In this document: positions 1 through 64,000 of the stretch, piece after piece | How positions within the stretch are numbered: the first letter of the stretch is position 1 | How the letters are laid out: every line of letters begins with the position of its first letter | DNA from: Candidatus Omnitrophota bacterium | Lineage (GTDB): Bacteria > Omnitrophota > Gorgyraeia > Gorgyraeales > Gorgyraeaceae | Direction: 5' to 3' | Assembly (NCBI GenBank): GCA_043821705.1 | Contig: JBDRCN010000045.1 | Span: 22,400-86,399 of the forward strand | Length of the DNA: 64,000 nucleotides | Notes under the pieces: generated by a model | What the model was told of the DNA's origin: nothing | The model's input: only the letters and a program-made list of their open reading frames with translations | Database searches by the model: none | Translations under genes and position numbers: made by a program

Positions 1-3000
1 ATCTAACTCTACATTAAATGTACCCATAAAACTGCCGGCTGTATTAAAAACTGAGACTATATATTCTTTAAATATAGTGGAAGGATCCGGAAGAATATCC
101 ACGTTATTAACGTAATCAAGTATTATATCACCCTCTGAAACCTCAAAGTTTGGATCTTTTACTAAGCTTTCCCGAGATAATTTATCATTATCTTTATTCT
201 CCAAAAGCACTTCCTCTAATTTTTCTGCTACTTCCTGATTGCGCTTACCTCTTCCGTGCGGTATATTCCCTATAAAAATAGCACCTCCAAATTTTTCATA
301 ATATGTCCTTATATCCTCCATTTGGTCATTTATAACCTTATTCCCTCCGCAAGAAGCCACCACTACGATCGCTACACTTCTTAGATTCTTTGTATAATTC
401 AGGTAACCTATGCTATTCCCGGTATGTACTCTTGGCATAAATACATCTATAGGGATGCGTTTTTCTTCAGGAACCGGCCTTCCATTATAAGTTATTCCAT
501 TATCAAAATAATACTGAATCGTAGGTACATAATCCGTAAGAACAAAAATCTCTTGGATTCCTCCAACTGTTCTTCTTACAATATACTTTCTTCCTTTTTC
601 TATCTCTACTTTTTCCACATTGTATCTTAAATCTCTATACTTACTAGCGGCGATATCTATCCAAGGTTCCAATGGCCCACGGTCAAATACAATCAGCATC
701 GTCAGCTTCTTATCACTAAATATATCTTCTGTTGGAACCATTTTTTCTTTTATCCCCATATCCTTTATAGCATTAGACATGTCTATAGCATCTTGCGTGA
801 TAAATCTGCCGTCAAACCTTGCAAAAATAGATGCAATCGAAGCTACAGGTATAGGATCGCCTGTTCTTTTATACTCTTTATAGTATTTTTTATATTTAGA
901 AACAATGACCTTTTCTATTTCCCTCTGATAACTATCTGGGACATTATCGCTAAATATAAGATCAAGCGGCCTTTTGAGCCTATTCACATTGGCAGCTATT
1001 TTTTCCATGTCATCTAACGGCCTTTCTATGGGTGAAATAAAATACTCTTCATTCTTATCAAATACTTCTACGAAATGGCCATAGTCCAACAAGCTCATAA
1101 GAAAATCATAAGAGTATGCCCTATTTGGATCAATAGTATTATCTTGGAAAAAGCCCTGATTATCTTTTATGTGTTTTTCGTATACTGCTTCAATGGTTGT
1201 TGGGTAAAGGTGGTCTTTGCCTAGCGCCATTAAATAATACGCAGAATTATTGCTAAGATTTTTTACAAAGGTTTCTCTTATGTTATCGCTTTCATGCTCA
1301 GTTAATGTAAACTGCCTGACATGTAAAACATTCATCCATATAGATATCTTTTCTAAAACCTTTCTTAAATCAATTTCTTTAATATCCTGGGCGTTTTTAG
1401 TGAATTCATTTAGTCTTACAGCAATCTCTTTACCAAGCTGGGCTTCATTTCTGCACTTTTTTAAATCAATACCCAATGTTGCTATTAAATAGTACATATC
1501 AGGAAACGTAAAACGTTCTAACTGAGAGCCCATATAAGACTGTAGTTGGATATTATCAATATCAGTTAAAGTTAAATTGCTGTATTTTACTATCAGGTAA
1601 TGGCCTTTCGTAGGGAAGGACTTTACGTCTTTAAAAAACTCTGGATTGGTCTTATAAAAATCTACTATTAAATTCGATAAATAGTGTTGTGAACGCCTTA
1701 GATCTACTATGGTTTCATCCCCTAAAGTAGCTATACAAGCCTTAAATATATATTTTTTATCTTCTTCTAGTAATCCTTGAATATTATTAATAGATTTCAC
1801 CCTGTGAAATGCAATAACTGATCCATAATCACCTTTTTTAATGTTTGATATTGCTGCCCTGACAAAATCTTCGGCTAAATCATCCTTCTTTAACTCTAAT
1901 GCATATATAATTCCAGATGAATGATCAGGATCATATTTAAAAAGATCTATAGTAGCATTCACAATTATTTCTTTTACTTCTTTATTTAATTCCATATTTT
2001 GTCTTTTAAACTTCTGCAGCACCTCTTTCAATTTAGACAAACTTTTTATATTAGCTATAATGGATTTAAAAACAACTATCTTTTCTTTCTGAGATATTTC
2101 GATATTAGACAAATTTAGGATCAAAAGAGCTGTTTCAGGATCTTTATTATTACATAAGCCCACAACAGTCTTTGTAACCATATTCTTAGTCCTAGAGTCG
2201 AACCCGCCTGATTGAATAGTCTCATTTTCAAAAAGGGCTATTATAGCTTTTGTATCTCCAGTTTTACTTATACCTCTTATGATTTTATTCTTTTCCTCTG
2301 ATGTTATATCTCCTAGATCTATATCAGGCAATATTCCATATATCCAGTAGGATCCCTCAGTAGTCTCTTTCGAAGTATTCAATATATCTATAAAGGTAAA
2401 TAGCAGATCTATTTTTTCTTCTGGGCCAAGTTCATTATAAATCCGCTTCAAGATAAGAAATACGCCTTTTGTTGCTTTATCCGTAGATGTGCTCTTTAAA
2501 AAACGCATAGAAACTGAATAAAGCCTCTTTCTAAGAGGTTCCGGCATTGTGCCTAAATCATATTTTGCGTTAATAGACGATAATGCTAATTCATAAGTTC
2601 CATTAGTTAAATTAGGGGCCTCTAGGATCTCTAGCATAGATAAAACTATTTTTTCTCTATTTGATTTTATATGAGCAATATTCTGCATAATTTTATCAAA
2701 CACGTCTTCATTTAATCCTTCATCACCCTGCCGTACACTAGACAAGGCTGTTAGAATATCTGCATCAAGATTCTCAGAAGCATTTGTTATACGAACATAT
2801 TTTCTTATCTGACTTATGGTATAAAGCTTTCTATTGTCGATCTTCGGATTATTTAACGCAGCTCTAAGATTGGATATAAGATCTCCTTTCATCTGGTTAG
2901 TAATCATATGTTTACTAGCTCCGTAGAAAATCTCTCGCAGGGCAACTATTAAAACACTTCCCAGTGCAGCATACTGAATACTAGAAATATTTGTATTTTC

Positions 3001-6000
3001 AAGGCCCTTGATCATAGTTGATATCATATCCGTATCTATTATTTTCTTATTTTCAATTAGGCTATTTATAAGAAGATTGCCTGCTGTCTTATAGAAATCA
3101 TCGCTTCTTCTTCTATCGCTAGCTAATTCATTTACTATAGCTTTTATCGCGACTTTGTTGTTCTTCAGATTGTCTCTACCAGTAATTTTATTTCCGGTAA
3201 CTATTGCTACGACGCCTACGGTGAGATTTCTGTTAATATCCTCTAAGATAACAACTGTTTGTACGTTACCACGGTCTTCAATAATGCAATTTTTGCCTTC
3301 TTTTAGAATTATTTCTTCTCCAGTTTTACTATCTTTAAGTTCTATTATCTCAGTTTCAATATCAACTGCTCCGTCATTAAGATTTGCTGTAGCATACCCT
3401 ATCACTCCAGAAACAATATAATTCCCAAGCTCATCATCTATTTGAGGCTGTGTTTCGTCAGGGATTAGGGAGCCAGTGTCTTTTTCTTCATCTAGTTCAT
3501 TAAGTTTTTCTTCTATCTCTATCTTTTTCTTCTTAAAAAATTCTTTAGCCGCATCTGAGGATTCATTATCATCAATAGCTTCATTTATTATCTCAAGAGC
3601 TTTATTGTAATTCTCTTTTGTTTCTTCGCTACCAATCTTATTTAGTTTCTCCAGATATTTAGCTCTATGTTTCAATTGTTCTTTAAATACTTCTATAAAG
3701 ACTTTTCCTTTTTCTTCAATTTTACTAATAGCCTCTCTAGTCTCTTCATTGTATAGATCCTTTAATTCTTCAAATTCTTCATGGCCTTCCTGTATTAATA
3801 GATATTCATAACCTAGATCCTTTTGATATAAGCTAAATCCAAAAGCAACTACTTTATTAGTCTTATCTGTTGCAACATAAAAAACACTCTTCTCTCTAAT
3901 GATGTAGTTTACGCCACCACCCTTTTCATCTATCAAATATACCTCTGGGTCACTTAATGGAGCATAACCATCTTCTTCAGAATAAAAATATGCACTATTA
4001 TCTACTCCAACTTTATCCATATCCCATGAAAAGAGATTATCGCTACAATAACGGAATAATCCAAAAAGCGCAGTATAGCTTTCAATTTTTCTATCACCAT
4101 ATAGCCAATGATGATCACCTTTTTCATCTTTTAATGGACTTGATTCTATCAGAACAGGTCCTTTTTCTAATATTTTATCTAATTTTTTCTTTAGAAGTCT
4201 TTCTTCTGGTAATGTTTTGACTCTTTTTATCATCTCGCCTTTAGGCTGCTGTAATTTTTCAATGTCCTCTTTTGTTATTTCTTTATCCAATAATTTTTCT
4301 ACCAACTCTTTGCTTGTGTAATCTTCAACCGGTTTTCCTTCCATAACAGGAACTATCGTATTGTAATATTTTGGATAGTTGACAGGATCTCTGCCTTGCA
4401 AATATAGAATATCTTTAAACTGTTCCAGAGGCAATTTTTTAATATTCTCAGCGCCATCAAGTCCTATGGAATCATAATAAGTGACCTCATTTGTCTCTTT
4501 GCTAAACGATGTGATATGGACTGAATGAGGTCCATGGTTATCAATTATCAGTATCATGCCGTATTTTTGGATATTCGTGTCCGCAAGCCTCTCCTCAAGG
4601 GTCACCCTTCCCTTTTCCTTGTATGAAAGGGTTTCTTCCATTTCGAACCTTACATCACTGCCGTAAAGCTCTGCCTGCTGGTTCATATAATCCCTCAGCT
4701 TATCAAAGGGAAATAAACTTTGATCGGAAGAATAAGTTATATTTGCTGCATAAATATCAATATCTCCATATGTACTTAGCCCGTTGTTTTTTTCAACATC
4801 CTTTAAAATACCAATCTTATCGAACATTGAGAGTGCAGCAAATATTGTGCAAGGTAAAGACAGGTCAAAAGGACCTTGCGCATTATAATGAATATTTGGA
4901 TATTTTGTATCATTTGACGGTTCCGCCTCAGTGGGTGGATCGTATACTGTCGGCCTTGTTTGTTCATCTCCTTTGGTCTGGTGTTGGACTAGGATATTAT
5001 TGATTGCTTCTCCTAGGCGAACTATCTTCACATCATATTTCCCATCCTCATTAAGCGTAAGTTCTAGCCTGTCTTCTTTCTTAAGAGGTTCTTTTTCTCC
5101 TGGTATATAGACTCTGTCTTTTCCGATTTTATATACTAATTTTCCATTTATAGATTCTTTATCTAGTTTTATTACATCATCTCCTATTATAAGCTCTCTG
5201 GCTTCTTCGTTAGAAGCAAGGCTAAGGACTTTTATACCCTTATCTACAGTGCCACTCATATCAGCCAGGCTTATGCCAGAGATAGTGGCAGTGAGATCGT
5301 TAGAAGGCGCAGTAAATGCTATTTTATATATTGACTCTTTATCCGGGGTGATCTCTATGCCATTTCTTGCTTCAAATACCACTTCACCATCTTCATCTAA
5401 TATGTCTTTTTTGACTGTAATAGTCCTCTTGCCTGTCATCTTATCCCACGTAATCTCAGAATTTGATTCATTGAAGCTAACAGTAATGCCATTCATTCTT
5501 AAATTTATCTCTTTATCTGAGATCATCTTCACTTCTCCCACGCCTCCACCACCAAATGTTACAGGCATATAGCCTTCATCAGGAACAGTTTCAGGTGTAT
5601 AATTATCACCTATAGGCACGCCAGACATAATCTCAGTTCCTAACGACGAAGGAGATTGGATGTTTTGATCTAATTCAGGCCTAGACATTATTGACTCAGT
5701 GTCGCGTTGTTCAGGTTCTTTGCTTTCTGCAATACTGCCTTTTCTAACAACTTCTATACTAAACTTCCCATCACCTTTAGGAGTTAGTTCTAACTGATTT
5801 CCACGATAAACCTTGACTTGTCCTAATATATTTATTCCTTCTTCTGGGATGTTTTTGAAGGTAAGTATTATAGACCCATCAGCTTGCGGCTCGCTTAGAT
5901 CTACCTTATCTCCTATAATAAATGCCTGGGCTTCGCCATTAGAAAGGGTAAAGGTAATCTCTTTTACTCCAAAGAAACTCTCTACATCATCTATATCAGC

Positions 6001-9000
6001 AAGGCTTATACCTGATATAGTAGCTGTAATGCCAGTAGGGTAGGAATGTTGAGGAAATGGGAAGGTTTGGCCTGAGTCGGGTTCTGGGATTATTAGACCA
6101 GTGTCGGAGTTTTTCTTAGGCTGGCCTTCTTTTTTATCTGTACTTACAGGGATAAGCTTCATCTTCTTTATATTAATAGTGCAATCTGGTTCATTTAATA
6201 ATATTTCATTTTCCCCATACCTTTTTCCTGTGTACATTTTTATCTTAGTGACACTTGTCAAATCTAAGTTTGAAGGCATATATATCTTTTTAATGCCATC
6301 TGTAGATACATCTATTTTAAAAGACGAGTCAAATATTTCCTTTCCATCAGACGTTACGAAGCTAATAGCAATTTCTTTAAGCCTGCCTTTGGATTTAAAG
6401 TTAGTGCCTGACGGTGTTTTTCTCACATCCAATTGCAATTCACACCCAGTAAGGTCTAAAGGCTTATCAAAAACAAAATCAACATAATTATACTCGCTAT
6501 ATATTCCGCCTGCTGAATAATATTGGCTTACTCCATCAATAAATATATTCATCCTGCCTACTGCTGATACGATAGATCCTATATTTCTCATTGTTGCTTT
6601 TTCAATAAAGATAAGTGGCGCTACATTTTTAATGGTTGATTCACATCTTAAAAGCCATTTATCCTTTTTATCCTTACATTCGTAACTCGCAATCAACGTA
6701 TATCTAAAATCTTTTCCTCCAGCTTTTGCGCGTGTTTTATTAACTAAATCTAGCACACTCTTTTTCATCATAGGATGCGGCAGCTTCTTAACTTGTTCTC
6801 CAATTTCTTTAAGAGAGCCTGTAAATATTTTCTGCTCAGGAATAATAGAGCATTTACTATAAAATCTCCAGGAATAAAAAGTATCTGGATGTTTTTCTAA
6901 CTCTTTCTTTGCTCGCAATGTCAAATCATACTTAAGATTTTCTCTTGAAAATGCAAAACTAATAGAAACGTATCTAAAAAAGTAGTGTCGCAACAATGGG
7001 CTTTTTATTTTCTTAGCCTGCTCTTTTATCTCGGTAATAGTGCCTATAAATCTCTCTTCAGGAATCTCTAACTCATTTAACCATCCTCTTTGCCTTTTCT
7101 TAAAATCCATACCAATTTCTTCTGGTGCTTCTGCTATTTTATATCCTGCATTTCTTAGCTCAAATTTAACCCAACCTTCAGACATACCATAGCTACCATC
7201 ACGACCACTACTCTCTTGAATATTGTTAGGACAACCTTTATCCAGTGTCATGATGCCAAATTCATATTTAATGCCTTCTTCTGCATTGTAAAATAGGCGT
7301 TTACTAACTTTATAATAATCTAAATATTCTTTAGCATATTGTCGCATTCTTGAATCCTCTAATGCCTCTATTTTTACCCTAAGTTCTGCGAGCGTACCTG
7401 TAAGTTTCAGCGGCTTAGGTGGCAATTCTTTCATCTCTACCTGCCAAGATTCTCCTGGCATCTCCTTTACAAATTTCACGGTTAAAATATACTCTACACC
7501 TTCCTGCAGTTTTGGTAGATTTTTCTCAAATTCTTCTTTAGCTACTTTTTTGATTTCTGCATCTTCTGTATTGCCTATTTCATGTTTAATCTCAGAATAT
7601 GAACCTCGAAACTCTGTTTCTATATCTTTTGAACTGCTTAATAAATCCTTTGCCAGTATTTGTTCAGTAAAAATCTCTATCGGGTCCTCTTCTAGCTCCT
7701 CTTCTAGCTCCATTGATATATCTTTAACTAATTTATCTTTCTGCAGTTGCGTGATTGATTTTATTTCTTCCGGCTCTAAAACCCCTTTTCTTGTTTTGCC
7801 TTTACCTTTGCTGGGAAAAAGGCTTATTTTCTCACCAGAGCTATATTCTCGCCCGTCAAGAGTTATGTCTTTTAAGAAAGTAACGATCCTTTCTCCATCT
7901 TCATCTCTATTGCCTATATCTACATCAATACCATTATAGAGCTTTACCTTTGTCATATCTTCTAGCTCTCTTAAAAGGTAAAAAGGTTTTTTATTTTTTA
8001 AGACTGTATTATATATATATTTAATTGGCTCTGGAGGTAAGTATGAATGCTTTGGTTCTTCTTCAGGTTCTGGGGCAGCGTGTTTTTCTAACTTTCTATC
8101 TTTACTTTCTTCTAAAATCTTCTGGGGTTTTTGTGGTTCTTCTTTTTTCTCAGAATCTCCATCGATAATATTATTCCAATAATTATGGTCCATCCAGATC
8201 TTGCCGTTTTCATCCATTGACCACTTGGCGTAATATTCATATCCATCATCATATAACTCCTCTAACTCTTCTTCTGTATAGAGACGCGTAAATCTATATG
8301 TCTCTAAATCTAACTTACAGCTTGTCATTCTTTCTACCTTTGCAAGCAATACTTTACTCTTTTTGCATTTTTCCAAAATTTCCGAAAATAGAGGATATGA
8401 AAAATTGAATAAAGATTCTGCAATAGCTGCTTGATCTTCTTTAAAACTACCTTGTCCATGCCCTCCTGCACAATCCTCAAGCTCTAGGCTCTCCGGCCAG
8501 CTAGAATCATCATTTGTCCATATATAAGGTATATAATCGTCATTAAAGTCCATAATGTGGAAAAGTTCGTGATGAAAATACTGATAATTGGAAAGAGTCA
8601 TTGTTGTAGGCCAAAAACGTGACTTAATATAATTTGTTACTTCTTGATTACTACTATGCCCTACATATTTAGGATTTATTGCTATCTTCTTAAAATTTGA
8701 ATTTTTTAAGAAAATCTTTGGATATCTAAGAAGCTGCTCTTTTACAGCATGAACCTTTTGGTATAAATATTCTAATCTTATCTCATCTCTTCCAGGTGTA
8801 GTACGATCTGTCTTAAGCCATTCATCTATTGCCTCAAAATCTAATTCATCAGAAATACCCAATAGAGAAACTTCTATCCCGAGATTTTCAATATCAAGTA
8901 CCTGAAGATAAATCTCTTCTTTAAAGTAATTCAATCTAGCCTTTTCTTCCTTGTCGCTACCTCTAATCACTTCTACGCTATACTTCCCATCATCTTTAAG

Positions 9001-12000
9001 GGTTAATTTTAGCTGATTTTCAGGATAGAACGTGCCTAAACCTAATATATTTACCCCATTTTCTCTGAAGGTAACTATTATTGTCCCATCAGCTTGCGGC
9101 TCGCTCACATCTACCTTATCTCCTATAATAAATGCCTGGGCTTCGTTGTTATAGGTAAAGGTAATCTCTTTTACTCCAAAGAAACTCTCTACATCATCTA
9201 TATCAGCAAGGCTTATACCTGATATTTCAGCTTCGACGGATGTTAGATCAGTAGAAGGTAAATCTATTCTATCAGCGTCTTTTTCAGGCATTAGTGAGCC
9301 AGTGTCAGGCTGCTCTTTTTTCACAAACTCTTTAAGCTGCCAGATAAGTTTGATAAGTGTCTTCTGCGTTAGACCTTCATCCGAAGAGGCTGCCTTATCA
9401 ATCTTGTCTTGTATAAATCCAAATGCCTCTAAACCAAATGCCTTTATAAATAACTCTCTATTAGTCCAATCATCGCTTAAAATTTCTAACGGATTTGGAG
9501 AAATAAGCATCAGCATTGAAATATAAGCTGGAATATAAACACCTTTATAAACCTTAGAAATTCTATATGGCGAATATCTAATAAGATCTTTAGTCTCATA
9601 ATATTTTGCATCATCTATCTTGCTCTTTTTGACCCAGACCTTTTTTCCTTTTTTCCCATTGACTACTTTATTGGCCGATATATAGCCCTTAGACCACTTG
9701 GCTTTTACAGCTGTATTTGGTACAAGGCTATATTTTTTACCATCAAAAACAATCGTATAATATCTGCTAAGATCAACTTTAATGGGAGATAATGGTTGAG
9801 TAAAATCTTTGTTAGCTGTACGATATTTTACTTTTTTCTCTTTGGCAAACTTTGTATTATCAATACTTTTCTGTATTCTATATTCCTCAAATCTTCTTTT
9901 GATGTCTTTAGGACTAGGTAGTTTACCTTTCATTAATTTTCTTAATTCTTTTAACTCTTTCCTTTCGCTTCCTTTAATTTCTCTATATTCTAAGAGTTTA
10001 TCTATCTTTTTAAGTGCTTCTTGCTTTATTGGGTATCTTTTTCCTAATAACGTATCAAATATACCGAGATCATTGATTTCTTTTATTAAGCCGTTTATCT
10101 TTGCTTTTAATATAGCAATCTCGGCTTTTGTCTTATATTTTTTCAAGTCTTTTTTCTCATCTGCGCTTATCGTTTTATTATTCAACCTTTCTTCTATTAT
10201 CTTAGATGCCCTCTTATACGCATTAGCTGCCTCTTTATAATCCAGACCTGTAGCGTTTAACTTTGCTTCGTTATAACATTTATTAATTTCTTCAATTACT
10301 ATATTTCTTTCTATAATATCTTTTTCTTTTTTCAATTTTACAGCTTCATCTATAGTTATATTTTTGCTATTTAATCTGCGTTTTATTCTCTCAAGAGTTT
10401 TCCTATACGCATCGACTAAGGTTACGGATGAAGTATCCTTTGAAGTCAAATAAGATTTAATGTCTTCGTAATGAGTTTCTGAACTTAGAGAAGACCTCCA
10501 TTCCATACTAATTCCGTTAAACTCACCATTGTCACCTCTTGCAGATATGATACTAAGATCATATTCAGCATCTATAATATTAAGGTGTTTGTAGAAATGT
10601 TCAAAAAATAAGGCTCGTATAAGTGGGCTTTTTATCTTTTTTGCTTTAGCTTTAATTTCTGAGAAGGTCCCAGTAAGCTCTATTTTGTCTGGAATATTTG
10701 TTTCGTTAATCCATCTCAGCTGTGTATATTTAAATCCTATATCACATGGCTCCGTAGGTTCTAAGATCATCGACGGGCTACCATGACTATTAAGCCATTG
10801 GACTTTGCTCCTTTCCCATTCTTCATTACTATACCAAGGGGTAAAATCAGGGCCTGGAGAATCTATTGCTTTTCCTTTTAGATCTAGATTTAATCCTATC
10901 AATATGCCAATAGTGTATGTTACGCCTGCTTCAAGTAGTGGTCTAATCTCTTTAAGACAGTGATCCAATGTTTCCTCAGCATACTCTTTCACTCTCGGGT
11001 CTTGTATATTCTCTATCTTGACCCTAAGTTCGGAAAGTGTACCTGTTAACTTCAATGTCTGCGGCGGGATTTCTTTCATCTCTACTTGCCATTCTTCCCC
11101 CTTCATAGTTTTAGTTAATTTTATATCTAGAACATACTCTACGCCCTTTTGTAGCTTGGGTAGCTTCTTATTAAATACCTTTTCAGCTTCCTTTCTCATT
11201 CTTGCATCTTTTATATTATTTATTTTATCTTTAATACTGGAATAGGAGCCTTGAAATCTCCTATTTATACTTCTTACCTTATATCTTACACCATCTTCTG
11301 AACGGATAAGTTCTAACTGAGTACCAGTTGGGAAGAATTCTTTGCCTTGAGGGGTATCTATATAGGTCTCTTTTGTAAATTCTACTGCGATGATTTCCTC
11401 TCCATCCGGGTTATCAACTTCTTTTATGCAATTTGGATATGATTTACCATCTACCTCAATTCCTGTAGAGCCATATATAGTTAATCCATCAACTGATGCT
11501 AGATCTGTAAAGAAGGTGATGTTTATAAGAGGAAGGATTTGTTTAGTGTCAATGTGAGGGTGAGTTTCATCAGGCATTATCGACCCACTGTCGGATTCTT
11601 TAGATTCTTCTTCTCTTAGTAATCTCTTATATGCCTTTATAAACATAACTCCTAAGTTCTTATGAGGTGCTATATAATTACCAAAGGCTCCATTGTGGCC
11701 GAGTCTATCTTCCGCCTTTTCCCAGAACGCTGGCCATGATATATCCTTACCTTTAAGTATCTCAGTATTTAATAGATATAAAAGCGGATCATTTACATAC
11801 ATTGTCCCTGTTCCTTTAGTAGATATAATATGGGCTTGGGGAGTTTTATCTAATATATCTGATATCTCATTATAACCACCGCAGGATCTAAGGACAACTA
11901 GCTCTGCTTCTGGGTTTATTCTCTTAATAGTCTTATTAACATGATAACTATGCCCCATATGGACTTCTATATGGACCTTTTTCCCTTTTAAAGCCTTATC

Positions 12001-15000
12001 TATAGCAGCCTGCCCTTTATCTTCGAATTCTGGTTTATTGACATATAGTTCAATCCTTTTACCATTAGTAGGTCTTGATATTATAAGGGTATAGCTATCT
12101 TTATCTTTAATCTGCCAAGCTTTTTTACCTTTATATTGATTAAGGAGACTATTGTAAGAGGCCTTGCCATCTTCATCATTATAAGAATAGAATCTCTGGA
12201 TGCTCACTTCGTCTTCATTAAATAGGTTCTTAGTAGGTAGTTTTGTAATATCCTGCAGTTTATATTTTTTTGACATCTTTTTAAACCAATCAGTGCTAAG
12301 TACTGCCTTTTCGCTGAAGAGGCCTGATAATAAGCCGTAAATAACTCTTGCCTCTTTATTGTCTTTCTTGAGGACTTTATGGTATTCTTCCTTTATGGTT
12401 TCTTGGAGGACTTTTAAGACTTCTTTATCCTGTATCATGCTAAAGGTATCAGCTATAATTACAGCCTGTGATAGTAAATCTTTATCATCGGACTTAATCC
12501 TTACAAATCGTTTAAGTAAGTGTATCTTTTCATCCTTTGTTACTGTATTCAAGAATTCATTCAATCTATTGTAGCTGGCACATAGTTTAATCATCACTCT
12601 AAACTTATTGTAATCTACCTTTTTAAACAAAGTCTTAGCAGTCAATCCTTCTTTTTTCATTTTATTAAGCATTCTTGTAAATAGGCCATTAAAGGTGGAA
12701 GTAAAGACTTCGTTTTCGCCATAGACCATAAGAGTATAGAGTGTTTCGGAATCAAAAGTTTCTACTGATCTAAAACGTATTGTGTCGGATGAGTCATGTA
12801 GATAGTTTATGTCCCATATCGCTCTAAGACAAATCATTTTTAGGCCATTGGTTATAGAAAAACTTCCTAAATAATCTGGCTGTCTTTTAATTTCAATAAT
12901 ATTTTTAAGTAATAGACTAGGGTCTTTGGCTATATTATAGGCCTTTTCAAAAGACAGGTTATTCTTTACTATCTTATCTAAAAGTAATGTCGTCCAAAGT
13001 GCATCTTCCTGAGATTTCAACGGTACATTTTTAACACCCCAATCATATAGCCCGCACAATTTTTTAACTATAGGATTTTTACTGCGTTTCAATACTTCAA
13101 TAAAATCTGAATTTCTGGTTAAGGTTGCAAATATAAAATCGGTCAGCTGTCCTCTATCGTTTCCTCCAAAAATTAACTTCGACCCTCCATCAATAGCTTC
13201 AAAAGGAGCAAAAATAACCTTGGATTCAAGAAATTCTAGTCCATAAGGTTGATCAATAAATATCTTATAGTGTCTAGATAAATTCTCATTAAAAACATAA
13301 ATAAGATCTAGTATTTCAGGAGCCCAAGACTTGCTTATCCATTTTGCTAAAAATGGTTTTACTATGAAGGTATCGCCTACTATTTTCCCTTCTATGAGCA
13401 TAACTTTAAATATTTCCTTTGCCCAAGGTTTATCAATATATTTATCCATATCTTCCATTGCCCTCTTAGGATCATCTCTAGCTAACTCCATATAATAAGA
13501 TTTTTCTTTTTCAGTATCACGCTCGCTTAAAGATATTCCAGCAGAAGAAGGGCTTAATATGCCTTCGGTAGATGGACTGACAATAAAATCAAAATCTTCA
13601 TCTACAGGAATATCCGACCTGCCTGTAATATCTTTTGTCTTTTGAGGCTCTTTTTCCTTGGCACTACCTCTATCTATTTTATATTTCATCTCTTTTGAAA
13701 CATAAACCTGATATTTTAATTCTGAAATCTCATATGGTGATTTAGCTATATCTTGTTTTTTGATAAGATCTGTCGCGCTATCTATACTAGATTTCTTTAT
13801 AAGTACTCTTTCCTTTATTTTTCCATTAACCATTCTTACACCAAGGACATAAAGGCTTTTATCCTCACTCCATCCATCTAATTCATATTCAACATCATCT
13901 TTATGAATAAGGCTGTGTTTTTGGCCATCATATACAATAATATAGTCTTTGCTGAGGTCTGATTTTATTAGTTCAGTTACCTTATATCCTATTCCATCTT
14001 CTTGAAGTACGAGTCCTAATTGGGTGTATTTGGGGAAAAATTCAGCTTCTATGGTGGTGTCTTTTGTAAATTCTACTATTGTAATTCTACCCTCTGCTCC
14101 TATTCTTGTTTTAACCTCTTTTATACAGTTTGGATATGGTTTACCATCTACCTCAATACCTGTATAGCTATCTATAGGAGTAAGCTTATCAATGGATGCA
14201 AGGTCTACGAAGGGGATGATGTTGGAGAAGGGGAAGATTTGCTCAGTTTCAGGTTGAGGCTGAATGATCCCATCAGGCACCAGTGAGCCACTGTCAGGTT
14301 CTTTTTCAGGTTCTGGGGTTTTCTTTTCTTGTATTCTTTTTAAAACTTCCAATAGTTTAGTATTTGTAGGGGCGCCTTCACTGTCCAATCCCGACCTTGT
14401 CCAAAAATCAATCATATCTCCTAAATTCCCTACTCCTAACACATTTCTATCTTTATCTAAAAATGTTATAATGGGAGTCATGGCTTTCTTAGCACCAAAA
14501 ATAAAAGGCACTAAAGCTGTAACTAAATTTGTACTTTCGGAAGTAAACTCCTCTCCATCAGAAGATGTTACCTTTATACCATCTTTCGTAACTTGATAGA
14601 AAAACTCCTGGCCACTTCCTTCTGGTATAATATACCCTTCGGAAATTATTTCAGAATCTTCTTCTATGCTGGGTTTATCTATAACGTTATAATCATCAAT
14701 TCTATGTAAATAACTAACATTAATATTATCGGTTGAAATGAGATTATTTAATAAAGATCCTCCTATTAAACCTCCTAATATCTTACCTAATTTCAAAGAA
14801 ATGCCTGCTTCAATACGATCAAGAGTATGGCCATCTCCGTCCGGCTGCCAAAATTCCCCGATTTTCATAAAATTGAAATTTGCTTCACCGTAATCAGTAT
14901 TTAAAGATATGCCTCCACCCCATTGGTACTGATCCTCGGGATCTATGGAATAATTAAGCCCGCTTGATGTAAATGGTGTACGCCCCCATGCATTAGCTTT

Positions 15001-18000
15001 TAGCAAAATATCTTTACTTAAACTAAAATCTATATTCATAGCACCAACACCAAACCACTTTCTGTAGAAACGACTGACATTACCGCTTAATCCAATGCTA
15101 ATATCATCTGCAATTTCAAAATCTGCATTTAGTCCTATCTTGAATTCAGATAAATATCCTGCAGGATCATCAATTATACTAGGATTTATAAATCCATTTA
15201 ACAATGCATAACCCGATATGAAAAGATTATCAATGTAATCCTGCTTAAAACTTTTATAGATCCCAACAGATGGCTTGGCATACCAACTACTTGTCCCTAG
15301 ACTTGGGTTTATAAAGATATTTGTACTAATGCCGGCTCCATAGCTCATATCCTTAATGCCAAACAAACCTGGATAGGCACGATAAGCATCTAACATCATT
15401 CCTAGATAACTATCGCTTCTCAAAGAACTATATTCGTTAGTTTTTATCAAATCATCCACCCAGCTACGATAATTTAATGGTACATAACCCCATAGACTTA
15501 AACCCATATCAGTAGCATATTCACCTTTTTTGTCCATTGTTGATGCTGAACTTGCCATAAACATATTGCTTTCATGGGTTGATAATTGAAAGGTATTAGA
15601 GGATATCTTAATCGGCGACCAGCTATCGCCCAAAGGATTTACAATGCCCACATCTATCTTTGGATATAGATGTTCATAATCAAAGAAACCTTTAATATTA
15701 ATTTCATTGATAAAAGGCTTTTTCTCTGGTTCTACATCTTTGTTTTCCTCAAATATCTTCTGGGGCTTTTGTGGTTCTTCTTTTTTCTCAGAATCTCCAT
15801 GGATAATATTATTCCAATAATTATGGTCCATCCATATTTTGCCCTCTTCATCCATTGACCACTTGGCGTAATATTCATATCCATCATCATATAACTCCTC
15901 TAACTCCTCCTCTGTATAGAGACGCGTAAATCTATATGTCTCTAAATCTAACTTACAGCTTGTAATTCTCTCTACTTTTGCAAGCAATATAGAGCTTTCC
16001 CGACATCTAGTTAAAAGTTCAAAAAAGCTATGTCTTCCAAAAAACGAGTCTGCAATAGTAGCCTGATCTTCTCTAATATTTATCTGGCCATGATCACAAT
16101 CGTAATCTTTAGAACCTAAACTTTCCGGCCAAGAAGAATCATCGTTAGACCATAAATGAAACGGCAGATAATCATCTTTAGAATCTGCGTGATGAAATAT
16201 TTCATGATGGATGCTTGGGGTGCTGGTAATAAATATTCTTGAAAACCATTTTCCAAGACTAAAATTGTATTTATCTGTTTTCATGTTATAAATATAAGGA
16301 TTAACAACTATTTTTACAGTGATGCAATTTTTTAAAAAAGCCTCCGGATATACTGAAAGGGCCTCTTTTATTTCTAAAAGCTTCCTCTCTAATGTTTCCA
16401 GTTTATACCTTCCACTTATAAGCCATCTATTAGAAGAGCCTCTCAAGAAAGTTACTAGCGCATCAAAAAATCTTGGTATATCAACTTCAAATCCAAATTT
16501 ACTACTGATATCGCGCACATGGGAATTAATCTTTTTCTTAATGATTAATACTATATCAGCATCTTCCTGTAACCTTTTGCTTGCAAACTCTATAGCCATG
16601 CTATTCTTTTCAACAGCTTTTGACACAAATTCCTTATCGCCTCTGAACTCCATATGATAAATAATGCTTGGCGCTTGAACGACTATATCTAGAATAAACT
16701 CTTTATCATTTTTCAATCTATCGCTTGCAAACCGTATTGTAAAAGTATTTTTCACAGCCGCAGCAAAAACTATATTCTTATCATCCTTAAAACTATCGCT
16801 TACATATTCTAAGACTTTGGGGTTTTTTTCTATAGCCTTTAATACAAATTTTTTATTATCTATAAATAGAGAACCTACAATAGCTTTTTGGTCAAACTCT
16901 ATCTTGTCAAGCAATTCTTCCCAAGTTACTTTAAAGGTTACTCCATCTTCTGAAATGAGTTCTAATTGGGTGTATTTGGGGAAAAATTCAGCTTCTATGG
17001 TGGTGTCTTTTGTAAATTCTATTACTGTAATTCTACCCTCTGCTCCTATTCTTGTTTTAACCTCTTTTATGCAGTTTGGATATGGTTTACCATCTACCTC
17101 AATACCTGTAGAGCCATATCTAGTTAATTCATCAACTGATGCTAGATCTGTAAAGAGGGTGATGTTTGTAAGAGGGAGGATTTGTTTAGTGTCAATGTGA
17201 GGCTGAGTTTCATCAGGGATTAGTGAGCCAGCGTCTTTTGGTACTATTGATTTCTCTACAGGTACTAATGTTTTTAAAGGTGTTAGTTTGATGTGTGTTA
17301 TATAAATTTGGCCTATTCCTTTATTTGACAATTTCTGGCTTCCATACTTTTTACCACTATAAAAACGTATTTCCTTAACACTTGTCATATCCAAATCATT
17401 AGGTATATATATCTTTTTCCAGCCATCAGCGGATACATTTATTACAAAGGAAGGATGAAATATTTCTTGCCCATCAGATGTTATAAAGCTTATGCCGATT
17501 TCATTGAGCCTTTTATCAAGCTTGTAATGGAAAGAATCAGGCACTTCTTTTACGTATAATTCTAACTTACATCCAGTAAAATCAGCTGGCAAAGATGGGA
17601 AGCTTGTCGAAATATCACAACATACAAAATTATCATCTTTATACCTAGCAAGATCGCTCATATAATGTCCATACTTGCTGCTTTTGTACATTCCGTACTC
17701 CTCCCCAATGAATACGTTCATATTGCCATTTGTACTTATAGCTATTTCTACATCAAAACCGAATGAACGCGCAAGAACTTTCCTCCCGGGATAAGTTTCT
17801 AAGAAACGAATACTCTTCATTGTTTTCTTAAAAGCCATCTTATATATTATCCCTTTTATTTTTTTACCTTTTTTCTCAAATTCAGGAATTACACTAAGTT
17901 TATACTCTTTTACGTTCTGTTTTTTGCCTTCTTTGCGCTCCTTATCTATTAATTCTAAAGCAGCATCTTTCATGCTGGAATATTTAATTTTTTGAACTTG

Positions 18001-21000
18001 AGCAGAAATTCTATCTAATGTGCCATTGAAGTTTATTAGTTCAGGTAATTGAGGAACAATATCGTAGGTTAAACTCCATATTGGTACAACTGTATGTTCA
18101 AACTTTATCTTCCTTATCTTGACAGTAAGAGTATGTATAATATTATCATCATCCGAAGCTACAAAGATGGATCTGTCTTTAATAAGATCTAGCGTCATCT
18201 TTCTTAATAGTGGGCTTTTTATTGAGCGTGCATTTCTTCTTATTCTAGATATCGTACCTGAACGTGTAGCTGTTGCTGACTCGGCTTCATCTATCCAGGC
18301 ATATAATCTCTTTTTATAATCAAATACTATTTCCTGAGGCGTAGAAGCTATTTTATCACCAAAAGTTTGCATGGCACAGTTTACACCAACTTCGCCTTCA
18401 TCCAACAAGAAAGGCACTGTATAACTTATATCCTCATCTGTTACTACAATTCCAAAAGAATATTTTACTCCTTCTTCAAGGCCTATTTTATCTCCCATAC
18501 TAAGCGCATTATTTACAAAATAGTCCAATTTTGCTTTAGCATATTGTTTCATCCTAGGGTCTTCTATATTGTCAATTTGTGTTTTAAGCTCGGAAAGAGT
18601 TCCTGTAAAGCTTATCCTATCAGGCGGCAGTTCTTTCATCTCTACTTGCCAGTATTCCCCTTTCATCTCCTTTACAAATTTCACGCTTAAAATATACTCT
18701 ACGCCCTTTTGTAGTTTAGATAAATTCTTTTCAAACTTCTCTTTGGCAAGTTTCTTTATCTCTGGATCTTTTATGTTAACTATTTCACTATCTATCATAT
18801 GAGACGAGCCCTGAAAGCTCATACCTATACTCTTTACTCTATATCCTGCTCCATCTTCTGAAAGGATAAGTTCTAACTGGGTGCCTGCTTGGAAGACTTC
18901 TCTGCCTTTTGAGGTGTCTATAGTGGTGTCTTTTGTAAATTCTATTACCTTAATCTCTTCTCCATTTGGACCTGCTCTTGTTTCGATTTCTTTTATACAG
19001 TTTGGATATGGTTTACCATCTACCTCAATACCTGTAGAGCCATATATAGTTAATTCATCAACTGATGCTAGATCTGTAAAGAGTCTGATGTTTGTAAGAG
19101 GAAAGAACTGTTCAATGTCAATAATAGGGTGGGTTGGTTCATCTCGAGGCATTATCGACCCACTGTCGGATTCTTTAGGTTCTGGTGTGGTTGTTCCTTT
19201 TTTCTTTTTACTACTAATAATATCTTGATAAATATAGATTGGAACATATACTCCTTCATATAATTCAGAAATCTTAAAGTATGTATCTTCTAGATCTTTC
19301 TTTCTTAGGTACTTAACTGCCGTATCTATACTTGTTTTTTTCACCCATATCGTTCTTTTCTTCTTTCCATTAACGACCTCTCTAACTTTGACATATTTTT
19401 TGCGGTCTATATTTTTGATATTCTTACGCCATATAATATCCTTATTTGCAACAAGACTGTATTTTTTTCCATCAAAAACAATTGTAAAATTCTTGCTAAG
19501 GTCAACTTTATTAATGGGTTCTACTTTGCTCTTAAAAGAATACTCATCTTTCTCTTTCTTAATTTGAACATCTATAGTCAACACCCATCTTAAATCATGT
19601 TTCATCCAATATCTATCGATGGTAGATTCTGCTTCTTTTCGTAATCTTGGATTTTTTAGTTTTTTAACCTTGGCTTCAATCTCTGAAAGTGTACCAGTAA
19701 TTTTTATTGACTCTGGGTATTTCTCGTTAATTTCACCCTTAATACCCTCTCTTGTTGTCCCTACATATAAGGTATACTCTATATCATCTTTAATAAATTT
19801 TGATTCCTTTAATAGTTCTCGGGCAAACTCTTTCAATGCAGTATTTTTTATATTTGCTATTGAAGTTTTTAGTTCTAGGACTGTGCCCATAATTACTATA
19901 GACTCTGCATCTTTTTCTTCAATCATTGATGCCTTGGTATAATCAGTGCCTATCTTCTGCGATTCTGTCTCCTTTATCTTCAATGTAAAATTATAAACCT
20001 TGTCTGATTTAAGGCCTCTGGCATTAATTAATATCTCATGCAAATATTTCTTTACTCTAGGATCTCCTAATTCCTCTATGTCTTTTTTAAATTCCCGAGG
20101 ATACCCTTGATATATAGAGAAATGAGTAAATCTTAAAGGAGGAAATTCTTTTATTTTCCCCTCATATATAGACTCTTTTTCGGTTTCTCTAACATCTATG
20201 GTCAAAATATAAGATACATTTCTCCTCAGTCCTGGAGTATCATTTAATATACGCTCAGCACGTCTTTTCAAATCAGTATCTTTAACATTACGAATTTTAG
20301 TCTTAATCTCTGAAACATCACCTTCGATTCTGAGGAATCCAGGAGATAGCTTTCTAATATCAATCGATGTTGTATATTCACTTCCTATATTTTGGGGTGT
20401 ACTTTCTTCTACATCAAAATAAAGTATATATTTTATATTTTCTTTTTTTGTCAAATCCTTTGCTCTATCTAAAGCTCCCGCTAGATATTCTTTCAAGTCC
20501 TCATCACTTAGTCTGTCAATCTTTCTCCTGATCTCTGAAAAAGTACCGCTAACTTCCATATTTGTTAAATCAATAGATAAATACGCAGTCTTACCTTTAT
20601 AGAGAGAATCTGTTGAAGTTAAGTCTCTAATTATAATTTTATCTTTGTTAGATCCTTTCGAGATCTCCTTAAACTGGACTGTTGGCCTACCGTTAGAATA
20701 AGTTATGCTCAAAACATAGTTCTCTCTTTCACTCCCCGGTGTGTTGTTTTTTAAATACCTTTTAATTCTCGGGTCTTCTATTTTTTCTATCTTATATTTA
20801 AGTTCAGAAAGCGTACCAGTAAGTTTAAGTGGCTTAGGCGGCAGTTCTTTCATCTCTACTTGCCAGTATTCCCCTGGCATCTCCTTTACAAATTTCACGG
20901 TTAAGATATACTCTACACCTTCCTGTAGTTTCGGGAGATTCCTTTCAAATTCCTCTTGAGCAAGTTTTCTAGTTTCAGGATTTTTTGTATTGTTTATTTC

Positions 21001-24000
21001 ATGTTCAATCTTAGAATATGAACCTCGAAACTCTGCTTCTATAGGCTTTGAACGATTTGATAAATCCTTCGTTAGCGTTTGTCCAGTAGAAATTACTGGT
21101 ATATCTTGTATCTTTTTTGGTTTTAGTTTAGCAGTTAATATATCTTTAACTAATTCATCTTCCTGCGGTTGTATGATTGATTCTATTTCCTCTAGCTCTA
21201 AAGTCCCTTCTATTGCCTTGCCTTTACCTTTACTGGGAAAAAGACTTATTTTCTCACCAGAGCTGTATTCTCGTCCGTCAAGGGTTATGTCTTTTAAGAA
21301 AGCAACGATCCTTTCTCCATCTTCATCTCTATTGCCTATATCTACATCAATACCATTATAGAGCTTTACCCTTGTCGTATCTTCTAGCTCTCTTAAAAGG
21401 TAAAAAGGTTTTTTATTTTTTAAGACTGTATTATATACATATTTAATTGGCTCTGGAGGCAGGTATGAACGTCTTGGTTTCTTTAACTTTTTCACAGTAG
21501 AAACAGTTCTTGTCTCCTCCATATCTAACGCCCTTTTTACTTCATAACTTTTCCCATCTTTTTTAAGAGTTAGTATTAACTGATCTCCAGAATAAAACTG
21601 CTCCTGTCCTAATATATTTATCCCTTCTTCTGGGATGTTTTTGAAGGTAACTATTATTGTCCCATCAGCTTGCGGCTCGCTTAGATCTACCTTATCTCCT
21701 ATAATAAATACCTGTGCTTCGTTGTTATACGTAAAGGTAATCTCTTTTACTCCAAAGAAACTCTCTACATCATCTATAGCAGTAATTTCAACTGTGAAGC
21801 CAGGAATAAGAGGTTTTATTTCATCAGGCATCAGTGAACCAGAGTCGGATTCTTCTTCAATAATATCTGTTGGCACAAAAATAATCTTATCCTTCTCATA
21901 TTTAACCTTTACATATTGATTTCTCTCTTTTACAAATCCTATCTCGTTTTCTTCTGGCCACAGAGTCTTTTTATTTATCTTAGCTCCTTCCTTAAATGAC
22001 ACTGCCCAATCTTCATCGATATCCACCTCGGGTTGATTCCATACGTATAGCTTAAATTCCTCACCTTTTCTTACTATACCAGAAGTATTGAGCTTGTTTT
22101 TCTCTTTCTCAATCAATCCTGCTAGAATTATAGCCTTTTTAGCCATAGACTCCATTCCGCTTCTAGGGCCTTCTCCGTAATATGCAAAATTAAAGGCTTT
22201 CTTATAATAAATAGCAGAGTTCTTTAAACATGTAAGAGGATCTAAATCTTCTGGTAGATTTAATATCTTTCCAGCAGAAAAGACGTAACCCATGCTCTCT
22301 GGATCAAGCGGCTGTTTTACAGTCCTATCTCCTAAATAGAGATATATATCTCCTAATTCACTAGATGCTGTTATAAATCCTGGATCCTTCTCTAATGCCT
22401 TTTTGAATAAATCTATTGTTTCTAAAATATAATCGGGTTCCAGATTCTCTCCGTAAATTATATTATGTTTATAAAGTTCTGCCAGATTGGCATAGCCCCA
22501 GACAGAGCCTGGATCTTTTTCAATGGCCTTTTTTAAAAAATCTATTTTCTCTGATTCTTTTTTTAAGCCTACTGATGTGCTTCTTGCATATAAAATATAG
22601 GAAGATAACAGAGCTTCAGGTGTACCTATTCTAATCTTTCTATGTAGTTTCTTTTTAAAATGACTCTCTTTTAACTGCAGATATTGCCCAGGTTCAATTT
22701 TTTTGTATAGCCCGCCAGAACCTTCTAACGGAAAAGGCTCGCTTATGCCTACTCTAGGATTTGATATATCAACTATTATAGATTTGTTATCAGAAAGTTT
22801 GACTAAACTAGCTACATGATATACACCTTCTTGTACTCCACAGGACCATGTAACCTCAATAGGATCTATAGATAAGCCTGCCAATCTACCTAAGATTACA
22901 AAAAGCTGTGTAGAACCTACGCAATTAGCTGAACCAATATAGCCTTTGTCAGCATGTTCTTCATTGAAGACCTTGGTAAGAAGAGCTGGGTAATCACCTC
23001 TATCACTCTTAACTGCATTTTTTATAATTTTCGATAAACTATTAATCCTTTCTAATCTTGGCATATCTTTTATTTTTTCTAACTCATAATTATTATAAAA
23101 ACTAGAAATTTGCTCTACTATTTCCGATTGTTCTTCCAAAGAATATCCTAATTCTTCAATAGCCCCAGAAATTACTTTTTCTATATTAGTTTCAGGTTGA
23201 TTTTCTTCTCCATAACCACCTAAATCCCCCTTGGACCCTTCATTAAGGTCTAATTTCAATCCTTCACCCTTAAGCGCTGCTCTATTGTCTACATCTACAA
23301 TTAGAGATTTAATATATTCACTATCCTCTATAGATAAAAGAAAAATAGGTAATTTAATCCCCTCTTCTTCCAGGTGTTTCTTTATTGCTTCCTTCTGACG
23401 AGAAGGTAACGCTACTATAGCTACTTCATTAGGAGCAAGACGGCTAACAAATTCTTCCTCAAGAAACTCTTCTAGCTCGCCATTCTTCAGTGAATAAAAG
23501 CCTCCTTGAATAAAATGTCTACCATCGAATAAAACCGGAACTTGAATAGGAGCTTTCTGTGAATCTGTTTTGCGAGATTCCTGTTGACTAACTTTTATTA
23601 TATTCCCATCTTTATCAAATGTTACGTCAAAACTTATGTTTGCTAAAAGCATGGCAGTCCCAAATAAAGCCCCTCCTCCACCGCCAAAGGTAAATGTAAA
23701 GGTGTCTTCGCTGAGTCTAGCGGCATCATCTTCAGGTGCATCAATGCTGCTTGTATCCTTAGATTTAGGAGCAGATATTTCTTCAGTAGAAGTCTTGGTT
23801 TTTGGAGCTTGTTTGGAAGGTTCTGGTTCAACATCTATTACAAGCATACCAGTATCATTGTCTTTCTCGATACTAATATCTATCTTTTCTTTTCGAGCTA
23901 CTGAGTTAAATCTCTTTTTAAAATATTTTAATTTATCCTCATCCTTATTAAAATTATGTACGAGTAATATCCTTCCTTTAGGTTTTACTATTCGAAGAAT

Positions 24001-27000
24001 ATCTTTGATGCAGTCATCTATTTCTCTATCTCCTTTCAAGTGTTCAAAAAACCCACTTATGCTCATCTTGGTAATACTGTTGGGCTCTATCTGCTTCATG
24101 CTATCGCCATCATTTTCAATAATATTTACATTATCAGGAATAGCTCCAAGAGTAAGCCCCCAGGCATAAAGCTCTTTTAATAGTTCCGGCACATAGAGTG
24201 GGCTTGCATTTAAAAGAAAATTTTCGTAAGTTGTGTACATAACATCATTAAATTTTCTAAGATTGTTAAAAGCAGAAAAAAGCGCTGTTGTAAATTGAAT
24301 ATTGGTTTCTGATATATCAATATAAAATACCTCTTTTGCATTATAGCTAAAGTAGGCCGCTACTGCATCAGGGCTCATTCCCATCCCAGCGTCACAATAT
24401 GCATCCTCCTTGCTTACATCAAGAAGGTCCATAACATCTGATGCGCAATAATCACGGCTCCATTTAATAAAATTATATCCATTGTCAATACTAGATCTGT
24501 CAAAAGCTTCTACCATAAGATTATCAAACCAGCTAAATTGTCTCATCACGTCTTTTTTAATACGCCCAATATTATCTTCGGTAATTTTTTCATCTCCGAT
24601 TAGATCTGTTACATATGACCACATTTTTTCGGATAATATAGAAGGGCCTGGAGAATTTTTAACTATACGGAGCCGCATAGACATATCCATATCTCTATCT
24701 GACATATCATCTTTAGGAAGTTTATAAGATGCTTTTAGAAAATCATATAGTGAAGCTTCTGGATATAATGATAGGTAGATTAATATAGATGTTAGATATG
24801 CTTCTCTTTCATCAAGACTTGCCATATATCCTAACATTGTATCCGGGATATTCGCTTTATCTCCTCTATTAGACTGCTCAATGTGTGCTAATTCATGGAC
24901 TATTGATGTCATCCTCAAAGAGCTGCCAATAGATACAATAAACGGGACTTTAAAATTTCCTTTAATACCAAGCGCTTCTTTAAATTTATTAAAAGACTGT
25001 TCATTCTCCTTTTCTATAATAAAACCACCTGCAGCATAGCCATGTTCAAGTATCAACCAATCTTTCAGATCAGGATCTTTAAGTGCCTTGTTTTTTTCAT
25101 CATCAGAAATTACTAAAACTTGTGCATTTAAAGATTCGTCGCTTATGTCTAAATTAATAAGAACTTGCTTAGGGATATTTTGTTCATCAATATAATCTCT
25201 CGCAATAAAATCATCTCTTCTAGATTCATCTTCGGAAATAGGTACGGCCTTCTTTAATGCGTCAATAAACTCTCCATCAAATATTTTTAAAAGATCATCA
25301 ATGCTATAAGAATTTTTCACTTTGACCTTACCTTCTAGGTCTTTTCGTATACTCTCATCTTCTTGTTTTAAAAGATCAGATATAGTAAAGATTTTACTTT
25401 CTAAACCTTTAATATGTTTATTTCTCCCAATAATAAATCTCTTAACTCCTTCATCAGCTGCTATAATTAAACTTGCGTTTTCTAAATCACCGCGTACGAT
25501 CGGATAGGCAGATTTTTTATTTTTTAGATCTTCTTTTAAATCATCATCAATTTCAATATATTGAATTATAGATTCTAGCTTGTCTAAGCTAATATCTTCC
25601 CCTTGAGATAATGAGCCAATATCTTCTACTGGCAGATATCCGCGCGAACTTACATTAACACCAGAGATATTATTTTTTGACGCAAGAATAGATAATACTA
25701 TATCCATTTCAGGTCCTCTTAATTGACCGTCACCGCAGATAGTAAGAATATTATATGTATTCGATGAAGGATTTTGTTCAGGTAAATCATTAATGGTATT
25801 CTGTAGTTCTGACTTATCTCCAATTATAGGTATTGTTATCTTAAACGTACTTCCTTTGTCTTTTTCAGACTCTATCCATATCTGGCCATTATGTTCATCT
25901 GTTACATATAGCCTACTTTCAGCTAAGCCAAGGCCTGTCCCACCTTTTCTCTTCGACCAGTTAAGCCCAAACGCCCTTTGGTAAGTCTGGCCTTCTTCCT
26001 GCTCTAGCCCATCTTCAGGGAAGCCTGCTCCATCATTATAGATTTCTAAGACAATACTCTTCTTGTCTTCCGATAGCTTAGTAGTGATAGTAACATTTTT
26101 GATCCCCAGGTCTTCACTTAACTGTTTGTTATTTGTTAAAATATTACTTAAAACACACAATATCATTTTCTGGTTTACCTCTGTCATGGGGATAGAAGAT
26201 AAATTAAGAGTAAGAGTCACGCCTTTTGTTTCAAAATCTTTAAGCATCTTATTGGCTAGATCGTTTACCAATGCATTTAGATCCGTAGGTTCTTTTTTAA
26301 GAGTTCCTCCTAGCCAATCCAATCTTTCATTAAGGACATTTATATTTTCTTGTACAGGAGCTTTGATATCTTTTCGTAATAGGTCAAGGGCTGCTATAAC
26401 ATAGTCAGAACTCTCTTGGGAAACCAGATAATTTTCTAATTCTTCAACTTTATTATAGATAATCTTTGTTTTTTCAAATATATCATTTAAACTATTCTGC
26501 CAAGTATTTTCTACGCCTATCTCTAATTCTTTACTAGCATCTATAGGCGCTGATTTAGCCAGATCGTTATAACTAGAAACTATATCAGTAATGTCTTTAT
26601 TTATCTCATCAAGAGCTGTTATTATCTGATCAGGGTCTTTCCCGTATGTAAATTCGCTAATAGAATTTAAGGCAGGATTAAAATTATTCTTAATGTCGTA
26701 GATCGTTCCATTATGCTCCATGCTTCTTAAGGCAATATATGTCTTCAGGAATTCTTCATTGTCCAACATGGAAGATATTGGCGCAAGAAGACCTACCTTT
26801 TCCTTTATTAAAGATAGGTCATTATTGCTTTTTCTTATTATATTCAGGTAAGTAGCAGCAATGTGCATTCCTGCAGGACAGGCTTCTAAGATCCCAGAGA
26901 CTTCATTAATATCATAATCTTCACCTGACAATAGGATATCTTTAATCAACTTTAGAGATTCTTCGAAGTCTCCGTCTAGAGCAAGGTTCATAGCTTGTTC

Positions 27001-30000
27001 AGTTAAACGAGCTTCTTTAGTCTGAAACTTTTCTTCTACTTCTATAATAAAAGCTGTTTGACGATCTATTGTGCCCTTATTATCTTCTACAATATTTATT
27101 TTTATATTACCCTTTTCTGCTATTGAAATGATCTTATTTTTAAAGTCTTCTACTCCTGAAGGAAAGTCGTATACTACCAGTATTCTGCCGCCTGGCTTAA
27201 CTACTCTAAGCATTTCTCTTATACAGGCATCTATCTTATCCTGGCCACCCTGTTCTTTAAGCCAAGTAAACAACTCTGTTACGCTTAATTTATCTACGCT
27301 GCTAGTCTCTATCTGAGACATATTAGATGCATCACCATGTATAATTTCAGCCTTATCAGAAATAGGATGCATATCGTTAGGCACAAGGCCCCAGGTAAAG
27401 AGCTCTCTTAAAGCTAACGAACCAGAAGCCAAAGACCCTTTCTCATTCAGAAGATTAAAAATTATATCGCTACCTTGAATTTCTTCCAATTGTAAGAAAT
27501 TTTTCCAATTGCTTAAAAAATATTTAGCAAGCATCACATTAGATTCTGAAATATCAAGATAAATTGCTTTTTCAACATTAAACATATTAGCTGCTAATAA
27601 AGTATATAGCCCTGAACCTCCTGCTAGATCAAGATAGACTTCTCCTTCATCGAGTTCCAGCATACTAAATACACTAGCTGCGCTATGAGTACGTGTATCC
27701 CTAACTTGATTTAATGGATTTTCTGTATATAGTTCAAATCTTTTTATCATCAGATCATTGAACCAGCTAAATTTATCAAATACGTCTTGCTTAATATCTA
27801 AAATATTAACTGGGGTAATGTTAGAATAATTTTTAGACTTCATAGTTTTGCCTATTTCAATCCACATGGATTTTTCTACTACTGCAGGGACAACCTCTCC
27901 ATCAACTATTCTATTTTTCATCTTATTTTGTATATAATCATCCGTTAAATCTGGATCGCCTACAGAGATCCTTATAAAATCCTCAAAAGAAATCTCAGGA
28001 TAGAGAGATCTTATTATCAGCATTGGTGTTAAGAATGCTTCTCTTTCTTGTAGATCCCTGACATATCCATCTGCACCAATAACAGATGTAGGCTTTTCAC
28101 CTCTATTACTTTGTTCAACATGGGTCAATTCATGAAATGCTACATTGATATTGTAATCTCCTTCCACAAGAACTGACAGAGGGAGATTAAAATTGCCTTC
28201 TATATTAAGAATAGTTTTTACAGCTTCCCATGTATTAGAAGATTGTTCTGATACAGCAAATGCTCTATGGGTAGGTTCTATAGTCCCTTTTGGAAGCTCT
28301 TTTATCAGTTCTTCTTTTTCTTCTTGAGTAATAATTACGATCTGGGTATTTTGTGTATTATCCATAAAAACAGCGTTCAATAAAGCTTGAGCTTCTGCTG
28401 TTTTTTCTGCTGGGATAATCTCCCCCATAATACCTGGCAAAGAACTTACTCTTCTGGAAGGTTTTGGCGTAAGGGTTTCTTCAACAGCTACTATGCCTGT
28501 ATCAAATTCTTTCTTAGACGAAGAGCTTATTTCCCCGCTTGCGCCATCAATCTTTGCATACTTGGTCTCATTCTTCTCTTTATATTTAAATATAATATCT
28601 CCATTGCTGGAGATGGCTATATCCTTATTGCCTTTCATCTTTTCTGGGCTTGTCTTGACCAACTCAATCATAGTCTTTCTTATACGATTAAACCCATCCG
28701 ATATCTTAAAATCTTTCTCATCTTTTCCATAAAGCTTTGCTAACTGAGGTGCGACCTGCTTATTATACAGAGCTATCATCTCCTTATCAGCTGTTGTAAG
28801 GATGTTCCTTAGCTTATCAGTCATGCTAGATATAAGCTCATCTATAGGCTTACGCTTACCTGAAAGAAGGAATTTATAGTTTTCTTCATCTGTTTCTTGG
28901 GATGAATAAGGAGAGATCACAACATATGAATATCCACTTTCTTTAAGGAGTTTTGTAAGGCCTCTTGTATGAAAACCTCCTGAAACAAGTGCAGCTACTT
29001 TTGCCCTTCTTTTATTTATCTCGCTTGTGGCATTATCATACATCGTATTATCACGCTGATAAGCAAGATCATAGAACTTCTCAAGCGGAGAGAATTTATC
29101 GTCTATAATTGAAGCGTCATAATTTATCGGATAAGTTATGGAGTATTTTTTAAGGCCTTTTTCTATGAATCTCTTAAAAAATGCCATTCTAAACCCATCT
29201 TTATCTGCAAAATATCTATCAAGCTCTTCATTGGATATCTTCAGATTAAAGAAGCCCTCTAAAAATGTGATATTTCGTATGGCCTTTGTAAGGATCAATT
29301 GATCATTATGTGTCGAGATACTGTTCTTAAGATCAAATGAGAGTTCTTCTATTTCACGGAAAAGTTTTAGTGAATCGAGGGAATTGACTTTTGTCAGATA
29401 ATCAACGAAGTGTAAGAGGTTTGGATATTTACTTAACTCTTCCTCTTTTAAGTGTCTCCTGGATAATTCATCTAGATAGCTATAGAAAGAAAATGGGGAG
29501 ATCTTCTTATCTTTAAAGAGAGAAAGCTGAGCAACTAGCTTTTCTATACTAGAATCATCTCTTTTAGACATTAAAGCCCTCTGCAGGCCTTCCAGTATCC
29601 CCTGGGACTCCCCCATCACCTTTTCCCGATCTACTTCTTTTTCTAAAGCCATGCTTTTTCGTAAAAGCGCTATATTTTGGAACTTCTCTTCGTCCAGTGT
29701 TTCATTAAAGTTCCATAGATAATCTAGATATTCATTTGTCTCTATGGAACTATTCTGATAAGAAACTTCTTTTGAATCTAGCTCTAATAACTGTGCAGAA
29801 TATATATGGGTCTTTAATCTATCCAATGCATTTTTAATATTTGAGATCAATGCTAGAGATGGTAGGTTGAACTTCATGACCCTGTTAAATTCGATTATAT
29901 TTTCAAAATATATCTCTTTAGTCTCCACACCCCATATTGCCAGGTCAGGATACTTAGTAATAGAGAGATATTCTTCTCCTGTCAGCTCGCCTGAATCAAT

Positions 30001-30555
30001 AAAAAGACGCGCTGTCTTTTCTCTGATCTGGGCATCCGGAAAACTCGACACACTAGAAGTATCGACCTCACCTTCAGCGCCTTCAGAACAGACTAGATCT
30101 AAATTATAATCTTTTATTAAGATCTCAAGAATGGATGCAAGATTAAGCTCTGCCTCAGGATTAGCATGGAGATCTTGGATATGGACAATAAGAGGTTTTT
30201 TTTCTGCTCCTTCTACCCTAGGAGCTTCATAGACTTCAATTACCTTACCTAAGCTATCTGGGATATATATATTAGATAGATCTTTTAATATATCTTTCTT
30301 TATTTTAGCAGCTATATGGGTCCTATCTGTATTTCTGCTGTCTTGGGGTTTCTTTTTATCAGAAAATATCTCTTTTTTCTGATTTATAGTATCTATCCTT
30401 TCTTTTTGGATAGCTTCATAATTAGGGCGTTTATTTTTAAATAAACTCCTATTGGAGGGTGCAGGATAGCATACACTTGTAAAGAAAAATGTATGCACTA
30501 ATACAAGAGAGATTATCTTCTTATATATATTATTTCCATGCCCAAAGCTTCCCAT
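1..30555 (-). CDS. Giant multidomain surface/secreted protein, at least 10,185 aa, 3' end beyond the window. Mosaic of DUF4157-like zincin + SAM-MTase modules, HATPase_c, transglutaminase-like, HExxH, CHAT-like, papain-like and beta-barrel-like regions, plus many internal repeats.
   Basis: By-eye translation of the reverse complement finds no in-frame stop from ATG 30555..30553 down to base 1; several blocks were spot-checked. ATG is preceded by AAGAGG 8 nt upstream, and an in-frame TGA lies 18 codons further upstream. The N-terminus MGSFGHGNNIYKKIISLVLVHTFFFTSVCYPAPS is signal/anchor-like. The ORF track lists no long ORF on either strand across 30 kb, as expected if one edge-truncated ORF occupies it. 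Confidence 0.85.
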   Translation of the reverse strand, partial: MGSFGHGNNIYKKIISLVLVHTFFFTSVCYPAPSNRSLFKNKRPNYEAIQKERIDTINQKKEIFSDKKKPQDSRNTDRTHIAAKIKKDILKDLSNIYIPDSLGKVIEVYEAPRVEGAEKKPLIVHIQDLHANPEAELNLASILEILIKDYNLDLVCSEGAEGEVDTSSVSSFPDAQIREKTARLFIDSGELTGEEYLSITKYPDLAIWGVETKEIYFENIIEFNRVMKFNLPSLALISNIKNALDRLKTHIYSAQLLELDSKEVSYQNSSIETNEYLDYLWNFNETLDEEKFQNIALLRKSMALEKEVDREKVMGESQGILEGLQRALMSKRDDSSIEKLVAQLSLFKDKKISPFSFYSYLDELSRRHLKEEELSKYPNLLHFVDYLTKVNSLDSLKLFREIEELSFDLKNSISTHNDQLILTKAIRNITFLEGFFNLKISNEELDRYFADKDGFRMAFFKRFIEKGLKKYSITYPINYDASIIDDKFSPLEKFYDLAYQRDNTMYDNATSEINKRRAKVAALVSGGFHTRGLTKLLKESGYSYVVISPYSSQETDEENYKFLLSGKRKPIDELISSMTDKLRNILTTADKEMIALYNKQVAPQLAKLYGKDEKDFKISDGFNRIRKTMIELVKTSPEKMKGNKDIAISSNGDIIFKYKEKNETKYAKIDGASGEISSSSKKEFDTGIVAVEETLTPKPSRRVSSLPGIMGEIIPAEKTAEAQALLNAVFMDNTQNTQIVIITQEEKEELIKELPKGTIEPTHRAFAVSEQSSNTWEAVKTILNIEGNFNLPLSVLVEGDYNINVAFHELTHVEQSNRGEKPTSVIGADGYVRDLQEREAFLTPMLIIRSLYPEISFEDFIRISVGDPDLTDDYIQNKMKNRIVDGEVVPAVVEKSMWIEIGKTMKSKNYSNITPVNILDIKQDVFDKFSWFNDLMIKRFELYTENPLNQVRDTRTHSAASVFSMLELDEGEVYLDLAGGSGLYTLLAANMFNVEKAIYLDISESNVMLAKYFLSNWKNFLQLEEIQGSDIIFNLLNEKGSLASGSLALRELFTWGLVPNDMHPISDKAEIIHGDASNMSQIETSSVDKLSVTELFTWLKEQGGQDKIDACIREMLRVVKPGGRILVVYDFPSGVEDFKNKIISIAEKGNIKINIVEDNKGTIDRQTAFIIEVEEKFQTKEARLTEQAMNLALDGDFEESLKLIKDILLSGEDYDINEVSGILEACPAGMHIAATYLNIIRKSNNDLSLIKEKVGLLAPISSMLDNEEFLKTYIALRSMEHNGTIYDIKNNFNPALNSISEFTYGKDPDQIITALDEINKDITDIVSSYNDLAKSAPIDASKELEIGVENTWQNSLNDIFEKTKIIYNKVEELENYLVSQESSDYVIAALDLLRKDIKAPVQENINVLNERLDWLGGTLKKEPTDLNALVNDLANKMLKDFETKGVTLTLNLSSIPMTEVNQKMILCVLSNILTNNKQLSEDLGIKNVTITTKLSEDKKSIVLEIYNDGAGFPEDGLEQEEGQTYQRAFGLNWSKRKGGTGLGLAESRLYVTDEHNGQIWIESEKDKGSTFKITIPIIGDKSELQNTINDLPEQNPSSNTYNILTICGDGQLRGPEMDIVLSILASKNNISGVNVSSRGYLPVEDIGSLSQGEDISLDKLESIIQYIEIDDDLKEDLKNKKSAYPIVRGDLENASLIIAADEGVKRFIIGRNKHIKGLESKIFTISDLLKQEDESIRKDLEGKVKVKNSYSIDDLLKIFDGEFIDALKKAVPISEDESRRDDFIARDYIDEQNIPKQVLINLDISDESLNAQVLVISDDEKNKALKDPDLKDWLILEHGYAAGGFIIEKENEQSFNKFKEALGIKGNFKVPFIVSIGSSLRMTSIVHELAHIEQSNRGDKANIPDTMLGYMASLDEREAYLTSILIYLSLYPEASLYDFLKASYKLPKDDMSDRDMDMSMRLRIVKNSPGPSILSEKMWSYVTDLIGDEKITEDNIGRIKKDVMRQFSWFDNLMVEAFDRSSIDNGYNFIKWSRDYCASDVMDLLDVSKEDAYCDAGMGMSPDAVAAYFSYNAKEVFYIDISETNIQFTTALFSAFNNLRKFNDVMYTTYENFLLNASPLYVPELLKELYAWGLTLGAIPDNVNIIENDGDSMKQIEPNSITKMSISGFFEHLKGDREIDDCIKDILRIVKPKGRILLVHNFNKDEDKLKYFKKRFNSVARKEKIDISIEKDNDTGMLVIDVEPEPSKQAPKTKTSTEEISAPKSKDTSSIDAPEDDAARLSEDTFTFTFGGGGGALFGTAMLLANISFDVTFDKDGNIIKVSQQESRKTDSQKAPIQVPVLFDGRHFIQGGFYSLKNGELEEFLEEEFVSRLAPNEVAIVALPSRQKEAIKKHLEEEGIKLPIFLLSIEDSEYIKSLIVDVDNRAALKGEGLKLDLNEGSKGDLGGYGEENQPETNIEKVISGAIEELGYSLEEQSEIVEQISSFYNNYELEKIKDMPRLERINSLSKIIKNAVKSDRGDYPALLTKVFNEEHADKGYIGSANCVGSTQLFVILGRLAGLSIDPIEVTWSCGVQEGVYHVASLVKLSDNKSIIVDISNPRVGISEPFPLEGSGGLYKKIEPGQYLQLKESHFKKKLHRKIRIGTPEALLSSYILYARSTSVGLKKESEKIDFLKKAIEKDPGSVWGYANLAELYKHNIIYGENLEPDYILETIDLFKKALEKDPGFITASSELGDIYLYLGDRTVKQPLDPESMGYVFSAGKILNLPEDLDPLTCLKNSAIYYKKAFNFAYYGEGPRSGMESMAKKAIILAGLIEKEKNKLNTSGIVRKGEEFKLYVWNQPEVDIDEDWAVSFKEGAKINKKTLWPEENEIGFVKERNQYVKVKYEKDKIIFVPTDIIEEESDSGSLMPDEIKPLIPGFTVEITAIDDVESFFGVKEITFTYNNEAQVFIIGDKVDLSEPQADGTIIVTFKNIPEEGINILGQEQFYSGDQLILTLKKDGKSYEVKRALDMEETRTVSTVKKLKKPRRSYLPPEPIKYVYNTVLKNKKPFYLLRELEDTTRVKLYNGIDVDIGNRDEDGERIVAFLKDITLDGREYSSGEKISLFPSKGKGKAIEGTLELEEIESIIQPQEDELVKDILTAKLKPKKIQDIPVISTGQTLTKDLSNRSKPIEAEFRGSYSKIEHEINNTKNPETRKLAQEEFERNLPKLQEGVEYILTVKFVKEMPGEYWQVEMKELPPKPLKLTGTLSELKYKIEKIEDPRIKRYLKNNTPGSERENYVLSITYSNGRPTVQFKEISKGSNKDKIIIRDLTSTDSLYKGKTAYLSIDLTNMEVSGTFSEIRRKIDRLSDEDLKEYLAGALDRAKDLTKKENIKYILYFDVEESTPQNIGSEYTTSIDIRKLSPGFLRIEGDVSEIKTKIRNVKDTDLKRRAERILNDTPGLRRNVSYILTIDVRETEKESIYEGKIKEFPPLRFTHFSIYQGYPREFKKDIEELGDPRVKKYLHEILINARGLKSDKVYNFTLKIKETESQKIGTDYTKASMIEEKDAESIVIMGTVLELKTSIANIKNTALKEFARELLKESKFIKDDIEYTLYVGTTREGIKGEINEKYPESIKITGTLSEIEAKVKKLKNPRLRKEAESTIDRYWMKHDLRWVLTIDVQIKKEKDEYSFKSKVEPINKVDLSKNFTIVFDGKKYSLVANKDIIWRKNIKNIDRKKYVKVREVVNGKKKRTIWVKKTSIDTAVKYLRKKDLEDTYFKISELYEGVYVPIYIYQDIISSKKKKGTTTPEPKESDSGSIMPRDEPTHPIIDIEQFFPLTNIRLFTDLASVDELTIYGSTGIEVDGKPYPNCIKEIETRAGPNGEEIKVIEFTKDTTIDTSKGREVFQAGTQLELILSEDGAGYRVKSIGMSFQGSSHMIDSEIVNIKDPEIKKLAKEKFEKNLSKLQKGVEYILSVKFVKEMKGEYWQVEMKELPPDRISFTGTLSELKTQIDNIEDPRMKQYAKAKLDYFVNNALSMGDKIGLEEGVKYSFGIVVTDEDISYTVPFLLDEGEVGVNCAMQTFGDKIASTPQEIVFDYKKRLYAWIDEAESATATRSGTISRIRRNARSIKSPLLRKMTLDLIKDRSIFVASDDDNIIHTLTVKIRKIKFEHTVVPIWSLTYDIVPQLPELINFNGTLDRISAQVQKIKYSSMKDAALELIDKERKEGKKQNVKEYKLSVIPEFEKKGKKIKGIIYKMAFKKTMKSIRFLETYPGRKVLARSFGFDVEIAISTNGNMNVFIGEEYGMYKSSKYGHYMSDLARYKDDNFVCCDISTSFPSLPADFTGCKLELYVKEVPDSFHYKLDKRLNEIGISFITSDGQEIFHPSFVINVSADGWKKIYIPNDLDMTSVKEIRFYSGKKYGSQKLSNKGIGQIYITHIKLTPLKTLVPVEKSIVPKDAGSLIPDETQPHIDTKQILPLTNITLFTDLASVDELTRYGSTGIEVDGKPYPNCIKEVKTRIGAEGRITVIEFTKDTTIEAEFFPKYTQLELISEDGVTFKVTWEELLDKIEFDQKAIVGSLFIDNKKFVLKAIEKNPKVLEYVSDSFKDDKNIVFAAAVKNTFTIRFASDRLKNDKEFILDIVVQAPSIIYHMEFRGDKEFVSKAVEKNSMAIEFASKRLQEDADIVLIIKKKINSHVRDISSKFGFEVDIPRFFDALVTFLRGSSNRWLISGRYKLETLERKLLEIKEALSVYPEAFLKNCITVKIVVNPYIYNMKTDKYNFSLGKWFSRIFITSTPSIHHEIFHHADSKDDYLPFHLWSNDDSSWPESLGSKDYDCDHGQINIREDQATIADSFFGRHSFFELLTRCRESSILLAKVERITSCKLDLETYRFTRLYTEEELEELYDDGYEYYAKWSMDEEGKIWMDHNYWNNIIHGDSEKKEEPQKPQKIFEENKDVEPEKKPFINEINIKGFFDYEHLYPKIDVGIVNPLGDSWSPIKISSNTFQLSTHESNMFMASSASTMDKKGEYATDMGLSLWGYVPLNYRSWVDDLIKTNEYSSLRSDSYLGMMLDAYRAYPGLFGIKDMSYGAGISTNIFINPSLGTSSWYAKPSVGIYKSFKQDYIDNLFISGYALLNGFINPSIIDDPAGYLSEFKIGLNADFEIADDISIGLSGNVSRFYRKWFGVGAMNIDFSLSKDILLKANAWGRTPFTSSGLNYSIDPEDQYQWGGGISLNTDYGEANFNFMKIGEFWQPDGDGHTLDRIEAGISLKLGKILGGLIGGSLLNNLISTDNINVSYLHRIDDYNVIDKPSIEEDSEIISEGYIIPEGSGQEFFYQVTKDGIKVTSSDGEEFTSESTNLVTALVPFIFGAKKAMTPIITFLDKDRNVLGVGNLGDMIDFWTRSGLDSEGAPTNTKLLEVLKRIQEKKTPEPEKEPDSGSLVPDGIIQPQPETEQIFPFSNIIPFVDLASIDKLTPIDSYTGIEVDGKPYPNCIKEVKTRIGAEGRITIVEFTKDTTIEAEFFPKYTQLGLVLQEDGIGYKVTELIKSDLSKDYIIVYDGQKHSLIHKDDVEYELDGWSEDKSLYVLGVRMVNGKIKERVLIKKSSIDSATDLIKKQDIAKSPYEISELKYQVYVSKEMKYKIDRGSAKEKEPQKTKDITGRSDIPVDEDFDFIVSPSTEGILSPSSAGISLSERDTEKEKSYYMELARDDPKRAMEDMDKYIDKPWAKEIFKVMLIEGKIVGDTFIVKPFLAKWISKSWAPEILDLIYVFNENLSRHYKIFIDQPYGLEFLESKVIFAPFEAIDGGSKLIFGGNDRGQLTDFIFATLTRNSDFIEVLKRSKNPIVKKLCGLYDWGVKNVPLKSQEDALWTTLLLDKIVKNNLSFEKAYNIAKDPSLLLKNIIEIKRQPDYLGSFSITNGLKMICLRAIWDINYLHDSSDTIRFRSVETFDSETLYTLMVYGENEVFTSTFNGLFTRMLNKMKKEGLTAKTLFKKVDYNKFRVMIKLCASYNRLNEFLNTVTKDEKIHLLKRFVRIKSDDKDLLSQAVIIADTFSMIQDKEVLKVLQETIKEEYHKVLKKDNKEARVIYGLLSGLFSEKAVLSTDWFKKMSKKYKLQDITKLPTKNLFNEDEVSIQRFYSYNDEDGKASYNSLLNQYKGKKAWQIKDKDSYTLIISRPTNGKRIELYVNKPEFEDKGQAAIDKALKGKKVHIEVHMGHSYHVNKTIKRINPEAELVVLRSCGGYNEISDILDKTPQAHIISTKGTGTMYVNDPLLYLLNTEILKGKDISWPAFWEKAEDRLGHNGAFGNYIAPHKNLGVMFIKAYKRLLREEESKESDSGSIMPDETHPHIDTKQILPLINITFFTDLASVDGLTIYGSTGIEVDGKSYPNCIKEVDNPDGEEIIAVEFTKETYIDTPQGKEFFPTGTQLELIRSEDGVRYKVRSINRRFQGSYSSIKDKINNIKDARMRKEAEKVFNKKLPKLQKGVEYVLDIKLTKTMKGEEWQVEMKEIPPQTLKLTGTLSELRVKIENIQDPRVKEYAEETLDHCLKEIRPLLEAGVTYTIGILIGLNLDLKGKAIDSPGPDFTPWYSNEEWERSKVQWLNSHGSPSMILEPTEPCDIGFKYTQLRWINETNIPDKIELTGTFSEIKAKAKKIKSPLIRALFFEHFYKHLNIIDAEYDLSIISARGDNGEFNGISMEWRSSLSSETHYEDIKSYLTSKDTSSVTLVDAYRKTLERIKRRLNSKNITIDEAVKLKKEKDIIERNIVIEEINKCYNEAKLNATGLDYKEAANAYKRASKIIEERLNNKTISADEKKDLKKYKTKAEIAILKAKINGLIKEINDLGIFDTLLGKRYPIKQEALKKIDKLLEYREIKGSERKELKELRKLMKGKLPSPKDIKRRFEEYRIQKSIDNTKFAKEKKVKYRTANKDFTQPLSPIKVDLSRYYTIVFDGKKYSLVPNTAVKAKWSKGYISANKVVNGKKGKKVWVKKSKIDDAKYYETKDLIRYSPYRISKVYKGVYIPAYISMLMLISPNPLEILSDDWTNRELFIKAFGLEAFGFIQDKIDKAASSDEGLTQKTLIKLIWQLKEFVKKEQPDTGSLMPEKDADRIDLPSTDLTSVEAEISGISLADIDDVESFFGVKEITFTYNNEAQAFIIGDKVDVSEPQADGTIIVTFRENGVNILGLGTFYPENQLKLTLKDDGKYSVEVIRGSDKEEKARLNYFKEEIYLQVLDIENLGIEVSLLGISDELDFEAIDEWLKTDRTTPGRDEIRLEYLYQKVHAVKEQLLRYPKIFLKNSNFKKIAINPKYVGHSSNQEVTNYIKSRFWPTTMTLSNYQYFHHELFHIMDFNDDYIPYIWTNDDSSWPESLELEDCAGGHGQGSFKEDQAAIAESLFNFSYPLFSEILEKCKKSKVLLAKVERMTSCKLDLETYRFTRLYTEEELEELYDDGYEYYAKWSMDENGKIWMDHNYWNNIIDGDSEKKEEPQKPQKILEESKDRKLEKHAAPEPEEEPKHSYLPPEPIKYIYNTVLKNKKPFYLLRELEDMTKVKLYNGIDVDIGNRDEDGERIVTFLKDITLDGREYSSGEKISLFPSKGKGKTRKGVLEPEEIKSITQLQKDKLVKDISMELEEELEEDPIEIFTEQILAKDLLSSSKDIETEFRGSYSEIKHEIGNTEDAEIKKVAKEEFEKNLPKLQEGVEYILTVKFVKEMPGESWQVEMKELPPKPLKLTGTLAELRVKIEALEDSRMRQYAKEYLDYYKVSKRLFYNAEEGIKYEFGIMTLDKGCPNNIQESSGRDGSYGMSEGWVKFELRNAGYKIAEAPEEIGMDFKKRQRGWLNELEIPEERFIGTITEIKEQAKKIKSPLLRHYFFRYVSISFAFSRENLKYDLTLRAKKELEKHPDTFYSWRFYSKCSIIPEQKIFTGSLKEIGEQVKKLPHPMMKKSVLDLVNKTRAKAGGKDFRYTLIASYECKDKKDKWLLRCESTIKNVAPLIFIEKATMRNIGSIVSAVGRMNIFIDGVSQYYSAGGIYSEYNYVDFVFDKPLDLTGCELQLDVRKTPSGTNFKSKGRLKEIAISFVTSDGKEIFDSSFKIDVSTDGIKKIYMPSNLDLTSVTKIKMYTGKRYGENEILLNEPDCTINIKKMKLIPVSTDKKEGQPKKNSDTGLIIPEPDSGQTFPFPQHSYPTGITATISGISLADIDDVESFFGVKEITFTLSNGEAQAFIIGDKVDLSEPQADGSIILTFKNIPEEGINILGQVKVYRGNQLELTPKGDGKFSIEVVRKGSIAESKEPEQRDTESIMSRPELDQNIQSPSSLGTEIMSGVPIGDNYTPETVPDEGYMPVTFGGGGVGEVKMISDKEINLRMNGITVSFNESNSEITWDKMTGKRTITVKKDILDEDGEVVFEARNGIEITPDKESIYKIAFTAPSNDLTATISGISLADMSGTVDKGIKVLSLASNEEARELIIGDDVIKLDKESINGKLVYKIGKDRVYIPGEKEPLKKEDRLELTLNEDGKYDVKIVRLGEAINNILVQHQTKGDEQTRPTVYDPPTEAEPSNDTKYPNIHYNAQGPFDLSLPCTIFAALSMFDKIGILKDVEKNNGLSTYGDIDIYAANITYSSDQSLFPFDKLRDYMNQQAELYGSDVRFEMEETLSYKEKGRVTLEERLADTNIQKYGMILIIDNHGPHSVHITSFSKETNEVTYYDSIGLDGAENIKKLPLEQFKDILYLQGRDPVNYPKYYNTIVPVMEGKPVEDYTSKELVEKLLDKEITKEDIEKLQQPKGEMIKRVKTLPEERLLKKKLDKILEKGPVLIESSPLKDEKGDHHWLYGDRKIESYTALFGLFRYCSDNLFSWDMDKVGVDNSAYFYSEEDGYAPLSDPEVYLIDEKGGGVNYIIREKSVFYVATDKTNKVVAFGFSLYQKDLGYEYLLIQEGHEEFEELKDLYNEETREAISKIEEKGKVFIEVFKEQLKHRAKYLEKLNKIGSEETKENYNKALEIINEAIDDNESSDAAKEFFKKKKIEIEEKLNELDEEKDTGSLIPDETQPQIDDELGNYIVSGVIGYATANLNDGAVDIETEIIELKDSKTGEEIILKEGKNCIIEDRGNVQTVVILEDINRNLTVGVVAIVTGNKITGRDNLKNNKVAIKAIVNELASDRRRSDDFYKTAGNLLINSLIENKKIIDTDMISTMIKGLENTNISSIQYAALGSVLIVALREIFYGASKHMITNQMKGDLISNLRAALNNPKIDNRKLYTISQIRKYVRITNASENLDADILTALSSVRQGDEGLNEDVFDKIMQNIAHIKSNREKIVLSMLEILEAPNLTNGTYELALSSINAKYDLGTMPEPLRKRLYSVSMRFLKSTSTDKATKGVFLILKRIYNELGPEEKIDLLFTFIDILNTSKETTEGSYWIYGILPDIDLGDITSEEKNKIIRGISKTGDTKAIIALFENETIQSGGFDSRTKNMVTKTVVGLCNNKDPETALLILNLSNIEISQKEKIVVFKSIIANIKSLSKLKEVLQKFKRQNMELNKEVKEIIVNATIDLFKYDPDHSSGIIYALELKKDDLAEDFVRAAISNIKKGDYGSVIAFHRVKSINNIQGLLEEDKKYIFKACIATLGDETIVDLRRSQHYLSNLIVDFYKTNPEFFKDVKSFPTKGHYLIVKYSNLTLTDIDNIQLQSYMGSQLERFTFPDMYYLIATLGIDLKKCRNEAQLGKEIAVRLNEFTKNAQDIKEIDLRKVLEKISIWMNVLHVRQFTLTEHESDNIRETFVKNLSNNSAYYLMALGKDHLYPTTIEAVYEKHIKDNQGFFQDNTIDPNRAYSYDFLMSLLDYGHFVEVFDKNEEYFISPIERPLDDMEKIAANVNRLKRPLDLIFSDNVPDSYQREIEKVIVSKYKKYYKEYKRTGDPIPVASIASIFARFDGRFITQDAIDMSNAIKDMGIKEKMVPTEDIFSDKKLTMLIVFDRGPLEPWIDIAASKYRDLRYNVEKVEIEKGRKYIVRRTVGGIQEIFVLTDYVPTIQYYFDNGITYNGRPVPEEKRIPIDVFMPRVHTGNSIGYLNYTKNLRSVAIVVVASCGGNKVINDQMEDIRTYYEKFGGAIFIGNIPHGRGKRNQEVAEKLEEVLLENKDNDKLSRESLVKDPNFEVSEGDIILDYVNNVDILPDPSTIFKEYIVSVFNTAGSFMGTFNVELD
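250..650 (-). other. CHAT / caspase-like His-Cys domain #2 of the giant protein
   Basis: RVHTGNSIGY...AIVVVASCGGNKV (about 340..425) mirrors domain #1. Confidence 0.35.
4380..4860 (-). other. Papain-fold (C39-like) cysteine peptidase-like domain of the giant protein
   Basis: SLPCTIFAALSMF (about 4801..4855), then GPHSVHITSF (about 4503..4527), then VTYYDSIG. Confidence 0.35.
8130..8720 (-). other. HExxH zincin-like module, copy B
   Basis: QYFHHELFHIMDFNDDY...DDSSWPES at about 8488..8577. Its tail at 8125..8340 is about 93% nt-identical to 15735..15960. Confidence 0.45.
11700..12100 (-). other. CHAT / caspase-like His-Cys domain #1 of the giant protein
   Basis: HIEVHMGHSYHVN about 30 aa before ELVVLRSCGGYNE (about 11850..11975). 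Confidence 0.4.
14650..15700 (-). other. Outer-membrane beta-barrel-like segment inside the giant protein
   Basis: Roughly 350 aa of alternating short amphipathic strands rich in G/S/N/Y, with aromatic strand ends (...AMNIDFSLSKDILLKANAW, ...NFNFMKIGEFW). Confidence 0.3.
15750..16330 (-). other. HExxH zincin-like module, copy A (duplicated roughly 200-aa module)
   Basis: IHHEIFHHADSKDDY...DDSSWPES at about 16120..16210. Module ends with a conserved ...YEYYAKWSMDE.GKIWMDHNYWNNII tail. Confidence 0.45.
22150..22650 (-). other. TPR-like repeats following the transglutaminase-like core
   Basis: KAIEKDPGSVWGYANLAELY / KALEKDPGFITASSELGDIYLYLG repeat pattern. Confidence 0.4.
22700..22960 (-). other. 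Transglutaminase-like cysteine peptidase core of the giant protein
   Basis: GSANCVGSTQLFVILGRLAGLSIDPIEV...YHVASLV...IVDISN fits the transglutaminase-like Cys/His/Asp pattern. Encoded about 22806..22935. Confidence 0.5.
23900..24450 (-). other. Class I SAM-dependent methyltransferase-like domain #2 of the giant protein
   Basis: CDAGMGMSPDAV (about 24361..24393) and LRIVKPKGRILLVHNF (about 23951..23995). Confidence 0.45.
24800..24950 (-). other. DUF4157-like HExxH zincin domain #2 of the giant protein
   Basis: Motif SIVHELAHIEQSNRGDKA (about 24850..24900), paralogous to #1. Confidence 0.5.
25850..26200 (-). other. GHKL / HATPase_c-like ATPase domain of the giant protein
   Basis: N-box LSNILTNN, G1 box YNDGAGFP, G2 box GGTGLGLAESRLY, then GSTFKITIP. 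Confidence 0.55.
27100..27700 (-). other. Class I SAM-dependent methyltransferase-like domain #1 of the giant protein
   Basis: Motif I YLDLAGGSGLY (about 27604..27634) and LRVVKPGGRILVVYDF (about 27170..27205). Confidence 0.5.
28050..28250 (-). other. DUF4157-like HExxH zincin domain #1 of the giant protein
   Basis: Motif VAFHELTHVEQSNRGEKP, encoded around 28096..28150 (minus strand). Confidence 0.5.
30455..30555 (-). other. N-terminal signal peptide / membrane anchor of the giant protein
   Basis: Positively charged KK followed by the hydrophobic stretch IISLVLVHTFFFTSV, then CYPAPS. Confidence 0.6.
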
Positions 30556-30667
30556 GCAAACGCCTCTTCTGATAATGATCCGGATATGCCTCCATATTGT
30601 CCTTCGTCATGGGAAAAGGGTTATCCAATAACGGAGGCAATATCCAGAGATCCTTCCTGTTTAAAGC

Positions 30668-30704
30668 AGAAAAGCCAGGCATTGAGATAATCCCTGGCTT
30701 TTCA
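30668..30704. terminator. Stem-loop (9-bp stem) between dcd and the giant gene, with a T-run on the + side; possible bidirectional terminator/attenuator
   Basis: gaaaagccagg-cattgagataatc-cctggcttttc followed by attgtttttatt. Confidence 0.35.
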
Positions 30705-30849
30705 TTGTTTTTATTAGTTTTGTAGAGGCCCATGACTTATTTCCCCTATTATTAAAATCTTTTATAAACTCTAGTTAAAAGTATACACTATAAACAGGGA
30801 AATGTCAATACCGGGCTCTTTTTTTGTTTATAAAATTGTTATAACTTGT

Positions 30850-31425
30850 TTATTTAGATAGGGTTATTGTTTTTTGGGATTGGTACTTTCCTTTGCGGTC
30901 AGAGTAGGTAGTGTCACACTCTTCCTGGGACTCAAAGAATATGATCTGGGCTATGCCTTCATTAGCATATATCTTCACCTGGGAGGCTCCTGTATTGGAG
31001 ATATCCATCGTTAAGTACCCCTCCCAGCCTGGTTCTAGGGGAGTGACATTGACTATGACACCACACCTGGCATAAGTGCTCTTACCAGTACAGAGCGCTA
31101 GTACGTTCTTAGGCATCTTAAAGTACTCTAATGACCTGGCTAATACAAATGAATTCGGGGGAATAATGCAATATTCCCCCGAATGATCTTCAAATAGATC
31201 CTTATTTATATTCTTAGGATCAAGTATGTCTTCTTTCTTGCCTCTAAACAATTTAAACTCATTTGAGAGTCTTATGTCATATCCGAAGCTAGAAGGTCCA
31301 TAAGATATCTTACCATCTCTTACTTGCTTCATCTGGAATGGCTTTATAATATCTTCTTCCAAAGCCATTTTTTTTATCCAGGTATCTGGTTTTATTGACA
31401 TAGTTTTAACACTTTGAATATCCAC
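30850..31425 (-). CDS. dcd: dCTP deaminase
   Basis: [14 protein letters not shown]...[36 protein letters not shown]. The true start is probably the internal Met MSIKPDTW at about 31401, giving an ATGA overlap with nrdJ. Confidence 0.8.
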
Positions 31426-34400
31426 ATGAACGGCATACTACACAGCCTTCTTCATGGCGAAGAGCTGCTCCGCAATCAGGGCATACTCCTACAACATTAC
31501 CAAGTTTATCCTCTATCATTGTATGAGGAGAATGTTTCTCCAGCGCTTCTTCTGTATGGTACATCTTTCCATTGCCCAGTCTTAATTCCAGGACCCTTGC
31601 TATAGCATCAGCACAGGAGAATATTCTTCCACCCTTTTCCCATGACGGAGAAGGACATCTTATGCCTCTTAATTGGTCGACTATCTTTTTATTCTCTACC
31701 CCAGAACGAAGTGCTAATGATACAAGTCTTCCTATGGCTTCTAGCTGGCTTGCTGCGCATCCACCAGCTTTGCCCATCTGGATAAATACTTCGAAAGGTA
31801 AGCTATTGTCATCCACATTTATAGTAATATATAGATTACCGCACCCTGTATTTACCTTGGTAGTCGTACCAGTTGTCACTACAGGTCTTGGCCTAGGAGC
31901 CACGCTATTATCATCCTTAACCTGTTCGTCTTCTTTCTTTGATCTCTTCTTAGAGTCTATGTTAAGTACTTGTTCATCCCTAGAACCATCCCTATAGATA
32001 GTGACACCCTTACAACCTAACTTATACGCAAGCATGTATACTTCTTTCACATCATCTTTTAAAGCCTCATTATGAAAATTCACTGTCTTTGATACTGCAT
32101 TGTCAGTATGTTTTTGGAATGCTGCTTGCATCCTTATGTGCCAAATAGGAGCAATATCATGGCTTGTCACAAATATCTTCTTATATTTTTCAGGCACTTC
32201 ATCAATATCTTTTACAGAACCTTTTTCAGCAATGGACTCCATGAGTTTTCTTGAATAAAATCCTTCTCTTTTAGCTATTTCTTCGAAGAGTGGGTTTACT
32301 TCTATGAGCTTATCATTATCCATTACATTCCTATAATAAGATATCGCGAATATAGGCTCTATGCCGCTTGAGGTATTGGATATAATAGATATAGTACCAG
32401 TAGGAGCAATAGTTGTAAGAGTAGCATTTCTTCTTAAAGGCGTACTGTCTTCAGCAAAGATACTATCATTATAAGTCGGAAAAGCCCCCCGGCTCTCTGC
32501 CAATTCTTCTGACTTTATCTTTGCCTCTTCATCTATAAAACAAGCTATCTTTTCAGCTAGCTCCACTGCCTCATCGCTATTATAAGGTATCTCAAGTTTA
32601 ATAAGCATATCAGCCCAACCCATTACCCCCAGGCCTATCTTACGGTTACTCTTAGTAATTTCTTCTATTTTCTTCAGAGGGAATTTATTCATATCAATTT
32701 CATTATCAAGAAATTGCACGGCGATATTCACGAGCCTTTTTAGCTTCTCATAATCTATTTCTTTTTTTCCGTTTCCACAAACTACTTTGGAAATATTTAT
32801 AGAGCCAAGGTTACACGATTCAAATGGAAGCAAGACCTGTTCCCCGCAAGGATTGGTTGACTCATATTTTCCTAACTTTGGTGTCGGATTAAACTCATTC
32901 ATTTTATCAATAAATATCGCTCCTGGTTCACCATTTTTCCATGAGTATTCAACAATCAAATCAAATACCTCTTTTGCCTTAAGCCTGTTTACAATCTTGT
33001 CTAAATGAGGGTCTATAAGATTATATTCTTTATCCTCTATAACCTTCTCCATAAAATCTTCTGTAATTGCAACAGAGATGTTAAAATTCGTGATCTCTTT
33101 ATCATCCTGCTTACATCTAATAAATTCTAATATATCAGGATGATCCACCCTTAATATCCCCATGTTCGCGCCCCGGCGGGTATTGTGGCTAACAAAACCA
33201 TTAGCAATATATGTATGGCCTTCAGGCACGACTAAATCCAACGTTTGCTCCTGTGAATATGTAATATCCTCTATCTGGTCATAATACTGATTTTTAGTAA
33301 GTATGTCTTCAAGGAAACTTTCCTGTAAAAAATCATACTCTTCTACTAAAGTCTTGGCTCTTGCGCGTGTAAGGTTTCTTTCATTTTTTACGCCATCAAG
33401 ATAATGCCATATTTTCCTATAGAATTTATTCCGCGGCTTTAAAATAAGCTCTTCATAAAACTCCCTGAACTGTCTTGATTGATTAGGGATAATATCATTA
33501 TAGCTGATATCTCTTCTTATAATCTGGCTGAGCCGTTCTCTCTTTTTCTTACTTAAGAAGCCGATCTTTTCTTTGTAGGTTTCTAATCCCTTAGGTGTTG
33601 TAATATTTAAAATATAAAGGGGATTTCTTCCGTAAGAAGATTCCCTTTTTGTATTAACCCTAATTTTGGAAGATATGCCTAAACTTAACAATAAAACCTG
33701 CAATTGATTGATCAATCCCGAAGAAACAGAAGATAGCGCTATATGATAACCTTGTTTATCGATATGGCCATCAGCCTCAAACAAACCTCTTAAAAATCCT
33801 TCAGCGCATTTTTTGTCGCCTTTGAAAATTATGGCCGGGATAAATACCTGTAAAGCGCCATTTTTATCTACACCTATAGACTTAAGCCATTCGACTAACA
33901 TCTGGCTGTGATAAATAAGGTTAATACTTTTATCATTCTGCTTTTGTTCAAATCGGCTGTCGATTCCAAAGTTTTCTCTAACATAACTATCGAAATAATC
34001 TTTAAGTTCCAGGCAATCATGCGGAACCGCCAGCATCATCTTTCCTTTATAGAAACAACCGTCTCCTATAAAATAGCCGAGCAATTCAGCTAAATCAGGA
34101 TTCATTTCAGAAGGTAAATCACAAAGCTTACTATTAAAATGAAAGCTCCTTTCAAATTTTTCAAATTTAACTTTCTCTCCGGAAAAAGTATCCATCTGTA
34201 AGGCAGCCCAGTCGCCTTTCTTGATATCTTTTAATTCTTTCCATACATAGTTACCTTCTTTATCTATAATCCTGATCTTATGATTTAAAGTAGCGGTAAA
34301 TCTATAACCGCCTTTTGTAACTATAGTTTTAACTGGTTTAACGCCATTATTATAAAACTGCTCTGCCATCTTTACGCCTTCATCGCTAAAGACATTTAGA

Positions 34401-36223
34401 TATAAATTTTGGTATCCGCCAGGTAATGCATCAGCAAGTTCCTTGATCGGCATTAAACCTTTTTCTGTAGAAATAACTGTATTCTCTTCTACGCACCCTC
34501 CCTGCTTCACAGCCTGAGTCGCAGCATTAAAGACCTTCATAAATGATACAGGGCCGCTCGAAACGCCACCTGTAGAACGCACTACACTATTCTTAGGACG
34601 AAGCCTGGAAAAACTAAATCCAGTTCCTCCTCCCGTTTTGTGCACCATAGCCGTATTCTTAATAGCATCAAAGATAGATTCCATTGAATCTTCTATAGGC
34701 AGGACAAAGCAATTATGAACAGAGATCATATTTGCGCAATATGAATGATCTTCGTCTACTTCAAGATTATAAACTTTTTCCTGATAGTGCTGTTTTATTA
34801 TTTTAGTAATAGGTGTTAAAAGGGTATCTTCGCGAACTATAGTCCGAATATAACCTATACCTTTATGGGCAATATCGACATTTAAAAGTTCGTTTACCAA
34901 TTTAGTGCCGCTTCTACCACTAACTGCACATCTGTATGGCAAAGCTTTACCGAGTTTAGGCATTGATTCAAAATTAAGCGCAGCAAAATGTCCAGCCCTC
35001 ATAATCAATTGCCATGCTGCATACACTAAATTCATATTACACATAACAAGTTTTGTGCAGAAGTTATTGCCATTTTTGAACGTACAGCTGTCTCCACGAA
35101 ACATTCCTGCAAGCAGGCCCTTTTGTTTTTCTACCGAAAGAAGCGTGATCCAAGAAGGTATCTTTTTTGATGCATAACCTGTTCCAAATAAACCTTCAAT
35201 AAATCCAGCTAATATCTTTGAATGAAACCTTATTGATAACCATCGTCGATCAGGAGAATTCGTTTCCTCGATATAGGAACTAATTCCAAATTTTTCTTTC
35301 ACTATCTTAAGGACATCTTCACAATAATATCTTTCCTTCTCGGAGAAAACAAAACGTAAGGCATTATTATCACTGACACACCCTTCGGATAAGTAGTATC
35401 CGAATAACCTCATTAAATCTGTATCAATCTCTATTATATTTTTGACCGGATTAACCTGTTGCGAAATTTTACCTGACCTATTTCTATCTTGACTATATAC
35501 ACTGCCATCTTTTCTAACCCTGTACCTTACATCAGTATTCTTTTCATATAACATCCCATCTATATCAATAAGGTTGTTATTATTAATAAAATCCGCTATC
35601 TTAATATCCTTAACGTCAACAATCTCCTTAGGAAAACTTATTGCTATATAATCTCCTACGGATAAATCCTTTATCTGAATCCACACAGGATTGCCTCTGT
35701 CTCCTTTTTTAACCGCAAGGATAGGGTGTTCACCGGTTACCTTAAGGGTCTCGGTAGGAAGTTTATAGGCATTGAGGATATAAATTTCATTTGATTTCCT
35801 GGCAAATATTTCAGTTACCTTTCTGAATCTGTTTTTATGTGTTAATACCCATTCTCCCTCTTTTATTTCTGATATTCGCTTTGGTCCAGATCTAGTTATG
35901 ATAATCTGATCCGGTGTAAAACACGCGGATAACTGTCCAAGATCTCTCCCTGCATTCATCAGGGTAGGGCTGTTTGGCATGAAATCAAAACTACTCATAA
36001 TATCGTAAAATGATCTTTCTGTGTTTTCTACTGCTTGGTCGCTCGCTCCGTATAGTTTATCAGCCTGAGCAATATGACTGGCAACCCGCTTAAACATCTC
36101 TTCAGGTGTCTCGATTATCTTTCCTTCTTTATCTTTCTTTAGATATCTACGTTCGAGCACTGTTAAGCAATTAGTAGAGATGTTTATTTTTTTCATGCCA
36201 TTTGTTTCTAACTGCATCTTCAC
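31406..36223 (-). CDS. nrdJ: Class II (adenosylcobalamin-dependent) ribonucleotide reductase interrupted by two inteins, with a C-terminal Zn-ribbon
   Basis: Extein blocks [14 protein letters not shown] | CFVLPIED...[13 protein letters not shown]...AVKQGG | [16 protein letters not shown]-terminus is [25 protein letters not shown]. 1605 aa minus two inteins leaves about 763 aa. Confidence 0.85.
33182..34495 (-). mobile_element. Intein 2 in nrdJ (about 438 aa) with LAGLIDADG homing-endonuclease motifs, inserted in the conserved GG|RRGA site
   Basis: [16 protein letters not shown]...[14 protein letters not shown]. Internal [14 protein letters not shown] and [14 protein letters not shown]. Confidence 0.75.
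34712..35923 (-). mobile_element. Intein 1 in nrdJ (about 404 aa) with LAGLIDADG homing-endonuclease motifs
   Basis: Begins at Cys after LGQLSA ([13 protein letters not shown]), ends ...MISVHN before the C-extein Cys. Internal [11 protein letters not shown] and [20 protein letters not shown]-like motifs. Confidence 0.75.
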
Positions 36224-36313
36224 CCCCTGAATGGTTGGTTTATGGTTGGAAAAACTATCTTTTTAGATAAAAGTAAGTATATCACTTGAGGAATCTATGT
36301 CAAGTGAAAAAAT

Positions 36314-36324
36314 ACAATATATTG
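36314..36324. promoter_or_regulatory. Candidate NrdR-box-like palindrome upstream of nrdJ
   Basis: aCAATATATTGc matches the NrdR box core CwAtATaTwG. A weaker second site AAGTATATCACTT lies at about 36275..36287. Confidence 0.25.
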
Positions 36325-36404
36325 CTAGTGGAGCTTACCTCAATAACTATATGTTGTGTTTACTAGGAAACGTATTTTCCTGGAGGAAGGCCTGGAGATC
36401 TACC

Positions 36405-37235
36405 CTAAATGATCTCTACACTTTCTTTTGGAAGCCACCCTCTTAAGTCCTTTGAAAGATCGATCTCGTACCAATTTTTTATTTCTTTTATTATTCGGAG
36501 CTTTGTTCCTTCGTGCAGTGTGAATTGCTTAAGATAATCTTCATTCGGCCCGCTTCTTACATCAACCTCTTCAGAAATTATAACTGCTTCTTTTGTAAAA
36601 TGCTCTGCTGCGATCTTCGAAAATAAAAACGTCAGAGAAAAGCTCAATAAAGCTCCTAATGATAATATAGTATAAAATATAAATTTCCTTTTTTCAACTA
36701 ATTTTATAGAAAAAATCAGAAGCACCATTATTATAAGATATACGATACTGTTAAAGAACGTCAATTCATTGATATTCATCCTGTCATATAGGTATAGGAC
36801 TGAATTTATTATAAAACCTCTGTCAGGCAGGTCCAATCTATCTACCTGCCTTGTCCTTGCAAGTTTTAGGTTTAATTTTATATCCCTGTCTCTAGGAGAG
36901 ATCCTGGTAGCTCTTTCATAATTTAGAATAGCTTTTCCTATTTCTTCCAATTTAAAATATGTATTGCCAAGATTGTAATAAACTTCAGCATTTACCTTAC
37001 CAGTGTCGACAAGCCTTCCATAAATAGAAGCTGCATTTTTATAATCCTGGTCCTGGTAAGCGCGATTTGCTTTTTCAAATATCTCTTCCGGAGTCTCTGC
37101 AAACAGAACATTTCCTGAAATAAATATACTGATCAGCAATAATATTATTATTTTTATCTTATGCATAACTTTTTTCTTCCTGCCCGCCGAAGCCAGACTT
37201 TCGATTCGCCTTTCGTAAAGGTGCAGGAGGGTCAT
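36405..37235 (-). CDS. batE: BatE-like protein: signal peptide, TPR repeats and a C-terminal SH3b domain
   Basis: TPR pattern AEVYYNLGNTYFKLEEIGKAILNYERA. C-terminal SH3-like VDVRSGPNEDY...NWYEIDL...RGWL. The likely true start is MHKIKIII at about 37168. Confidence 0.6.
   Translation of the reverse strand: MTLLHLYERRIESLASAGRKKKVMHKIKIIILLLISIFISGNVLFAETPEEIFEKANRAYQDQDYKNAASIYGRLVDTGKVNAEVYYNLGNTYFKLEEIGKAILNYERATRISPRDRDIKLNLKLARTRQVDRLDLPDRGFIINSVLYLYDRMNINELTFFNSIVYLIIMVLLIFSIKLVEKRKFIFYTILSLGALLSFSLTFLFSKIAAEHFTKEAVIISEEVDVRSGPNEDYLKQFTLHEGTKLRIIKEIKNWYEIDLSKDLRGWLPKESVEII
37177..37235 (-). promoter_or_regulatory. Copy A of a conserved roughly 57-nt element (CCCTCC...CCTTTACGAA...CTGGCT.CGG.GGGCAG), in the batD-batE junction
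   Basis: About 75% identical to copy B. Lies 10 nt upstream of the probable batE ATG. Confidence 0.45.
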
Positions 37236-39100
37236 AATCTCTTTCTCTCTATCTCGGATATGACCTTTACTGCGTCATCTATCGTCTTAGACATATCATC
37301 CCCTGTGAATCTCCCCAGAGCAAACCTTGCCATATCGCATTCATCAAAAAGCCTTTTTATATCTTCTATCAATTCACCTGAGATATCTTTTTCCTTCAAT
37401 CTCTCTTCCAAGAGTTCCTTTGTAATAGAAGGATGGGGGATATTAAGTTTACTGGCTATATACTCTATAACAGCTTTATATATCTCTCCATAAAATACCT
37501 TTATATCTTGTTTATCCAGGGCATTCTTTGCTTTCTTGAGCCTTTTTGATGCTATACGTTTTGCCGTACGAGAACGAGCATAGCCTATATCGCTCCTTAA
37601 CCTCTCTTCGTGCAAGTAAGATATATAAAAAGCGACGAGTATTAAAAAAGCCAAGATATTGATAAAAATAAACATCTTATCTTTATATAAAAATGAATCT
37701 TTAGATACAAACTTTGAAGGATGTGTCTTTATATAAGCTATGTCTTTCTCTAATATCTTTATCTCTTCTTTTGTAAGACCAGGAATCATGGAAGGCAATA
37801 TAGGCGTAGAAGGCTCTGTCTTTAGCCCTTTTTCTACCTTTATTATAATAGGTGCTACTTCTTCTTTTATATACATCTCCTTAGAAGGGTCAAAGTAATG
37901 ATATTCTATAGGCCCTATTTTAAAATCTCCAGCCTTCTTAGGGACTATGACTTTCTCGAACATCTTTTCTCCATGGACAATATAACCATCTTTACTTATG
38001 TTCTCCGAAGCCCCTGAATCATAGACCTTAGCATCTTCCAGATCTGGGATATTAGGTGATGAGATAGTCTTTATATTTCCCTTTCCCTCTATCTTTATCT
38101 TTAATATGACAGGTTCATTCTCCTTTGTCTCTCCTTTATCAACTTCTCCTGTCATATTATAGGTACCTACGTCTCCTTTAAAGCCTGAAGGCTTGGCTTT
38201 ATCAGGTAGGGATGAGATATTCACTGTGATAGGGTCTGTCTTGAGTAATATTGGTTTTCCACGCCTAAACATGCTGAATGGATCCCTGCCAAATGGACTT
38301 CTTGAAAAAAATCTCTCCAGGTCTTCTACAGTAGCTTCGAGTGTCGCGCTCCCTATTATAAACTCTCCAGGAGATGTGGCAAAGAGCGCTGTCTTTATCT
38401 CATTTACCAGATATCTAGTCCCATTTACGACTGTATAATATTTTTTCTGTGGAGGCATGTCTTCTGCCCAAAAACCAGTTGTATCTGGAGGCGAATACCT
38501 AGGGTTCTCAAACAGATTCACAGATTGATAAAAGGAAAACGTCAGCGTGATCTGTTCATTTACATATGCATTCTTTTTATCTACTGATGCTGTGATAAAA
38601 AGTTCTCTACCTTTATTCTCCTGGACATATTGCTCGTCCTGGCCCTTTTCTGGATAAGTATACGTAGGAGGAGATATTACAGGTGCTTTAGCGTTCCTGG
38701 GTTTTACTCTTACTTCAATAGAGTTTGTAGAATATGAGTTTCCTTTATAATCAATAGTAAATGGCCCGATCTGGAAACTTCCTTCATCATTAGGGACCAA
38801 TACATAATTAAAAGAAACAGAGCTCGAGATCTTGCCGTTTATTATAGAGATATTCTGGGATCTTCCACCAGAATAATAACCAAAGCTAGCCATATTGCTA
38901 AGCTCTGGTTCAGGTATATTAGTTATGCTGCCGTTTATAACTATGGTCAAAATGATCTCTTCGTCTAAAGCTATCTCATTTTTATTTACACTCGCCTCAA
39001 TAGATATATCCTGAGCATAACATGCCATAGTTATAACTAGACTTAAAAGTAATGGAACTATATATTTTATAATTTTACTGTTCATTCCCAATACCTGCAA
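37232..39100 (-). CDS. batD: BatD-like oxygen-tolerance protein (signal peptide, large periplasmic domain, TM, C-terminal cytoplasmic tail)
   Basis: Position in the bat operon, about 620 aa, N-terminal signal, and one TM near residue 480 (FIFINILAFLILVAFYISYL). Confidence 0.6.
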   Translation of the reverse strand: MQVLGMNSKIIKYIVPLLLSLVITMACYAQDISIEASVNKNEIALDEEIILTIVINGSITNIPEPELSNMASFGYYSGGRSQNISIINGKISSSVSFNYVLVPNDEGSFQIGPFTIDYKGNSYSTNSIEVRVKPRNAKAPVISPPTYTYPEKGQDEQYVQENKGRELFITASVDKKNAYVNEQITLTFSFYQSVNLFENPRYSPPDTTGFWAEDMPPQKKYYTVVNGTRYLVNEIKTALFATSPGEFIIGSATLEATVEDLERFFSRSPFGRDPFSMFRRGKPILLKTDPITVNISSLPDKAKPSGFKGDVGTYNMTGEVDKGETKENEPVILKIKIEGKGNIKTISSPNIPDLEDAKVYDSGASENISKDGYIVHGEKMFEKVIVPKKAGDFKIGPIEYHYFDPSKEMYIKEEVAPIIIKVEKGLKTEPSTPILPSMIPGLTKEEIKILEKDIAYIKTHPSKFVSKDSFLYKDKMFIFINILAFLILVAFYISYLHEERLRSDIGYARSRTAKRIASKRLKKAKNALDKQDIKVFYGEIYKAVIEYIASKLNIPHPSITKELLEERLKEKDISGELIEDIKRLFDECDMARFALGRFTGDDMSKTIDDAVKVISEIERKRL

Positions 39101-39136
39101 CTTGTGTCATGTGTCCTGTGACTTGCAACTTGAATA

Positions 39137-39955
39137 TTACCAGTCTTTTTCAACATTATATCTAGTCTCACCTATGCGCCTTCTTAGGTCCTTTTGTACA
39201 TCTTCTTCATCATCTTTTAATGCATCTAAGAGTCTCTTAGCATCTTCTTCTGACATCTCATCTTTTTGCTGGCCCTCTTCTTCCTTTTGGTCCTCTTGGC
39301 CTTGTTGTTTTTCTTGGTCTTCTTGAGATCCTTTATCCTGGTCTTTCTTTTCTTCTTCCTTAGACTTGTCATCTTTAGAATCACTTTTTTGTGACTCTTG
39401 TTTTTGCTGCTTCAGTAATTTTTTTATAAGTTCTATATTATATTTAGCATCTTCATCTTCAGGATCAATAGAAAGTGATTCTTCGTAAGAAGCTATTGCT
39501 TCTTCTAACTTCCCCATCCGAAAGTTAGTGTTTCCTATATTATAATATGTCTTTGCCTTAAGTTCATCATTTTTTGAACCTAATGTCTTTTCATACTCTT
39601 TATAAGCATCTTCATGTCTATCGATCTTATGAAGGGCATTACCGATATTATACTGAAGTTCATTGTTCTCTGGATGATCTATCTGAGCATCTCTCCACTC
39701 TGAAAGAGCTTCATCCATATTTTCCTCTTTATAAAGCTCCCTTGCCTTCTTATCCTTAGAAGACAATGATTCCTTCCACCCCCACCCTGCACTGGAAAAA
39801 GAAAATAATAATAAGAAACATAGTAAGACAACGGGTCCTGTCCGCCGATTCACCCCACAAGTGCTCAGGCAAAGCCTTGCGCGCTTGCGGGGGCCCCAAT
39901 CGCCGGCCACCCGTTGTCTTAAAATTCTTTTAATTTTTAATGCAGTGAAATTCAT
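39137..39955 (-). CDS. batC: BatC-like TPR protein with an acidic low-complexity C-terminus
   Basis: TPR repeats (YNIGNALHKIDRHEDAYKEYEKTL; YYNIGNTNFRMGKLEEAIASYEESL) and an E/K/D/Q-rich tail. Confidence 0.6.
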   Translation of the reverse strand: MNFTALKIKRILRQRVAGDWGPRKRARLCLSTCGVNRRTGPVVLLCFLLLFSFSSAGWGWKESLSSKDKKARELYKEENMDEALSEWRDAQIDHPENNELQYNIGNALHKIDRHEDAYKEYEKTLGSKNDELKAKTYYNIGNTNFRMGKLEEAIASYEESLSIDPEDEDAKYNIELIKKLLKQQKQESQKSDSKDDKSKEEEKKDQDKGSQEDQEKQQGQEDQKEEEGQQKDEMSEEDAKRLLDALKDDEEDVQKDLRRRIGETRYNVEKDW

Positions 39956-41013
39956 ACTCTTTTTCTATCTCCTAACAAGGTTTCGGCTATGATCAGAAGA
40001 ATAGCTATTGCTAAAAAGTATTGGAACCTGTCTTCGTATTGTGTAAAGAGCCTGCTAGAAAGTTCCTTTTTCTCCATTCCTTGAATATCATCATATATCT
40101 TGTCTAGTTCAAATTCACTCGGTGTAGCATTATAATATTTACCGCCTGTGATAATAGCTATCCTCTGCAGGGTTTCTTCATCAAGCTTGGATATTATCAC
40201 CTCTCCAGACTTATCCTTTTTATACCCTGATGCATTCCCTTTCTCGTCCATTACAGGAACTAGTTCTCCATCCCTTGTACCTATCCCAATAGTGTATATT
40301 ATTATTCCTTCTTTTTTAGCTAGTCTAGCTGCATCTATAGCCTTAGAGCCATGGTCCTCTCCATCAGTAAGAAGTATCAGCACTTTATGTTTGGTCTCTT
40401 TCTTTATAAATGCTTCTTCTGCTTTTTTTATTGCCTTTCCTATCTCAGTACCTGGCCGCGGGATTATGCCTACGTCTATTATCTTTAAAAATAATTTTGC
40501 TGCCTGGTAATCAAGTGTAAGAGGACACTGGACAAAGCTGTCACCAGCAAAAGTAATGATACCTATCCTATCCCCTTTTAATCTATCTATAAAAGATGTT
40601 AATTCTAATTTTGCCTTTTCTAATCTATTGGGTTTTATATCCTGGGCCTTCATGCTAAGAGATGTATCTATTGCTACTAAGATATCTATACCTTTTCTCC
40701 TGGTCATAGTAAGGCGCGACCCTATCTGCGGCCTTGAGATAGAAATAATGAGAAAAAATACTGCTAAAATAATAAGTGCTGCTTTTAGATAGTCTCTCGT
40801 AAAGTCTTTGGAAAAAGATATCTTTTCCAGGATGCCTTTATCAGCAAAAAACTCCATTGCCTTTCGCTTGTTCCTATAAGCTATGACAAAAAATACCACT
40901 AGTATAGGAATAATTATTAATAGATTTAAAAATACTGGTGAACCCCAATGCATAAGTCGTAATCCGTAATTCGTAATCCGTAATTCGTGATGCGCAATCG
41001 GTTCACGCATCAC
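39952..41013 (-). CDS. batB: BatB-like von Willebrand factor A protein (TM + VWA)
   Basis: VWA MIDAS DTSLSM...LTDGED. The likely true start is MHWGSPVF at about 40952; the track's N-terminal extension runs through the heptamer repeat. Confidence 0.7.
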   Translation of the reverse strand: MMREPIAHHELRITNYGLRLMHWGSPVFLNLLIIIPILVVFFVIAYRNKRKAMEFFADKGILEKISFSKDFTRDYLKAALIILAVFFLIISISRPQIGSRLTMTRRKGIDILVAIDTSLSMKAQDIKPNRLEKAKLELTSFIDRLKGDRIGIITFAGDSFVQCPLTLDYQAAKLFLKIIDVGIIPRPGTEIGKAIKKAEEAFIKKETKHKVLILLTDGEDHGSKAIDAARLAKKEGIIIYTIGIGTRDGELVPVMDEKGNASGYKKDKSGEVIISKLDEETLQRIAIITGGKYYNATPSEFELDKIYDDIQGMEKKELSSRLFTQYEDRFQYFLAIAILLIIAETLLGDRKRV

Positions 41014-41031
41014 GGTTCACGAATCACGATT
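40955..41031. repeat. Tandem heptanucleotide repeat array arranged as an imperfect palindrome (CGTAATY x4 ... RATCACG x4), batA-batB spacer
   Basis: cgtaatc cgtaatt cgtaatc cgtaatt cgtgatg cgcaatc ggttcac gcatcac ggttcac gaatcac. Confidence 0.8.
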
Positions 41032-42021
41032 CTAGGGGAGTTTTCTGAACAATGTGTTCGAAAGAACTACCCCTGTAATAAAAATCATAAAACCTGGGAA
41101 AATAAAAGAAGTAGCTCCTTCATTATAGTTAGCATACTCCTTGGTCTCTATCTTTGTCTTTTCTAGTTCTCCTATAGTCTTATATATCTCCTTTAACCCC
41201 TCTTCATCCTTTGCCCTAAAATATAAGCCGCCTGTCTCTTCTGCAATTTTACTGAGAAGCTCTTCATCTATCTCAGTATCCATCCTCACATATCTTTTCC
41301 CGAATATCGGGTCAGTCACTGGATAAAGCGCTTTTCCTGGCTTACCAGCGCCGATAGTATATATCTTTATACCTAGTGTCTTTGCTAGCTTTGAAGCAGT
41401 CAATGGGTCTATCTTTCCAGCATTATTCACGCCATCAGTCAAAAGTATTATAATCTTGCTCTTTGCTTCTGAATCCCTGAGCCTATTAGTAGCATTTGCA
41501 ATAGCCAGTCCTATGGCAGTACCATCCTCTATCATCCCGATCTCTATCTTATCCAGAAGATCTAAAAGCACATTATAATCCAGTGTAAGAGGGCACTGTG
41601 TGAAACTCTCTTTTGAAAATACTACTAGTCCTAATCTATCATTGCGCCTTGATCCTATAAAATCCTTTAAGACTTCCTTGGCAGCTCCTAATCTATTCTG
41701 CGGCTGAAAATCTTCTGCCTTCATACTGCTAGAAGTGTCTAGTGTTAAGATAATATCAACTCCTTCTGTTATTATCTCTTCTTCTCTCTGGCCAAATTGA
41801 GGTCTCGAAAACGCGATTATAAATATAAATAGTGCTGTCATCCTTAATATGAACGGAAGATGCTTGTATCTTGCTTTAACCCCAGGAGCAATATCCTTAA
41901 CTAATCCTATATCTGAAAACACAATGCTTGCTTTCTTTTTCTTGAGATTTTTCAGATAATCCCACGTAAGCGCTGGGATAATAAGGATAAGTATTAAGAA
42001 TATCGGGTGTAATAATCTCAT
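41032..42021 (-). CDS. batA: BatA-like von Willebrand factor A protein (TM + VWA)
   Basis: DTSSSMKAED...LLTDGVNNAG MIDAS motif, N- and C-terminal TM segments. Confidence 0.7.
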   Translation of the reverse strand: MRLLHPIFLILILIIPALTWDYLKNLKKKKASIVFSDIGLVKDIAPGVKARYKHLPFILRMTALFIFIIAFSRPQFGQREEEIITEGVDIILTLDTSSSMKAEDFQPQNRLGAAKEVLKDFIGSRRNDRLGLVVFSKESFTQCPLTLDYNVLLDLLDKIEIGMIEDGTAIGLAIANATNRLRDSEAKSKIIILLTDGVNNAGKIDPLTASKLAKTLGIKIYTIGAGKPGKALYPVTDPIFGKRYVRMDTEIDEELLSKIAEETGGLYFRAKDEEGLKEIYKTIGELEKTKIETKEYANYNEGATSFIFPGFMIFITGVVLSNTLFRKLP

Positions 42022-42560
42022 ATTTCGTGATTCGTGATCCGTGATTCGTGATTCGACAACTGATCAAAATTTATGGTAATATCAATTATATCAATAGCTC
42101 TATTGTAGACCTCACTTATTTCCTTCTCACCCGGATTATATTTTGCAAATTTTACAAGGTCGCATTCTTCTAAAAAATCTTTTATCTTAGTAGATACTTC
42201 GAGCTTTATCCCCTTTTCCCTTATATCTTGATAGACTTCCCAAGTAGTCCTATCAAGAGTAGATATAGTAAGTTTCCCTTCGATATATTTACGTATGATG
42301 TCTGATAACCTTATGTAATAAACTTTTACCATACGTTTTCTAGGAAGGTCTTCTCTTAAAAGAGTTGCTAATTCTTCCCTTGCGATCTCTTCTGGGGATC
42401 TAACAGGAACTTGTGGGAGGTTTTCTAAATTTTGTTTATTCTTAAAATATAAAAATATACCTATAGCTATGGCTATTAAAAGAAATAATATTATAACTGG
42501 CCAGATATTAAATCCAGTGTTTATCTCTATGATGTCTTTTAAAGGGCGTATATCTTCCAT
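42018..42560 (-). CDS. Small single-TM protein (DUF4381-like position in the bat operon)
   Basis: One TM (IWPVIILFLLIAIAIGIFLYF). The C-terminal ...SNHESRITNHEI is encoded by the heptamer repeat array. Confidence 0.5.
   Translation of the reverse strand: MEDIRPLKDIIEINTGFNIWPVIILFLLIAIAIGIFLYFKNKQNLENLPQVPVRSPEEIAREELATLLREDLPRKRMVKVYYIRLSDIIRKYIEGKLTISTLDRTTWEVYQDIREKGIKLEVSTKIKDFLEECDLVKFAKYNPGEKEISEVYNRAIDIIDITINFDQLSNHESRITNHEI
42024..42055. repeat. Tandem heptanucleotide repeat (TTCGTGA x4.5) at the batA start / upstream ORF end
   Basis: ttcgtga ttcgtga tccgtga ttcgtga ttcg. Confidence 0.8.
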
Positions 42561-42609
42561 ATTTAGATACTTACTTCTAATACCTTCTTAGTGCTTTTTA
42601 ACCCACTCT

Positions 42610-43542
42610 TTATCTAAATCGCTTAGCTCGCTTTTTAAAAAAAAGTATGAGCGGCTCTATATAAGATGTGCCAGTGGACAGCTCCACTACATCAAGGTTC
42701 ATGGACCTAAAGAGTTTTTTTCTGTCTATTGTTATGCTCTCTTGTCTTTTTTTAAGCTCTTTCCTTAAGATCTCATCCCCAGTATCTATAGATAACATCT
42801 CTCCTGTCTCAGCATCCTCAAATTCTACCAGGCCTATGTCCGGAAGATCCTTTTCTCTCGCATCAGAGATAGATATACCTATAATATCGTGCCTTTTATT
42901 TAAGATCCTCAGGAGCTTTTCATATCCTTTATCCATAAAATCAGATATTAAAAATACTATCGAGCGTTTTTTTAATATCCTTGCCAGATACTCAAGGGCA
43001 TTCTCTATACTAGTCCCTTTTTTTCTGGGTTTATAATATAGGACCTCTCTTATGACCCTAAGCACATGCATCCTGCCTTTTTTAGGAGGAATGAACTTTT
43101 CAACCTCGTCAGTAAAAAGCAAAAGCCCTACCTTATCATTGTTCTTTATTGCGCTAAATGCCAAGATAGAAGCAATCTCAGCCATGATCTCAGATTTTAA
43201 CTTACTCCTGGTGCCAAACTTCCCAGACCCGCTCATATCTGCCATGATGAGGACTGTAAGCTCTCTTTCTTCTATGAACTTTTTTACATATGGATGGCCT
43301 GTGCGAGCAGTGACATTCCAGTCTATAGAACGTATATCATCTCCTGGCACATATTCCCGTACTTCATGGAATTCCATGCCTCTTCCTTTAAACACAGACT
43401 CGTACTGACCTCCGAAAACATCAGTTACAAGTTTCCCAGTCTGTATCTCTATACGTTTTATTTTTTTTAGGATCTCTTTTGGGATCATAAAAACCGTGAA
43501 CCGTGATGCGTGAACCGTGATTCGCGATCTGTTACGAATCAC
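42610..43542 (-). CDS. DUF58-family protein (MoxR partner)
   Basis: Operon position directly after the MoxR ATPase. The likely true start is MIPKEILKK at about 43487. Confidence 0.6.
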   Translation of the reverse strand: MIRNRSRITVHASRFTVFMIPKEILKKIKRIEIQTGKLVTDVFGGQYESVFKGRGMEFHEVREYVPGDDIRSIDWNVTARTGHPYVKKFIEERELTVLIMADMSGSGKFGTRSKLKSEIMAEIASILAFSAIKNNDKVGLLLFTDEVEKFIPPKKGRMHVLRVIREVLYYKPRKKGTSIENALEYLARILKKRSIVFLISDFMDKGYEKLLRILNKRHDIIGISISDAREKDLPDIGLVEFEDAETGEMLSIDTGDEILRKELKKRQESITIDRKKLFRSMNLDVVELSTGTSYIEPLILFFKKRAKRFR

Positions 43543-43566
43543 GAATTACGAATTACGCATTACGAA
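43493..43566. repeat. Tandem heptanucleotide repeat array in two opposed blocks (ACCGTGA x5 / TACGAAT x5), DUF58-moxR spacer
   Basis: accgtga accgtga tgcgtga accgtga ttcgcga tctgt tacgaat cacgaat tacgaat tacgcat tacgaat. Confidence 0.8.
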
Positions 43567-44604
43567 TTATGGGACTTCTATTTCATCGAATATCTTCTTT
43601 ACAATGATCTCGCTGGTCACTTCTTCTGCTTCTGCTTCGTAAGTAGTGAGCACTCTATGACGGAGTACGTCCATGCCTATTATCTTCACATCTTCTGGTA
43701 TAACATAACCTCTGCCTCTTATAAATGCATGCGCCTTGCTAGCAACATTAAGGTATATAGTTGCTCTGGGAGAAGCGCCATAAGCAATAAAATCCTTAAC
43801 ATCTATCTTATATTCCTCAGGGCAGCGCGTAGCATAGACTATGTTGACTATGTAATCTTTTATCTTATCATCCATATAGACATTATTTACAATATCCCTT
43901 GCCTCGAGTATCTCTTCAGGAGATATGACAGGATTTACTTTCTCTACTTTTTTGCCTGCCATCCTTTCCATTATAAGGCGTTCCTCTCTTTTATCAGGAT
44001 AATCTATCTTTATCTTTAGCATAAAGCGATCTACCTGCGCTTCTGGAAGAGGGTAAGTGCCTTCCTGTTCTATTGGATTCTGAGTAGCAAGGACTAAAAA
44101 AGGTTCCTCTAATAGGAATGTATTTTCACCTATTGTGACCTGTCTCTCCTGCATTGCTTCCAGAAGCGCGCTCTGCACCTTGGCAGGAGCTCTATTTATC
44201 TCATCAGCAAGTATGAGATTTGAAAAAATAGGGCCTTTTTTTGTAGTGAATTGCCCGTCTTTAGGGTTGTACACTAGCGTTCCTAGAAGATCTGCTGGTA
44301 AGAGATCTGGTGTAAACTGTATCCTCTGGAATTTAGTCTTTATACAGCTTGAAAGTGTCTTTACAGCTAGGGTCTTGGCGAGGCCTGGCACACCTTCTAT
44401 CAGGATATGACCATCTGCTAAAAGCGCCACTAAAAGCCTTTCAGTAAGATATTTCTGCCCGACTATCACCTTTGAAAGTTCATTGTTCAATTGTTGGATG
44501 ATAATGCTTTTTTCTTTTACTTTCTCATTGATAGCTTTAATGTCCTGACCGTATCTAGATTCTGACATACATACCTCCTTATATGTTTTTAAGTAGATTC
44601 CCAT
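43567..44604 (-). CDS. moxR: MoxR-family AAA+ ATPase
   Basis: Walker A GVPGLAKT, LILADEINRAPAKVQSALLEAMQE, typical MoxR length. Confidence 0.8.
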   Translation of the reverse strand: MGIYLKTYKEVCMSESRYGQDIKAINEKVKEKSIIIQQLNNELSKVIVGQKYLTERLLVALLADGHILIEGVPGLAKTLAVKTLSSCIKTKFQRIQFTPDLLPADLLGTLVYNPKDGQFTTKKGPIFSNLILADEINRAPAKVQSALLEAMQERQVTIGENTFLLEEPFLVLATQNPIEQEGTYPLPEAQVDRFMLKIKIDYPDKREERLIMERMAGKKVEKVNPVISPEEILEARDIVNNVYMDDKIKDYIVNIVYATRCPEEYKIDVKDFIAYGASPRATIYLNVASKAHAFIRGRGYVIPEDVKIIGMDVLRHRVLTTYEAEAEEVTSEIIVKKIFDEIEVP

Positions 44605-44608
44605 TACC

Positions 44609-44645
44609 CGTTATCCATTCCCCGTCTGCCCTCCGTAGCCAGCCT
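44609..44645. repeat. Heptanucleotide repeats (CCRTTAY x3-4) upstream of moxR
   Basis: ccattac ccgttat ccattcc ccgtctg. Confidence 0.55.
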
Positions 44646-44675
44646 TTTGAACTGCAATTCGTAAAGGCGTAGGAG
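44617..44675 (-). promoter_or_regulatory. Copy B of the conserved roughly 57-nt element, in the htpX-moxR spacer
   Basis: ACCCTCCTACGCCTTTACGAATTGCAGTTCAAAAGGCTGGCTACGGAGGGCAGACGG. Internal pairings CCCTCC/GGAGGG and GCCTTT/AAAGGC are possible. Confidence 0.45.
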
Positions 44676-44677
44676 GG

Positions 44678-45523
44678 TTACCCGTTTTTAAGTCTTTTAA
44701 CCCGTTCCTGAATAGGTGGATGTGTGCTAAAGAGATTTGCCAGCATATTCCCACTAAATGGGTTTACTATAAACAGGTGCCTAGTAGCATCGTTCGCATG
44801 CAATGGATAAGCCTTAGCGCCTTTTTCTAATTTCAATAGAGCGCTGGCCAAGCCATCGCTTGAGTGAGCGATCATAGCTCCTCTTTTATCAGCTGCATAT
44901 TCTCTTGAGCGGGATATTGCTAACTGTATCAATAGCGCTGCTATCGGAGCTAATATGATCATAAATAAATATCCCAGCGCATTTCCACTATCTCGGTTTG
45001 ACCTGGATCTCCCGCCAAATCCTCCTAATATCATGGCCCATCTTGCCCAGCTGGCAAGCATGGTAATAGCTCCTGCGATAGTCGCAGTCACAGTCATTAT
45101 AAGAGTGTCTCTGTTTTTTATATGAGAGAGTTCGTGCGCAATGACTCCTTTTAACTCATCTCTATTTAATAGATTCAATATACCTTGCATGACACATACT
45201 GCTGAGTGTTTAGGATTCCTTCCAGTGGCAAATGCATTAGGAGAAGCCTGCGGCGCAATATAGATCTTTGGCATAGGGATGTTCGCTTCTGTCGCAAGTT
45301 CATTTACCATATTATATAATTCAGGCACTTCATTTGGCTCTATTTCCTTCGCGCCATACATCTTTAAGACGATCTTATCGCTAAACCAATATGCGCCCAC
45401 ATTCATAATAATAGCGAACATGAATGCCATGCTCGCTCCTCCTTGTCCGCCAAAATATCCACCTACCCAGACAAAAAGCATTGTCAGTATTACTAATAAA
45501 AACGTGGTCTTTATATAATTCAT
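44678..45523 (-). CDS. htpX: HtpX-like M48 zinc metalloprotease (membrane)
   Basis: HELSHIKNRD HExxH motif, 4 TM segments, conserved C-terminus. Confidence 0.8.
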   Translation of the reverse strand: MNYIKTTFLLVILTMLFVWVGGYFGGQGGASMAFMFAIIMNVGAYWFSDKIVLKMYGAKEIEPNEVPELYNMVNELATEANIPMPKIYIAPQASPNAFATGRNPKHSAVCVMQGILNLLNRDELKGVIAHELSHIKNRDTLIMTVTATIAGAITMLASWARWAMILGGFGGRSRSNRDSGNALGYLFMIILAPIAALLIQLAISRSREYAADKRGAMIAHSSDGLASALLKLEKGAKAYPLHANDATRHLFIVNPFSGNMLANLFSTHPPIQERVKRLKNG

Positions 45524-45527
45524 AATC

Positions 45528-46130
45528 TCACCTCTTCAGATATTTTTCCAGCGCACTCCAGGTCTGTGACCCGACCTTGCCATCCACCTTAAGGCCTTTT
45601 GTCTTCTGAAATTCCATGACAGCTTGTTTTGTGCGCTGTCCCATCTTACCGTCTATTGTCCCTGGGTCAAATCCTGCATTCTTCAGGGCAGTCTGTATAT
45701 CCTTGGTAGTAGGTTGGAATTCGGAAGTCTTATCTTCACTATAAGCGCTCCTCACTTCTACATCATATTCTTTCTTCATGCTTCTTTCTTCATTTGTCCG
45801 CCTTATATCTTCTATCTGTGTAAGAGTAAGCTTATTCACATATCCTGTGGATTTTATCCCGATGGATTCCTGAAATTCTTTAATAGCATCTCTGGTCTTC
45901 TGTCCCATCCTACCGTCTTTATTCCCAGTATCATAGCCAAAACCAGCCAAGACCACCTGTATCTCCTCAACCACTGGATTCACTATATCAGTAGTACCGA
46001 TAAGTTTTTCTTCCTCTTTCTGATACACCACAGATTTTGGCACTATATTGCAGCCAGAGAATGTTAATACCACTATTAAAAGTATAAAAACCTTAAAATT
46101 CTTATTCATGACGCCTCCTATTTCCAGCAT
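45528..46130 (-). CDS. Lipoprotein with two peptidoglycan-binding (PG_binding_1-like) repeats
   Basis: Lipobox LTFSGC; two repeats DGxMGQxTxxAxxEFQ. Confidence 0.55.
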   Translation of the reverse strand: MLEIGGVMNKNFKVFILLIVVLTFSGCNIVPKSVVYQKEEEKLIGTTDIVNPVVEEIQVVLAGFGYDTGNKDGRMGQKTRDAIKEFQESIGIKSTGYVNKLTLTQIEDIRRTNEERSMKKEYDVEVRSAYSEDKTSEFQPTTKDIQTALKNAGFDPGTIDGKMGQRTKQAVMEFQKTKGLKVDGKVGSQTWSALEKYLKR

Positions 46131-49100
46131 ATATGATCAAAATCACACCACCTGCATTTATTCATATCCCTTTCTGGAAGTTTTTCAAAATGTAGTTCCT
46201 GGATCCCTCTCCAGGCATTTTTAATTATCATGACCATCTCAGAGACCATATCTTCATTAAGTTCTACTTTAAATTCTACTGGTTCGCCTTTTTTTATGCC
46301 AAAACTGCGCACCTCGTCTTTCGAAGGCTCTACAAATACCAAGACTCCATGAGAAACTGAAAGATGCTTTTCTTCCCTCATCTTGTCTCTTTCATATAAA
46401 AGTTTATAACATACAAGCTGCCTAAGATAACCGTCACATGATTCATCTTCAAGGCTAGTGCATTTATATATACCTCTTGCATGTTTTTTTGGCTGGCCAG
46501 TCTTATAATCCACCACTCTTACCAGGCCATTTTCTTCATCCTCTAGCTCTAACTTATCATACTTGCCAGTGAATATTATCCCTTCGATATTAATAGGCAT
46601 GCGGTTCTCCAGCCCTATTGGCATGACTGGATCCTTGGATATTCTATTAAAAAATGTTTTCAGGTTATCAAATTGTTCGATAGAGCGCAATTCTATTGCC
46701 TTCTCTGGCCCCTGAAATTTCAATGCCTCCAGGAACCTGTCTTTAAAAAATTGAAAATCAGGGAATCTATTTGTCTTCATATAAGACCTGTATACATGTT
46801 CAAGCCCGCTATGGACAGAATTCCCAAAGATCAGGCTCTGTTTCTTTGAGCCTGGCAACATCAATACATTATCATACAGGAATTTCCTCCTGCATGATAG
46901 GTAATTATTTAAACTTGTAGGATTCAATGTCATATCCGCTACTAGATCCATGAGGATATCCTTAGTGCCAATAAAAGGGTCTAGTTTTTCAGTCATATGT
47001 AAAGATCCCAGAAGTATATCTTCCTCTTTTACGCTTCTTTCCTTTACAGGGAGCTTTAGATGATAGAGATAAGAGCTTGAGATCTGGTTTTCCTTTGGGC
47101 TTGATGAAAATATAATACTGCTTTTAGCCCTGCTTGTAGCTACATAGAACAGCCTGGTCTCGTCATAATATCGGAGGGTCTTTATCTTTTCCTTGCTATC
47201 AACCCTCTCGACTGTCTTTAATAGCTCTGGGGGCAAAGGTATCAAGTTAGGCCTAGGCCTAAGCGGCCAGCTCTTATCCTGGAGGCAGAAAGGTATTATC
47301 ACGCTATGAAATTCTTCCCCTTTCGAGCTATGAGCTGTTATGATCCTCACGCCATCCTGCGTCATTGTCACCAGGTTCCCTCTTACAGGAAGATCATGTT
47401 CATTCCTGGTCCTCAAGTCCTCTATCAGGTCTCTAAGAGAAAGTCCTGGGTTTGAGATGTCAGTTTCTTTTACCATGTTTATAAAAGAGCACAGCCCTCT
47501 AAGTTCTCTGAGCCTGATAATATCTTTTTTATCATACTTTTCTAAAATATATTTAAAAAGCCCTGAATCTTTTACATACTGCATCAATACAGTATGCACT
47601 GGTTTAAAAGGCGCTTCGGTCAAGATCTTCTTTAAAAGTTCTCTTGCCTTTGCCAAGGAAGGAGCAATATCCTTATCGTCAAAAAATTCCGAGACCAAGG
47701 TGACAGCTAGCTTTTGCCTTTTTTTCTTATTGACCTTATTTATAAATGATAAAATATCTTCGTGGGGGATCAAAAGATAATCTGAGACTAAAATATTATA
47801 AAGTATCCTCCCTCTATCTTCATAGTTCTCAGGATCAAGGCTCGCAAATTCCAAGAGATCCAGCATCTGCCTAACTCTAAATTCCCCTCTTATGTCTTCT
47901 TTCCCGTCAGTCGCATAAGGGATCCCGACTTGCAAGAATTTATCAATAAGTTTTAATATCAAAGACCTCTTTCTCACTAGTACTGCGATATTATTATAGG
48001 GGGACTTCTTTTCTTCTTTGGTCAAAGACTTTGAACTCTCGATCTCATCTTTAAGTTCTTTTATCCTTTCTACTAGAAAGATCATCTCTTCCTCTTCAGT
48101 AGTATATTCATAGAACTCTATCCTCTTTTTCTTAAAATCTTTTATAGGGATGAGCTTCTTCTCTCCTGTACGCTCTCCGACAGGGACCTCGCTTATAAGA
48201 TGCTGGGTAAGGTCTATGATCTCCTTTGTTGAACGATAATTATTTTTTAATGAGACTGTCTTTAATCTAGGGAATTTATTTTTAAGTTCTTTAAAATTCC
48301 CGATGCTGGCACCCTGGAATCTATATATAGACTGGTCATCATCTCCCACGCAGCATATATTAGGAGACCTGTCTTTTAATAAAGAGAATAGGAATTTCAA
48401 CTGGGCCCCATTAGTATCCTGGAATTCATCCACCATTATAAACTTAAACTGTTCCTGGTATCTTTTTTTAAGTGTGTCCTCATTGTTGAGCGATGTGGTC
48501 GCTAGCAAGATCATATCATCAAAATCATACCTACCTCGTGCATCGAACATCTCTTTATTATTTCCTTCTTTTATCTTCTCATATTGTTCATAGACCACTG
48601 CCAATGCGATTATCTTAGGGATATGCCTCTCTTCAACATACACCCCATCTGGTTTAAGTGCCTTACAGTATAATAAGAATTCTTCTGGGCTTATACCCTC
48701 TCTCTTCAGTTCCCCTATCCTAGCTTCTATCTCTCTTACATAAGTATATGGCGCCCTAAAAGGCCTTATATCAGACAGTCCTTTTGTATGATCAAGTATA
48801 TGCTCAATGGCCCTTATTTTTTCTATGTCAGTTATCTGTATCCTGTCCTGGAGATAATTAGCTGATTCTTCAGAATCCAGTATTATTGAGTTTGCAAAAC
48901 TATGGAATGTGCCTACTTGGACATCATAGCCCTTCATGCCTATTATTTTTGAAAGGCGTTCTTTCATTGCCTTAGCTGCTGCATTGGTATAGGTAAGTAT
49001 AAGTATATTTTCTGGGAGTGATTTTTTCTGGCGTATGATATTAGAAGCCCTTACAGAAAGAAGCTGGGTCTTGCCTGTGCCAGGACCAGCAAGGACTAAT

Positions 49101-49177
49101 AGAGGCCCCTCTAATGTATCCACTGCCTCTTTCTGTTCAACATTCAACTCGTTGTAGAACTTATCAAAACTAGACAC
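46118..49177 (-). CDS. UvrD/PcrA-family helicase fused to a C-terminal PD-(D/E)XK nuclease with a 4-Cys cluster (AddA/AddB-like helicase-nuclease)
   Basis: Walker A AGPGTGKTQ; the C-terminus has VVDYKTG and Cys residues at CYKLLY and NKCRWCDFDHICW. Confidence 0.7.
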   Translation of the reverse strand: MSSFDKFYNELNVEQKEAVDTLEGPLLVLAGPGTGKTQLLSVRASNIIRQKKSLPENILILTYTNAAAKAMKERLSKIIGMKGYDVQVGTFHSFANSIILDSEESANYLQDRIQITDIEKIRAIEHILDHTKGLSDIRPFRAPYTYVREIEARIGELKREGISPEEFLLYCKALKPDGVYVEERHIPKIIALAVVYEQYEKIKEGNNKEMFDARGRYDFDDMILLATTSLNNEDTLKKRYQEQFKFIMVDEFQDTNGAQLKFLFSLLKDRSPNICCVGDDDQSIYRFQGASIGNFKELKNKFPRLKTVSLKNNYRSTKEIIDLTQHLISEVPVGERTGEKKLIPIKDFKKKRIEFYEYTTEEEEMIFLVERIKELKDEIESSKSLTKEEKKSPYNNIAVLVRKRSLILKLIDKFLQVGIPYATDGKEDIRGEFRVRQMLDLLEFASLDPENYEDRGRILYNILVSDYLLIPHEDILSFINKVNKKKRQKLAVTLVSEFFDDKDIAPSLAKARELLKKILTEAPFKPVHTVLMQYVKDSGLFKYILEKYDKKDIIRLRELRGLCSFINMVKETDISNPGLSLRDLIEDLRTRNEHDLPVRGNLVTMTQDGVRIITAHSSKGEEFHSVIIPFCLQDKSWPLRPRPNLIPLPPELLKTVERVDSKEKIKTLRYYDETRLFYVATSRAKSSIIFSSSPKENQISSSYLYHLKLPVKERSVKEEDILLGSLHMTEKLDPFIGTKDILMDLVADMTLNPTSLNNYLSCRRKFLYDNVLMLPGSKKQSLIFGNSVHSGLEHVYRSYMKTNRFPDFQFFKDRFLEALKFQGPEKAIELRSIEQFDNLKTFFNRISKDPVMPIGLENRMPINIEGIIFTGKYDKLELEDEENGLVRVVDYKTGQPKKHARGIYKCTSLEDESCDGYLRQLVCYKLLYERDKMREEKHLSVSHGVLVFVEPSKDEVRSFGIKKGEPVEFKVELNEDMVSEMVMIIKNAWRGIQELHFEKLPERDMNKCRWCDFDHICWK

Positions 49178-49265
49178 GAAGGCTGTTCTCCTATTATTGA
49201 ATAGTATTTTATAACCTATATAGCCTATATGTCAAGTATAGAGAAATATCTCTTATCTAACGTGT

Positions 49266-49277
49266 TCAACGCGTTGA
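49266..49277. promoter_or_regulatory. Perfect 12-bp palindrome TCAACGCGTTGA in the divergent helicase / pilZ intergenic region
   Basis: Flanked by the AACGTGTT / AACGCGTT half-site repeat. Confidence 0.35.
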
Positions 49278-49323
49278 TTTTACATAAAACATAATGTATA
49301 CTTAGACAGATAAGGAAGACTAT

Positions 49324-49701
49324 ATGACAGAAAGAAGATATTTTAAGAGACATAAACTAAACTTTATTGTCTATTTTAAGGTCGACAGGCCGCTAGACAT
49401 AAAGATGTTGATAGGTGATAAACAAAAAAGCGCTAATATGGTAGACATCAGCGAGATAGGTATGGCTATCTTCAGTATCGATAAGATACCTGCCGGAACT
49501 ACGCTTTCCATCACCTTTACTATAATGGATATGTATGCAAAAAAACAAGAGGATAGGATCAAGACTATCAAGGTGCTGGGAAATATCCAAAATGTTGCAG
49601 CCGTAGGAAAAGGCTATAGGCTAGGGATACTGTTCAAATATATGGGCGAAAAGGATAAAGACCTATTAAAAAATTTTATAGAACTCGCTTCTAGAAAGTA
49701 A
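49324..49701 (+). CDS. PilZ-domain protein
   Basis: RRYFKRHKL (RxxxR) and DISEIGMAI (DxSxxG). Confidence 0.55.
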   Translation: MTERRYFKRHKLNFIVYFKVDRPLDIKMLIGDKQKSANMVDISEIGMAIFSIDKIPAGTTLSITFTIMDMYAKKQEDRIKTIKVLGNIQNVAAVGKGYRLGILFKYMGEKDKDLLKNFIELASRK

Positions 49702-49720
49702 CTAGGTATAATTTTAATAT

Positions 49721-51277
49721 ATGGCTAAAAAACGTGATGCATGGAAATCTAGAGTAGGTATCATAATGGCTGTTGCAGGAAGCGCAGTTGGGCTAGGGAA
49801 TTTCCTGCGTTTTCCAGTGCAGGCTGCACAGAATGGCGGCGGAGCGTTCATGATACCTTATTTTATCTCCCTCCTTCTTTTGGGGATACCTCTCATGTGG
49901 ATAGAATGGACTGTTGGAAGGTTCGGCGGAGGGTTCGGACACGGCACTGCGCCTGGCATGTTCCATACTATGTGGAAAAAGAACAGATTTATAAAATATT
50001 TCGGGGTCATAGGGATATTCGGGCCGCTAGTTATTTTTATTTACTATAATTATATCGCTTCATGGACCCTTGCGTATGCATTTTTCCAAGCTACAGGTAA
50101 ATATGGGCCTGATGTAAACCAGGAAGGGATGATGTCTCTTCTCAGGGGATTCCAGGGAATAGAGAAAAACAGTTTCTTCTCCAGCCTTCAATATGCATAC
50201 TTATTTTTTATTATAACATTTGCAGTAAATATCATCATAATCTATAAGGGCATCTCTGGTGGGATTGAAAAACTTTGTAAGATCGCCATGCCAACGCTTT
50301 TTATATTTGGGATAATAATCGCTATAAGAGTATTTATGCTTGGTACTCCTGACCCAGCAAAGCCAGATTGGAACATCATCAATGGCCTTGGGTTTTTATG
50401 GAACCCTGATTTTAAAGCACTCTGCAATGCCAAGGTATGGTTAGCAGCTGCAGGCCAGATATTCTTTACCCTCAGTGTCGGCATAGGCGTGATATTGACC
50501 TATGCTAGTTATCTTAAAAAGACGGATGACGTCGCGCTTTCTGGGCTCACAGCAGCGTCTGCAAATGAATTCGCAGAGATCATCTTAGGGTCCTCCATCA
50601 TAATCCCAGCAGCATTTGTCTTTTTTGGCCCGAATATGATACAAGATATAGCAGCAGGCGGGGCATTTAATCTGGGGTTCGTGACAATGCCTTTAATATT
50701 CCAAAAGATCGCGCTGAGTGCATTTTTTGGCTGTCTATGGTTTGGGCTTTTATTCTTGGCTGGTATCACTTCAAGCGTGTCACTGGCCCAGCCCACGATC
50801 GCATTCCTGGAGGATGAATTCAATATCTCTAAGAAAAAAGCAGTCCTAATCTTTGGCATAGTATCTTTTATACTCTGCCAGCCAGCAATATTTTTCTTAA
50901 AGAACGGGGTTGTAGATGAACTTGATTTCTGGGGAGGTACATTCTGCCTAGTGCTATTTGCCACAGTCGAGACTATTTTGTTCGGCTGGATATTCGGTAT
51001 TGAAAAAGCATGGGAAGAGATGCATCGTGGGTCTGACCTCAGGATACCAAAAATATATAAATTCATCATCAAATATATTACGCCTCTATTTTTGGTTTCT
51101 ATATTGGGTTTTTGGTTCTATCAGCAGGGTATCCCTACTATTTTAATGGAAGGTGTAAGCGAAGTTAATAAACCATACGTACTCGGGACCAGGATAATGC
51201 TGGTAGTCATGTTTATAACTCTCTCGATCCTAGTCAAGGTAGCATGGAGTAAACGTAAAGTAAGGGCTGAGAAATGA
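49721..51277 (+). CDS. Sodium:solute symporter of the SNF (neurotransmitter:sodium symporter) family
   Basis: N-terminus SRVGIIMAVAGSAVGLGNFLRFP and 11-12 TM segments. Confidence 0.8.
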   Translation: MAKKRDAWKSRVGIIMAVAGSAVGLGNFLRFPVQAAQNGGGAFMIPYFISLLLLGIPLMWIEWTVGRFGGGFGHGTAPGMFHTMWKKNRFIKYFGVIGIFGPLVIFIYYNYIASWTLAYAFFQATGKYGPDVNQEGMMSLLRGFQGIEKNSFFSSLQYAYLFFIITFAVNIIIIYKGISGGIEKLCKIAMPTLFIFGIIIAIRVFMLGTPDPAKPDWNIINGLGFLWNPDFKALCNAKVWLAAAGQIFFTLSVGIGVILTYASYLKKTDDVALSGLTAASANEFAEIILGSSIIIPAAFVFFGPNMIQDIAAGGAFNLGFVTMPLIFQKIALSAFFGCLWFGLLFLAGITSSVSLAQPTIAFLEDEFNISKKKAVLIFGIVSFILCQPAIFFLKNGVVDELDFWGGTFCLVLFATVETILFGWIFGIEKAWEEMHRGSDLRIPKIYKFIIKYITPLFLVSILGFWFYQQGIPTILMEGVSEVNKPYVLGTRIMLVVMFITLSILVKVAWSKRKVRAEK

Positions 51278-51370
51278 ATATATTAGGGTGGTTGATCTTT
51301 ATAATATCCTGGATAAGCATCATATCCTTAACGATATTCTGCTTCAGAAGGATACTCTCCAAGAAATAAA

Positions 51371-51556
51371 CTATTCGAAAGTTATTGCATCGACAGGACA
51401 TTCATCCTTTGCCTGTTTGCAGGTCTCTTCATTCTCAGGTGAAACTGTGCTACCTATTACTATAGCCTTATCTTCTTTCATCTGGAAGACTTCAGGACAT
51501 GTATTTACACATAAACCGCATCCAACACAAAGCTCTTCGTTCATTATTGCCTTCAT
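51371..51556 (-). CDS. Small 4Fe-4S ferredoxin
   Basis: CVGCGLCVNTCP ... C...CP. Confidence 0.7.
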   Translation of the reverse strand: MKAIMNEELCVGCGLCVNTCPEVFQMKEDKAIVIGSTVSPENEETCKQAKDECPVDAITFE

Positions 51557-51578
51557 TTTTTCCTCCTTAAATGAGCAC

Positions 51579-51611
51579 TCTAGTTATGAAAATTAAAAAT
51601 TTTCATAACTA
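51579..51611. promoter_or_regulatory. Perfect 33-nt palindrome/hairpin (15-bp arms) in the ferredoxin 5' leader, just upstream of the AAGGAGG RBS
   Basis: ctagttatgaaaatt aaa aattttcataactag. Confidence 0.5.
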
Positions 51612-51639
51612 GATCTTCTTTGTTCTTCTTCTTTGAACG

Positions 51640-51672
51640 TGCGAATATAGCTTTCTACCCTATAATTGTCAA
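51640..51672 (-). promoter_or_regulatory. Sigma70-like promoter (TTGACA-17-TATATT) upstream of the ferredoxin gene
   Basis: The minus strand reads ttgacaattatagggtagaaagctatatt. Confidence 0.5.
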
Positions 51673-52796
51673 CCAAATTTTAATACATACTCCCTGAACA
51701 TCCTGTCTACGATGCTAAAACTTCCATCAGGGCCCCTTCTTATAAGGCCTTTTTCATTCAAACGATATAGGAAATTCTTTATATTAGCTATAGGGAATTT
51801 CTTTGCATGTTTACCTACTATCATCATATTCCTAAAATCTTTTATGGAAAGCCTTCCTCCTTCTTCAGCAAGTATCTTTAAAAGATATCTTTCCCTGTCA
51901 CTAGCCCTGGCCAAGAGATTACTGAAATAATCTCTGCCCAATTCCCTTAGGGTATTATTAAGCGCAGCATCCCACGTAGCCTCTCCTACGATCCCCTCTA
52001 TCTGGCTATCATAAAGATGGCTTGAAAGAAGCTGTACTTCGTATGGATGGCCATAGGTATAATCATATATCTTCATCTTTATAAAATCATCGAACTGAAC
52101 GCCTGTATCACTAAGCGTGGTATTCACTGTATTTAATACATCGTCCTTTTTTAAAAACTCTACAGTGAGCCTTTTTCTAAAAAACCTGCCTACTGGATCA
52201 TGTTTGTCTATAAATGATGACCAGCCTCCTGGGGTAGACGAAAGGATGAACATAAAATGTGAATTCTCTAAGACATCGTCCCTGCTGAGCACTGCCCTTA
52301 ATATATCTATGGTATTAGAGATGGTCATTAGATTCTGCAGGTCATCCAAAAGTACAACTACTAACTTAGTATCAAGCTTTTTCCATGCCTCGATCAAGAA
52401 TTTGGCAAATTGAGTCTGGGCCTGCGACAGAGAAGACCTCTTGGAAAATGAACTTAGAAGTGCCTCTGAGTCAGGTTTGAGCTGAGGAAAGCTCAGGATC
52501 ATCTCTTCTGCTATCAAATAAAGCGCATCTAATGGCTTATCCTTTTTTGTAAAATTTGAAATCGCACAAAAACACGTTGGATTGCCATTCTCCTGCACCA
52601 TCCTCCTGAACTGTTTTAAAAGAGATGTCTTGCCTATCCCCCACTCTCCTAAAACTACAAGGTGAGTTGGCCTGATAAAACTCTCCTCCAGGTTTGACCT
52701 AAACATAGAGAGCTCTTCTTCTCTTCCGCCAAAGAACTTTGGCTCCCGGCCTGACTGTGGTGTAAAAGGATTAGGTTTTATCATATTATTTACCAA
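51669..52796 (-). CDS. AAA+/P-loop ATPase (Arch_ATPase-like); uses a TTG start
   Basis: Walker A GEWGIGKTSLL and Walker B VVVLLDDLQ. Confidence 0.55.
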   Translation of the reverse strand: MVNNMIKPNPFTPQSGREPKFFGGREEELSMFRSNLEESFIRPTHLVVLGEWGIGKTSLLKQFRRMVQENGNPTCFCAISNFTKKDKPLDALYLIAEEMILSFPQLKPDSEALLSSFSKRSSLSQAQTQFAKFLIEAWKKLDTKLVVVLLDDLQNLMTISNTIDILRAVLSRDDVLENSHFMFILSSTPGGWSSFIDKHDPVGRFFRKRLTVEFLKKDDVLNTVNTTLSDTGVQFDDFIKMKIYDYTYGHPYEVQLLSSHLYDSQIEGIVGEATWDAALNNTLRELGRDYFSNLLARASDRERYLLKILAEEGGRLSIKDFRNMMIVGKHAKKFPIANIKNFLYRLNEKGLIRRGPDGSFSIVDRMFREYVLKFG

Positions 52797-53142
52797 GCAT
52801 CATGTAGATAGATATCATAAAAAGCAATACTCCAAAACATCTTTTAAGGATCAGGCTTGGCATCATATGAGCAAATACTGCTCCTATATAGCCTCCTAAA
52901 AAGAAACCCAGGCTGATAAAGAACGCTACCTTTAGATTCAGGTTGCCTGACTGATAGTACCTGATCGCTGCAAAGATCCCTATTGGCAGTATCAGCGCTC
53001 CCAGCGCTGTACCTTGCGCATAATGCTGGGAAAACTTGAATAAGTATATCAGACAAGGCACTACTACCACAGCTCCTCCAATGCCGAAGAACCCGCTCGC
53101 TACCCCTGCTAATACACCTATTAATATACTCACTATCATCAT
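52786..53142 (-). CDS. Half-size TSUP/TauE-family membrane protein (4 TM)
   Basis: GxGGG motif FGIGGAVVVVP and TM topology. At 118 aa it is about half the usual length. Confidence 0.5.
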   Translation of the reverse strand: MMIVSILIGVLAGVASGFFGIGGAVVVVPCLIYLFKFSQHYAQGTALGALILPIGIFAAIRYYQSGNLNLKVAFFISLGFFLGGYIGAVFAHMMPSLILKRCFGVLLFMISIYMMLGK

Positions 53143-53182
53143 ATTAGTTTACATAAGAAATCTTGTATGTTAGATTATAGCT

Positions 53183-54643
53183 ATGATTATAAAAAGAGAT
53201 CCTGACATAATCAAGTGTTATTTTGAAGATGAGTCCGGGCTGTTAGGGGGTAATGCCAGCGAGGTCATATCTCCAGAGGAAGAAAAAGAAGTAGTTGAGG
53301 TATTAAAAGACCTTGGTTCTAAGAAAACTCCTTCTACTATTTCTGGAGGAGGCACAGGCGTGACTGGCGCAAGAGTACCATTCGGCGGCACGATCCTAGC
53401 AACAGATTCCCTCAATAAGATCCTGGATATCAATAAAAAAGACCTGACTTTAACAGCACAGCCTGGTGCAAGAATATCTGAGATACAAGAAGAAGTCTCA
53501 AAACTTGGGCTTATTTATCCACCTGACCCTACTGAAAAAAGTGCTTTTTTAGGCGGGACTGTCTCGACCAATGCCTCTGGCGCAAGAGGATTTAAACACG
53601 GCTCCACCAGAGATTATATTAAAAGATTAAAGATAGTATTATCGAATGGCGAGATATTAGATATAAAACGCGGGAAATATATCACAAAAAACAGAGACCC
53701 TTTTATCTTGAAACTAAGGGATAAAGAAATAAAGATCCCTATACCTAGGTACAAGATGCCTGATGTAAAAAATGCAAGCGGCTATTATATCGAAAATAAC
53801 ATGGACCTCATAGATATATTTATAGGTTCTGAAGGCACTCTTGGATTTATAACAGAGGTGGCTATAGCGCTCAAGAAAGGGCCTGAGGAAATAATGAGTT
53901 TCTTCAGCTTTTTTTCAAAGGAAAAAGATGCGCTCAGCTTTATAGAAGACGCTAAAAAGTATAATGCTCTTACATTCGAATATATGGATAAGAATTCTCT
54001 AGAACTCCTGCGCGGAAAATTCCCTACTATACCAGAAAATGCTGCGAGCATGGTCTATTTCGAAGAGGATTATGAAAAAAAAGACGAGGAGCGACTAAGT
54101 GAGCAATGGATAAGATTATTAGAAGAACATAATAGCCTAAGTGAAAAGACATTATTTGCTGATACAGAAAAAGAACGGAATAAGTTAAGGGAAATACGCC
54201 ATGCTCTTCCTGAGACAATAAACGAGATCGTAAAAAAGAATAAACTGCCCAAGGTCGGGACAGATATTGCAGTGCCTGGGAATAGGTTCAGCGAGATGTA
54301 TTCATTTTACAAAGAAAGGCTTTCTTCTTCAAAGATAGACCATTTGATATTTGGGCACATTGGTGAAAGCCACATGCATGTGAACATGCTTCCAAAAAAT
54401 GAAGAAGAATATATAAAAAGCCGCTCTGTCTATATGGATTTTGTGAAAAAAGCTGTGTCTTTAGGCGGGACAGTCTCTGCAGAACATGGTATCGGTAAAC
54501 TAAAACATGCGTTTTTAGAAGCGATGTATGGAAAAGATGCTATCATGGAGATGGTAAGACTTAAAAAGTCCCTAGATCCAGCATGCATCCTAGGGCTGGA
54601 CAATATATTCTCCAAGGAGCTACTGATTAAAAATCGTGCATAA
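53183..54643 (+). CDS. FAD-linked oxidase (GlcD / D-lactate dehydrogenase-like)
   Basis: FAD-binding region TISGGGTGVTGARVP and a C-terminal oxidase domain, about 486 aa. Confidence 0.65.
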   Translation: MIIKRDPDIIKCYFEDESGLLGGNASEVISPEEEKEVVEVLKDLGSKKTPSTISGGGTGVTGARVPFGGTILATDSLNKILDINKKDLTLTAQPGARISEIQEEVSKLGLIYPPDPTEKSAFLGGTVSTNASGARGFKHGSTRDYIKRLKIVLSNGEILDIKRGKYITKNRDPFILKLRDKEIKIPIPRYKMPDVKNASGYYIENNMDLIDIFIGSEGTLGFITEVAIALKKGPEEIMSFFSFFSKEKDALSFIEDAKKYNALTFEYMDKNSLELLRGKFPTIPENAASMVYFEEDYEKKDEERLSEQWIRLLEEHNSLSEKTLFADTEKERNKLREIRHALPETINEIVKKNKLPKVGTDIAVPGNRFSEMYSFYKERLSSSKIDHLIFGHIGESHMHVNMLPKNEEEYIKSRSVYMDFVKKAVSLGGTVSAEHGIGKLKHAFLEAMYGKDAIMEMVRLKKSLDPACILGLDNIFSKELLIKNRA

Positions 54644-55325
54644 TACCGATCGCTAGTTCTTCTCCATCAATAAGGGTGGCTTCTATATTTATGCGTGTTG
54701 TATCATTTATCTGATAATCCATCCCAGTGACTAATCCGTAATATTTTTCAGAATGTATTCTCTTTCTGTCCTTCTCATCCTCCCATTTGATGAAGTCAAG
54801 CGAACCGAATCTACCCCCCATATATGGCACGAACCTACCTATATCCTTGGAGATAAGAAAAGTACCGTTCCATTCATCTATTATTGCTTCGTGCTTAATG
54901 CTGTCTTGGTCCTTGGGATCCGGATGTACGCTTATATGCTGAAATCCTAAGATACTTTTTATTCCCCATTCTTCTATTGCAAGGCCTTTTATCCTAAATC
55001 CATACGCTCCTGCAAAATTAGTGTCATAGCTTATATCATTATTACTGTCTGTCCTATTCCACTCTACATCCCCCACGCCTGCCTTCCCATCAAGAGAAAG
55101 CCAAGGAAATACTGCATAGCTAAGAGCAAAGAAATACCTATTGCCTTCTGTACCTCCAGTATCATTATCCAAGTTCCTGTCTACCAGGATGTTCGCTTCT
55201 AAGCCGCATGTCCATTTCTCATCTTCTGGTATGTGAGTTCCATAAGAAGAAGTAGCATAGCTAGGCTTACAAAAAGAAATGAGTATTATTAAGATAGCAA
55301 ATGCATATGTAGTCCTTTTTAACAT
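54627..55325 (-). CDS. Outer-membrane beta-barrel protein
   Basis: Signal peptide, alternating strands and a C-terminal aromatic residue (...IGIMHDF). Confidence 0.5.
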   Translation of the reverse strand: MLKRTTYAFAILIILISFCKPSYATSSYGTHIPEDEKWTCGLEANILVDRNLDNDTGGTEGNRYFFALSYAVFPWLSLDGKAGVGDVEWNRTDSNNDISYDTNFAGAYGFRIKGLAIEEWGIKSILGFQHISVHPDPKDQDSIKHEAIIDEWNGTFLISKDIGRFVPYMGGRFGSLDFIKWEDEKDRKRIHSEKYYGLVTGMDYQINDTTRINIEATLIDGEELAIGIMHDF

Positions 55326-55333
55326 GTTCTCCC

Positions 55334-55368
55334 CCGTTACCCGTAATCCGTTACCCGTTATCCGATAT
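55334..55368. repeat. Tandem heptanucleotide repeat (CCGTWAY x5) immediately upstream of the OMP gene start
   Basis: ccgttac ccgtaat ccgttac ccgttat ccgatat. On the minus strand this reads GGTAACG GATTACG GGTAACG and runs into GGGGGAG before ATG. Confidence 0.75.
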
Positions 55369-56160
55369 TAAACTCTCTGCTAATCGTTCAAGGTCTCCCC
55401 AAAGGCTTTTACTTTTTAAGATCACGACTATTACTTTTTTCCATCTATTATACTCTATAAAACCAGCAAAACAATGTCCTGCTTTCTTAGTCCATCCAGT
55501 CTTACCTAATATCACATAAGGCTTATCCTTCCACAAACTCTTATTATGATTCCTTAATTTTATTGTTCTGCCACTAACAACCTCCTTGATCTCGCCTTCT
55601 TTCATCTTCATGATATCCACCAATGTCTTATTCTTCATTGCCTCTCTTACGATTAAACCTAAGTCATATGTAGTAGCAGATTGGCCTTCTTTAGGAAGTC
55701 CGTTAGGATTTTTAAAAACAGTGTCACGAGCACCTATTTTTTCAGCTAAGATATTCATCATGCTGATAAATCGCTCTTCACTGCCTCCTATGCCTTCAGC
55801 CACAACAACAGAAGCATCGTTCCCAGAATTTAATAACATTGCCTTTATCAGGTCTTCTGCAAGATACTTTTCTCCCTCCTTAACATATATCTTTGAAGGC
55901 TCCATCAAGGTAGCAAGTTTACTTACAGTCATCTCTTCTTTTAAAGACATATTTTTTACTACCACTAGGGAGGTCATGATCTTTACAGTACTTGCGGGAA
56001 GGAGTTTTTTATGGGGTTCCTTTGAATAGATCACCCTTTTGGTCCACGGGCTCATTAAGACTGCTGATTCTGCGCTTATATCTACATCTATGTTTTCTTT
56101 AGAACAACCAAAGATGCTAAAAAAAACAATAAGGCTAAAGAATATAAAAAGTTTTTTCAT
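55351..56160 (-). CDS. D-alanyl-D-alanine carboxypeptidase (S11, PBP5/6-like)
   Basis: Signal peptide, SxxK (ASTVKIM), SGN (LNSGND) and KTG (GKTGWT) motifs. Confidence 0.75.
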   Translation of the reverse strand: MKKLFIFFSLIVFFSIFGCSKENIDVDISAESAVLMSPWTKRVIYSKEPHKKLLPASTVKIMTSLVVVKNMSLKEEMTVSKLATLMEPSKIYVKEGEKYLAEDLIKAMLLNSGNDASVVVAEGIGGSEERFISMMNILAEKIGARDTVFKNPNGLPKEGQSATTYDLGLIVREAMKNKTLVDIMKMKEGEIKEVVSGRTIKLRNHNKSLWKDKPYVILGKTGWTKKAGHCFAGFIEYNRWKKVIVVILKSKSLWGDLERLAESLISDNG

Positions 56161-56439
56161 CTATTCTTTGTTTGCTTCTAGCTTATCTCCCGCTACCTCC
56201 TCCAGGGCCCTTCTTGCGCGCTGAAGTTCGACAACAAGTTTACTGGTAATCGCAAGATGCCTGACAGAGAGAAGTGCAAATGCCATATTTGAAAGTGCTA
56301 AGAAAAATAAAAATATATCTACTTCTGTCTGTAAGAAAAAATATACCAAATAAAAGATCCCCATTAAGATAAAGTAACTATTGATCCTGGCTACTATGGT
56401 GATAAACTCCTCTTCCTTTGTCCTCTTCTTATTTCCCAT
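56161..56439 (-). CDS. Small two-TM membrane protein
   Basis: Two hydrophobic helices followed by a charged C-terminal tail. Confidence 0.35.
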   Translation of the reverse strand: MGNKKRTKEEEFITIVARINSYFILMGIFYLVYFFLQTEVDIFLFFLALSNMAFALLSVRHLAITSKLVVELQRARRALEEVAGDKLEANKE

Positions 56440-58165
56440 ACTCTACCTCCTTATAGCTATTAGTTATTGGCATGCGCCTATCCTTGCCAAAGGCCATCGA
56501 AGTGATCTTGATGCCAGGGGGAGCTTGCCGTCTTTTATATTCAAAATTATCTATCATATGCAGCACTTTTTCTATCATTTTTCTTTTCCCTATCTTTCTA
56601 ACTATATATTTATAATCTTTGTTCTCTTTAATATAAAGCTCTATGATCTCATCCAGTATATCATAGGGAGGCAGTGTATCTTGATCTTTTTGGCCATGCC
56701 TTAATTCAGCAGAAGGCGGCCTGTCAAGTATGCTCGTTGGTATAATATCCATTTTTTCAAGCTTGTTTATATATCTAGCTAACTTATATACTAGGTTCTT
56801 TGAGACATCCTTTATTACTGCAAACCCTCCTGCCATATCCCCGTATAAAGTACAGTACCCGACACTTGTCTCGCTCTTATTGCCTGTGTTTAATACCAGA
56901 TGGCCAAACTTATTAGAAAATGCCATTAATATATTACCTCTTATGCGTGCTTGGATATTTTCTTCTGCAATACTGGGTTCAGTATGCCCAAAATGCTTGG
57001 ACAGTGTCTTTAAGTATGAAGAAAAGATGCTATTGATCGGTATGACTTCATGATCTATCCCGAGTGTCTTTGCTAATCTCAAAGCATCGTTCTGAGTACC
57101 TTTGGACGAATACTTGGAAGGCATCATTAGGCCTAATACATTTTTATTGCCGAGAGCCTCTTTAGCAATGCATGCTACTAATGCTGAATCGATCCCACCG
57201 CTAAGGCCCAGGGCAACCTTGCTAAAATTATTTTTTCTCGCATAATCCTTCACGCCCAGGACAAGTGCTTTAAAGATCTCTTCGGTCTCATCGAGATAGC
57301 GATGCTTTCTTACAGGTAAGGCCTTTTGTTGCTTTGCCTTTCTTTTTTTAGCTCCCATTGATATATCAACTAATAGTAGATCTTCTTTAAATGCATCTGC
57401 TTCTATCTTCTTTTTCCCAGTCTTATCAAATAATGCGCTTCTACCGTCAAATATCAATTCATCCTGTCCTCCTATAAGATTACAGTATAGGATCGGGACA
57501 TTACACCTCTTTGCCTTACTAGTTAATACCCTCTCTCTGTCCTTTACTTTATCCATGTGGTAAGGAGACGCAGATAGATTTACCAGGAAATCAGTCCTGG
57601 ATAAAATATCTCTTTCTTTGGATGTTTCTTCTGCCCAGATATCTTCACAGATACTGACAGCAAAAGAAACTCCTTTTATTTTTATTATTTTGCGGCTTTT
57701 GCCTTTTGTGAAATACCTTCTTTCGTCGAACACTCCATAATTAGGCAGGTGTATCTTATTATATATACCTATTACCCTCTGATCGGACACTATAGCTGCA
57801 CTATTATATATCGAGGCCCCTTCTCTATTCACAAAACCCAAAACTACTGTAATGCCCTTTACTTTATTAGTGATCTTGTTCAGGTATTTAATGTTATCTT
57901 TTACAAAATGAACTTTCAATAAAAGGTCTTCTGGCGGATAGCCAGTTATGGATAATTCCGGGAAGATCACAAGGTCAGCATCACTACATATTGCATCAGA
58001 TATAGAGGATAATATCTTTTCAGTATTACCTTTCATATCTCCAACAGTTGTATTTATCTGGGCTAGGGCTATTCTTATCTTATTCATATAAATTGAATTA
58101 GTGGGTGTTTTAATATATAATATATGTGTTATTGAGATTCTATCATAAATCCAAATAATAAGCAA
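56429..58165 (-). CDS. nadE: Glutamine-dependent NAD+ synthetase (nitrilase domain + NAD synthase domain)
   Basis: N-terminal CN-hydrolase (RIALAQ...ICED) and PP-loop GLSGGIDS. The likely true start is MNKIRIALAQ at about 58087. Confidence 0.8.
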   Translation of the reverse strand: MLIIWIYDRISITHILYIKTPTNSIYMNKIRIALAQINTTVGDMKGNTEKILSSISDAICSDADLVIFPELSITGYPPEDLLLKVHFVKDNIKYLNKITNKVKGITVVLGFVNREGASIYNSAAIVSDQRVIGIYNKIHLPNYGVFDERRYFTKGKSRKIIKIKGVSFAVSICEDIWAEETSKERDILSRTDFLVNLSASPYHMDKVKDRERVLTSKAKRCNVPILYCNLIGGQDELIFDGRSALFDKTGKKKIEADAFKEDLLLVDISMGAKKRKAKQQKALPVRKHRYLDETEEIFKALVLGVKDYARKNNFSKVALGLSGGIDSALVACIAKEALGNKNVLGLMMPSKYSSKGTQNDALRLAKTLGIDHEVIPINSIFSSYLKTLSKHFGHTEPSIAEENIQARIRGNILMAFSNKFGHLVLNTGNKSETSVGYCTLYGDMAGGFAVIKDVSKNLVYKLARYINKLEKMDIIPTSILDRPPSAELRHGQKDQDTLPPYDILDEIIELYIKENKDYKYIVRKIGKRKMIEKVLHMIDNFEYKRRQAPPGIKITSMAFGKDRRMPITNSYKEVEYGK

Positions 58166-58167
58166 AT

Positions 58168-58656
58168 ATGTATAAAATAACTCTTTTTACTTTAATCTTA
58201 ATATTATCTCTCCTATCTTTAGAAGCTTATTCCTTAGAAATAGAAGAAAAAGATACTAATGGGGATGGCGCGATTGATCAGTGGGTATACTTTGAGAATA
58301 AGAGGCCGATCAAGATAGAGAGCGATAGGAACCATGATAAAAAACTAGACCTTTGGATAACCTATAAAGAAAAAGGTGAAAAGATACTAGAAAGTGACTT
58401 GAATTTCGACGGTACAGTAGACATGAGGTCATATTATACGTACGGAGAGCGCAAGAAACTTGAAATAGACAGTGATTACGACGGTAAGTTAAACCAAAGA
58501 AGCGAGTATAGGGACGGGAAATTGATAAAATTAGAAAGAGATACTGATTCTGACGGCACACTCGAGGTACTAATAGACAGGTCAAATCTCCAGACTAATA
58601 TACAAAAAAGGGTTATTGAAAATATCGATTTAAACAAAGAATCATCACCTAAGTAG
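58168..58656 (+). CDS. Secreted/lipoprotein with five DxDxDG-type (Ca-binding-like) repeats
   Basis: DTNGDGAIDQW, DRNHDKKLDLW, DLNFDGTVDMRSYY, DSDYDGKLNQRSEY, DTDSDGTLEVL. Confidence 0.45.
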   Translation: MYKITLFTLILILSLLSLEAYSLEIEEKDTNGDGAIDQWVYFENKRPIKIESDRNHDKKLDLWITYKEKGEKILESDLNFDGTVDMRSYYTYGERKKLEIDSDYDGKLNQRSEYRDGKLIKLERDTDSDGTLEVLIDRSNLQTNIQKRVIENIDLNKESSPK

Positions 58657-59064
58657 GAATACCCCTAGGATAACCAGTACTACTCCTAATCCTTTTGAAA
58701 GCGTAAATGTCTCTCCTAAGAATATAAGCCCTAATAAAAACGAGACCAAAGGATAAGTCCCAGATATAGGAACAACTTTAGATGCCTCCCCAGCCTTAAG
58801 TGCATTGTAAAAAAATATCTGGCCGACTATGCTTGCCAGAAAACCTCCTATCATTATAAATAAGATCGTCCTTAGATCTGCTTTCAAAGCTGCCTTAAAA
58901 GCCTGGGTATTGAATACCCCCAGAATAATCACCCCTAGAAGAACACCAGACACTCTTATAAAAATACCTGGCAAAGGATCTATCTTCGCAAGGCCGATCT
59001 TTTCTAAGATAGGTACACATCCCCATATAAGTGCAGTAAGCACGGCAAAATAAAAAGCTGTCAT
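58645..59064 (-). CDS. EamA/DMT-family small membrane transporter (4 TM)
   Basis: Four hydrophobic helices and an EamA-like GExF motif. Confidence 0.5.
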   Translation of the reverse strand: MTAFYFAVLTALIWGCVPILEKIGLAKIDPLPGIFIRVSGVLLGVIILGVFNTQAFKAALKADLRTILFIMIGGFLASIVGQIFFYNALKAGEASKVVPISGTYPLVSFLLGLIFLGETFTLSKGLGVVLVILGVFLLR

Positions 59065-59207
59065 CTCCCCCTCCTAAGTTTTCACTTAACGTCAATAGAA
59101 TAAGAATAGCATATTTTATATATAAATGGAATAGCACTTAAAGCTTTAGAGACGTCTACCAACCTAATCGGGACAGTGGGTACTTGATTGACAACCTAGG
59201 GTAAGCT

Positions 59208-61391
59208 TTATTGATTTTTTATAGGTAGCTTTATAGTAAATGTAGTGCCTTTTCCATATTCGGAGCTGCAGGTAATAGTGCCTTTATGCATTTCTATGAA
59301 GTCTCTTATGACATATAGGCCTAGGCCAGAGCCTTTATTAGCAGTAGCCTTAGTAGTAAAGTAGGGGGTAAAGAGCTTTCTCATGTTTTCTTTTTTTAGG
59401 CCTATTCCATTATCTTTTATAATGATCTCAAGGAAACTGTCTTTATTTTCCAGGGTTATTTCTAGGTTTCCCTGGTAATCTGAGATATGAGAAAAATCAG
59501 GGTTTTTGTCTTGAATGAGTTTTGCTATCTCATTCATTGCGTCAAATGCATTGTCTATGTGATTATAGAAACAGTCCTGTAAGAGTGCCTCGCTGCCAAA
59601 TATAAGGGGGATTTCATTTAAGAAGGTTAACTTAAAATTAGGGGTTTTAAAACCTGATATACCTGACTTACCTTTACTGATTAATACTAGTTTATGAGCA
59701 TTGCTTATTATGCTTTTTATATCTACTTTCTGGAACTCTACCTTAGCTTTAGCTCTCTTTAGTATGGCTGAAGTGATCTCTTTTCCCTTAAAGACTTCTT
59801 GGGTGATCATGTCCAGGCTTTTTTTGGTATTTTCTATTATCTTTTTTATGTTTTCATCTTTTACTGTATTTAGATCAATATCTTCTAGATTTATAAGTAA
59901 GAGCTCTGATGTAGTGGATATAGCTGCTAAACGGTTATTAAACTGATGACTTGCTCCTGGTGCCATGTCAGCGAGGGCTTCTCTTCTAGACTTCTCAGCT
60001 AAGACGCTACGTTCTTTCTGGTGAAATTGGGCGTTTTCTATGGCTAATGAAGCCTCGTTAGATAAAAGCATAAGTAGATTCAGATCTTCCTGTGAAAATG
60101 TAGTATTGCTTTTTCTGTCAGAAAGAACAAGAAAACCTAAAAGGTCATTTCTGATAAAAGACGGAATAATTGTATTTATCTTTAGGCCTGTTAGAACAGT
60201 TAAAAGATCTTTTGATTCGCTGGATTTATTAAGCCTCATTTCTTCTGTTACTAGAGGGATACGTTTTTTAGTGATTTTTTCTATTAAAATGGATTCATCT
60301 TTAAATTCAGCTGGTAAATCACACTTTTCATGTGGATACCAATAGCTCTTTAAGACATATTTATTATTCTGCTTATCTACTAAGTAAATCGCTGCAAATT
60401 TTAATCTAAATATCTTTACTAAGTAATGGACTATGAGTTTTAATAGATCTTCAAGCCTTGTAAACCTAAGCATATTATGAGAAAGGCTTCTAAGCTGGTT
60501 CTGGGCTTTGAATTCCTCTGCTCTTAGGCGTGCTTCGACTCTTTTCTGGAGTCTCATGTATATAAATGGCCCTGCACTAGCTAAGAGAGCCATTAAGATC
60601 AAAGGTATAAAATGAAAAGTCTTTGGGGTAATCAGTGATACATAAAAAGGAAGTCCTAGAACTAAAGCGTAGACTAAAGTAAATATAACCGCACGTGTAA
60701 AAACAATCTTAATGTCCATAACGCGGTATCTAACAATAGCGTAAGCCATAATAAAAAGATATAAAATTATTATTGAATCTGCAATTGGAATAAGTTTTAT
60801 TCCATAAATCAAAGCAAAATAAATAATAGCTGCAATTGAACCTATAAAAGTTGCTACAAAGAAGTATCTAAGTTGATGCCTTTTATATCCGCTTGTTGAT
60901 TTAAAGGCTGCGAATAACTTTATAAAACCAAAAGAAGCATATGCTGTCCAATATAGCATAAATGGTAAATAGCATATTCCTGGCTCTAAGAAATAATTTG
61001 CAAAATTGAATTTTTTAGATACCCCAATAAAAAATAATTTTGAAAACAATATAATTGTAAAGATAGATGATAAAAACAAAGATAATATAAATAAAGGTTT
61101 AGCTATATGATCTTTCCTTATCTTTTCATTAATTACAGAAAAGATTAATATGAGCCAAATAGGGGGCATAAATATAACTGGTATATGAAACAACCTTCCA
61201 TACCATAATGCTAGATAGGGGCTTTTTGAAGTGCTAACCATGAAAGAGCTAAAACACCAACTCGCAACACTTAAGCTCAATAAAGCAAAAAATAGATTTG
61301 TCTCGTTTTTCCTACTCTTTGAATAGACAAATCCTCCTATGCCAAAGCTTATTACTGCTGCTAAAAGTGTAGAAATCTTATACCAATTCAT
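59208..61391 (-). CDS. Sensor histidine kinase with a multi-TM N-terminal sensor (about 7 TM) and GAF-like region
   Basis: H-box region ADMAPGASHQFNNRLAAI; HATPase motifs DNGIGL and GSGLGLYVI. Confidence 0.65.
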   Translation of the reverse strand: MNWYKISTLLAAVISFGIGGFVYSKSRKNETNLFFALLSLSVASWCFSSFMVSTSKSPYLALWYGRLFHIPVIFMPPIWLILIFSVINEKIRKDHIAKPLFILSLFLSSIFTIILFSKLFFIGVSKKFNFANYFLEPGICYLPFMLYWTAYASFGFIKLFAAFKSTSGYKRHQLRYFFVATFIGSIAAIIYFALIYGIKLIPIADSIIILYLFIMAYAIVRYRVMDIKIVFTRAVIFTLVYALVLGLPFYVSLITPKTFHFIPLILMALLASAGPFIYMRLQKRVEARLRAEEFKAQNQLRSLSHNMLRFTRLEDLLKLIVHYLVKIFRLKFAAIYLVDKQNNKYVLKSYWYPHEKCDLPAEFKDESILIEKITKKRIPLVTEEMRLNKSSESKDLLTVLTGLKINTIIPSFIRNDLLGFLVLSDRKSNTTFSQEDLNLLMLLSNEASLAIENAQFHQKERSVLAEKSRREALADMAPGASHQFNNRLAAISTTSELLLINLEDIDLNTVKDENIKKIIENTKKSLDMITQEVFKGKEITSAILKRAKAKVEFQKVDIKSIISNAHKLVLISKGKSGISGFKTPNFKLTFLNEIPLIFGSEALLQDCFYNHIDNAFDAMNEIAKLIQDKNPDFSHISDYQGNLEITLENKDSFLEIIIKDNGIGLKKENMRKLFTPYFTTKATANKGSGLGLYVIRDFIEMHKGTITCSSEYGKGTTFTIKLPIKNQ

Positions 61392-61393
61392 TT

Positions 61394-62680
61394 TTATACA
61401 TTCTTATAAATATTTTTAAAATGCTGAGTTCTTTTTATGGCAGAATCTTTGCTGTAAACTTTTTTGTAAATTTCAAATAGTCCTTTTTGTAATTCATTTG
61501 GAGTCATATTAGCTGGCATAAAATTTACATCCAAAAATGTATAATTATCCCATGTTTTAGATAATAACCTATTTTCATTTTTTAGTCTATCGCGTAGTCT
61601 AGTTCCAGGTAAAGGGGTTAGAATGGTAATCTGAGCTGCATACAGTTTATTATCAACTATGAAATCAGAAGTTTTTTTAAAAACAGTTTTGTCATCATTA
61701 TCAAATCCTACCATAAAAGCTCCCATAATCCCTATTCCATATGATTGAATTTTTCTTATATGTTCTTTATATTTAAGCACTCTTTTATATTTAAAATTGG
61801 TTTTATCTGTTCCTTCTACATTTTTCTTGTTTATAGTCTCAAACCCTATAAAAAGAATTTTACATCCTGACTTTTTTAACTTTTTTAATAAATTATCATC
61901 TTCCGCTATAGATACATCTGTTTGAGCAAACCATCTTATTTTTAATGGTATTAAGGCGTTTACTAGCTGAACAGCATATTTACGATCCATAAATATATTA
62001 TCATCAGCAAAGCTTATTTGAGGAAATCTCCATATTTTCTTAACTAGCTTTATCTCTTCAATAATTTGTTCAACTTTTCTATGCCTAATTTGCAACCCAA
62101 ATATTTTAGATGCTGAACAAAAATCACAGTCAATTGGACAGCCTCTGGAAGTCTGTATCCAAACTACACTATAATTTTCTTTATTAACTAAATCATACCT
62201 AGGGAGAGGTATTTTAGTTAGATCTACCGGACGATCGCTTTTATAGAATGTTTTAAGGCTGTTATTATTAAAATCTAATAAAATATCTGACCATATATTT
62301 TCTGCTTCTCCTATAACTACGCTATCAGCATGTTCCTTAGCTTCTTCCGGCAATAAAGTAGCATGAACCCCGCCTATTATTACCTTTATATTCTTTTTAC
62401 GGAAAAAATCTCCTATTTCATAGGCTCTTTTAGCCTGTTGAGTCATGCATGTAATAGCTACTAAATCATAATGTTCATCAAAATTTATCTGATCGAAATT
62501 TTCATCTACAAATGTTAGCTTATATGACTGAGGTGTTAATGAAGCAATTATCAGTAGATTAGAACTAAACCCTGTTAAAGACTTTCTATAACTAAATGTC
62601 TCCAAAGATTTATTCCAAAAATTTACTAACTTTTTATTTTTACTTAAAATACCTTTTGGGGATATTAGTCCGATTTTCAT
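61394..62680 (-). CDS. B12-binding radical SAM enzyme
   Basis: N-terminal B12-binding fold and CxxxCxxC (GCPIDCDFCS). Confidence 0.7.
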   Translation of the reverse strand: MKIGLISPKGILSKNKKLVNFWNKSLETFSYRKSLTGFSSNLLIIASLTPQSYKLTFVDENFDQINFDEHYDLVAITCMTQQAKRAYEIGDFFRKKNIKVIIGGVHATLLPEEAKEHADSVVIGEAENIWSDILLDFNNNSLKTFYKSDRPVDLTKIPLPRYDLVNKENYSVVWIQTSRGCPIDCDFCSASKIFGLQIRHRKVEQIIEEIKLVKKIWRFPQISFADDNIFMDRKYAVQLVNALIPLKIRWFAQTDVSIAEDDNLLKKLKKSGCKILFIGFETINKKNVEGTDKTNFKYKRVLKYKEHIRKIQSYGIGIMGAFMVGFDNDDKTVFKKTSDFIVDNKLYAAQITILTPLPGTRLRDRLKNENRLLSKTWDNYTFLDVNFMPANMTPNELQKGLFEIYKKVYSKDSAIKRTQHFKNIYKNV

Positions 62681-62968
62681 TTATTTATTCTCTTTTGGTG
62701 AGGGGTTTTCTTTTACATATTCTGTTACCATATCAATAAGGTCTTTTACAGTAACTATATTAAGCGCTTTTGCTTCATCTAAGACTATGTCTAAACGAGT
62801 CTCTACGGCAGCTAATATCTCTACAGAAGCCAAAGAATCAAAGCCTAAGTCATTTCTTATATCTACGCTTTCTTCAACTTCATTAGGATTTACATTAGCT
62901 ACTTCTGCTATTAATTCTTTAACATACTTTCTTATATCAGTTTTTCTGTTACTCTTTTTATTAGCCAC
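62681..62968 (-). CDS. Acyl carrier protein (GTG start)
   Basis: LGFDSLASVEI phosphopantetheine-attachment motif. Confidence 0.7.
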   Translation of the reverse strand: MANKKSNRKTDIRKYVKELIAEVANVNPNEVEESVDIRNDLGFDSLASVEILAAVETRLDIVLDEAKALNIVTVKDLIDMVTEYVKENPSPKENK

Positions 62969-63079
62969 AGTTGCGCCCTTTCTATATATAAATTACATAG
63001 CTCCTATTAATATATATGTATTATGAAGTTTACCCTATAATCCCTAAAAATACAACACTAACCCCTTTTGGGCACCACT

Positions 63080-63109
63080 CTAGCTCCGGGTTCTAGAACC
63101 CGGAGCTAG
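63080..63109. promoter_or_regulatory. Perfect 30-nt palindrome in the divergent ACP-operon / era intergenic region
   Basis: ctagctccgggttct|agaacccggagctag, followed by a second small hairpin ggggacaggttcccc at 63127..63141. Confidence 0.45.
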
Positions 63110-63168
63110 GTAGGCCGCTGCTAGATGGGGACAGGTTCCCCCTTGCGAGGTAGACGGTCCCAAATAGA

Positions 63169-63197
63169 TTGATAAAATCCTTCACTACCTATATAAT
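63169..63197 (+). promoter_or_regulatory. Sigma70-like promoter TTGATA-17-TATAAT ending 7 nt before the era ATG (leaderless transcript predicted)
   Basis: ttgataaaatccttcactacctatataat agggct ATG; no SD sequence. Confidence 0.45.
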
Positions 63198-63204
63198 AGG
63201 GCTA

Positions 63205-64000
63205 TGTATAAAGCTGGGAAAGTTAGTATAGTCGGCAGGCCGAATGTCGGAAAATCAACGCTACTAAATGCATTGGTCAAGGAAAAGGTCTGCATAGTCT
63301 CTAGTAAACCTGAGACTACTAGAGATAACATACAGGGCATAATATCAGGGAAAGAATTTCAGGTAGTCTTTATTGACACGCCTGGTATGCATAAACCTAA
63401 GACCCTTCTGGGTAAATCAATGGTCAGAAGAGCCTCTTCCACTTTTCTCGAAGCTGACATAATACTTTTACTGATCGATGCCCACTCTGGAATAAATCAA
63501 GAAGATAGAAGGATCATCCAAGAGCTTTCTGAAAAACCAGTCTTTTTAATAATAAATAAAATAGACAGGATCGAGACACGCTTCATATTGCCTATCATTG
63601 AAGAAGCGTCTAAATATTCTTTTAAGGAGATAATACCTATATCAGCTTCCAAACAAAACGGCACTGATCTTGTATTTAAAACCATATTAAAATATCTGCC
63701 TGAGGGTTACCCTATATTCCCAGAAGATCAATTAAGCGATAAGAGCGAACGGTTCTTCGTACAAGAATTGATAAGGGAAAAAATATTAGGGCTCACGCAT
63801 CAGGAAGTCCCTCATTCTATTGCAGTGCTCACAGAAGAGATGGAAGAAAGAAAAAATAGAGCAAATAAAGACATCTATTATATAAGAACCACTATATATG
63901 TGGAAAAAGACAGCCAAAAATCCATTATCATAGGTAAAAAAGGTGATATGCTTAAAAGAATAGGTGAACTTTCTAGAAAAGAGATAGAAGATTTACTGCA
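63205..64000 (+). CDS. era: GTPase Era (3' end beyond the window)
   Basis: IVGRPNVGKSTLLN (G1), DTPG (G3), NKID (G4), SA (G5). The ORF is open to the window end. Confidence 0.85.

Follow-up and report, generated by a model that had tools for sequence, protein, structure and literature searches.

The left part of the window (the whole stretch of DNA analysed, 64,000 nucleotides of an Omnitrophota genome) is occupied by one giant gene on the minus strand. Its open frame enters at window position 30606 and continues to base 1, where it runs off the window after 10,202 codons free of stops. The ATG at 30555, which has a AGAAGAGG stretch 7–8 nt upstream, is the probable start codon; the gene as seen here (1..30555) is partial, with its C-terminus past the left end of the window, and counted from this ATG to the window edge the protein has a length of at least 10,185 aa. 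Across the visible 10,202 aa only four Pfam families were found, i.e. Methyltransf_11, HATPase_c, TPR and DUF4116. A Kyte-Doolittle scan of the same 10,202 aa (window 19, threshold 1.6) returned a single strongly hydrophobic segment, aa 31–49 (IISLVLVHTFFFTSVCYPA, 30460..30516, minus strand), predicted from its sequence to be the N-terminal signal peptide or membrane anchor of the giant protein.

Giant proteins of Omnitrophota have been described before (bioRxiv 10.1101/2023.11.21.568195, West-Roberts et al. 2023; 10.64898/2026.06.07.730766, 2026). The gene found here resembles them in its size (> 10,000 aa) and N-terminal hydrophobic anchor, and its Methyltransf_11 and HATPase_c correspond to their 'Module 1' domain set. 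The NadE encoded in the window shares 100% identity with a protein of a Candidatus Omnitrophota MAG. With its Omnitrophota genome, a frame of 10,202 codons, one hydrophobic segment at the N-terminus and scattered enzyme domains (Methyltransf_11, HATPase_c), it has the features of these giants. The proteases discussed for the giants in both papers are C39 and S8, neither of which was detected by Pfam across the 10,202 aa visible here, while a transglutaminase-like domain is mentioned in neither paper.

Inside this frame, at approximately 22327–23187 (minus strand, aa 2474–2760), lies a module made of a transglutaminase-like domain of ~190 aa followed by ~2.5 TPRs. Read on the minus strand, GSANCVGSTQLFVILGRLAGLSIDP begins at window position 22935, and the motifs come in the order GSANC(2562)...YH(2597)VAS...VD(2613)IS. 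The initial annotation had quoted this triad peptide, which is indeed present, on the minus strand and within the giant frame rather than in a small gene; the coordinates then proposed (22150–22960) took in the catalytic core and the TPRs but missed an N-terminal four-helix part that extends to ~23187. This sub-domain (23014..23187, minus strand, aa 2474–2531) comprises helices 5–16, 21–37, 40–45 and 48–62 of the AlphaFold model (pLDDT 90–97), and is conserved in the closest homologues, the query being matched from residue 8–17 onwards in P0001, P0003 and P0004.

The alpha/beta catalytic core follows at 22624..23013 (minus strand, aa 2532–2661), as supported by the family HMM, AlphaFold and Foldseek. 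The family HMM matches aa 2558–2673 (iE 1.6e-35) and finds no second copy in the giant frame. The predicted nucleophile, Cys2562 (22921..22923, codon TGC), sits in the motif S-A-N-C-V-G-S-T-Q; the predicted general base, His2597 (22816..22818, codon CAT), in Y-H-V-A-S; and the predicted third residue of the triad, Asp2613 (22768..22770, codon GAT), in I-V-D-I-S, all three on the minus strand. The His lies 35 residues after the Cys, and the Asp 16 after the His. Next comes the TPR-like arm (22327..22620, minus strand, aa 2663–2760), with five helices or ~2.5 repeats. Beyond it, a helical continuation of uncertain structure (22027..22326, minus strand, aa 2761–2860; pLDDT 38–59 in the extended AlphaFold model), in which Pfam found no match, may or may not be part of the module.

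When 1.84 billion representatives were searched exhaustively with phmmer, 59 matches came out at E <= 1e-3, the best at E 2.8e-27, and ~52 of them cover the Cys/His/Asp core. P0007, P0014, P0015, P0020 and P0051 were set aside, as they match only query residues ~34–75, repeatedly, which points to compositional or coiled-coil similarity. A word-indexed homologue search recovered nothing with the single sequence and one match with the family profile. Most homologues are stand-alone proteins of Planctomycetota, exported-looking and with many TPRs, and a signal-like hydrophobic N-terminal segment is present in 33 of 49; the closest homologues are modules inside large proteins of Candidatus Omnitrophota, some with 2–3 tandem copies. 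In the databases the members of this small family are labelled "TPR protein" or "hypothetical", and NCBIfam and PADLOC gave no match to the module. A profile search of genome contigs with the alignment of a seven-sequence sub-family located three loci, all in Omnitrophota and none in the source genome. The gene neighbourhoods of two stand-alone homologues, when compared, had nothing in common.

The family sequences share only 20–45% identity. Among 57 aligned copies of the domain, nonetheless, the Cys is kept in 55 and the His in every one; 45 copies have D at the third position, seven have N, four E and one S (Asp/Asn/Glu in 56/57). The copy in the window retains every near-invariant position of the family (G95, Q98, G108, V116, L135, S153, F156). 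The Cys/His/Asp triad of the transglutaminase-like superfamily, proposed at the outset from spacing, is thus conserved in homologues, and the E-values together with this conservation rule out a chance motif.

The search with Transglut_core that had been suggested as a check found nothing in the window copy itself: PF01841 gave no match at E <= 0.1 with queries of 2000, 581 or 211 aa, the last being the domain alone, and the window copy has no match at or near the curated cut-off. The homologues behave differently. Transglut_core is found in 22 of 36 domain-only segments at E <= 1 (best 4.1e-6) and in 12 of 50 full-length homologues at E <= 0.01 (best 2.2e-6). Apart from TPR, no other Pfam family recurs among them, and the register is consistent, with the Cys at about profile position 51–57 in all seven matches inspected and the matches ending at the Asp. 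PF01841 is in this way reached by transitive homology. Searched against the PDB, the family profile found GdmF best (E = 0.026), in an alignment that pairs C, H and D, while a direct PDB sequence search with the module returned TPR proteins only.

Structure prediction points in the same direction. The AlphaFold model of the domain (pLDDT 90.1, pTM 0.88) has a papain-type topology, in which Cys93 is the first residue of helix 93–106, His128 starts strand 128–134 and Asp144 ends the neighbouring strand 140–144. Foldseek against the PDB matched S. pyogenes TglA (9crn, E 2.4e-4), as well as 3kd4, 3isr, 4xz7, LapG, PeiP, NATs and Rad4, at probabilities of 0.9–1.0 and TM values of just 0.3–0.45, and the picture from BFVD was the same. 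Almost all the matches listed from both databases belong to the transglutaminase-like/NAT/LapG fold group, and a published classification places these fold families in one papain-like cluster (PMC10318531). No C39 structure appeared in the Foldseek top 50 and PF03412 matched neither the 10,202 aa nor the homologues, by which membership of Peptidase C39 was rejected.

The assignment to the superfamily holds despite the missed Pfam match because the homologues, the triad, the AlphaFold model and Foldseek all support it; the link to Transglut_core is visible only through homologues and structure, and not in the Pfam score of the window copy. As predicted from sequence and model, the window domain is a divergent transglutaminase-like domain (papain fold, Peptidase_CA clan). 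It shares with bacterial PF01841 enzymes (e.g. 3isr, 3kd4, 4xz7; TgpA) the papain-type fold, the placement of the triad and a similar spacing, and its homologues give consistent PF01841 matches, from sub-threshold to significant; it differs from them in that the window copy gives none. The family also has motifs of its own (A-N-C-L/V-G-x-T-Q-L, S-x-P-F and H-R-R-I-R-I-L-D); a sub-domain of four helices precedes its core, and a TPR arm on the C-terminal side is obligatory.

That TPR-like repeats follow the core, as the initial annotation had it, is borne out on several counts. TPR_17 matches aa 2691–2715 well above its cut-off (E = 4.5e-9, 36.3 bits vs 24.4), a weak match to TPR_19 lies at aa ~2730–2760, and phmmer against consensus-TPR structures gives E = 4.5e-19. 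In the extended AlphaFold model the core is followed by five confident helices (194–207, 215–228, 233–249, 255–271 and 276–291; pLDDT ~80–93), Foldseek matches TPR structures, and TPRs are also present in 40–44 of 50 homologues.

A transglutaminase-like domain running directly into TPRs is the architecture of SirB1/YchA (COG2912; PF13369 Transglut_core2 + TPR_9), and one homologue is named in IMG as 'regulator of sirC expression with transglutaminase-like and TPR domain'. The whole might therefore be a non-catalytic scaffold that only binds a partner, as SirB1/YchA, menin, Rad4/XPC and FBXO21 do, and menin does align with the extended model over 334 columns. The family relationship itself was rejected: E. 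coli YchA matches PF13369 at E 2.5e-44, whereas PF13369 is not recurrent among 36 homologues, and hhalign of the family profile against YchA gives a non-significant probability of 0.9%. Unlike SirB1/YchA, most members of the module family have signal-like N-termini. Moreover, YchA lacks the Cys, with a Ser at its position (in a lone, short and non-significant stretch of the hhalign alignment), and the module family has the full triad; a Cys kept in 55/57 and a His in 57/57 copies at 20–45% identity are hard to explain without catalysis. We regard a purely binding role as very improbable.

If the domain is catalytic, the chemistry has to be considered, given that the transglutaminase/papain fold accommodates proteases, isopeptidases, transglutaminases, deamidases and N-acyltransferases. 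Of the 'cysteine protease' originally proposed, the fold and the triad stand, and protease is just one of these several chemistries. N-acyltransferases have Cys-His-Asp on the same core fold, and no group is more numerous among the Foldseek matches listed than NATs and GdmF, GdmF being also the best PDB profile match cited above. Acylation of an amine by acyl-CoA via the triad, in the manner of NAT/GdmF, is nevertheless a poor candidate, with little probability in our judgement. Pfam NAT occurs in none of the homologues, where Transglut_core is the sole recurrent family; only the shared core aligns, and the NAT-specific domains II and III are absent because the core runs directly into the TPR helices. 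Many homologues, besides, look exported, to where acyl-CoA is unavailable. Membership of the NAT family was accordingly rejected.

LapG (BTLCP, PF06035, MEROPS C93), a periplasmic transglutaminase-like enzyme that also has Cys-His-Asp, is another structural neighbour (4fgo, 4fgq and 4u65; E 5e-3 to 1e-2, TMt 0.44), and is described as cleaving a giant adhesin (PMC3032545). No PF06035 match was obtained and the likeness is at the level of the fold, so BTLCP membership was rejected as well. LapG has no TPR and acts on a giant protein, whereas here the domain carries a TPR arm and sits within the giant protein itself. The comparison still raises the reading that the module cuts its own giant polypeptide, or sister giants, into functional pieces. 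Self-processing has been proposed for the C39 and S8 domains of Omnitrophota giants, for which cleavage after translation is an open proposal (bioRxiv 10.1101/2023.11.21.568195), and copies of the module, at times 2–3 in tandem, are found in several large Omnitrophota proteins. Most members of the family, however, are small stand-alone proteins of Planctomycetota with no evident giant partner, and no cleavage-site motif was identified; we hold this reading to be distinctly unlikely.

The initial annotation favoured an attack on cell walls or surface proteins, in company with other peptidase-like domains. Elsewhere in the visible 10,202 aa Pfam found no such domain, and nothing was found that points to this kind of target. 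In its stronger form, the idea would be that the giant protein is a predation weapon which presents to prey an endo(iso)peptidase directed at the cell wall or surface layer, like PeiW and PeiP, the transglutaminase-fold pseudomurein endoisopeptidases. PeiP (8z4f) and the pseudomurein endoisopeptidase of phage psiM2 are indeed among the Foldseek matches, and a signal-like hydrophobic start is shared by the giant protein and the 33 homologues noted above. The PeiP matches, however, are weak (E 1.4e-2, TM 0.2–0.3), with NATs and generic transglutaminase-like proteases ahead of them in the ranking, and Pfam found neither cell-wall-binding nor glycoside hydrolase domains in the 10,202 aa. SAM methyltransferase, HATPase_c and FHA domains, moreover, typically work in the cytoplasm; the first two are in the giant protein itself and an FHA domain is present in one relative. 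A role in predation or cell-wall degradation has been proposed for the Omnitrophota giants (bioRxiv 10.1101/2023.11.21.568195), but for this module we consider it unlikely.

The reading we favour, and think somewhat probable, is that of a divergent transglutaminase-like domain with an intact Cys2562-His2597-Asp2613 triad and a fused TPR arm, acting as a thiol catalyst. Most likely, the module would work through an acyl-enzyme on amide bonds of proteins or peptides, and the TPR arm would choose the substrate. We infer that the domain is catalytically competent. As elsewhere in the superfamily, His2597, oriented by Asp2613, would activate Cys2562; the TPR groove would hold a protein or peptide substrate, and Cys2562 would attack the amide carbonyl to form a thioester intermediate. 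Resolution of the thioester by water would give a protease, isopeptidase or deamidase outcome, and by an amine a transglutaminase cross-link. A more far-reaching version, to which we give a low probability, is that the active transglutaminase-fold enzymes of PVC/Omnitrophota form a family not recognised before, which would cut the giant polypeptide into working pieces, or covalently cross-link or anchor it to the predator's own envelope or the surface of the prey.

The module is a new family, without an existing Pfam or NCBIfam model, of a known superfamily. For specialists the surprise is limited, because it is one more divergent branch of a very large and well-known superfamily. Annotation of giant Omnitrophota proteins is mostly absent, and whether they undergo processing, and in what way they act, are open questions in both papers that describe them (bioRxiv 10.1101/2023.11.21.568195; 10.64898/2026.06.07.730766). 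Within such a protein the module is an element overlooked by current annotation, confidently folded in the model and probably catalytic, and known in two settings, several large Omnitrophota proteins and exported-looking stand-alone proteins of Planctomycetota. It supplies a defined construct (aa 2470–2760) and a point mutant (C2562A). If the cutting or cross-linking reading is true, Cys2562 would be the first concrete, testable catalytic residue for the maturation or deployment of Omnitrophota giants.

Giant genes are a known trait of the phylum Omnitrophota, and we found one on the minus strand of the left part of the window. ORFs of at least 60 aa listed near 22150–22960 were short (177 aa or less) and lay almost throughout on the plus strand; over the first 48 kb, a strongly negative GC skew pointed to coding on the minus strand. 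A six-frame scan that retained frames running off the window ends recovered a single minus-strand open frame from 30606 to base 1, with 10,202 codons and zero stops. The gene itself (1–30555, minus strand, partial, at least 10,185 codons, its end beyond the window) probably starts at the ATG at 30555, preceded by AGAAGAGG; residue numbering here begins where the open frame does, not at this ATG. The peptide on which the initial annotation was built is indeed encoded in this frame, GSANCVG starting at aa 2558 (window 22935) and YHVAS and VDIS following. It belongs to a module (~22327–23187, minus strand) in which a domain of ~190 aa precedes a short TPR arm.

The initial annotation had read this peptide as a transglutaminase-like triad. 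With the window copy, Transglut_core gave no Pfam match at E ≤ 0.1, no NCBIfam model covers the domain, and a PDB sequence search retrieved consensus TPR proteins only. The fold is recovered through the homologues and the predicted structure. Transglut_core was the sole recurring Pfam family in 36 domain-only homologue segments (22 at E ≤ 1, best 4.1e-6) and matched 12 of 50 full-length homologues at E ≤ 0.01. Seven of the matches were inspected: the Cys occupies roughly the same profile position in each, and those reaching the profile end stop at the Asp. The best PDB match of the family profile was GdmF, an amide synthase of the NAT family (E 0.026), whose C, H and D pair with those of the profile. 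In the AlphaFold model of the domain, built with the homologue alignment (pLDDT 90.1, pTM 0.88), Cys93 is first in a helix, His128 stands at the start of a strand and Asp144 at the end of the following one (Cys2562, His2597 and Asp2613 of the open frame), a placement that constitutes the papain/transglutaminase signature. Foldseek against the PDB matched Streptococcus pyogenes TglA (E 2.4e-4), the putative cysteine proteases 3kd4 and 3isr, LapG, the TGase 4xz7, PeiP, Rad4 and many arylamine N-acetyltransferases; against viral models it matched NAT-type acetyltransferases, a phage transglutaminase and the psiM2 pseudomurein endoisopeptidase. These families all fall within one papain-like cluster of a recent classification (PMC10318531). 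Given TM-scores of only 0.3–0.45, the window domain is a divergent member of the superfamily.

An indexed search with the window domain returned zero homologues, and an exhaustive phmmer search (query aa 2470–2685 against 1.84 billion cluster representatives, E ≤ 1e-3) returned 59 matches, the top one at E 2.8e-27. Five, repetitive and aligned on a helical stretch only, were dropped; the others span query residues ~90–200, i.e. the Cys-to-Asp core and the sequence after it. The triad proved conserved: among 57 aligned domain copies, Cys is present in 55 and His in all 57, while the third residue is D in 45, N in 7, E in 4 and S in 1. The other near-invariant positions, namely G and Q in the motif A-N-C-x-G-x-x-Q, F in S-x-P-F and several hydrophobic ones, are all retained in the window copy. 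A purely structural role for the module is unlikely, because Cys and His are near-absolutely conserved at an overall identity of 20–45%.

Typical homologues have 300–600 aa, comprising ~130 N-terminal residues, the core and many canonical TPRs (TPR families in 40–44 of 50 by Pfam). A rough hydropathy test assigned a signal-like hydrophobic start to 33 of the 49 homologues that begin with Met, several of them with a lipobox-like Cys. Those bearing names come from Planctomycetota and Sedimentisphaerales, with "tetratricopeptide repeat protein" as their annotation; an IMG entry reads [quoted passage not shown]. The gene neighbourhoods of two stand-alone homologues had nothing in common. The window copy is most closely related to modules in large Candidatus Omnitrophota proteins (P0001, P0003, P0004 and P0006). 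The window protein has one copy, homologue P0002 two in tandem and P0001 (3,357 aa, partial) three, with Cys at ~1884, 2294 and 2713 and Asn rather than Asp as third residue. Similarity to the large Omnitrophota relatives is confined to the module, except in P0036, a metagenomic protein of 5,883 aa that also shares an N-terminal region with the window protein (aa 112–594, ~28825–30270, minus strand; 28% identity to P0036 aa 52–514). This region had no match by Pfam or PDB sequence search and may represent another conserved module of the giants that has gone unannotated.

The TPR-like repeats proposed after the core are confirmed directly in the window copy: TPR_17 matched above threshold at aa 2691–2715 (E 4.5e-9) and TPR_19 weakly at ~2730–2760. 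An extended AlphaFold model (aa 2470–2860), confident until ~aa 2760 and poor over the ~100 residues beyond, shows five helices after the core, equal to ~2.5 TPRs. Foldseek matched this model to TPR proteins and, over 334 columns, to menin, which similarly combines a transglutaminase-like domain with TPRs. YchA/SirB1 of Escherichia coli is built in the same way (Transglut_core2 plus TPR_9), but its comparison with the family profile was not significant and, in the short aligned stretch, a YchA Ser stands opposite the family Cys. Together, sequence conservation and the predicted structure establish that the domain adopts a transglutaminase fold, that its triad is conserved and positioned as expected, and that a peptide-binding repeat is fused to it.

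By analogy with the superfamily, the TPR groove would position a protein or peptide substrate, Cys2562 would form a thioester with its amide carbonyl, and water or an amine would resolve the intermediate; the outcome could be proteolysis, isopeptide cleavage, deamidation or cross-linking. NAT-type acyl transfer is less likely, since the module lacks NAT-specific domains and many homologues look exported. The initial interpretation accordingly holds for the fold, its functional part being unproven: Pfam finds none of the other peptidase-like domains it invoked in the visible 10,202 aa, and we found no evidence supporting a specific cell-wall target.

The only strongly hydrophobic segment in the 10,202 aa is at aa 31–49. 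This N-terminal segment and the exported-looking homologues suggest that the module acts outside the cytoplasm. Against such a site, Lys/Arg-rich residues come after the segment, and the co-resident methyltransferase and HATPase_c domains, like the FHA domain of P0006, are typically cytoplasmic.

Elsewhere in the giant protein, a SAM methyltransferase (aa ~975–1145, Methyltransf_11 E 4.9e-7) and the HATPase_c domain (aa 1485–1593, E 5.9e-14) lie within ~25825–27680 (minus strand). Both need cytoplasmic cofactors, which is odd beside a signal-like N-terminus; the pair corresponds to the "Module 1" domain set published for long Omnitrophota proteins. Three DUF4116 repeats follow (~16750–16857, minus strand, best stretch aa 4584–4619, E 9.1e-24 overall), and the ~5,500 aa from 4700 to 10202 gave zero Pfam matches at E ≤ 0.1.

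The remainder of the window carries ordinary cellular genes. A ribonucleotide reductase large subunit (31406–36223, minus strand, 1,605 aa, C-terminal TSCPD domain) is interrupted by intein sequence (Hint_2 aa 101–144; Intein_splicing and LAGLIDADG endonuclease ~aa 591–1014). A complete Bat/MoxR-type operon (36405–44604, minus strand) encodes a TPR+SH3 protein, BatD, a TPR protein, two VWA/BatA-like proteins, a DUF58 protein and a MoxR AAA ATPase. Also present are genes for dCTP deaminase, an M48 peptidase, an AddA-like helicase, a DD-carboxypeptidase, a histidine kinase and NAD synthase, the last 100% identical to a Candidatus Omnitrophota MAG protein, with the next 100 name-bearing matches all from Omnitrophota. 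A STAND/AAA_16-type NTPase gene (51669–52796, minus strand; nSTAND1 and KAP matches) sits between transporter and FAD oxidase genes. A tRNA and Rfam RNA search of the window found none.

The transglutaminase-like superfamily and this type of domain-plus-TPR architecture are already known; neither of the two articles on the Omnitrophota giants mentions a transglutaminase-like domain (bioRxiv 10.1101/2023.11.21.568195; bioRxiv 10.64898/2026.06.07.730766). What is new is a distinct family missed by current models and annotations; it occurs in both Planctomycetota and Omnitrophota, and in the latter it is built into giant proteins.

Follow-up and report, generated by a model that had tools for sequence, protein, structure and literature searches.

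The gene nrdJ of a Candidatus Omnitrophota bacterium, encoded on the reverse strand of the 64,000-nt stretch of contig JBDRCN010000045.1 analysed here (the window), very probably contains two canonical inteins of class 1, independent of each other and each with a double-motif LAGLIDADG endonuclease nested in it, that are predicted to splice and to home. Judged by sequence, the intein features of both inserts are far above chance expectation, and we infer present-day splicing of both inteins as well as DNA cutting by both endonucleases. A sequence-only reading had placed two LAGLIDADG inteins in a B12-dependent ribonucleotide reductase (RNR) at 33182..35923, and this span is exact: it opens with the first intein 1 codon, closes with the final codon of intein 2 and takes in the 72-aa extein between the two. 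That RNR genes carry inteins, at times more than one each, is textbook knowledge, and the two inteins of nrdJ are ordinary selfish elements in a well-known host gene; the earlier observation is correct but unremarkable.

The nrdJ precursor ORF (31406..36223, reverse strand, as for every feature given below) forms one uninterrupted frame of 1605 aa from a GTG at 36223 and stays open across 4.8 kb with both inserts in frame. The NCBI start, ATG at 36217, gives a product of 1603 aa (P0001, 100% identical) and is the more likely start of the two, having a GGGGG ribosome-binding site 5 nt ahead of it; an exact-sequence look-up of the 1605-aa product returned no record because the public gene call begins two codons downstream. 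The host sequence is divided into an N-extein with the RNR all-alpha N domain (aa 1-100; 35924..36223), a middle extein of 72 aa (CFVLPIEDS...AVKQGG, aa 505-576; 34496..34711) and a C-extein (aa 1015-1605; 31409..33181) that comprises the RNR barrel, the TSCPD domain and, at its C-terminal end, a Cys-rich tail (31409..31483). Deletion of both inteins in silico yields a 763-aa NrdJ, and this spliced extein reaches 1237.5 bits against the NrdJ equivalog model NCBIfam NF006417 (cut-off 961; residues 9-763 aligned to 6-758 of 759) and 743.7 bits against TIGR02504 NrdJ_Z (cut-off 400), while a Pfam search found all of the RNR domains PF00317, PF02867 and PF12637 in the nrdJ product. These scores bear out the earlier claim of a B12-dependent RNR, and we assign the host protein to the class II (adenosylcobalamin, B12-type) RNR NrdJ, with cobalamin dependence assigned by homology alone. 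The catalytic motifs of the extein are all intact; NPCGE (32837..32854) and ESCNLGS (32801..32821) are spaced by 11 residues, the same as in T. maritima NrdJ. We take the active-site roles to be those of Larsson et al. 2004, with the thiyl Cys in NPCGE and a redox Cys pair.

Both inserts interrupt this enzyme at points where its relatives are continuous. Mapped separately, the extein pieces abut at positions 96/97 and 168/169 of the NF006417 profile, and the intein-less T. maritima NrdJ (1xje/1xjk), an alignment that the sequence-only reading had proposed as a check, is contiguous at 133/134 and 205/206, that is, colinear across both insertion points. Intein 1 (404 aa, aa 101-504; 34712..35923) is of class 1 and full length, carries a LAGLIDADG endonuclease and lies directly after LGQLSA, as had been claimed, with the junctions LGQLSA/C…VHN/C (a slash marks each junction; C-terminal end SVHN/C) and its +1 Cys aligned with Cys134 of T. 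maritima NrdJ. Across 34 homologues, Cys1 of its block A (CFTPDQ, 35906..35923) is invariant, and in block B (VTGEHP, 35723..35740) Thr63 is nearly invariant and His66 invariant. The two LAGLIDADG motifs follow at 35381..35416 (..YLSEG, with the acidic Glu180 kept in at least 90%) and at 35087..35119 (..FRGDS, with an invariant Asp278), and blocks F and G (34712..34774) end in the invariant His403 and Asn404. Site A rebuilt without intein 1 reads GCAGGGAGAGATCTTGGACAGTTATCCGCG before and TGCTTTGTCCTGCCTATAGAAGATTCAATG after the junction, a reconstructed 60-bp target.

Intein 2 (438 aa, aa 577-1014; 33182..34495), likewise of class 1, full length and equipped with a LAGLIDADG endonuclease, is placed between the residues aligned with T. 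maritima NrdJ 205 and 206, with the junctions KQGG/C…SHN/T (C-terminal end VSHN/T). Its +1 residue is Thr, and the site previously given as GG/RRGA therefore needs a small correction, since the insertion precedes the Thr of GG/TRRGA. Block A (CVEENT, 34478..34495) has a Cys1 that is invariant in 45 homologues, block B (TATLNH, 34280..34297) contributes Thr69 and His72, the LAGLIDADG motifs lie at 34058..34093 (..FIGDG, Asp145) and 33767..33805 (..FEADG, with an invariant Asp242), and blocks F and G (33182..33244) include Asp420, His437 and Asn438. Site B rebuilt without intein 2 reads GCTGCGACTCAGGCTGTGAAGCAGGGAGGG before and ACCCGCCGGGGCGCGAACATGGGGATATTA after the junction, again a reconstructed 60-bp target. 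Thus, the Cys start, the HN end followed by Cys or Thr and the two LAGLIDADG motifs per insert that had been proposed can all be located in the sequence.

The assignment to inteins is carried by domain models, conservation and fold. The Pfam query that had been suggested found Intein_splicing (E 9e-12 for intein 1 and 5e-15 for intein 2) and LAGLIDADG_3 (E 3e-7 and 4.5e-25, respectively) in both inserts, in each case over the curated cut-offs; the scores are 45.5 and 56.0 bits for PF14890 (cut-off 35.8) and 31.1 and 88.1 bits for PF14528 (cut-off 22.5). Of the NCBIfam models for intein N and C termini, TIGR01443 matches both inteins and TIGR01445 matches intein 2, and PF13403 Hint_2 scores 25.6 bits on intein 1, slightly under its cut-off of 28.4. 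In alignments of the 34 and 45 homologues, which reach down to about 30% identity, both intein families show no or almost no variation at Cys1, the T..H of block B, the acidic residue of each LAGLIDADG motif, block F and the terminal HN, and the junctions are residue-exact in 36 (intein 1) and about 48 (intein 2) independent homologues from many assemblies. A class 1 intein needs a C-terminal His-Asn with Cys, Ser or Thr at +1 (PMC4031507), and both inserts have this arrangement, with Cys at +1 for intein 1 and Thr for intein 2. AlphaFold models of the two inteins reach pLDDT values of 89.5 (intein 1) and 92.3 (intein 2), and their best Foldseek match is the TliVMA intein (E 2e-22, TM 0.65 for intein 1; E 7e-29, TM 0.72 for intein 2), with PI-PfuI, PI-SceI and PI-PkoII among the other top matches. 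The central domains of both models match I-DmoI, I-Tsp061I and PI-SceI, i.e., the LAGLIDADG core fold (I-DmoI aligning with the endonuclease core), and an alpha-beta-beta-alpha-beta-beta-alpha core is present twice in each model. That the extra segments might instead be native RNR insertions, that the region might be mis-assembled or that nrdJ might be a pseudogene is hardly conceivable: a short native insertion is indeed present in T. maritima NrdJ immediately ahead of site A, so that this region tolerates length variation, but these options are ruled out by intein and LAGLIDADG models above threshold, by Hint plus LAGLIDADG folds, by residue-exact junctions in the 36 and about 48 homologues, by the 4.8-kb open frame and by the intact motifs.

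If the inteins work as predicted, nrdJ would be translated as a precursor of 1603 or 1605 aa that should be inactive before splicing, because intein 1 would part the LGQLSA strand from the Cys134-equivalent and intein 2 would break the KQGG-TRRGA loop. Each intein would then take the usual four-step path, beginning with an N-S acyl shift at Cys1 and trans-esterification onto Cys+1 in intein 1 and onto Thr+1 in intein 2. Next, the terminal Asn would cyclise with help of the penultimate His, a closing acyl shift would follow, and splicing would release the 763-aa NrdJ together with two free endonucleases. Each endonuclease would cut an intein-less allele at its own site, and repair would copy the intein in (homing). 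We note that intein 2 has a sister clade in archaea, outside the window, with Lys, Arg, Ile or Val at +1 and thus no +1 nucleophile (e.g., P0231 and P0202, with LVHN/K); should its members splice, they would be genuine inteins with an endonuclease whose ligation does without a nucleophile at +1, and this clade is the single item of possible specialist interest. For the taxonomy of the Thr+1 alleles, little was gained from cluster-member names.

The distribution of the two inteins among relatives is patchy. Syntenic orthologues with about 80% extein identity carry either intein 1 alone (P0003 and P0006-P0008) or intein 2 alone (P0002, P0004, P0005 and P0009-P0011), and at the level of loci site A is empty in L001 and site B is empty in L003, L004 and L006, with Met at +1 in L003. 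When the window is compared with L003, synonymous divergence (pS) amounts to 0.70-0.81 in the N-extein, drops to 0.28-0.33 over the whole of intein 1 and returns to 0.72-0.78 directly after it, and the same step at the intein 1 borders is seen against L006 and L004. This fall from saturation in the exteins to about 0.3, exactly at the borders, argues for later horizontal spread, and on sequence grounds intein 1 is an element that moved among Omnitrophota lineages well after the divergence of the host gene. Its nearest relative shares only 86% protein identity, so the transfer was not very recent. Intein 1 alleles occur also in DPANN and Asgard archaea, and a scan of species-representative genomes recovered intein 1 at only 3 loci. 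Among the viral contigs searched, no close copy of either intein was found as a possible vector, and the inteins show no foreign base composition, with a GC content of 0.35 compared to 0.39 for the extein and 0.36 for the window.

The patchy presence among near relatives that share the gene context and the signature of horizontal transfer resemble a parasite and not a fixed regulator, and both speak against a co-option of the inteins as post-translational switches that might, e.g., delay NrdJ maturation under oxidising conditions. We consider such a role quite improbable, even though the positions would suit it, with intein 1 lying between its own Cys1 and the Cys134-equivalent and intein 2 in the KQGG/RRGA loop, and even though conditional splicing is known for other inteins such as that of RadA (PMC4513877) and an intein of RNR R2 has been reported to help iron loading (PMC8772380). 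Similarly, it is very doubtful that intein 1 is redox-gated via a disulfide between its Cys1 and the redox Cys at +1, in which case NrdJ would mature only under reducing conditions.

More serious, albeit still unlikely, is a scenario in which splicing persists but one of the homing endonucleases, or each of them, has lost its activity, so that the elements would stand late in the homing cycle, locally fixed and tolerated. The data on intein 2 are compatible with it: its pS against relatives (0.62-0.75) is nearly as saturated as that of the extein (0.74-0.83), so that intein 2 is not clearly more similar to its relatives than the extein is, and the site-B inteins of close relatives all have the same length and architecture, as would be seen in vertical descent. 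Dead endonucleases are less easily reconciled with the retention of both LAGLIDADG acidic residues in the two inteins and their families, with a dN/dS of about 0.2 across the endonuclease domain of intein 1, which indicates purifying selection on this enzyme, and with a pN far under pS in intein 2. In addition, neither intein has deletions of the kind that would mark shrinkage toward a mini-intein, although this NrdJ family does include mini-inteins (about 134 aa) elsewhere. We favour two inteins that are both predicted to splice and to home, though intein 2 looks older or largely inherited vertically and its endonuclease could be decaying although the motifs are intact; recent mobility is not supported by its pS, which is nearly as saturated as in the extein. 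The earlier description of both as active selfish elements is supported for intein 1 by evolutionary evidence, namely its presence and absence in syntenic orthologues and the pS step, and less firmly for intein 2.

The gene order BatD / TPR-SH3 / nrdJ / dcd around the inteins is kept in relatives, and the dCTP deaminase gene dcd (30850..31425) lies directly downstream and overlaps the nrdJ ORF as listed. Upstream of nrdJ, we found a promoter-like element (TTGACA-16-TATACT with a TG in front, 36303..36276) as well as a pair of AT-rich palindromic boxes (~36344-36359 and ~36313-36326), with conservation of all three at the orthologous loci L001 and L003. By resemblance, the boxes are candidate NrdR boxes, a reading suggested by their position and their conservation in these two relatives; a search with the NrdR consensus at 3 mismatches gave 3 matches against 1.6 expected, which is not significant alone. 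No RNA genes, including any cobalamin riboswitch, were detected in the 64-kb window at Rfam gathering thresholds or by ARAGORN. The region adjoining nrdJ also contains a very long reading frame, which spans no fewer than 10,202 codons.

In practical terms, annotation of nrdJ should mask the inteins, given that the NCBI name spans all 1603 aa and that some relatives are annotated as 'LAGLIDADG family homing endonuclease' or 'TSCPD domain-containing protein'. With its abrupt pS step, intein 1 would be usable as a marker of gene flow among Omnitrophota, and both endonucleases are candidate rare-cutting enzymes with predictable targets. The two elements also add two further RNR intein alleles in a phylum whose inteins are not discussed in the papers searched: Omnitrophota is missing from a 2015 list of phyla, and our literature search found no paper on Omnitrophota inteins.

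Compared to known systems, the nrdJ inteins are most similar in both structure and sequence to the TliVMA and PhoVMA inteins (PDB 7qss, 7qsu and 7qst), which share the same domain order but reside in V-ATPase subunit A instead of an RNR and show only 15-21% identity. The closest parallel within the host family is formed by PI-PfuI and PI-PfuII (Pfu RIR1-1 and RIR1-2) of the class II RNR of Pyrococcus furiosus, which also combines two endonuclease-bearing inteins made of Hint and double LAGLIDADG domains; PI-PfuI (PDB 1dq3) ranks second among the structural matches of intein 2 (E 1e-24, TM 0.65; sequence E 1.3e-9) at about 19% identity. Unlike those in the window, the inteins of the Pyrococcus-type model NF006207 are located near ..HK/[ST]GGG and at NP/CGE. 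The extein pieces, when mapped onto this model, rule out that the sites are shared, and NF006207 is contiguous over site B (profile 743 to 745). NrdJ of Trichodesmium erythraeum, in which four inteins are reported (Liu, Yang and Meng 2003, as cited in PMC2874743), is likewise a bacterial class II RNR with several inteins and the textbook multi-intein precedent, but belongs to a different phylum. More broadly, RNR ranks second among bacterial proteins in intein richness, with 211 inteins (PMC4760082), and its alleles have been catalogued as rir1-a to rir1-m in InBase nomenclature (halobacterial survey PMC4071816). The two inteins of nrdJ are instances of the same phenomenon as these rir1 alleles, which occupy conserved RNR sites in both Bacteria and Archaea and serve as markers of gene flow.

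The nrdJ gene of the window, encoded on the minus strand, is one long open reading frame (31406..36223; 1605 amino acids from a GTG). It contains the interval 33182..35923, whose ends coincide exactly with the first codon of intein 1 and the last codon of intein 2. The public record of this protein (P0001, named adenosylcobalamin-dependent ribonucleoside-diphosphate reductase by NCBI), located on a 90.9-kb contig from the metagenome-assembled genome of a Candidatus Omnitrophota bacterium, is identical but starts two codons later at ATG 36217. This ATG is the public start and lies 5 nt downstream of a GGGGG ribosome-binding site; GTG 36223 is unlikely to be the true start. The listed open reading frame of dcd, the dCTP deaminase gene directly downstream, shares 20 nt with the nrdJ end (31406..31425), probably due to a listed dcd start that is too early.

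Deletion of both inserts in silico leaves a 763-aa extein, and we could confirm the sequence-only reading of the host as a B12-dependent ribonucleotide reductase (RNR): the spliced product aligns with the NCBIfam equivalog NF006417 over its full length (residues 9-763 to profile positions 6-758 of 759; 1237.5 bits at a cut-off of 961) and also matches TIGR02504 NrdJ_Z (743.7 bits at a cut-off of 400). When scanned separately, the extein pieces adjoin in NF006417 at positions 96/97 and 168/169. Alignment of the precursor to the intein-less Thermotoga maritima NrdJ (1xje/1xjk) gave three blocks, with the T. maritima chain contiguous across both insertion points (133/134 and 205/206) where the query inserts 404 and 438 residues, respectively. 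As had been proposed, the insertions lie in conserved RNR blocks, after LGQLSA and within KQGG/RRGA. T. maritima Cys134 is the counterpart of the +1 Cys of intein 1, and the NPCGE and ESCNLGS motifs of the C-extein keep the 11-residue spacing seen in T. maritima. As reportedly described by Larsson et al. 2004, these are the redox-pair and thiyl cysteines, with the KQGG/RRGA stretch as specificity loop 2. Each insertion thus interrupts an element needed for catalysis, and, judging from sequence, the unspliced precursor should be inactive.

Intein 1 (404 aa; residues 101-504, window 35923..34712, minus strand) and intein 2 (438 aa; residues 577-1014, window 34495..33182, minus strand) are separated by 72 aa of extein and show the predicted Cys start and His-Asn end before Cys or Thr, with the junctions LGQLSA|CFT…SVHN|CFVLP and AVKQGG|CVE…VSHN|TRRGAN, respectively. 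That both are LAGLIDADG inteins is agreed upon by Pfam, NCBIfam, conserved residues and predicted fold. On the isolated inserts, Pfam Intein_splicing (9e-12 for intein 1 and 5.3e-15 for intein 2) and LAGLIDADG_3 (2.9e-7 and 4.5e-25) score above curated cut-offs, the NCBIfam intein C-terminal model matches both, and the N-terminal model matches intein 2. Across homologues down to ca. 30% identity, invariant or nearly invariant residues are Cys1, Thr63/His66, Glu180, Asp278, the block F residues and His403-Asn404 in intein 1 (33 homologues) and Cys1, Thr69/His72, Asp145, Asp242, Asp420 and His437-Asn438 in intein 2 (44 homologues). AlphaFold models built from homologue alignments (pLDDT 89.5 and pTM 0.87 for intein 1; 92.3 and 0.92 for intein 2) have the TliVMA intein as top Foldseek match in the PDB (E 2e-22 and 7e-29), alongside the intein-endonucleases PI-PfuI, PI-SceI and PI-PkoII, while matches to I-DmoI and I-Tsp061I are confined to the central domain. 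Both inserts display every sequence and fold feature of a class-1 intein (listed in PMC4031507) and of a monomeric two-motif LAGLIDADG enzyme, and both splicing and cleavage are predicted on this basis.

Upstream of nrdJ, within 36276..36359 on the minus strand, we found two AT-rich palindromic boxes, ACACAACATATAGTTA and GCAATATATTGTAT, ca. 31 bp apart, together with a strong promoter-like site (TTGACA-16-TGnTATACT); all are kept in two orthologous loci (L001 2800-3000; L003 2790-3000) amid diverged sequence. The boxes look like putative tandem NrdR boxes; a search with the NrdR consensus on its own did not reach significance. Directly downstream of dcd, one frame without a stop spans at least 10,202 codons (1..30606, minus strand) and runs off the left window end. 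Pfam gives only sparse matches in it, namely DUF4116 repeats, HATPase_c, methyltransferase and TPR within the first 5000 aa, and none in the next 5000. Giant genes have been reported for Omnitrophota. Neither tRNA genes nor Rfam families at gathering score were detected in the whole 64-kb window (1..64000).

The NrdJ family of the window is an intein hotspot. Among its 120 best homologues (P0001-P0120), there are at least eight intein sites (LPN|S, NSP|C, LSA|C, HK|S/T, near extein position 137, GG|T, NP|C and VSK|T), mini-intein-sized insertions of ca. 134 aa near extein position 295, and single polypeptides that reach 2337-2426 aa with several inteins. At least three can occur in one polypeptide. 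Orthologues with ca. 80% extein identity and the window's gene order BatD / TPR-SH3 / nrdJ / dcd carry only intein 1 (P0003, P0006-P0008) or only intein 2 (P0002, P0004, P0005, P0009-P0011), and within this group, as sampled by the 120 best homologues, the window protein is the only one with both. Intein 1 relatives at 30% identity or more come from Omnitrophota, DPANN and Asgard metagenome-assembled genomes, and more remote ones are inserted into other host proteins; the intein 2 family is very large (9096 representatives at E ≤ 1e-3). One locus labelled "uncultured Planctomycetia bacterium" (L009, CAZMID010000006.1) carries intein 1 at 81% identity, and its bin label may be wrong; L006, a locus of P0006, shares its gene order (TPR gene / nrdJ / dcd) with the Omnitrophota loci.

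Nei-Gojobori estimates on the fetched DNA suggest separate histories. Between the window and the relative L003, synonymous sites of the extein are saturated (proportion of synonymous differences, pS, 0.76) vs. a pS of 0.31 (dS 0.40) in intein 1. In bins along the gene, pS is 0.81 and 0.70 before intein 1, stays at 0.28-0.33 over the five bins of the intein, and is back at 0.78 and 0.72 directly behind it; the step recurs with L006 and L004. Such a step is the footprint expected if intein 1 entered after the lineages diverged, with little co-conversion of flanks, and a dN/dS of ca. 0.2 within its endonuclease region argues for selection on this domain. For intein 2, pS of 0.62-0.75 vs. 0.74-0.83 in the extein gives no clear step, and this intein may be older or mostly inherited vertically. 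The proposal of active selfish elements is supported for intein 1 by its patchy presence and the synonymous step at its borders, and more weakly supported for intein 2. The empty intein 2 site of L003 reads KQGG-M-RRGA(N), with Met in place of the Thr that is obligatory in intein-bearing alleles (around codon 575 of the L003 gene; window 33179..33181), and an intein inserted there could not splice unless the flank was co-converted; L004 and L006, also without intein 2, have Thr.

Outside the window, 24 of the 90 distinct proteins with an intein at GG|xRRGA have Lys, Arg, Ile or Val at +1 (P0036, P0037, P0051, P0087, P0096, P0097, P0164, P0168, P0176, P0177, P0184, P0186, P0187, P0194, P0196, P0199, P0202, P0206, P0214, P0215, P0231, P0243, P0244, P0263). 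Their inteins form a clade sister to intein 2 and occupy its site (..QGG|C...HN|xRRGA), and members with traced source are archaeal metagenome-assembled genomes (Methanosarcinales, Thermoplasmata, Hodarchaeales/Heimdallarchaeaceae, Aenigmarchaeota, Woesearchaeota). Co-varying changes turn VSHN into LVHN, Tyr into Phe, and the block F position of window His427, which is occupied by His or Asn where +1 is Thr or Ser, into Ala, Gly or Ser; Cys1, block B (T..H), His-Asn and both LAGLIDADG Asp residues are kept, and the +1 residues of the other inteins in these polypeptides are normal. These inteins would either not splice or join their exteins in the absence of a +1 nucleophile, like type A bacterial intein-like (BIL) domains, the only ones for which a review describes such ligation (PMC4031507). 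Our literature search found no paper on RNR inteins lacking this nucleophile. Unlike this clade, intein 2 of the window is of the canonical Thr+1 form.

RNR is the second most frequent bacterial intein host with 211 inteins (PMC4760082), intein alleles rir1-a to rir1-m common to different domains have been catalogued (PMC4071816), and an RNR gene with four inteins in Trichodesmium is cited in a passage of PMC2874743. RNR genes with several inteins are textbook knowledge, and the window inteins are new, ordinary examples of this well-known phenomenon; no paper on inteins of Omnitrophota was found in our literature search. Their closest characterised analogue is the PI-PfuI/PI-PfuII pair of Pyrococcus, though it occupies different sites, near ..HK|[ST]GGG and at NP|CGE.

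Follow-up and report, generated by a model that had tools for sequence, protein, structure and literature searches.

Tandem heptanucleotide arrays in the gene junctions of a moxR-bat operon from Candidatus Omnitrophota

REP and REPIN elements are extragenic imperfect palindromes of approximately 70-110 nt, in many cases located inside operons, in the gaps from one gene to the next, and found in either orientation. Tandem heptanucleotides form a separate group of repeats. The heptanucleotide is the most over-represented length of long SSRs (LSSRs) in many prokaryotes, and polymerase slippage was proposed in the same work (Mrazek, Guo and Shah 2007, as cited in PMC4679880 and PMC4692102). STRR heptamers were described in the cyanobacteria Calothrix PCC 7601 and Nostoc (cited in PMC4692102), and GGGAATC and GGGGAYT repeats in Xanthomonas and Nostoc (PMC4692102). 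The repeats of both types vary in length and sequence between close relatives (PMC4692102). In marine Beggiatoaceae, two to six TAACTGA direct repeats are located a few nucleotides before start codons, often replacing the Shine-Dalgarno (SD) sequence (MacGregor 2015, PMC4679880); this unit is common to distant phyla with no evident transfer mechanism (PMC4679880). Finally, arrays of 7-10 contiguous WATCACW heptads, direct as well as inverted, are bound by the protein omega (ParB-pSM) of plasmid pSM19035 (PMC9499535).

Our literature search found no earlier description of heptamer LSSRs in Omnitrophota. Here we analyse such arrays in a 64 kb stretch of DNA (the window) from an uncultured bacterium of Candidatus Omnitrophota. 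The repeat class is already known from many bacteria. We consider it probable that the arrays are heptanucleotide long SSRs, STRR-like in their working, that arose by slippage and local copying and are tolerated in gene junctions, their effects on expression being by-products.

Heptamer arrays in the operon junctions

The host operon (37232..45523, minus strand) consists of genes encoding an M48 peptidase (44678-45523), MoxR (43567-44568), a DUF58 protein (42610-43488), a 180-aa TM protein (42018-42560), BatA (41032-42021), BatB (39952-40953), BatC/TPR (39137-39955) and BatD (37232-39100, start uncertain). The gene assignments are based on Pfam, and synteny is conserved in eight Omnitrophota loci.

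The first-pass annotation listed five sites with tandem heptamers, and at four of them (sites 1, 2, 3 and 5) the period-7 arrays are solid. TRF called periods 7 and 14 at 40953-41032, 42024-42055, 43492-43569 and 55334-55368, and at exactly these sites the triplet CGT or ACG recurs at 7-nt intervals, four to five times in a row. The lag-7 identity is 0.72-0.92 (P<=0.002 compared to random windows), and in no block of the window does the lag-14 identity fall below the lag-7 identity. The heptamers are indeed commoner than in shuffled sequence, with 11 matches to CGTRAWN x3 in the window and none in 100 dinucleotide shuffles. At least three unrelated unit types (CGTGAWN/CGTAATN, GGGTAAC-type and GACA-type) occur together within 16 kb of the window.

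Every array is located in a stop-to-start spacer; at sites 2 and 5 the upstream ORF takes its final codons from the margin of the array, and from no more than the margin. They fill or create junctions of the M48-moxR-DUF58-180aa-batABCD operon on the minus strand, and one other junction. The claim that each array lies just upstream of a minus-strand gene start is true of batB (ATG at 40953), batA (42021), DUF58 (43488) and the 232-aa OMP-like ORF (55325), where the distance to the ATG is 2-10 nt. It does not extend to moxR: the true start of this gene is ATG 44568, behind AAGGAGG, and site 4 is approximately 40 nt from it.

Site 4 (44609..44645, minus strand) is a weak array in the spacer between the M48 and moxR genes (44569-44677). 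It reads GGGGAAT GGATAAC GGGTAAT GGGAATC on the mRNA strand, a unit type related to that of site 5. It is marginal (lag-7 identity 0.43, P=0.06) and, at best, a decayed array. Site 5 (55334..55368, minus strand) is a direct array. It extends over the final codons of an S11 peptidase gene, the TAA stop of this gene (55353-55351) and the 25 nt that separate it from the OMP-like ORF, and is followed by an SD sequence, GGGGGAG. On the plus strand it reads CCGTTAC CCGTAAT CCGTTAC CCGTTAT; on the mRNA strand the units are of the ACGGGTA/ACGGATT type. Its identity is 0.79 at lag 7 and 0.86 at lag 14, and it is unstructured on both strands. A sixth array (39101..39136, minus strand), missing from the initial list, occupies the batC/batD spacer. 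It reads CAAGTTG CAAGTCA CAGGACA CATGACA CAAGTTG on the mRNA strand (lag-7 identity 0.69, P=0.0014), a different, GACA-type unit like that of arrays in the Omnitrophota loci L004 and L207. The arrays thus consist of head-to-tail 7-nt units, with site 4 the single exception at 0.43; they are longer than expected by chance and mostly non-coding, as is typical of LSSRs. Altogether, arrays or array remnants are present in six of the approximately eight junctions of the operon, and such a concentration in one operon counts against the LSSR reading.

Site 2 (42022..42078, minus strand) consists of 57 nt inserted at the 3' end of the gene for the 180-aa protein, with a direct array at 42024-42055 reading AATCACG AATCACG GATCACG AATCACG on the mRNA strand and ending 2 nt before the batA start codon. 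The insertion encodes an extra tail, TINFDQLSNHESRITNHEI, and retains the ATGA stop/start overlap. The arrays had been said to extend the predicted N-termini of batB, DUF58 and the 180-aa protein. False N-terminal extensions derived from array sequence are present in batB (GTG 41013) and DUF58 (GTG 43542), and also in moxR (ATG 44604), whereas the 180-aa ORF is extended at its C-terminus, by 19 residues relative to its 161-162-aa orthologs, which end 18-19 residues earlier.

One could imagine that the arrays are a slipped-strand device for phase variation of the bat operon. With one unit more or fewer at site 2, the 180-aa protein would be made separately with ATGA coupling, be fused in frame to BatA, or be read through out of frame. 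Phase variation classically acts on SSRs. Site 2, the only site whose placement arguably suits such switching, is contained in the 3' end of an ORF and has no stop codon in any of the three sense frames, and a 7-nt change would shift the frame in which this ORF meets batA. However, four or five units are few for efficient switching, and the arrays are mostly intergenic, where 7-nt changes have no frame effect. Moreover, the Bat and MoxR genes are housekeeping-like rather than surface contingency genes, and the same arrays are found beside all kinds of genes in other phyla. We consider phase variation very unlikely.

Palindromic element and junction hairpins

Sites 1 and 3 are the two long imperfect palindromes of opposed heptamer blocks that had been recognised in the first reading of the sequence. 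Site 1 (40954..41031) is a 78-nt spacer, entirely array, between the batA stop codon (TAG, 41034-41032) and the batB start codon. On the plus strand, four to five copies of CGTAATY are followed by a centre and the reverse complement of four copies of CGTGAWN. Site 3 (43489..43566) is also a 78-nt spacer, between the moxR stop codon (TAA, 43569-43567), which is in register with the last unit, and the DUF58 start codon. Its plus strand has four to five copies of CGTGAWN, a centre, and the reverse complement of five copies of CGTAATN. The two hairpins are inverted copies of one element, located 2.5 kb apart. The minus strand of site 1 and the plus strand of site 3 are identical in 64 of 78 positions (82%), and both contain the 23-mer CGTGAACCGTGATGCGTGAACCG, a 14-mer of which is absent from 4.9 Mb of other loci. 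From this it is evident that copying of the 78-nt element took place. The appearance of a 78-nt composite in inverted orientation 2.5 kb away is not accounted for by simple slippage, and this too counts against the LSSR reading.

One possibility is that the palindromes are mobile or copy-prone elements, REP/REPIN- or MITE-like, with arms that are heptameric by chance. Their spread would depend on a Y1 (RAYT/IS200-type) transposase or on hairpins between which template switching occurs. It is consistent with the equal length, the similarity and the inverted arrangement of the two copies, with the 14-mer core absent from those other loci, and with the stem mismatches, which in each copy are all G-U on one particular strand. 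A Y1_Tnp gene was also found near the orthologous operon in the relative L206. On the other hand, there are just two copies in the window, with neither a conserved terminal motif nor a target-site duplication, and the element exactly fills the stop-to-start gap. The proteins of the window (64 kb) include no Y1 transposase. Furthermore, the flanks of 272 arrays taken from other genomes and from viral contigs are not conserved, and the direct arrays (sites 2 and 5) and those with unrelated units would be left unexplained. The inverted copies of a 78-nt hairpin are the one point that favours the REP-like family suggested initially, and the reading as a whole is improbable.

The RNA fold of site 1 has a free energy of -37.0 kcal/mol on the minus (mRNA-sense) strand (z -6.95), with six G-U pairs, and -24.1 kcal/mol on the plus strand. 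For site 3 the minus (sense) strand yields -27.8 kcal/mol (z -3.73), and the hairpin is followed by U5; the plus (antisense) strand yields -37.9 kcal/mol. Site 2, conversely, is less structured than its shuffles (-2.9 compared to a mean of -7.8 kcal/mol).

The orthologous junctions of other Omnitrophota are diverse. The moxR/DUF58 junction is overlapping or at most 17 nt long in six of eight orthologous loci. The batA/batB junction is 8 nt long in the close relatives L002 and L003, with no array spacer. Unrelated inserts are found in this junction elsewhere: hairpin arrays of GGGACAA (L004), ATACTGT x3.7 (L001), ACGTTAC x3.5 (L208), and non-heptamer hairpins in L206 and L207. In total, structured batA/batB inserts occur in four of nine loci, or in seven of nine if unstructured heptamer arrays are counted. 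The databases contain no strain-level relative: no relative exceeds 75% amino acid identity, and there is no second contig with the same protein. Compared with these orthologous junctions, the array spacers are lineage-specific gains. The recurrence of structured inserts between batA and batB could reflect selection rather than tolerance.

An alternative is that the arrays are selected intercistronic elements of the mRNA. The hairpins of sites 1 and 3 would stabilise the mRNA segments upstream of them, serve in processing or attenuation, or maintain translational coupling, with the stop and the start codon at the foot of one stem, and the unstructured direct arrays of sites 2 and 5 would be SD-independent landing pads for ribosomes. 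Indeed, the arrays are internal to the operon and adjacent to start codons, the SD sequence is absent before batB, batA and DUF58, and the sense-strand hairpins are strong, that of site 3 having its U-tract. The direct arrays fold worse than shuffles. A hairpin immediately follows the batA stop in L004, L206 and L207, although the sequences are unrelated, and the TAACTGA repeats of Beggiatoaceae, proposed as landing pads, are a precedent (PMC4679880). However, the element occurs in both orientations relative to the mRNA, and the best fold of site 3 is antisense. The close relatives L002 and L003 have no spacer at all. No intrinsic terminators were called at the arrays, and the statistics for an excess of strongly folding spacers in bat junctions are not convincing. 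Across genomes, the orientation of arrays relative to flanking genes is not biased (20:14 upstream of starts, 28:23 downstream of stops). We regard such a selected role as unlikely. Rfam had no match at the gathering score anywhere in the window.

Period and unit in other genomes and viruses

The arrays had been labelled genome-specific, which is incorrect. CGTRAWN x4 was found in more than 120 loci, from approximately 110 genomes and approximately 20 phylum-level lineages, and also in more than 120 viral contigs. In the viral contigs, the CGTRAWN core was found in at least 120 loci at period 7, 29 loci at period 8, and 72 loci at period 6. An arbitrary control unit, GTCRAWN, is as common in viral contigs as CGTRAWN (at least 119 loci). 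Around the CGTRAWN x4 loci there are 131 further period-7 arrays, which comprise many unrelated units, and no more than six arrays for any other period from 4 to 12. These counts show that what matters is the period rather than the unit. In other genomes, 107 of 145 blocks are located outside long ORFs. In 66 longer arrays from elsewhere the identity is 0.913, 0.895, 0.876 and 0.860 at lags 7, 14, 21 and 28, respectively, and this decay matches the prediction of local duplication. The decay and the 14-nt steps in the window are indirect signatures of slippage.

These data bear on the suggestion that the arrays bind an abundant protein. They would then be operators or centromeres bound cooperatively by a ribbon-helix-helix (RHH) or similar protein, one dimer per heptad. 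Site 2 has four AATCACG-type units, half of sites 1 and 3 has the ATCAC/TTCAC core, and each array has at least four contiguous heptads, direct and inverted, as required for omega (PMC9499535). However, the sites are operon-internal and not at promoters; the promoter scan was unspecific (38 found, 27 expected) and singled out none at the arrays. A single binder is difficult to reconcile with the unrelated units that co-occur here, with dozens of them in other genomes, and with an equally abundant control unit. Besides, no candidate binder gene, RHH or ParA, is present among the proteins of the window. This explanation is highly improbable.

Two novel readings are doubtful, if somewhat less so. 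In the first, the period-7 arrays would not be passive products of slippage but the footprint of a dedicated process with a 7-nt step; in the second, the palindromes would be a new copy-prone hairpin bridging stop and start codons. The process could be phylogenetically widespread and involve a polymerase, a primase, a repair intermediate or a protein that templates expansion. The hairpin may insert into overlapping gene junctions with translational coupling preserved.

Under the LSSR reading, which we prefer, the arrays would originate and grow by slipped-strand mispairing, in steps of one unit (7 nt) and two units (14 nt), and local copying would have placed the 78-nt palindromic element at sites 1 and 3 in inverted orientation. 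In this gene-dense genome they would persist only where no coding sequence is broken, that is, in stop-to-start junctions of co-directional genes, which in relatives tend to be tight or overlapping. Co-transcribed with the operon, the palindromic arrays would form hairpins of approximately 30 bp, so that the upstream stop and the downstream start meet at the base of one stem, and two direct arrays would be unstructured leaders abutting start codons, that of batA without an SD sequence. Gene ends have been remodelled by the 19-aa C-terminal tail, a donated stop codon and spurious upstream start codons. Such effects on expression would be tolerated by-products and not a selected function. Simple slippage does not explain the preference for 7 nt, which again counts against this reading.

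As regards annotation, ORF predictions in MAG-derived genomes, those of Omnitrophota and many others, are inflated where heptamer arrays supply false N-terminal extensions, added C-terminal tails and donated stop codons, and gene callers and operon models should mask such arrays. Through the arrays, junctions in which genes overlap and are translationally coupled become structured spacers. One more phylum joins the unexplained predominance of 7-nt repeats in prokaryotes, and the element duplicated in inverted orientation is a clear case of a composite palindrome built of heptamers.

Comparison with known repeat systems

Like REP/REPIN elements, sites 1 and 3 are imperfect palindromes forming hairpins; sites 2, 4, 5 and 39101-39136 are direct instead. 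Unlike these elements, they have no conserved GTAG-type head, the arms are internally tandem, and the window contains two copies only and no RAYT gene.

The omega heptads are similar in having contiguous 7-bp units with the ATCAC core in at least four copies, both direct and inverted. Site 2, (A/G)ATCACG x4, matches the core of WATCACW (PMC9499535), but position 7 is G and not W. Omega arrays overlap promoters beside the gene of their RHH binder, whereas the arrays described here are intercistronic and combine unrelated units, and the window has no RHH gene.

The TAACTGA repeats of Beggiatoaceae likewise place heptamers a few nucleotides before starts and have a unit common to distant phyla. 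In that group one unit dominates, in the "forward" orientation; here there are several units, half of the blocks are inverted, and there is no orientation bias across genomes.

The STRR and Xanthomonas/Nostoc repeats (PMC4692102) resemble the present arrays in being intergenic, also within operons (pecE-pecF), and in having inverted pairs that can form stem-loops. The units of the present arrays (CGTGAWN/CGTAATN, GGGTAAC, GACA-type) and the phylum differ. Since these units are not G-rich, they have no G-quadruplex potential. Assignment to STRR sensu stricto was rejected, as the host is Candidatus Omnitrophota and not a heterocystous cyanobacterium, and the units are different; the arrays are STRR-like only in their working.

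Two features are unlike LSSRs in general: the present arrays lie almost exclusively in operon-internal stop-to-start junctions, and two of them are one duplicated 78-nt palindromic element. In other respects they resemble the heptanucleotide LSSRs of prokaryotes, as these are summarised in the sources cited above: tandem 7-nt units extend beyond chance length, they are mostly intergenic, several loci occur per genome, the phylogenetic distribution is scattered, and period 7 dominates over periods 4-12 in the present census.

Heptamer arrays at gene junctions

The GC content of the window is 35.9%, and CGT occurs just 322 times in 64 kb. Runs of four to five CGT (ACG on the other strand) in 7-nt phase were observed where Tandem Repeats Finder places arrays of periods 7 and 14 (40953-41032, 42024-42055, 43492-43569 and 55334-55368). 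Three tandem copies of CGTRAWN are matched 11 times in the window and never in 100 dinucleotide-preserving shuffles. The arrays are real period-7 SSRs. Of the five sites listed in the first-pass annotation, four are solid (site 1, 40954-41031; site 2, 42024-42055; site 3, 43489-43566; site 5, 55334-55368), with lag-7 identity, the self-match at a 7-nt shift, of 0.72-0.92 (P<=0.002 against random windows). Site 4 (44609-44645) is marginal (0.43, P=0.06 against random windows). One array was missed: the batC|batD spacer at 39101-39136 has lag-7 identity 0.69 (P=0.0014) and a different, GACA-type unit.

That the arrays cluster at 41-55 kb has in part a trivial reason: positions 1-30606 (minus strand) are a single giant gene, whose uninterrupted frame extends over at least 10,202 codons and runs off the window start. 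Hence intergenic repeats are lacking from the first half of the window. HATPase_c and methyltransferase domains are present in 2000 residues at the upstream end of this frame (24607-30606). At 31406-36223 (minus strand) there is a 1605-aa ORF where orthologous loci have a ribonucleotide reductase gene. The reductase of the related locus L001 has 1601 aa with two intein + LAGLIDADG insertions, and those of L004, L206 and L207 are intein-free (752-766 aa). Therefore, judging by its size and position, the window copy is probably an intein-bearing reductase. A GC-rich, structured stretch at ~63020-63140, between a radical-SAM gene and an acyl-carrier-like ORF, contains the 28-nt perfect palindrome TAGCTCCGGGTTCTAGAACCCGGAGCTA and has no Rfam match at gathering score.

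An operon on the minus strand, recognised from Pfam and synteny, comprises the genes for M48 peptidase, MoxR, DUF58, a 180-aa membrane protein, BatA, BatB, BatC (TPR) and BatD. The arrays occupy or create stop-to-start junctions and change ORF ends. Site 1 is the whole 78-nt gap from the batA stop (41034-41032) to the batB ATG (40953), and site 3 is the whole 78-nt gap from the moxR stop (43569-43567) to the DUF58 ATG (43488). Site 5 covers the last codons and stop of an S11 peptidase gene and the 25 nt that separate this gene from a 232-aa OMP-like ORF. Site 2 lies within the 3' end of the 180-aa ORF, its last base 2 nt from the batA ATG (42021). Artificial N-terminal extension of ORFs by the arrays had been proposed for three genes. 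It holds for batB (333 aa, lengthened to 353 on the ORF track) and DUF58 (292 aa, lengthened to 310), and extends to moxR, whose track start (44604) was placed in site 4, the true start being ATG 44568 after AAGGAGG. The 180-aa ORF, on the other hand, is lengthened C-terminally: the orthologous proteins, of 161-162 residues, are 18-19 residues shorter at that end. Its additional tail, TINFDQLSNHESRITNHEI, comes from a 57-nt insertion that contains the site 2 array and has kept, at its end, the ancestral ATGA overlap of stop and start. Between the site 3 hairpin and the DUF58 AUG the mRNA strand reads UUUUU (43489-43493, minus strand), an arrangement that resembles a terminator or attenuator and was not called by the consensus scan.

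A duplicated palindrome and the junctions of related operons

In the window the arrays are built from three or more kinds of unit: CGTGAWN/CGTAATN in sites 1-3, GGGTAAC/GGATTAC-type in sites 4 and 5, and GACA-type at 39101-39136. Units within blocks alternate, e.g. CGTAATC/CGTAATT and CGTGAAC/CGTGATG, and in every block lag-14 identity equals or exceeds lag-7 identity. Therefore the last expansions were two-unit steps. A general 14-nt higher-order unit was rejected, as this pattern is seen in all window blocks but is absent from arrays elsewhere.

Sites 1 and 3 have the structure (CGTGAWN)4-5, centre, (NATTACG)5, in agreement with the earlier description of two imperfect palindromes of opposed blocks. 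Since the arms differ by G/A, G-U wobbles form on one strand and A-C mismatches on the other. The best fold is that of the minus (mRNA-sense) strand at site 1 (-37.0 vs -24.1 kcal/mol) and of the plus (antisense) strand at site 3 (-37.9 vs -27.8 kcal/mol). Aligned by their best-folding strands, these 78-nt sequences are identical at 64 of 78 positions, compared to just 55 in the opposite alignment. They share the 23-mer CGTGAACCGTGATGCGTGAACCG, whose 14-mer core was not found in 4.9 Mb of other fetched loci. Therefore the hairpins are inverted copies of one element, rather than independent arrays. Such copying, an occasional event, may involve template switching or gene conversion between palindromes. 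A REPIN-like mobile element is a less likely explanation; Pfam analysis of the proteins of the 64-kb window revealed no Y1 transposase gene.

The main rival possibility is that the arrays are selected intercistronic RNA elements. The G-U asymmetry was rejected as evidence of RNA-level selection, as the favoured strand is the sense one at site 1 and the antisense one at site 3, and both derive from one ancestor. Sites 2 and 5, which are direct arrays, form weaker structures than their shuffled counterparts. Rfam gave no hit at gathering score anywhere in the window, the terminator scan made no call at any array, and the promoter scan gave nothing tied to the arrays. Selection for RNA elements seems unlikely to us, and we consider it rather probable that any effects of the arrays on expression are tolerated by-products. 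A palindromic insert would bring the stop codon of the upstream gene and the start codon of the downstream gene together at the foot of a single stem, which may explain why such inserts are tolerated in formerly translationally coupled junctions. Where the unit is not self-complementary, a direct array would form an unstructured leader.

In eight Omnitrophota loci (BatA identity 68-75%) the gene order is kept and the spacers are not. The window BatA is 100% identical to a protein from a Candidatus Omnitrophota MAG; its next relatives are 75% identical to it, and its 90% cluster has one member. Exact-protein look-ups with BatA and the radical-SAM protein yielded no strain variants. The moxR and DUF58 genes overlap or are at most 17 nt apart in six loci, and are separated by structured spacers of 94-101 nt in L004 and L205. 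The batA|batB spacer has 8 nt in L002 and L003 and 36 nt, without notable features, in L205. In L004 it is a 97-nt hairpin in which GGGACAA heptamers are opposed, in L206 and L207 a non-heptamer hairpin, and in L001 (ATACTGT, 3.7 copies) and L208 (ACGTTAC, 3.5 copies) an array. As the junctions of relatives differ and are mostly tight or overlapping, the inserts are lineage-specific gains. Strongly folding same-strand spacers (z<-3; 7 of 45) are mainly bat junctions. However, this contrast is not significant, and the spacers come from loci centred on the bat operon; thus we do not claim that structured spacers are specific to it.

L001 has the GGGTAAC/GGGTAAT unit of sites 4 and 5 at its batD|TPR junction (14817-14842); thus Omnitrophota genomes share unit types at different junctions. 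In L004 (Ca. Gorgyraea atricola), GGGACAA-type arrays lie within the called batC and batD coding regions (12550-12716 and 13305-13335), and therefore heptamer arrays can be read as 7-aa protein repeats. In L206 the orthologous bat operon is followed, at a distance of ~8 kb, by a Y1_Tnp (IS200/RAYT-type) gene (19054-19644).

Period, unit and probable origin of the arrays

Approximately one match to four tandem copies of CGTRAWN is expected by chance in 596 Gb, an estimate for uniform base composition. The scan yielded at least 120 loci from ~110 genomes; hence the arrays are not genome-specific, contrary to what had been thought. Among the matches listed, the genomes include roughly 29 of Chloroflexota, 21 of Bacteroidota, 19 of Acidobacteriota, 10 of Cyanobacteria, 8 of Desulfobacterota, 6 of Verrucomicrobiota, one other of Omnitrophota, and others of Firmicutes, CPR, Nitrospirota, Planctomycetota, Vulcanimicrobiota, Poribacteria and Proteobacteria; some are cultured isolates. 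In another Omnitrophota MAG (L119, 55.6% GC), CGTATCT-, CGTGAWT- and AACCAGN-type arrays are adjacent within ~150 nt (~1240-1390, minus-strand numbering).

Prokaryotic and viral DNA is enriched in period-7 arrays rather than in any particular unit. The matched loci (841 kb) contain 131 more period-7 arrays, built from dozens of unrelated units, that fall outside the search pattern; each of the remaining periods between 4 and 12 has at most six. A second set, 802 kb of loci with the bat operon, was selected by protein and not by repeat (a BatA metagenome scan, mostly 50-57% relatives); it has 21 arrays of period 7, 15 of period 6 and at most four for the rest. In viral contigs, the same 6-nt core occurs at 7-nt spacing in at least 120 loci, at 8 nt in 29 and at 6 nt in 72. 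The arbitrary permuted unit GTCRAWN likewise has at least 119 viral loci, and a special role for CGTRAWN was therefore rejected. Arrays of both units are abundant in IMG/VR contigs (L209-L328 and L430-L548), giant-virus MAGs included.

Across the genome matches, arrays show no preferred orientation relative to flanking genes, with genes in foreign loci called by simple ORF heuristics. Solo arrays at most 60 nt upstream of a start are CGT-sense in 20 cases and ACG-sense in 14; downstream of stops the ratio is 28:23. Beyond the decaying repeat, nothing is conserved in the flanks of 272 arrays. An omega-type protein-binding array, comparable to the WATCACW heptads (PMC9499535), is less likely; ribbon-helix-helix and ParA genes were not found by Pfam in the window.

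In 66 imperfect arrays of at least six units, identity is 0.913, 0.895, 0.876 and 0.860 at lags 7, 14, 21 and 28, the monotonic fall predicted by local duplication. The arrays probably arise and grow through slipped-strand mispairing, in steps of 7 and 14 nt, and would survive where coding stays undisrupted. According to summaries in PMC4679880 and PMC4692102, slippage was offered by Mrazek et al. (2007) for heptamer over-representation. Phase variation of the bat operon by the same slippage, suggested in the first-pass annotation, is a less likely reading.

Relation to known heptanucleotide repeats

Our literature search found no report of heptamer arrays for Omnitrophota. The heptanucleotide repeat class itself is already known, although poorly understood, and only two details here are unusual, the remodelled gene ends and the duplication of the 78-nt palindromic heptamer element. 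The features of the window arrays match this class, the long SSRs, whose members include the cyanobacterial STRR. Inverted pairs and operon-internal location have been described for the Xanthomonas GGGAATC and Nostoc GGGGAYT repeats (PMC4692102). The TAACTGA repeats of Beggiatoaceae, also present in Cyanobacteria and Bacteroidetes, lie just 5' of start codons (PMC4679880).
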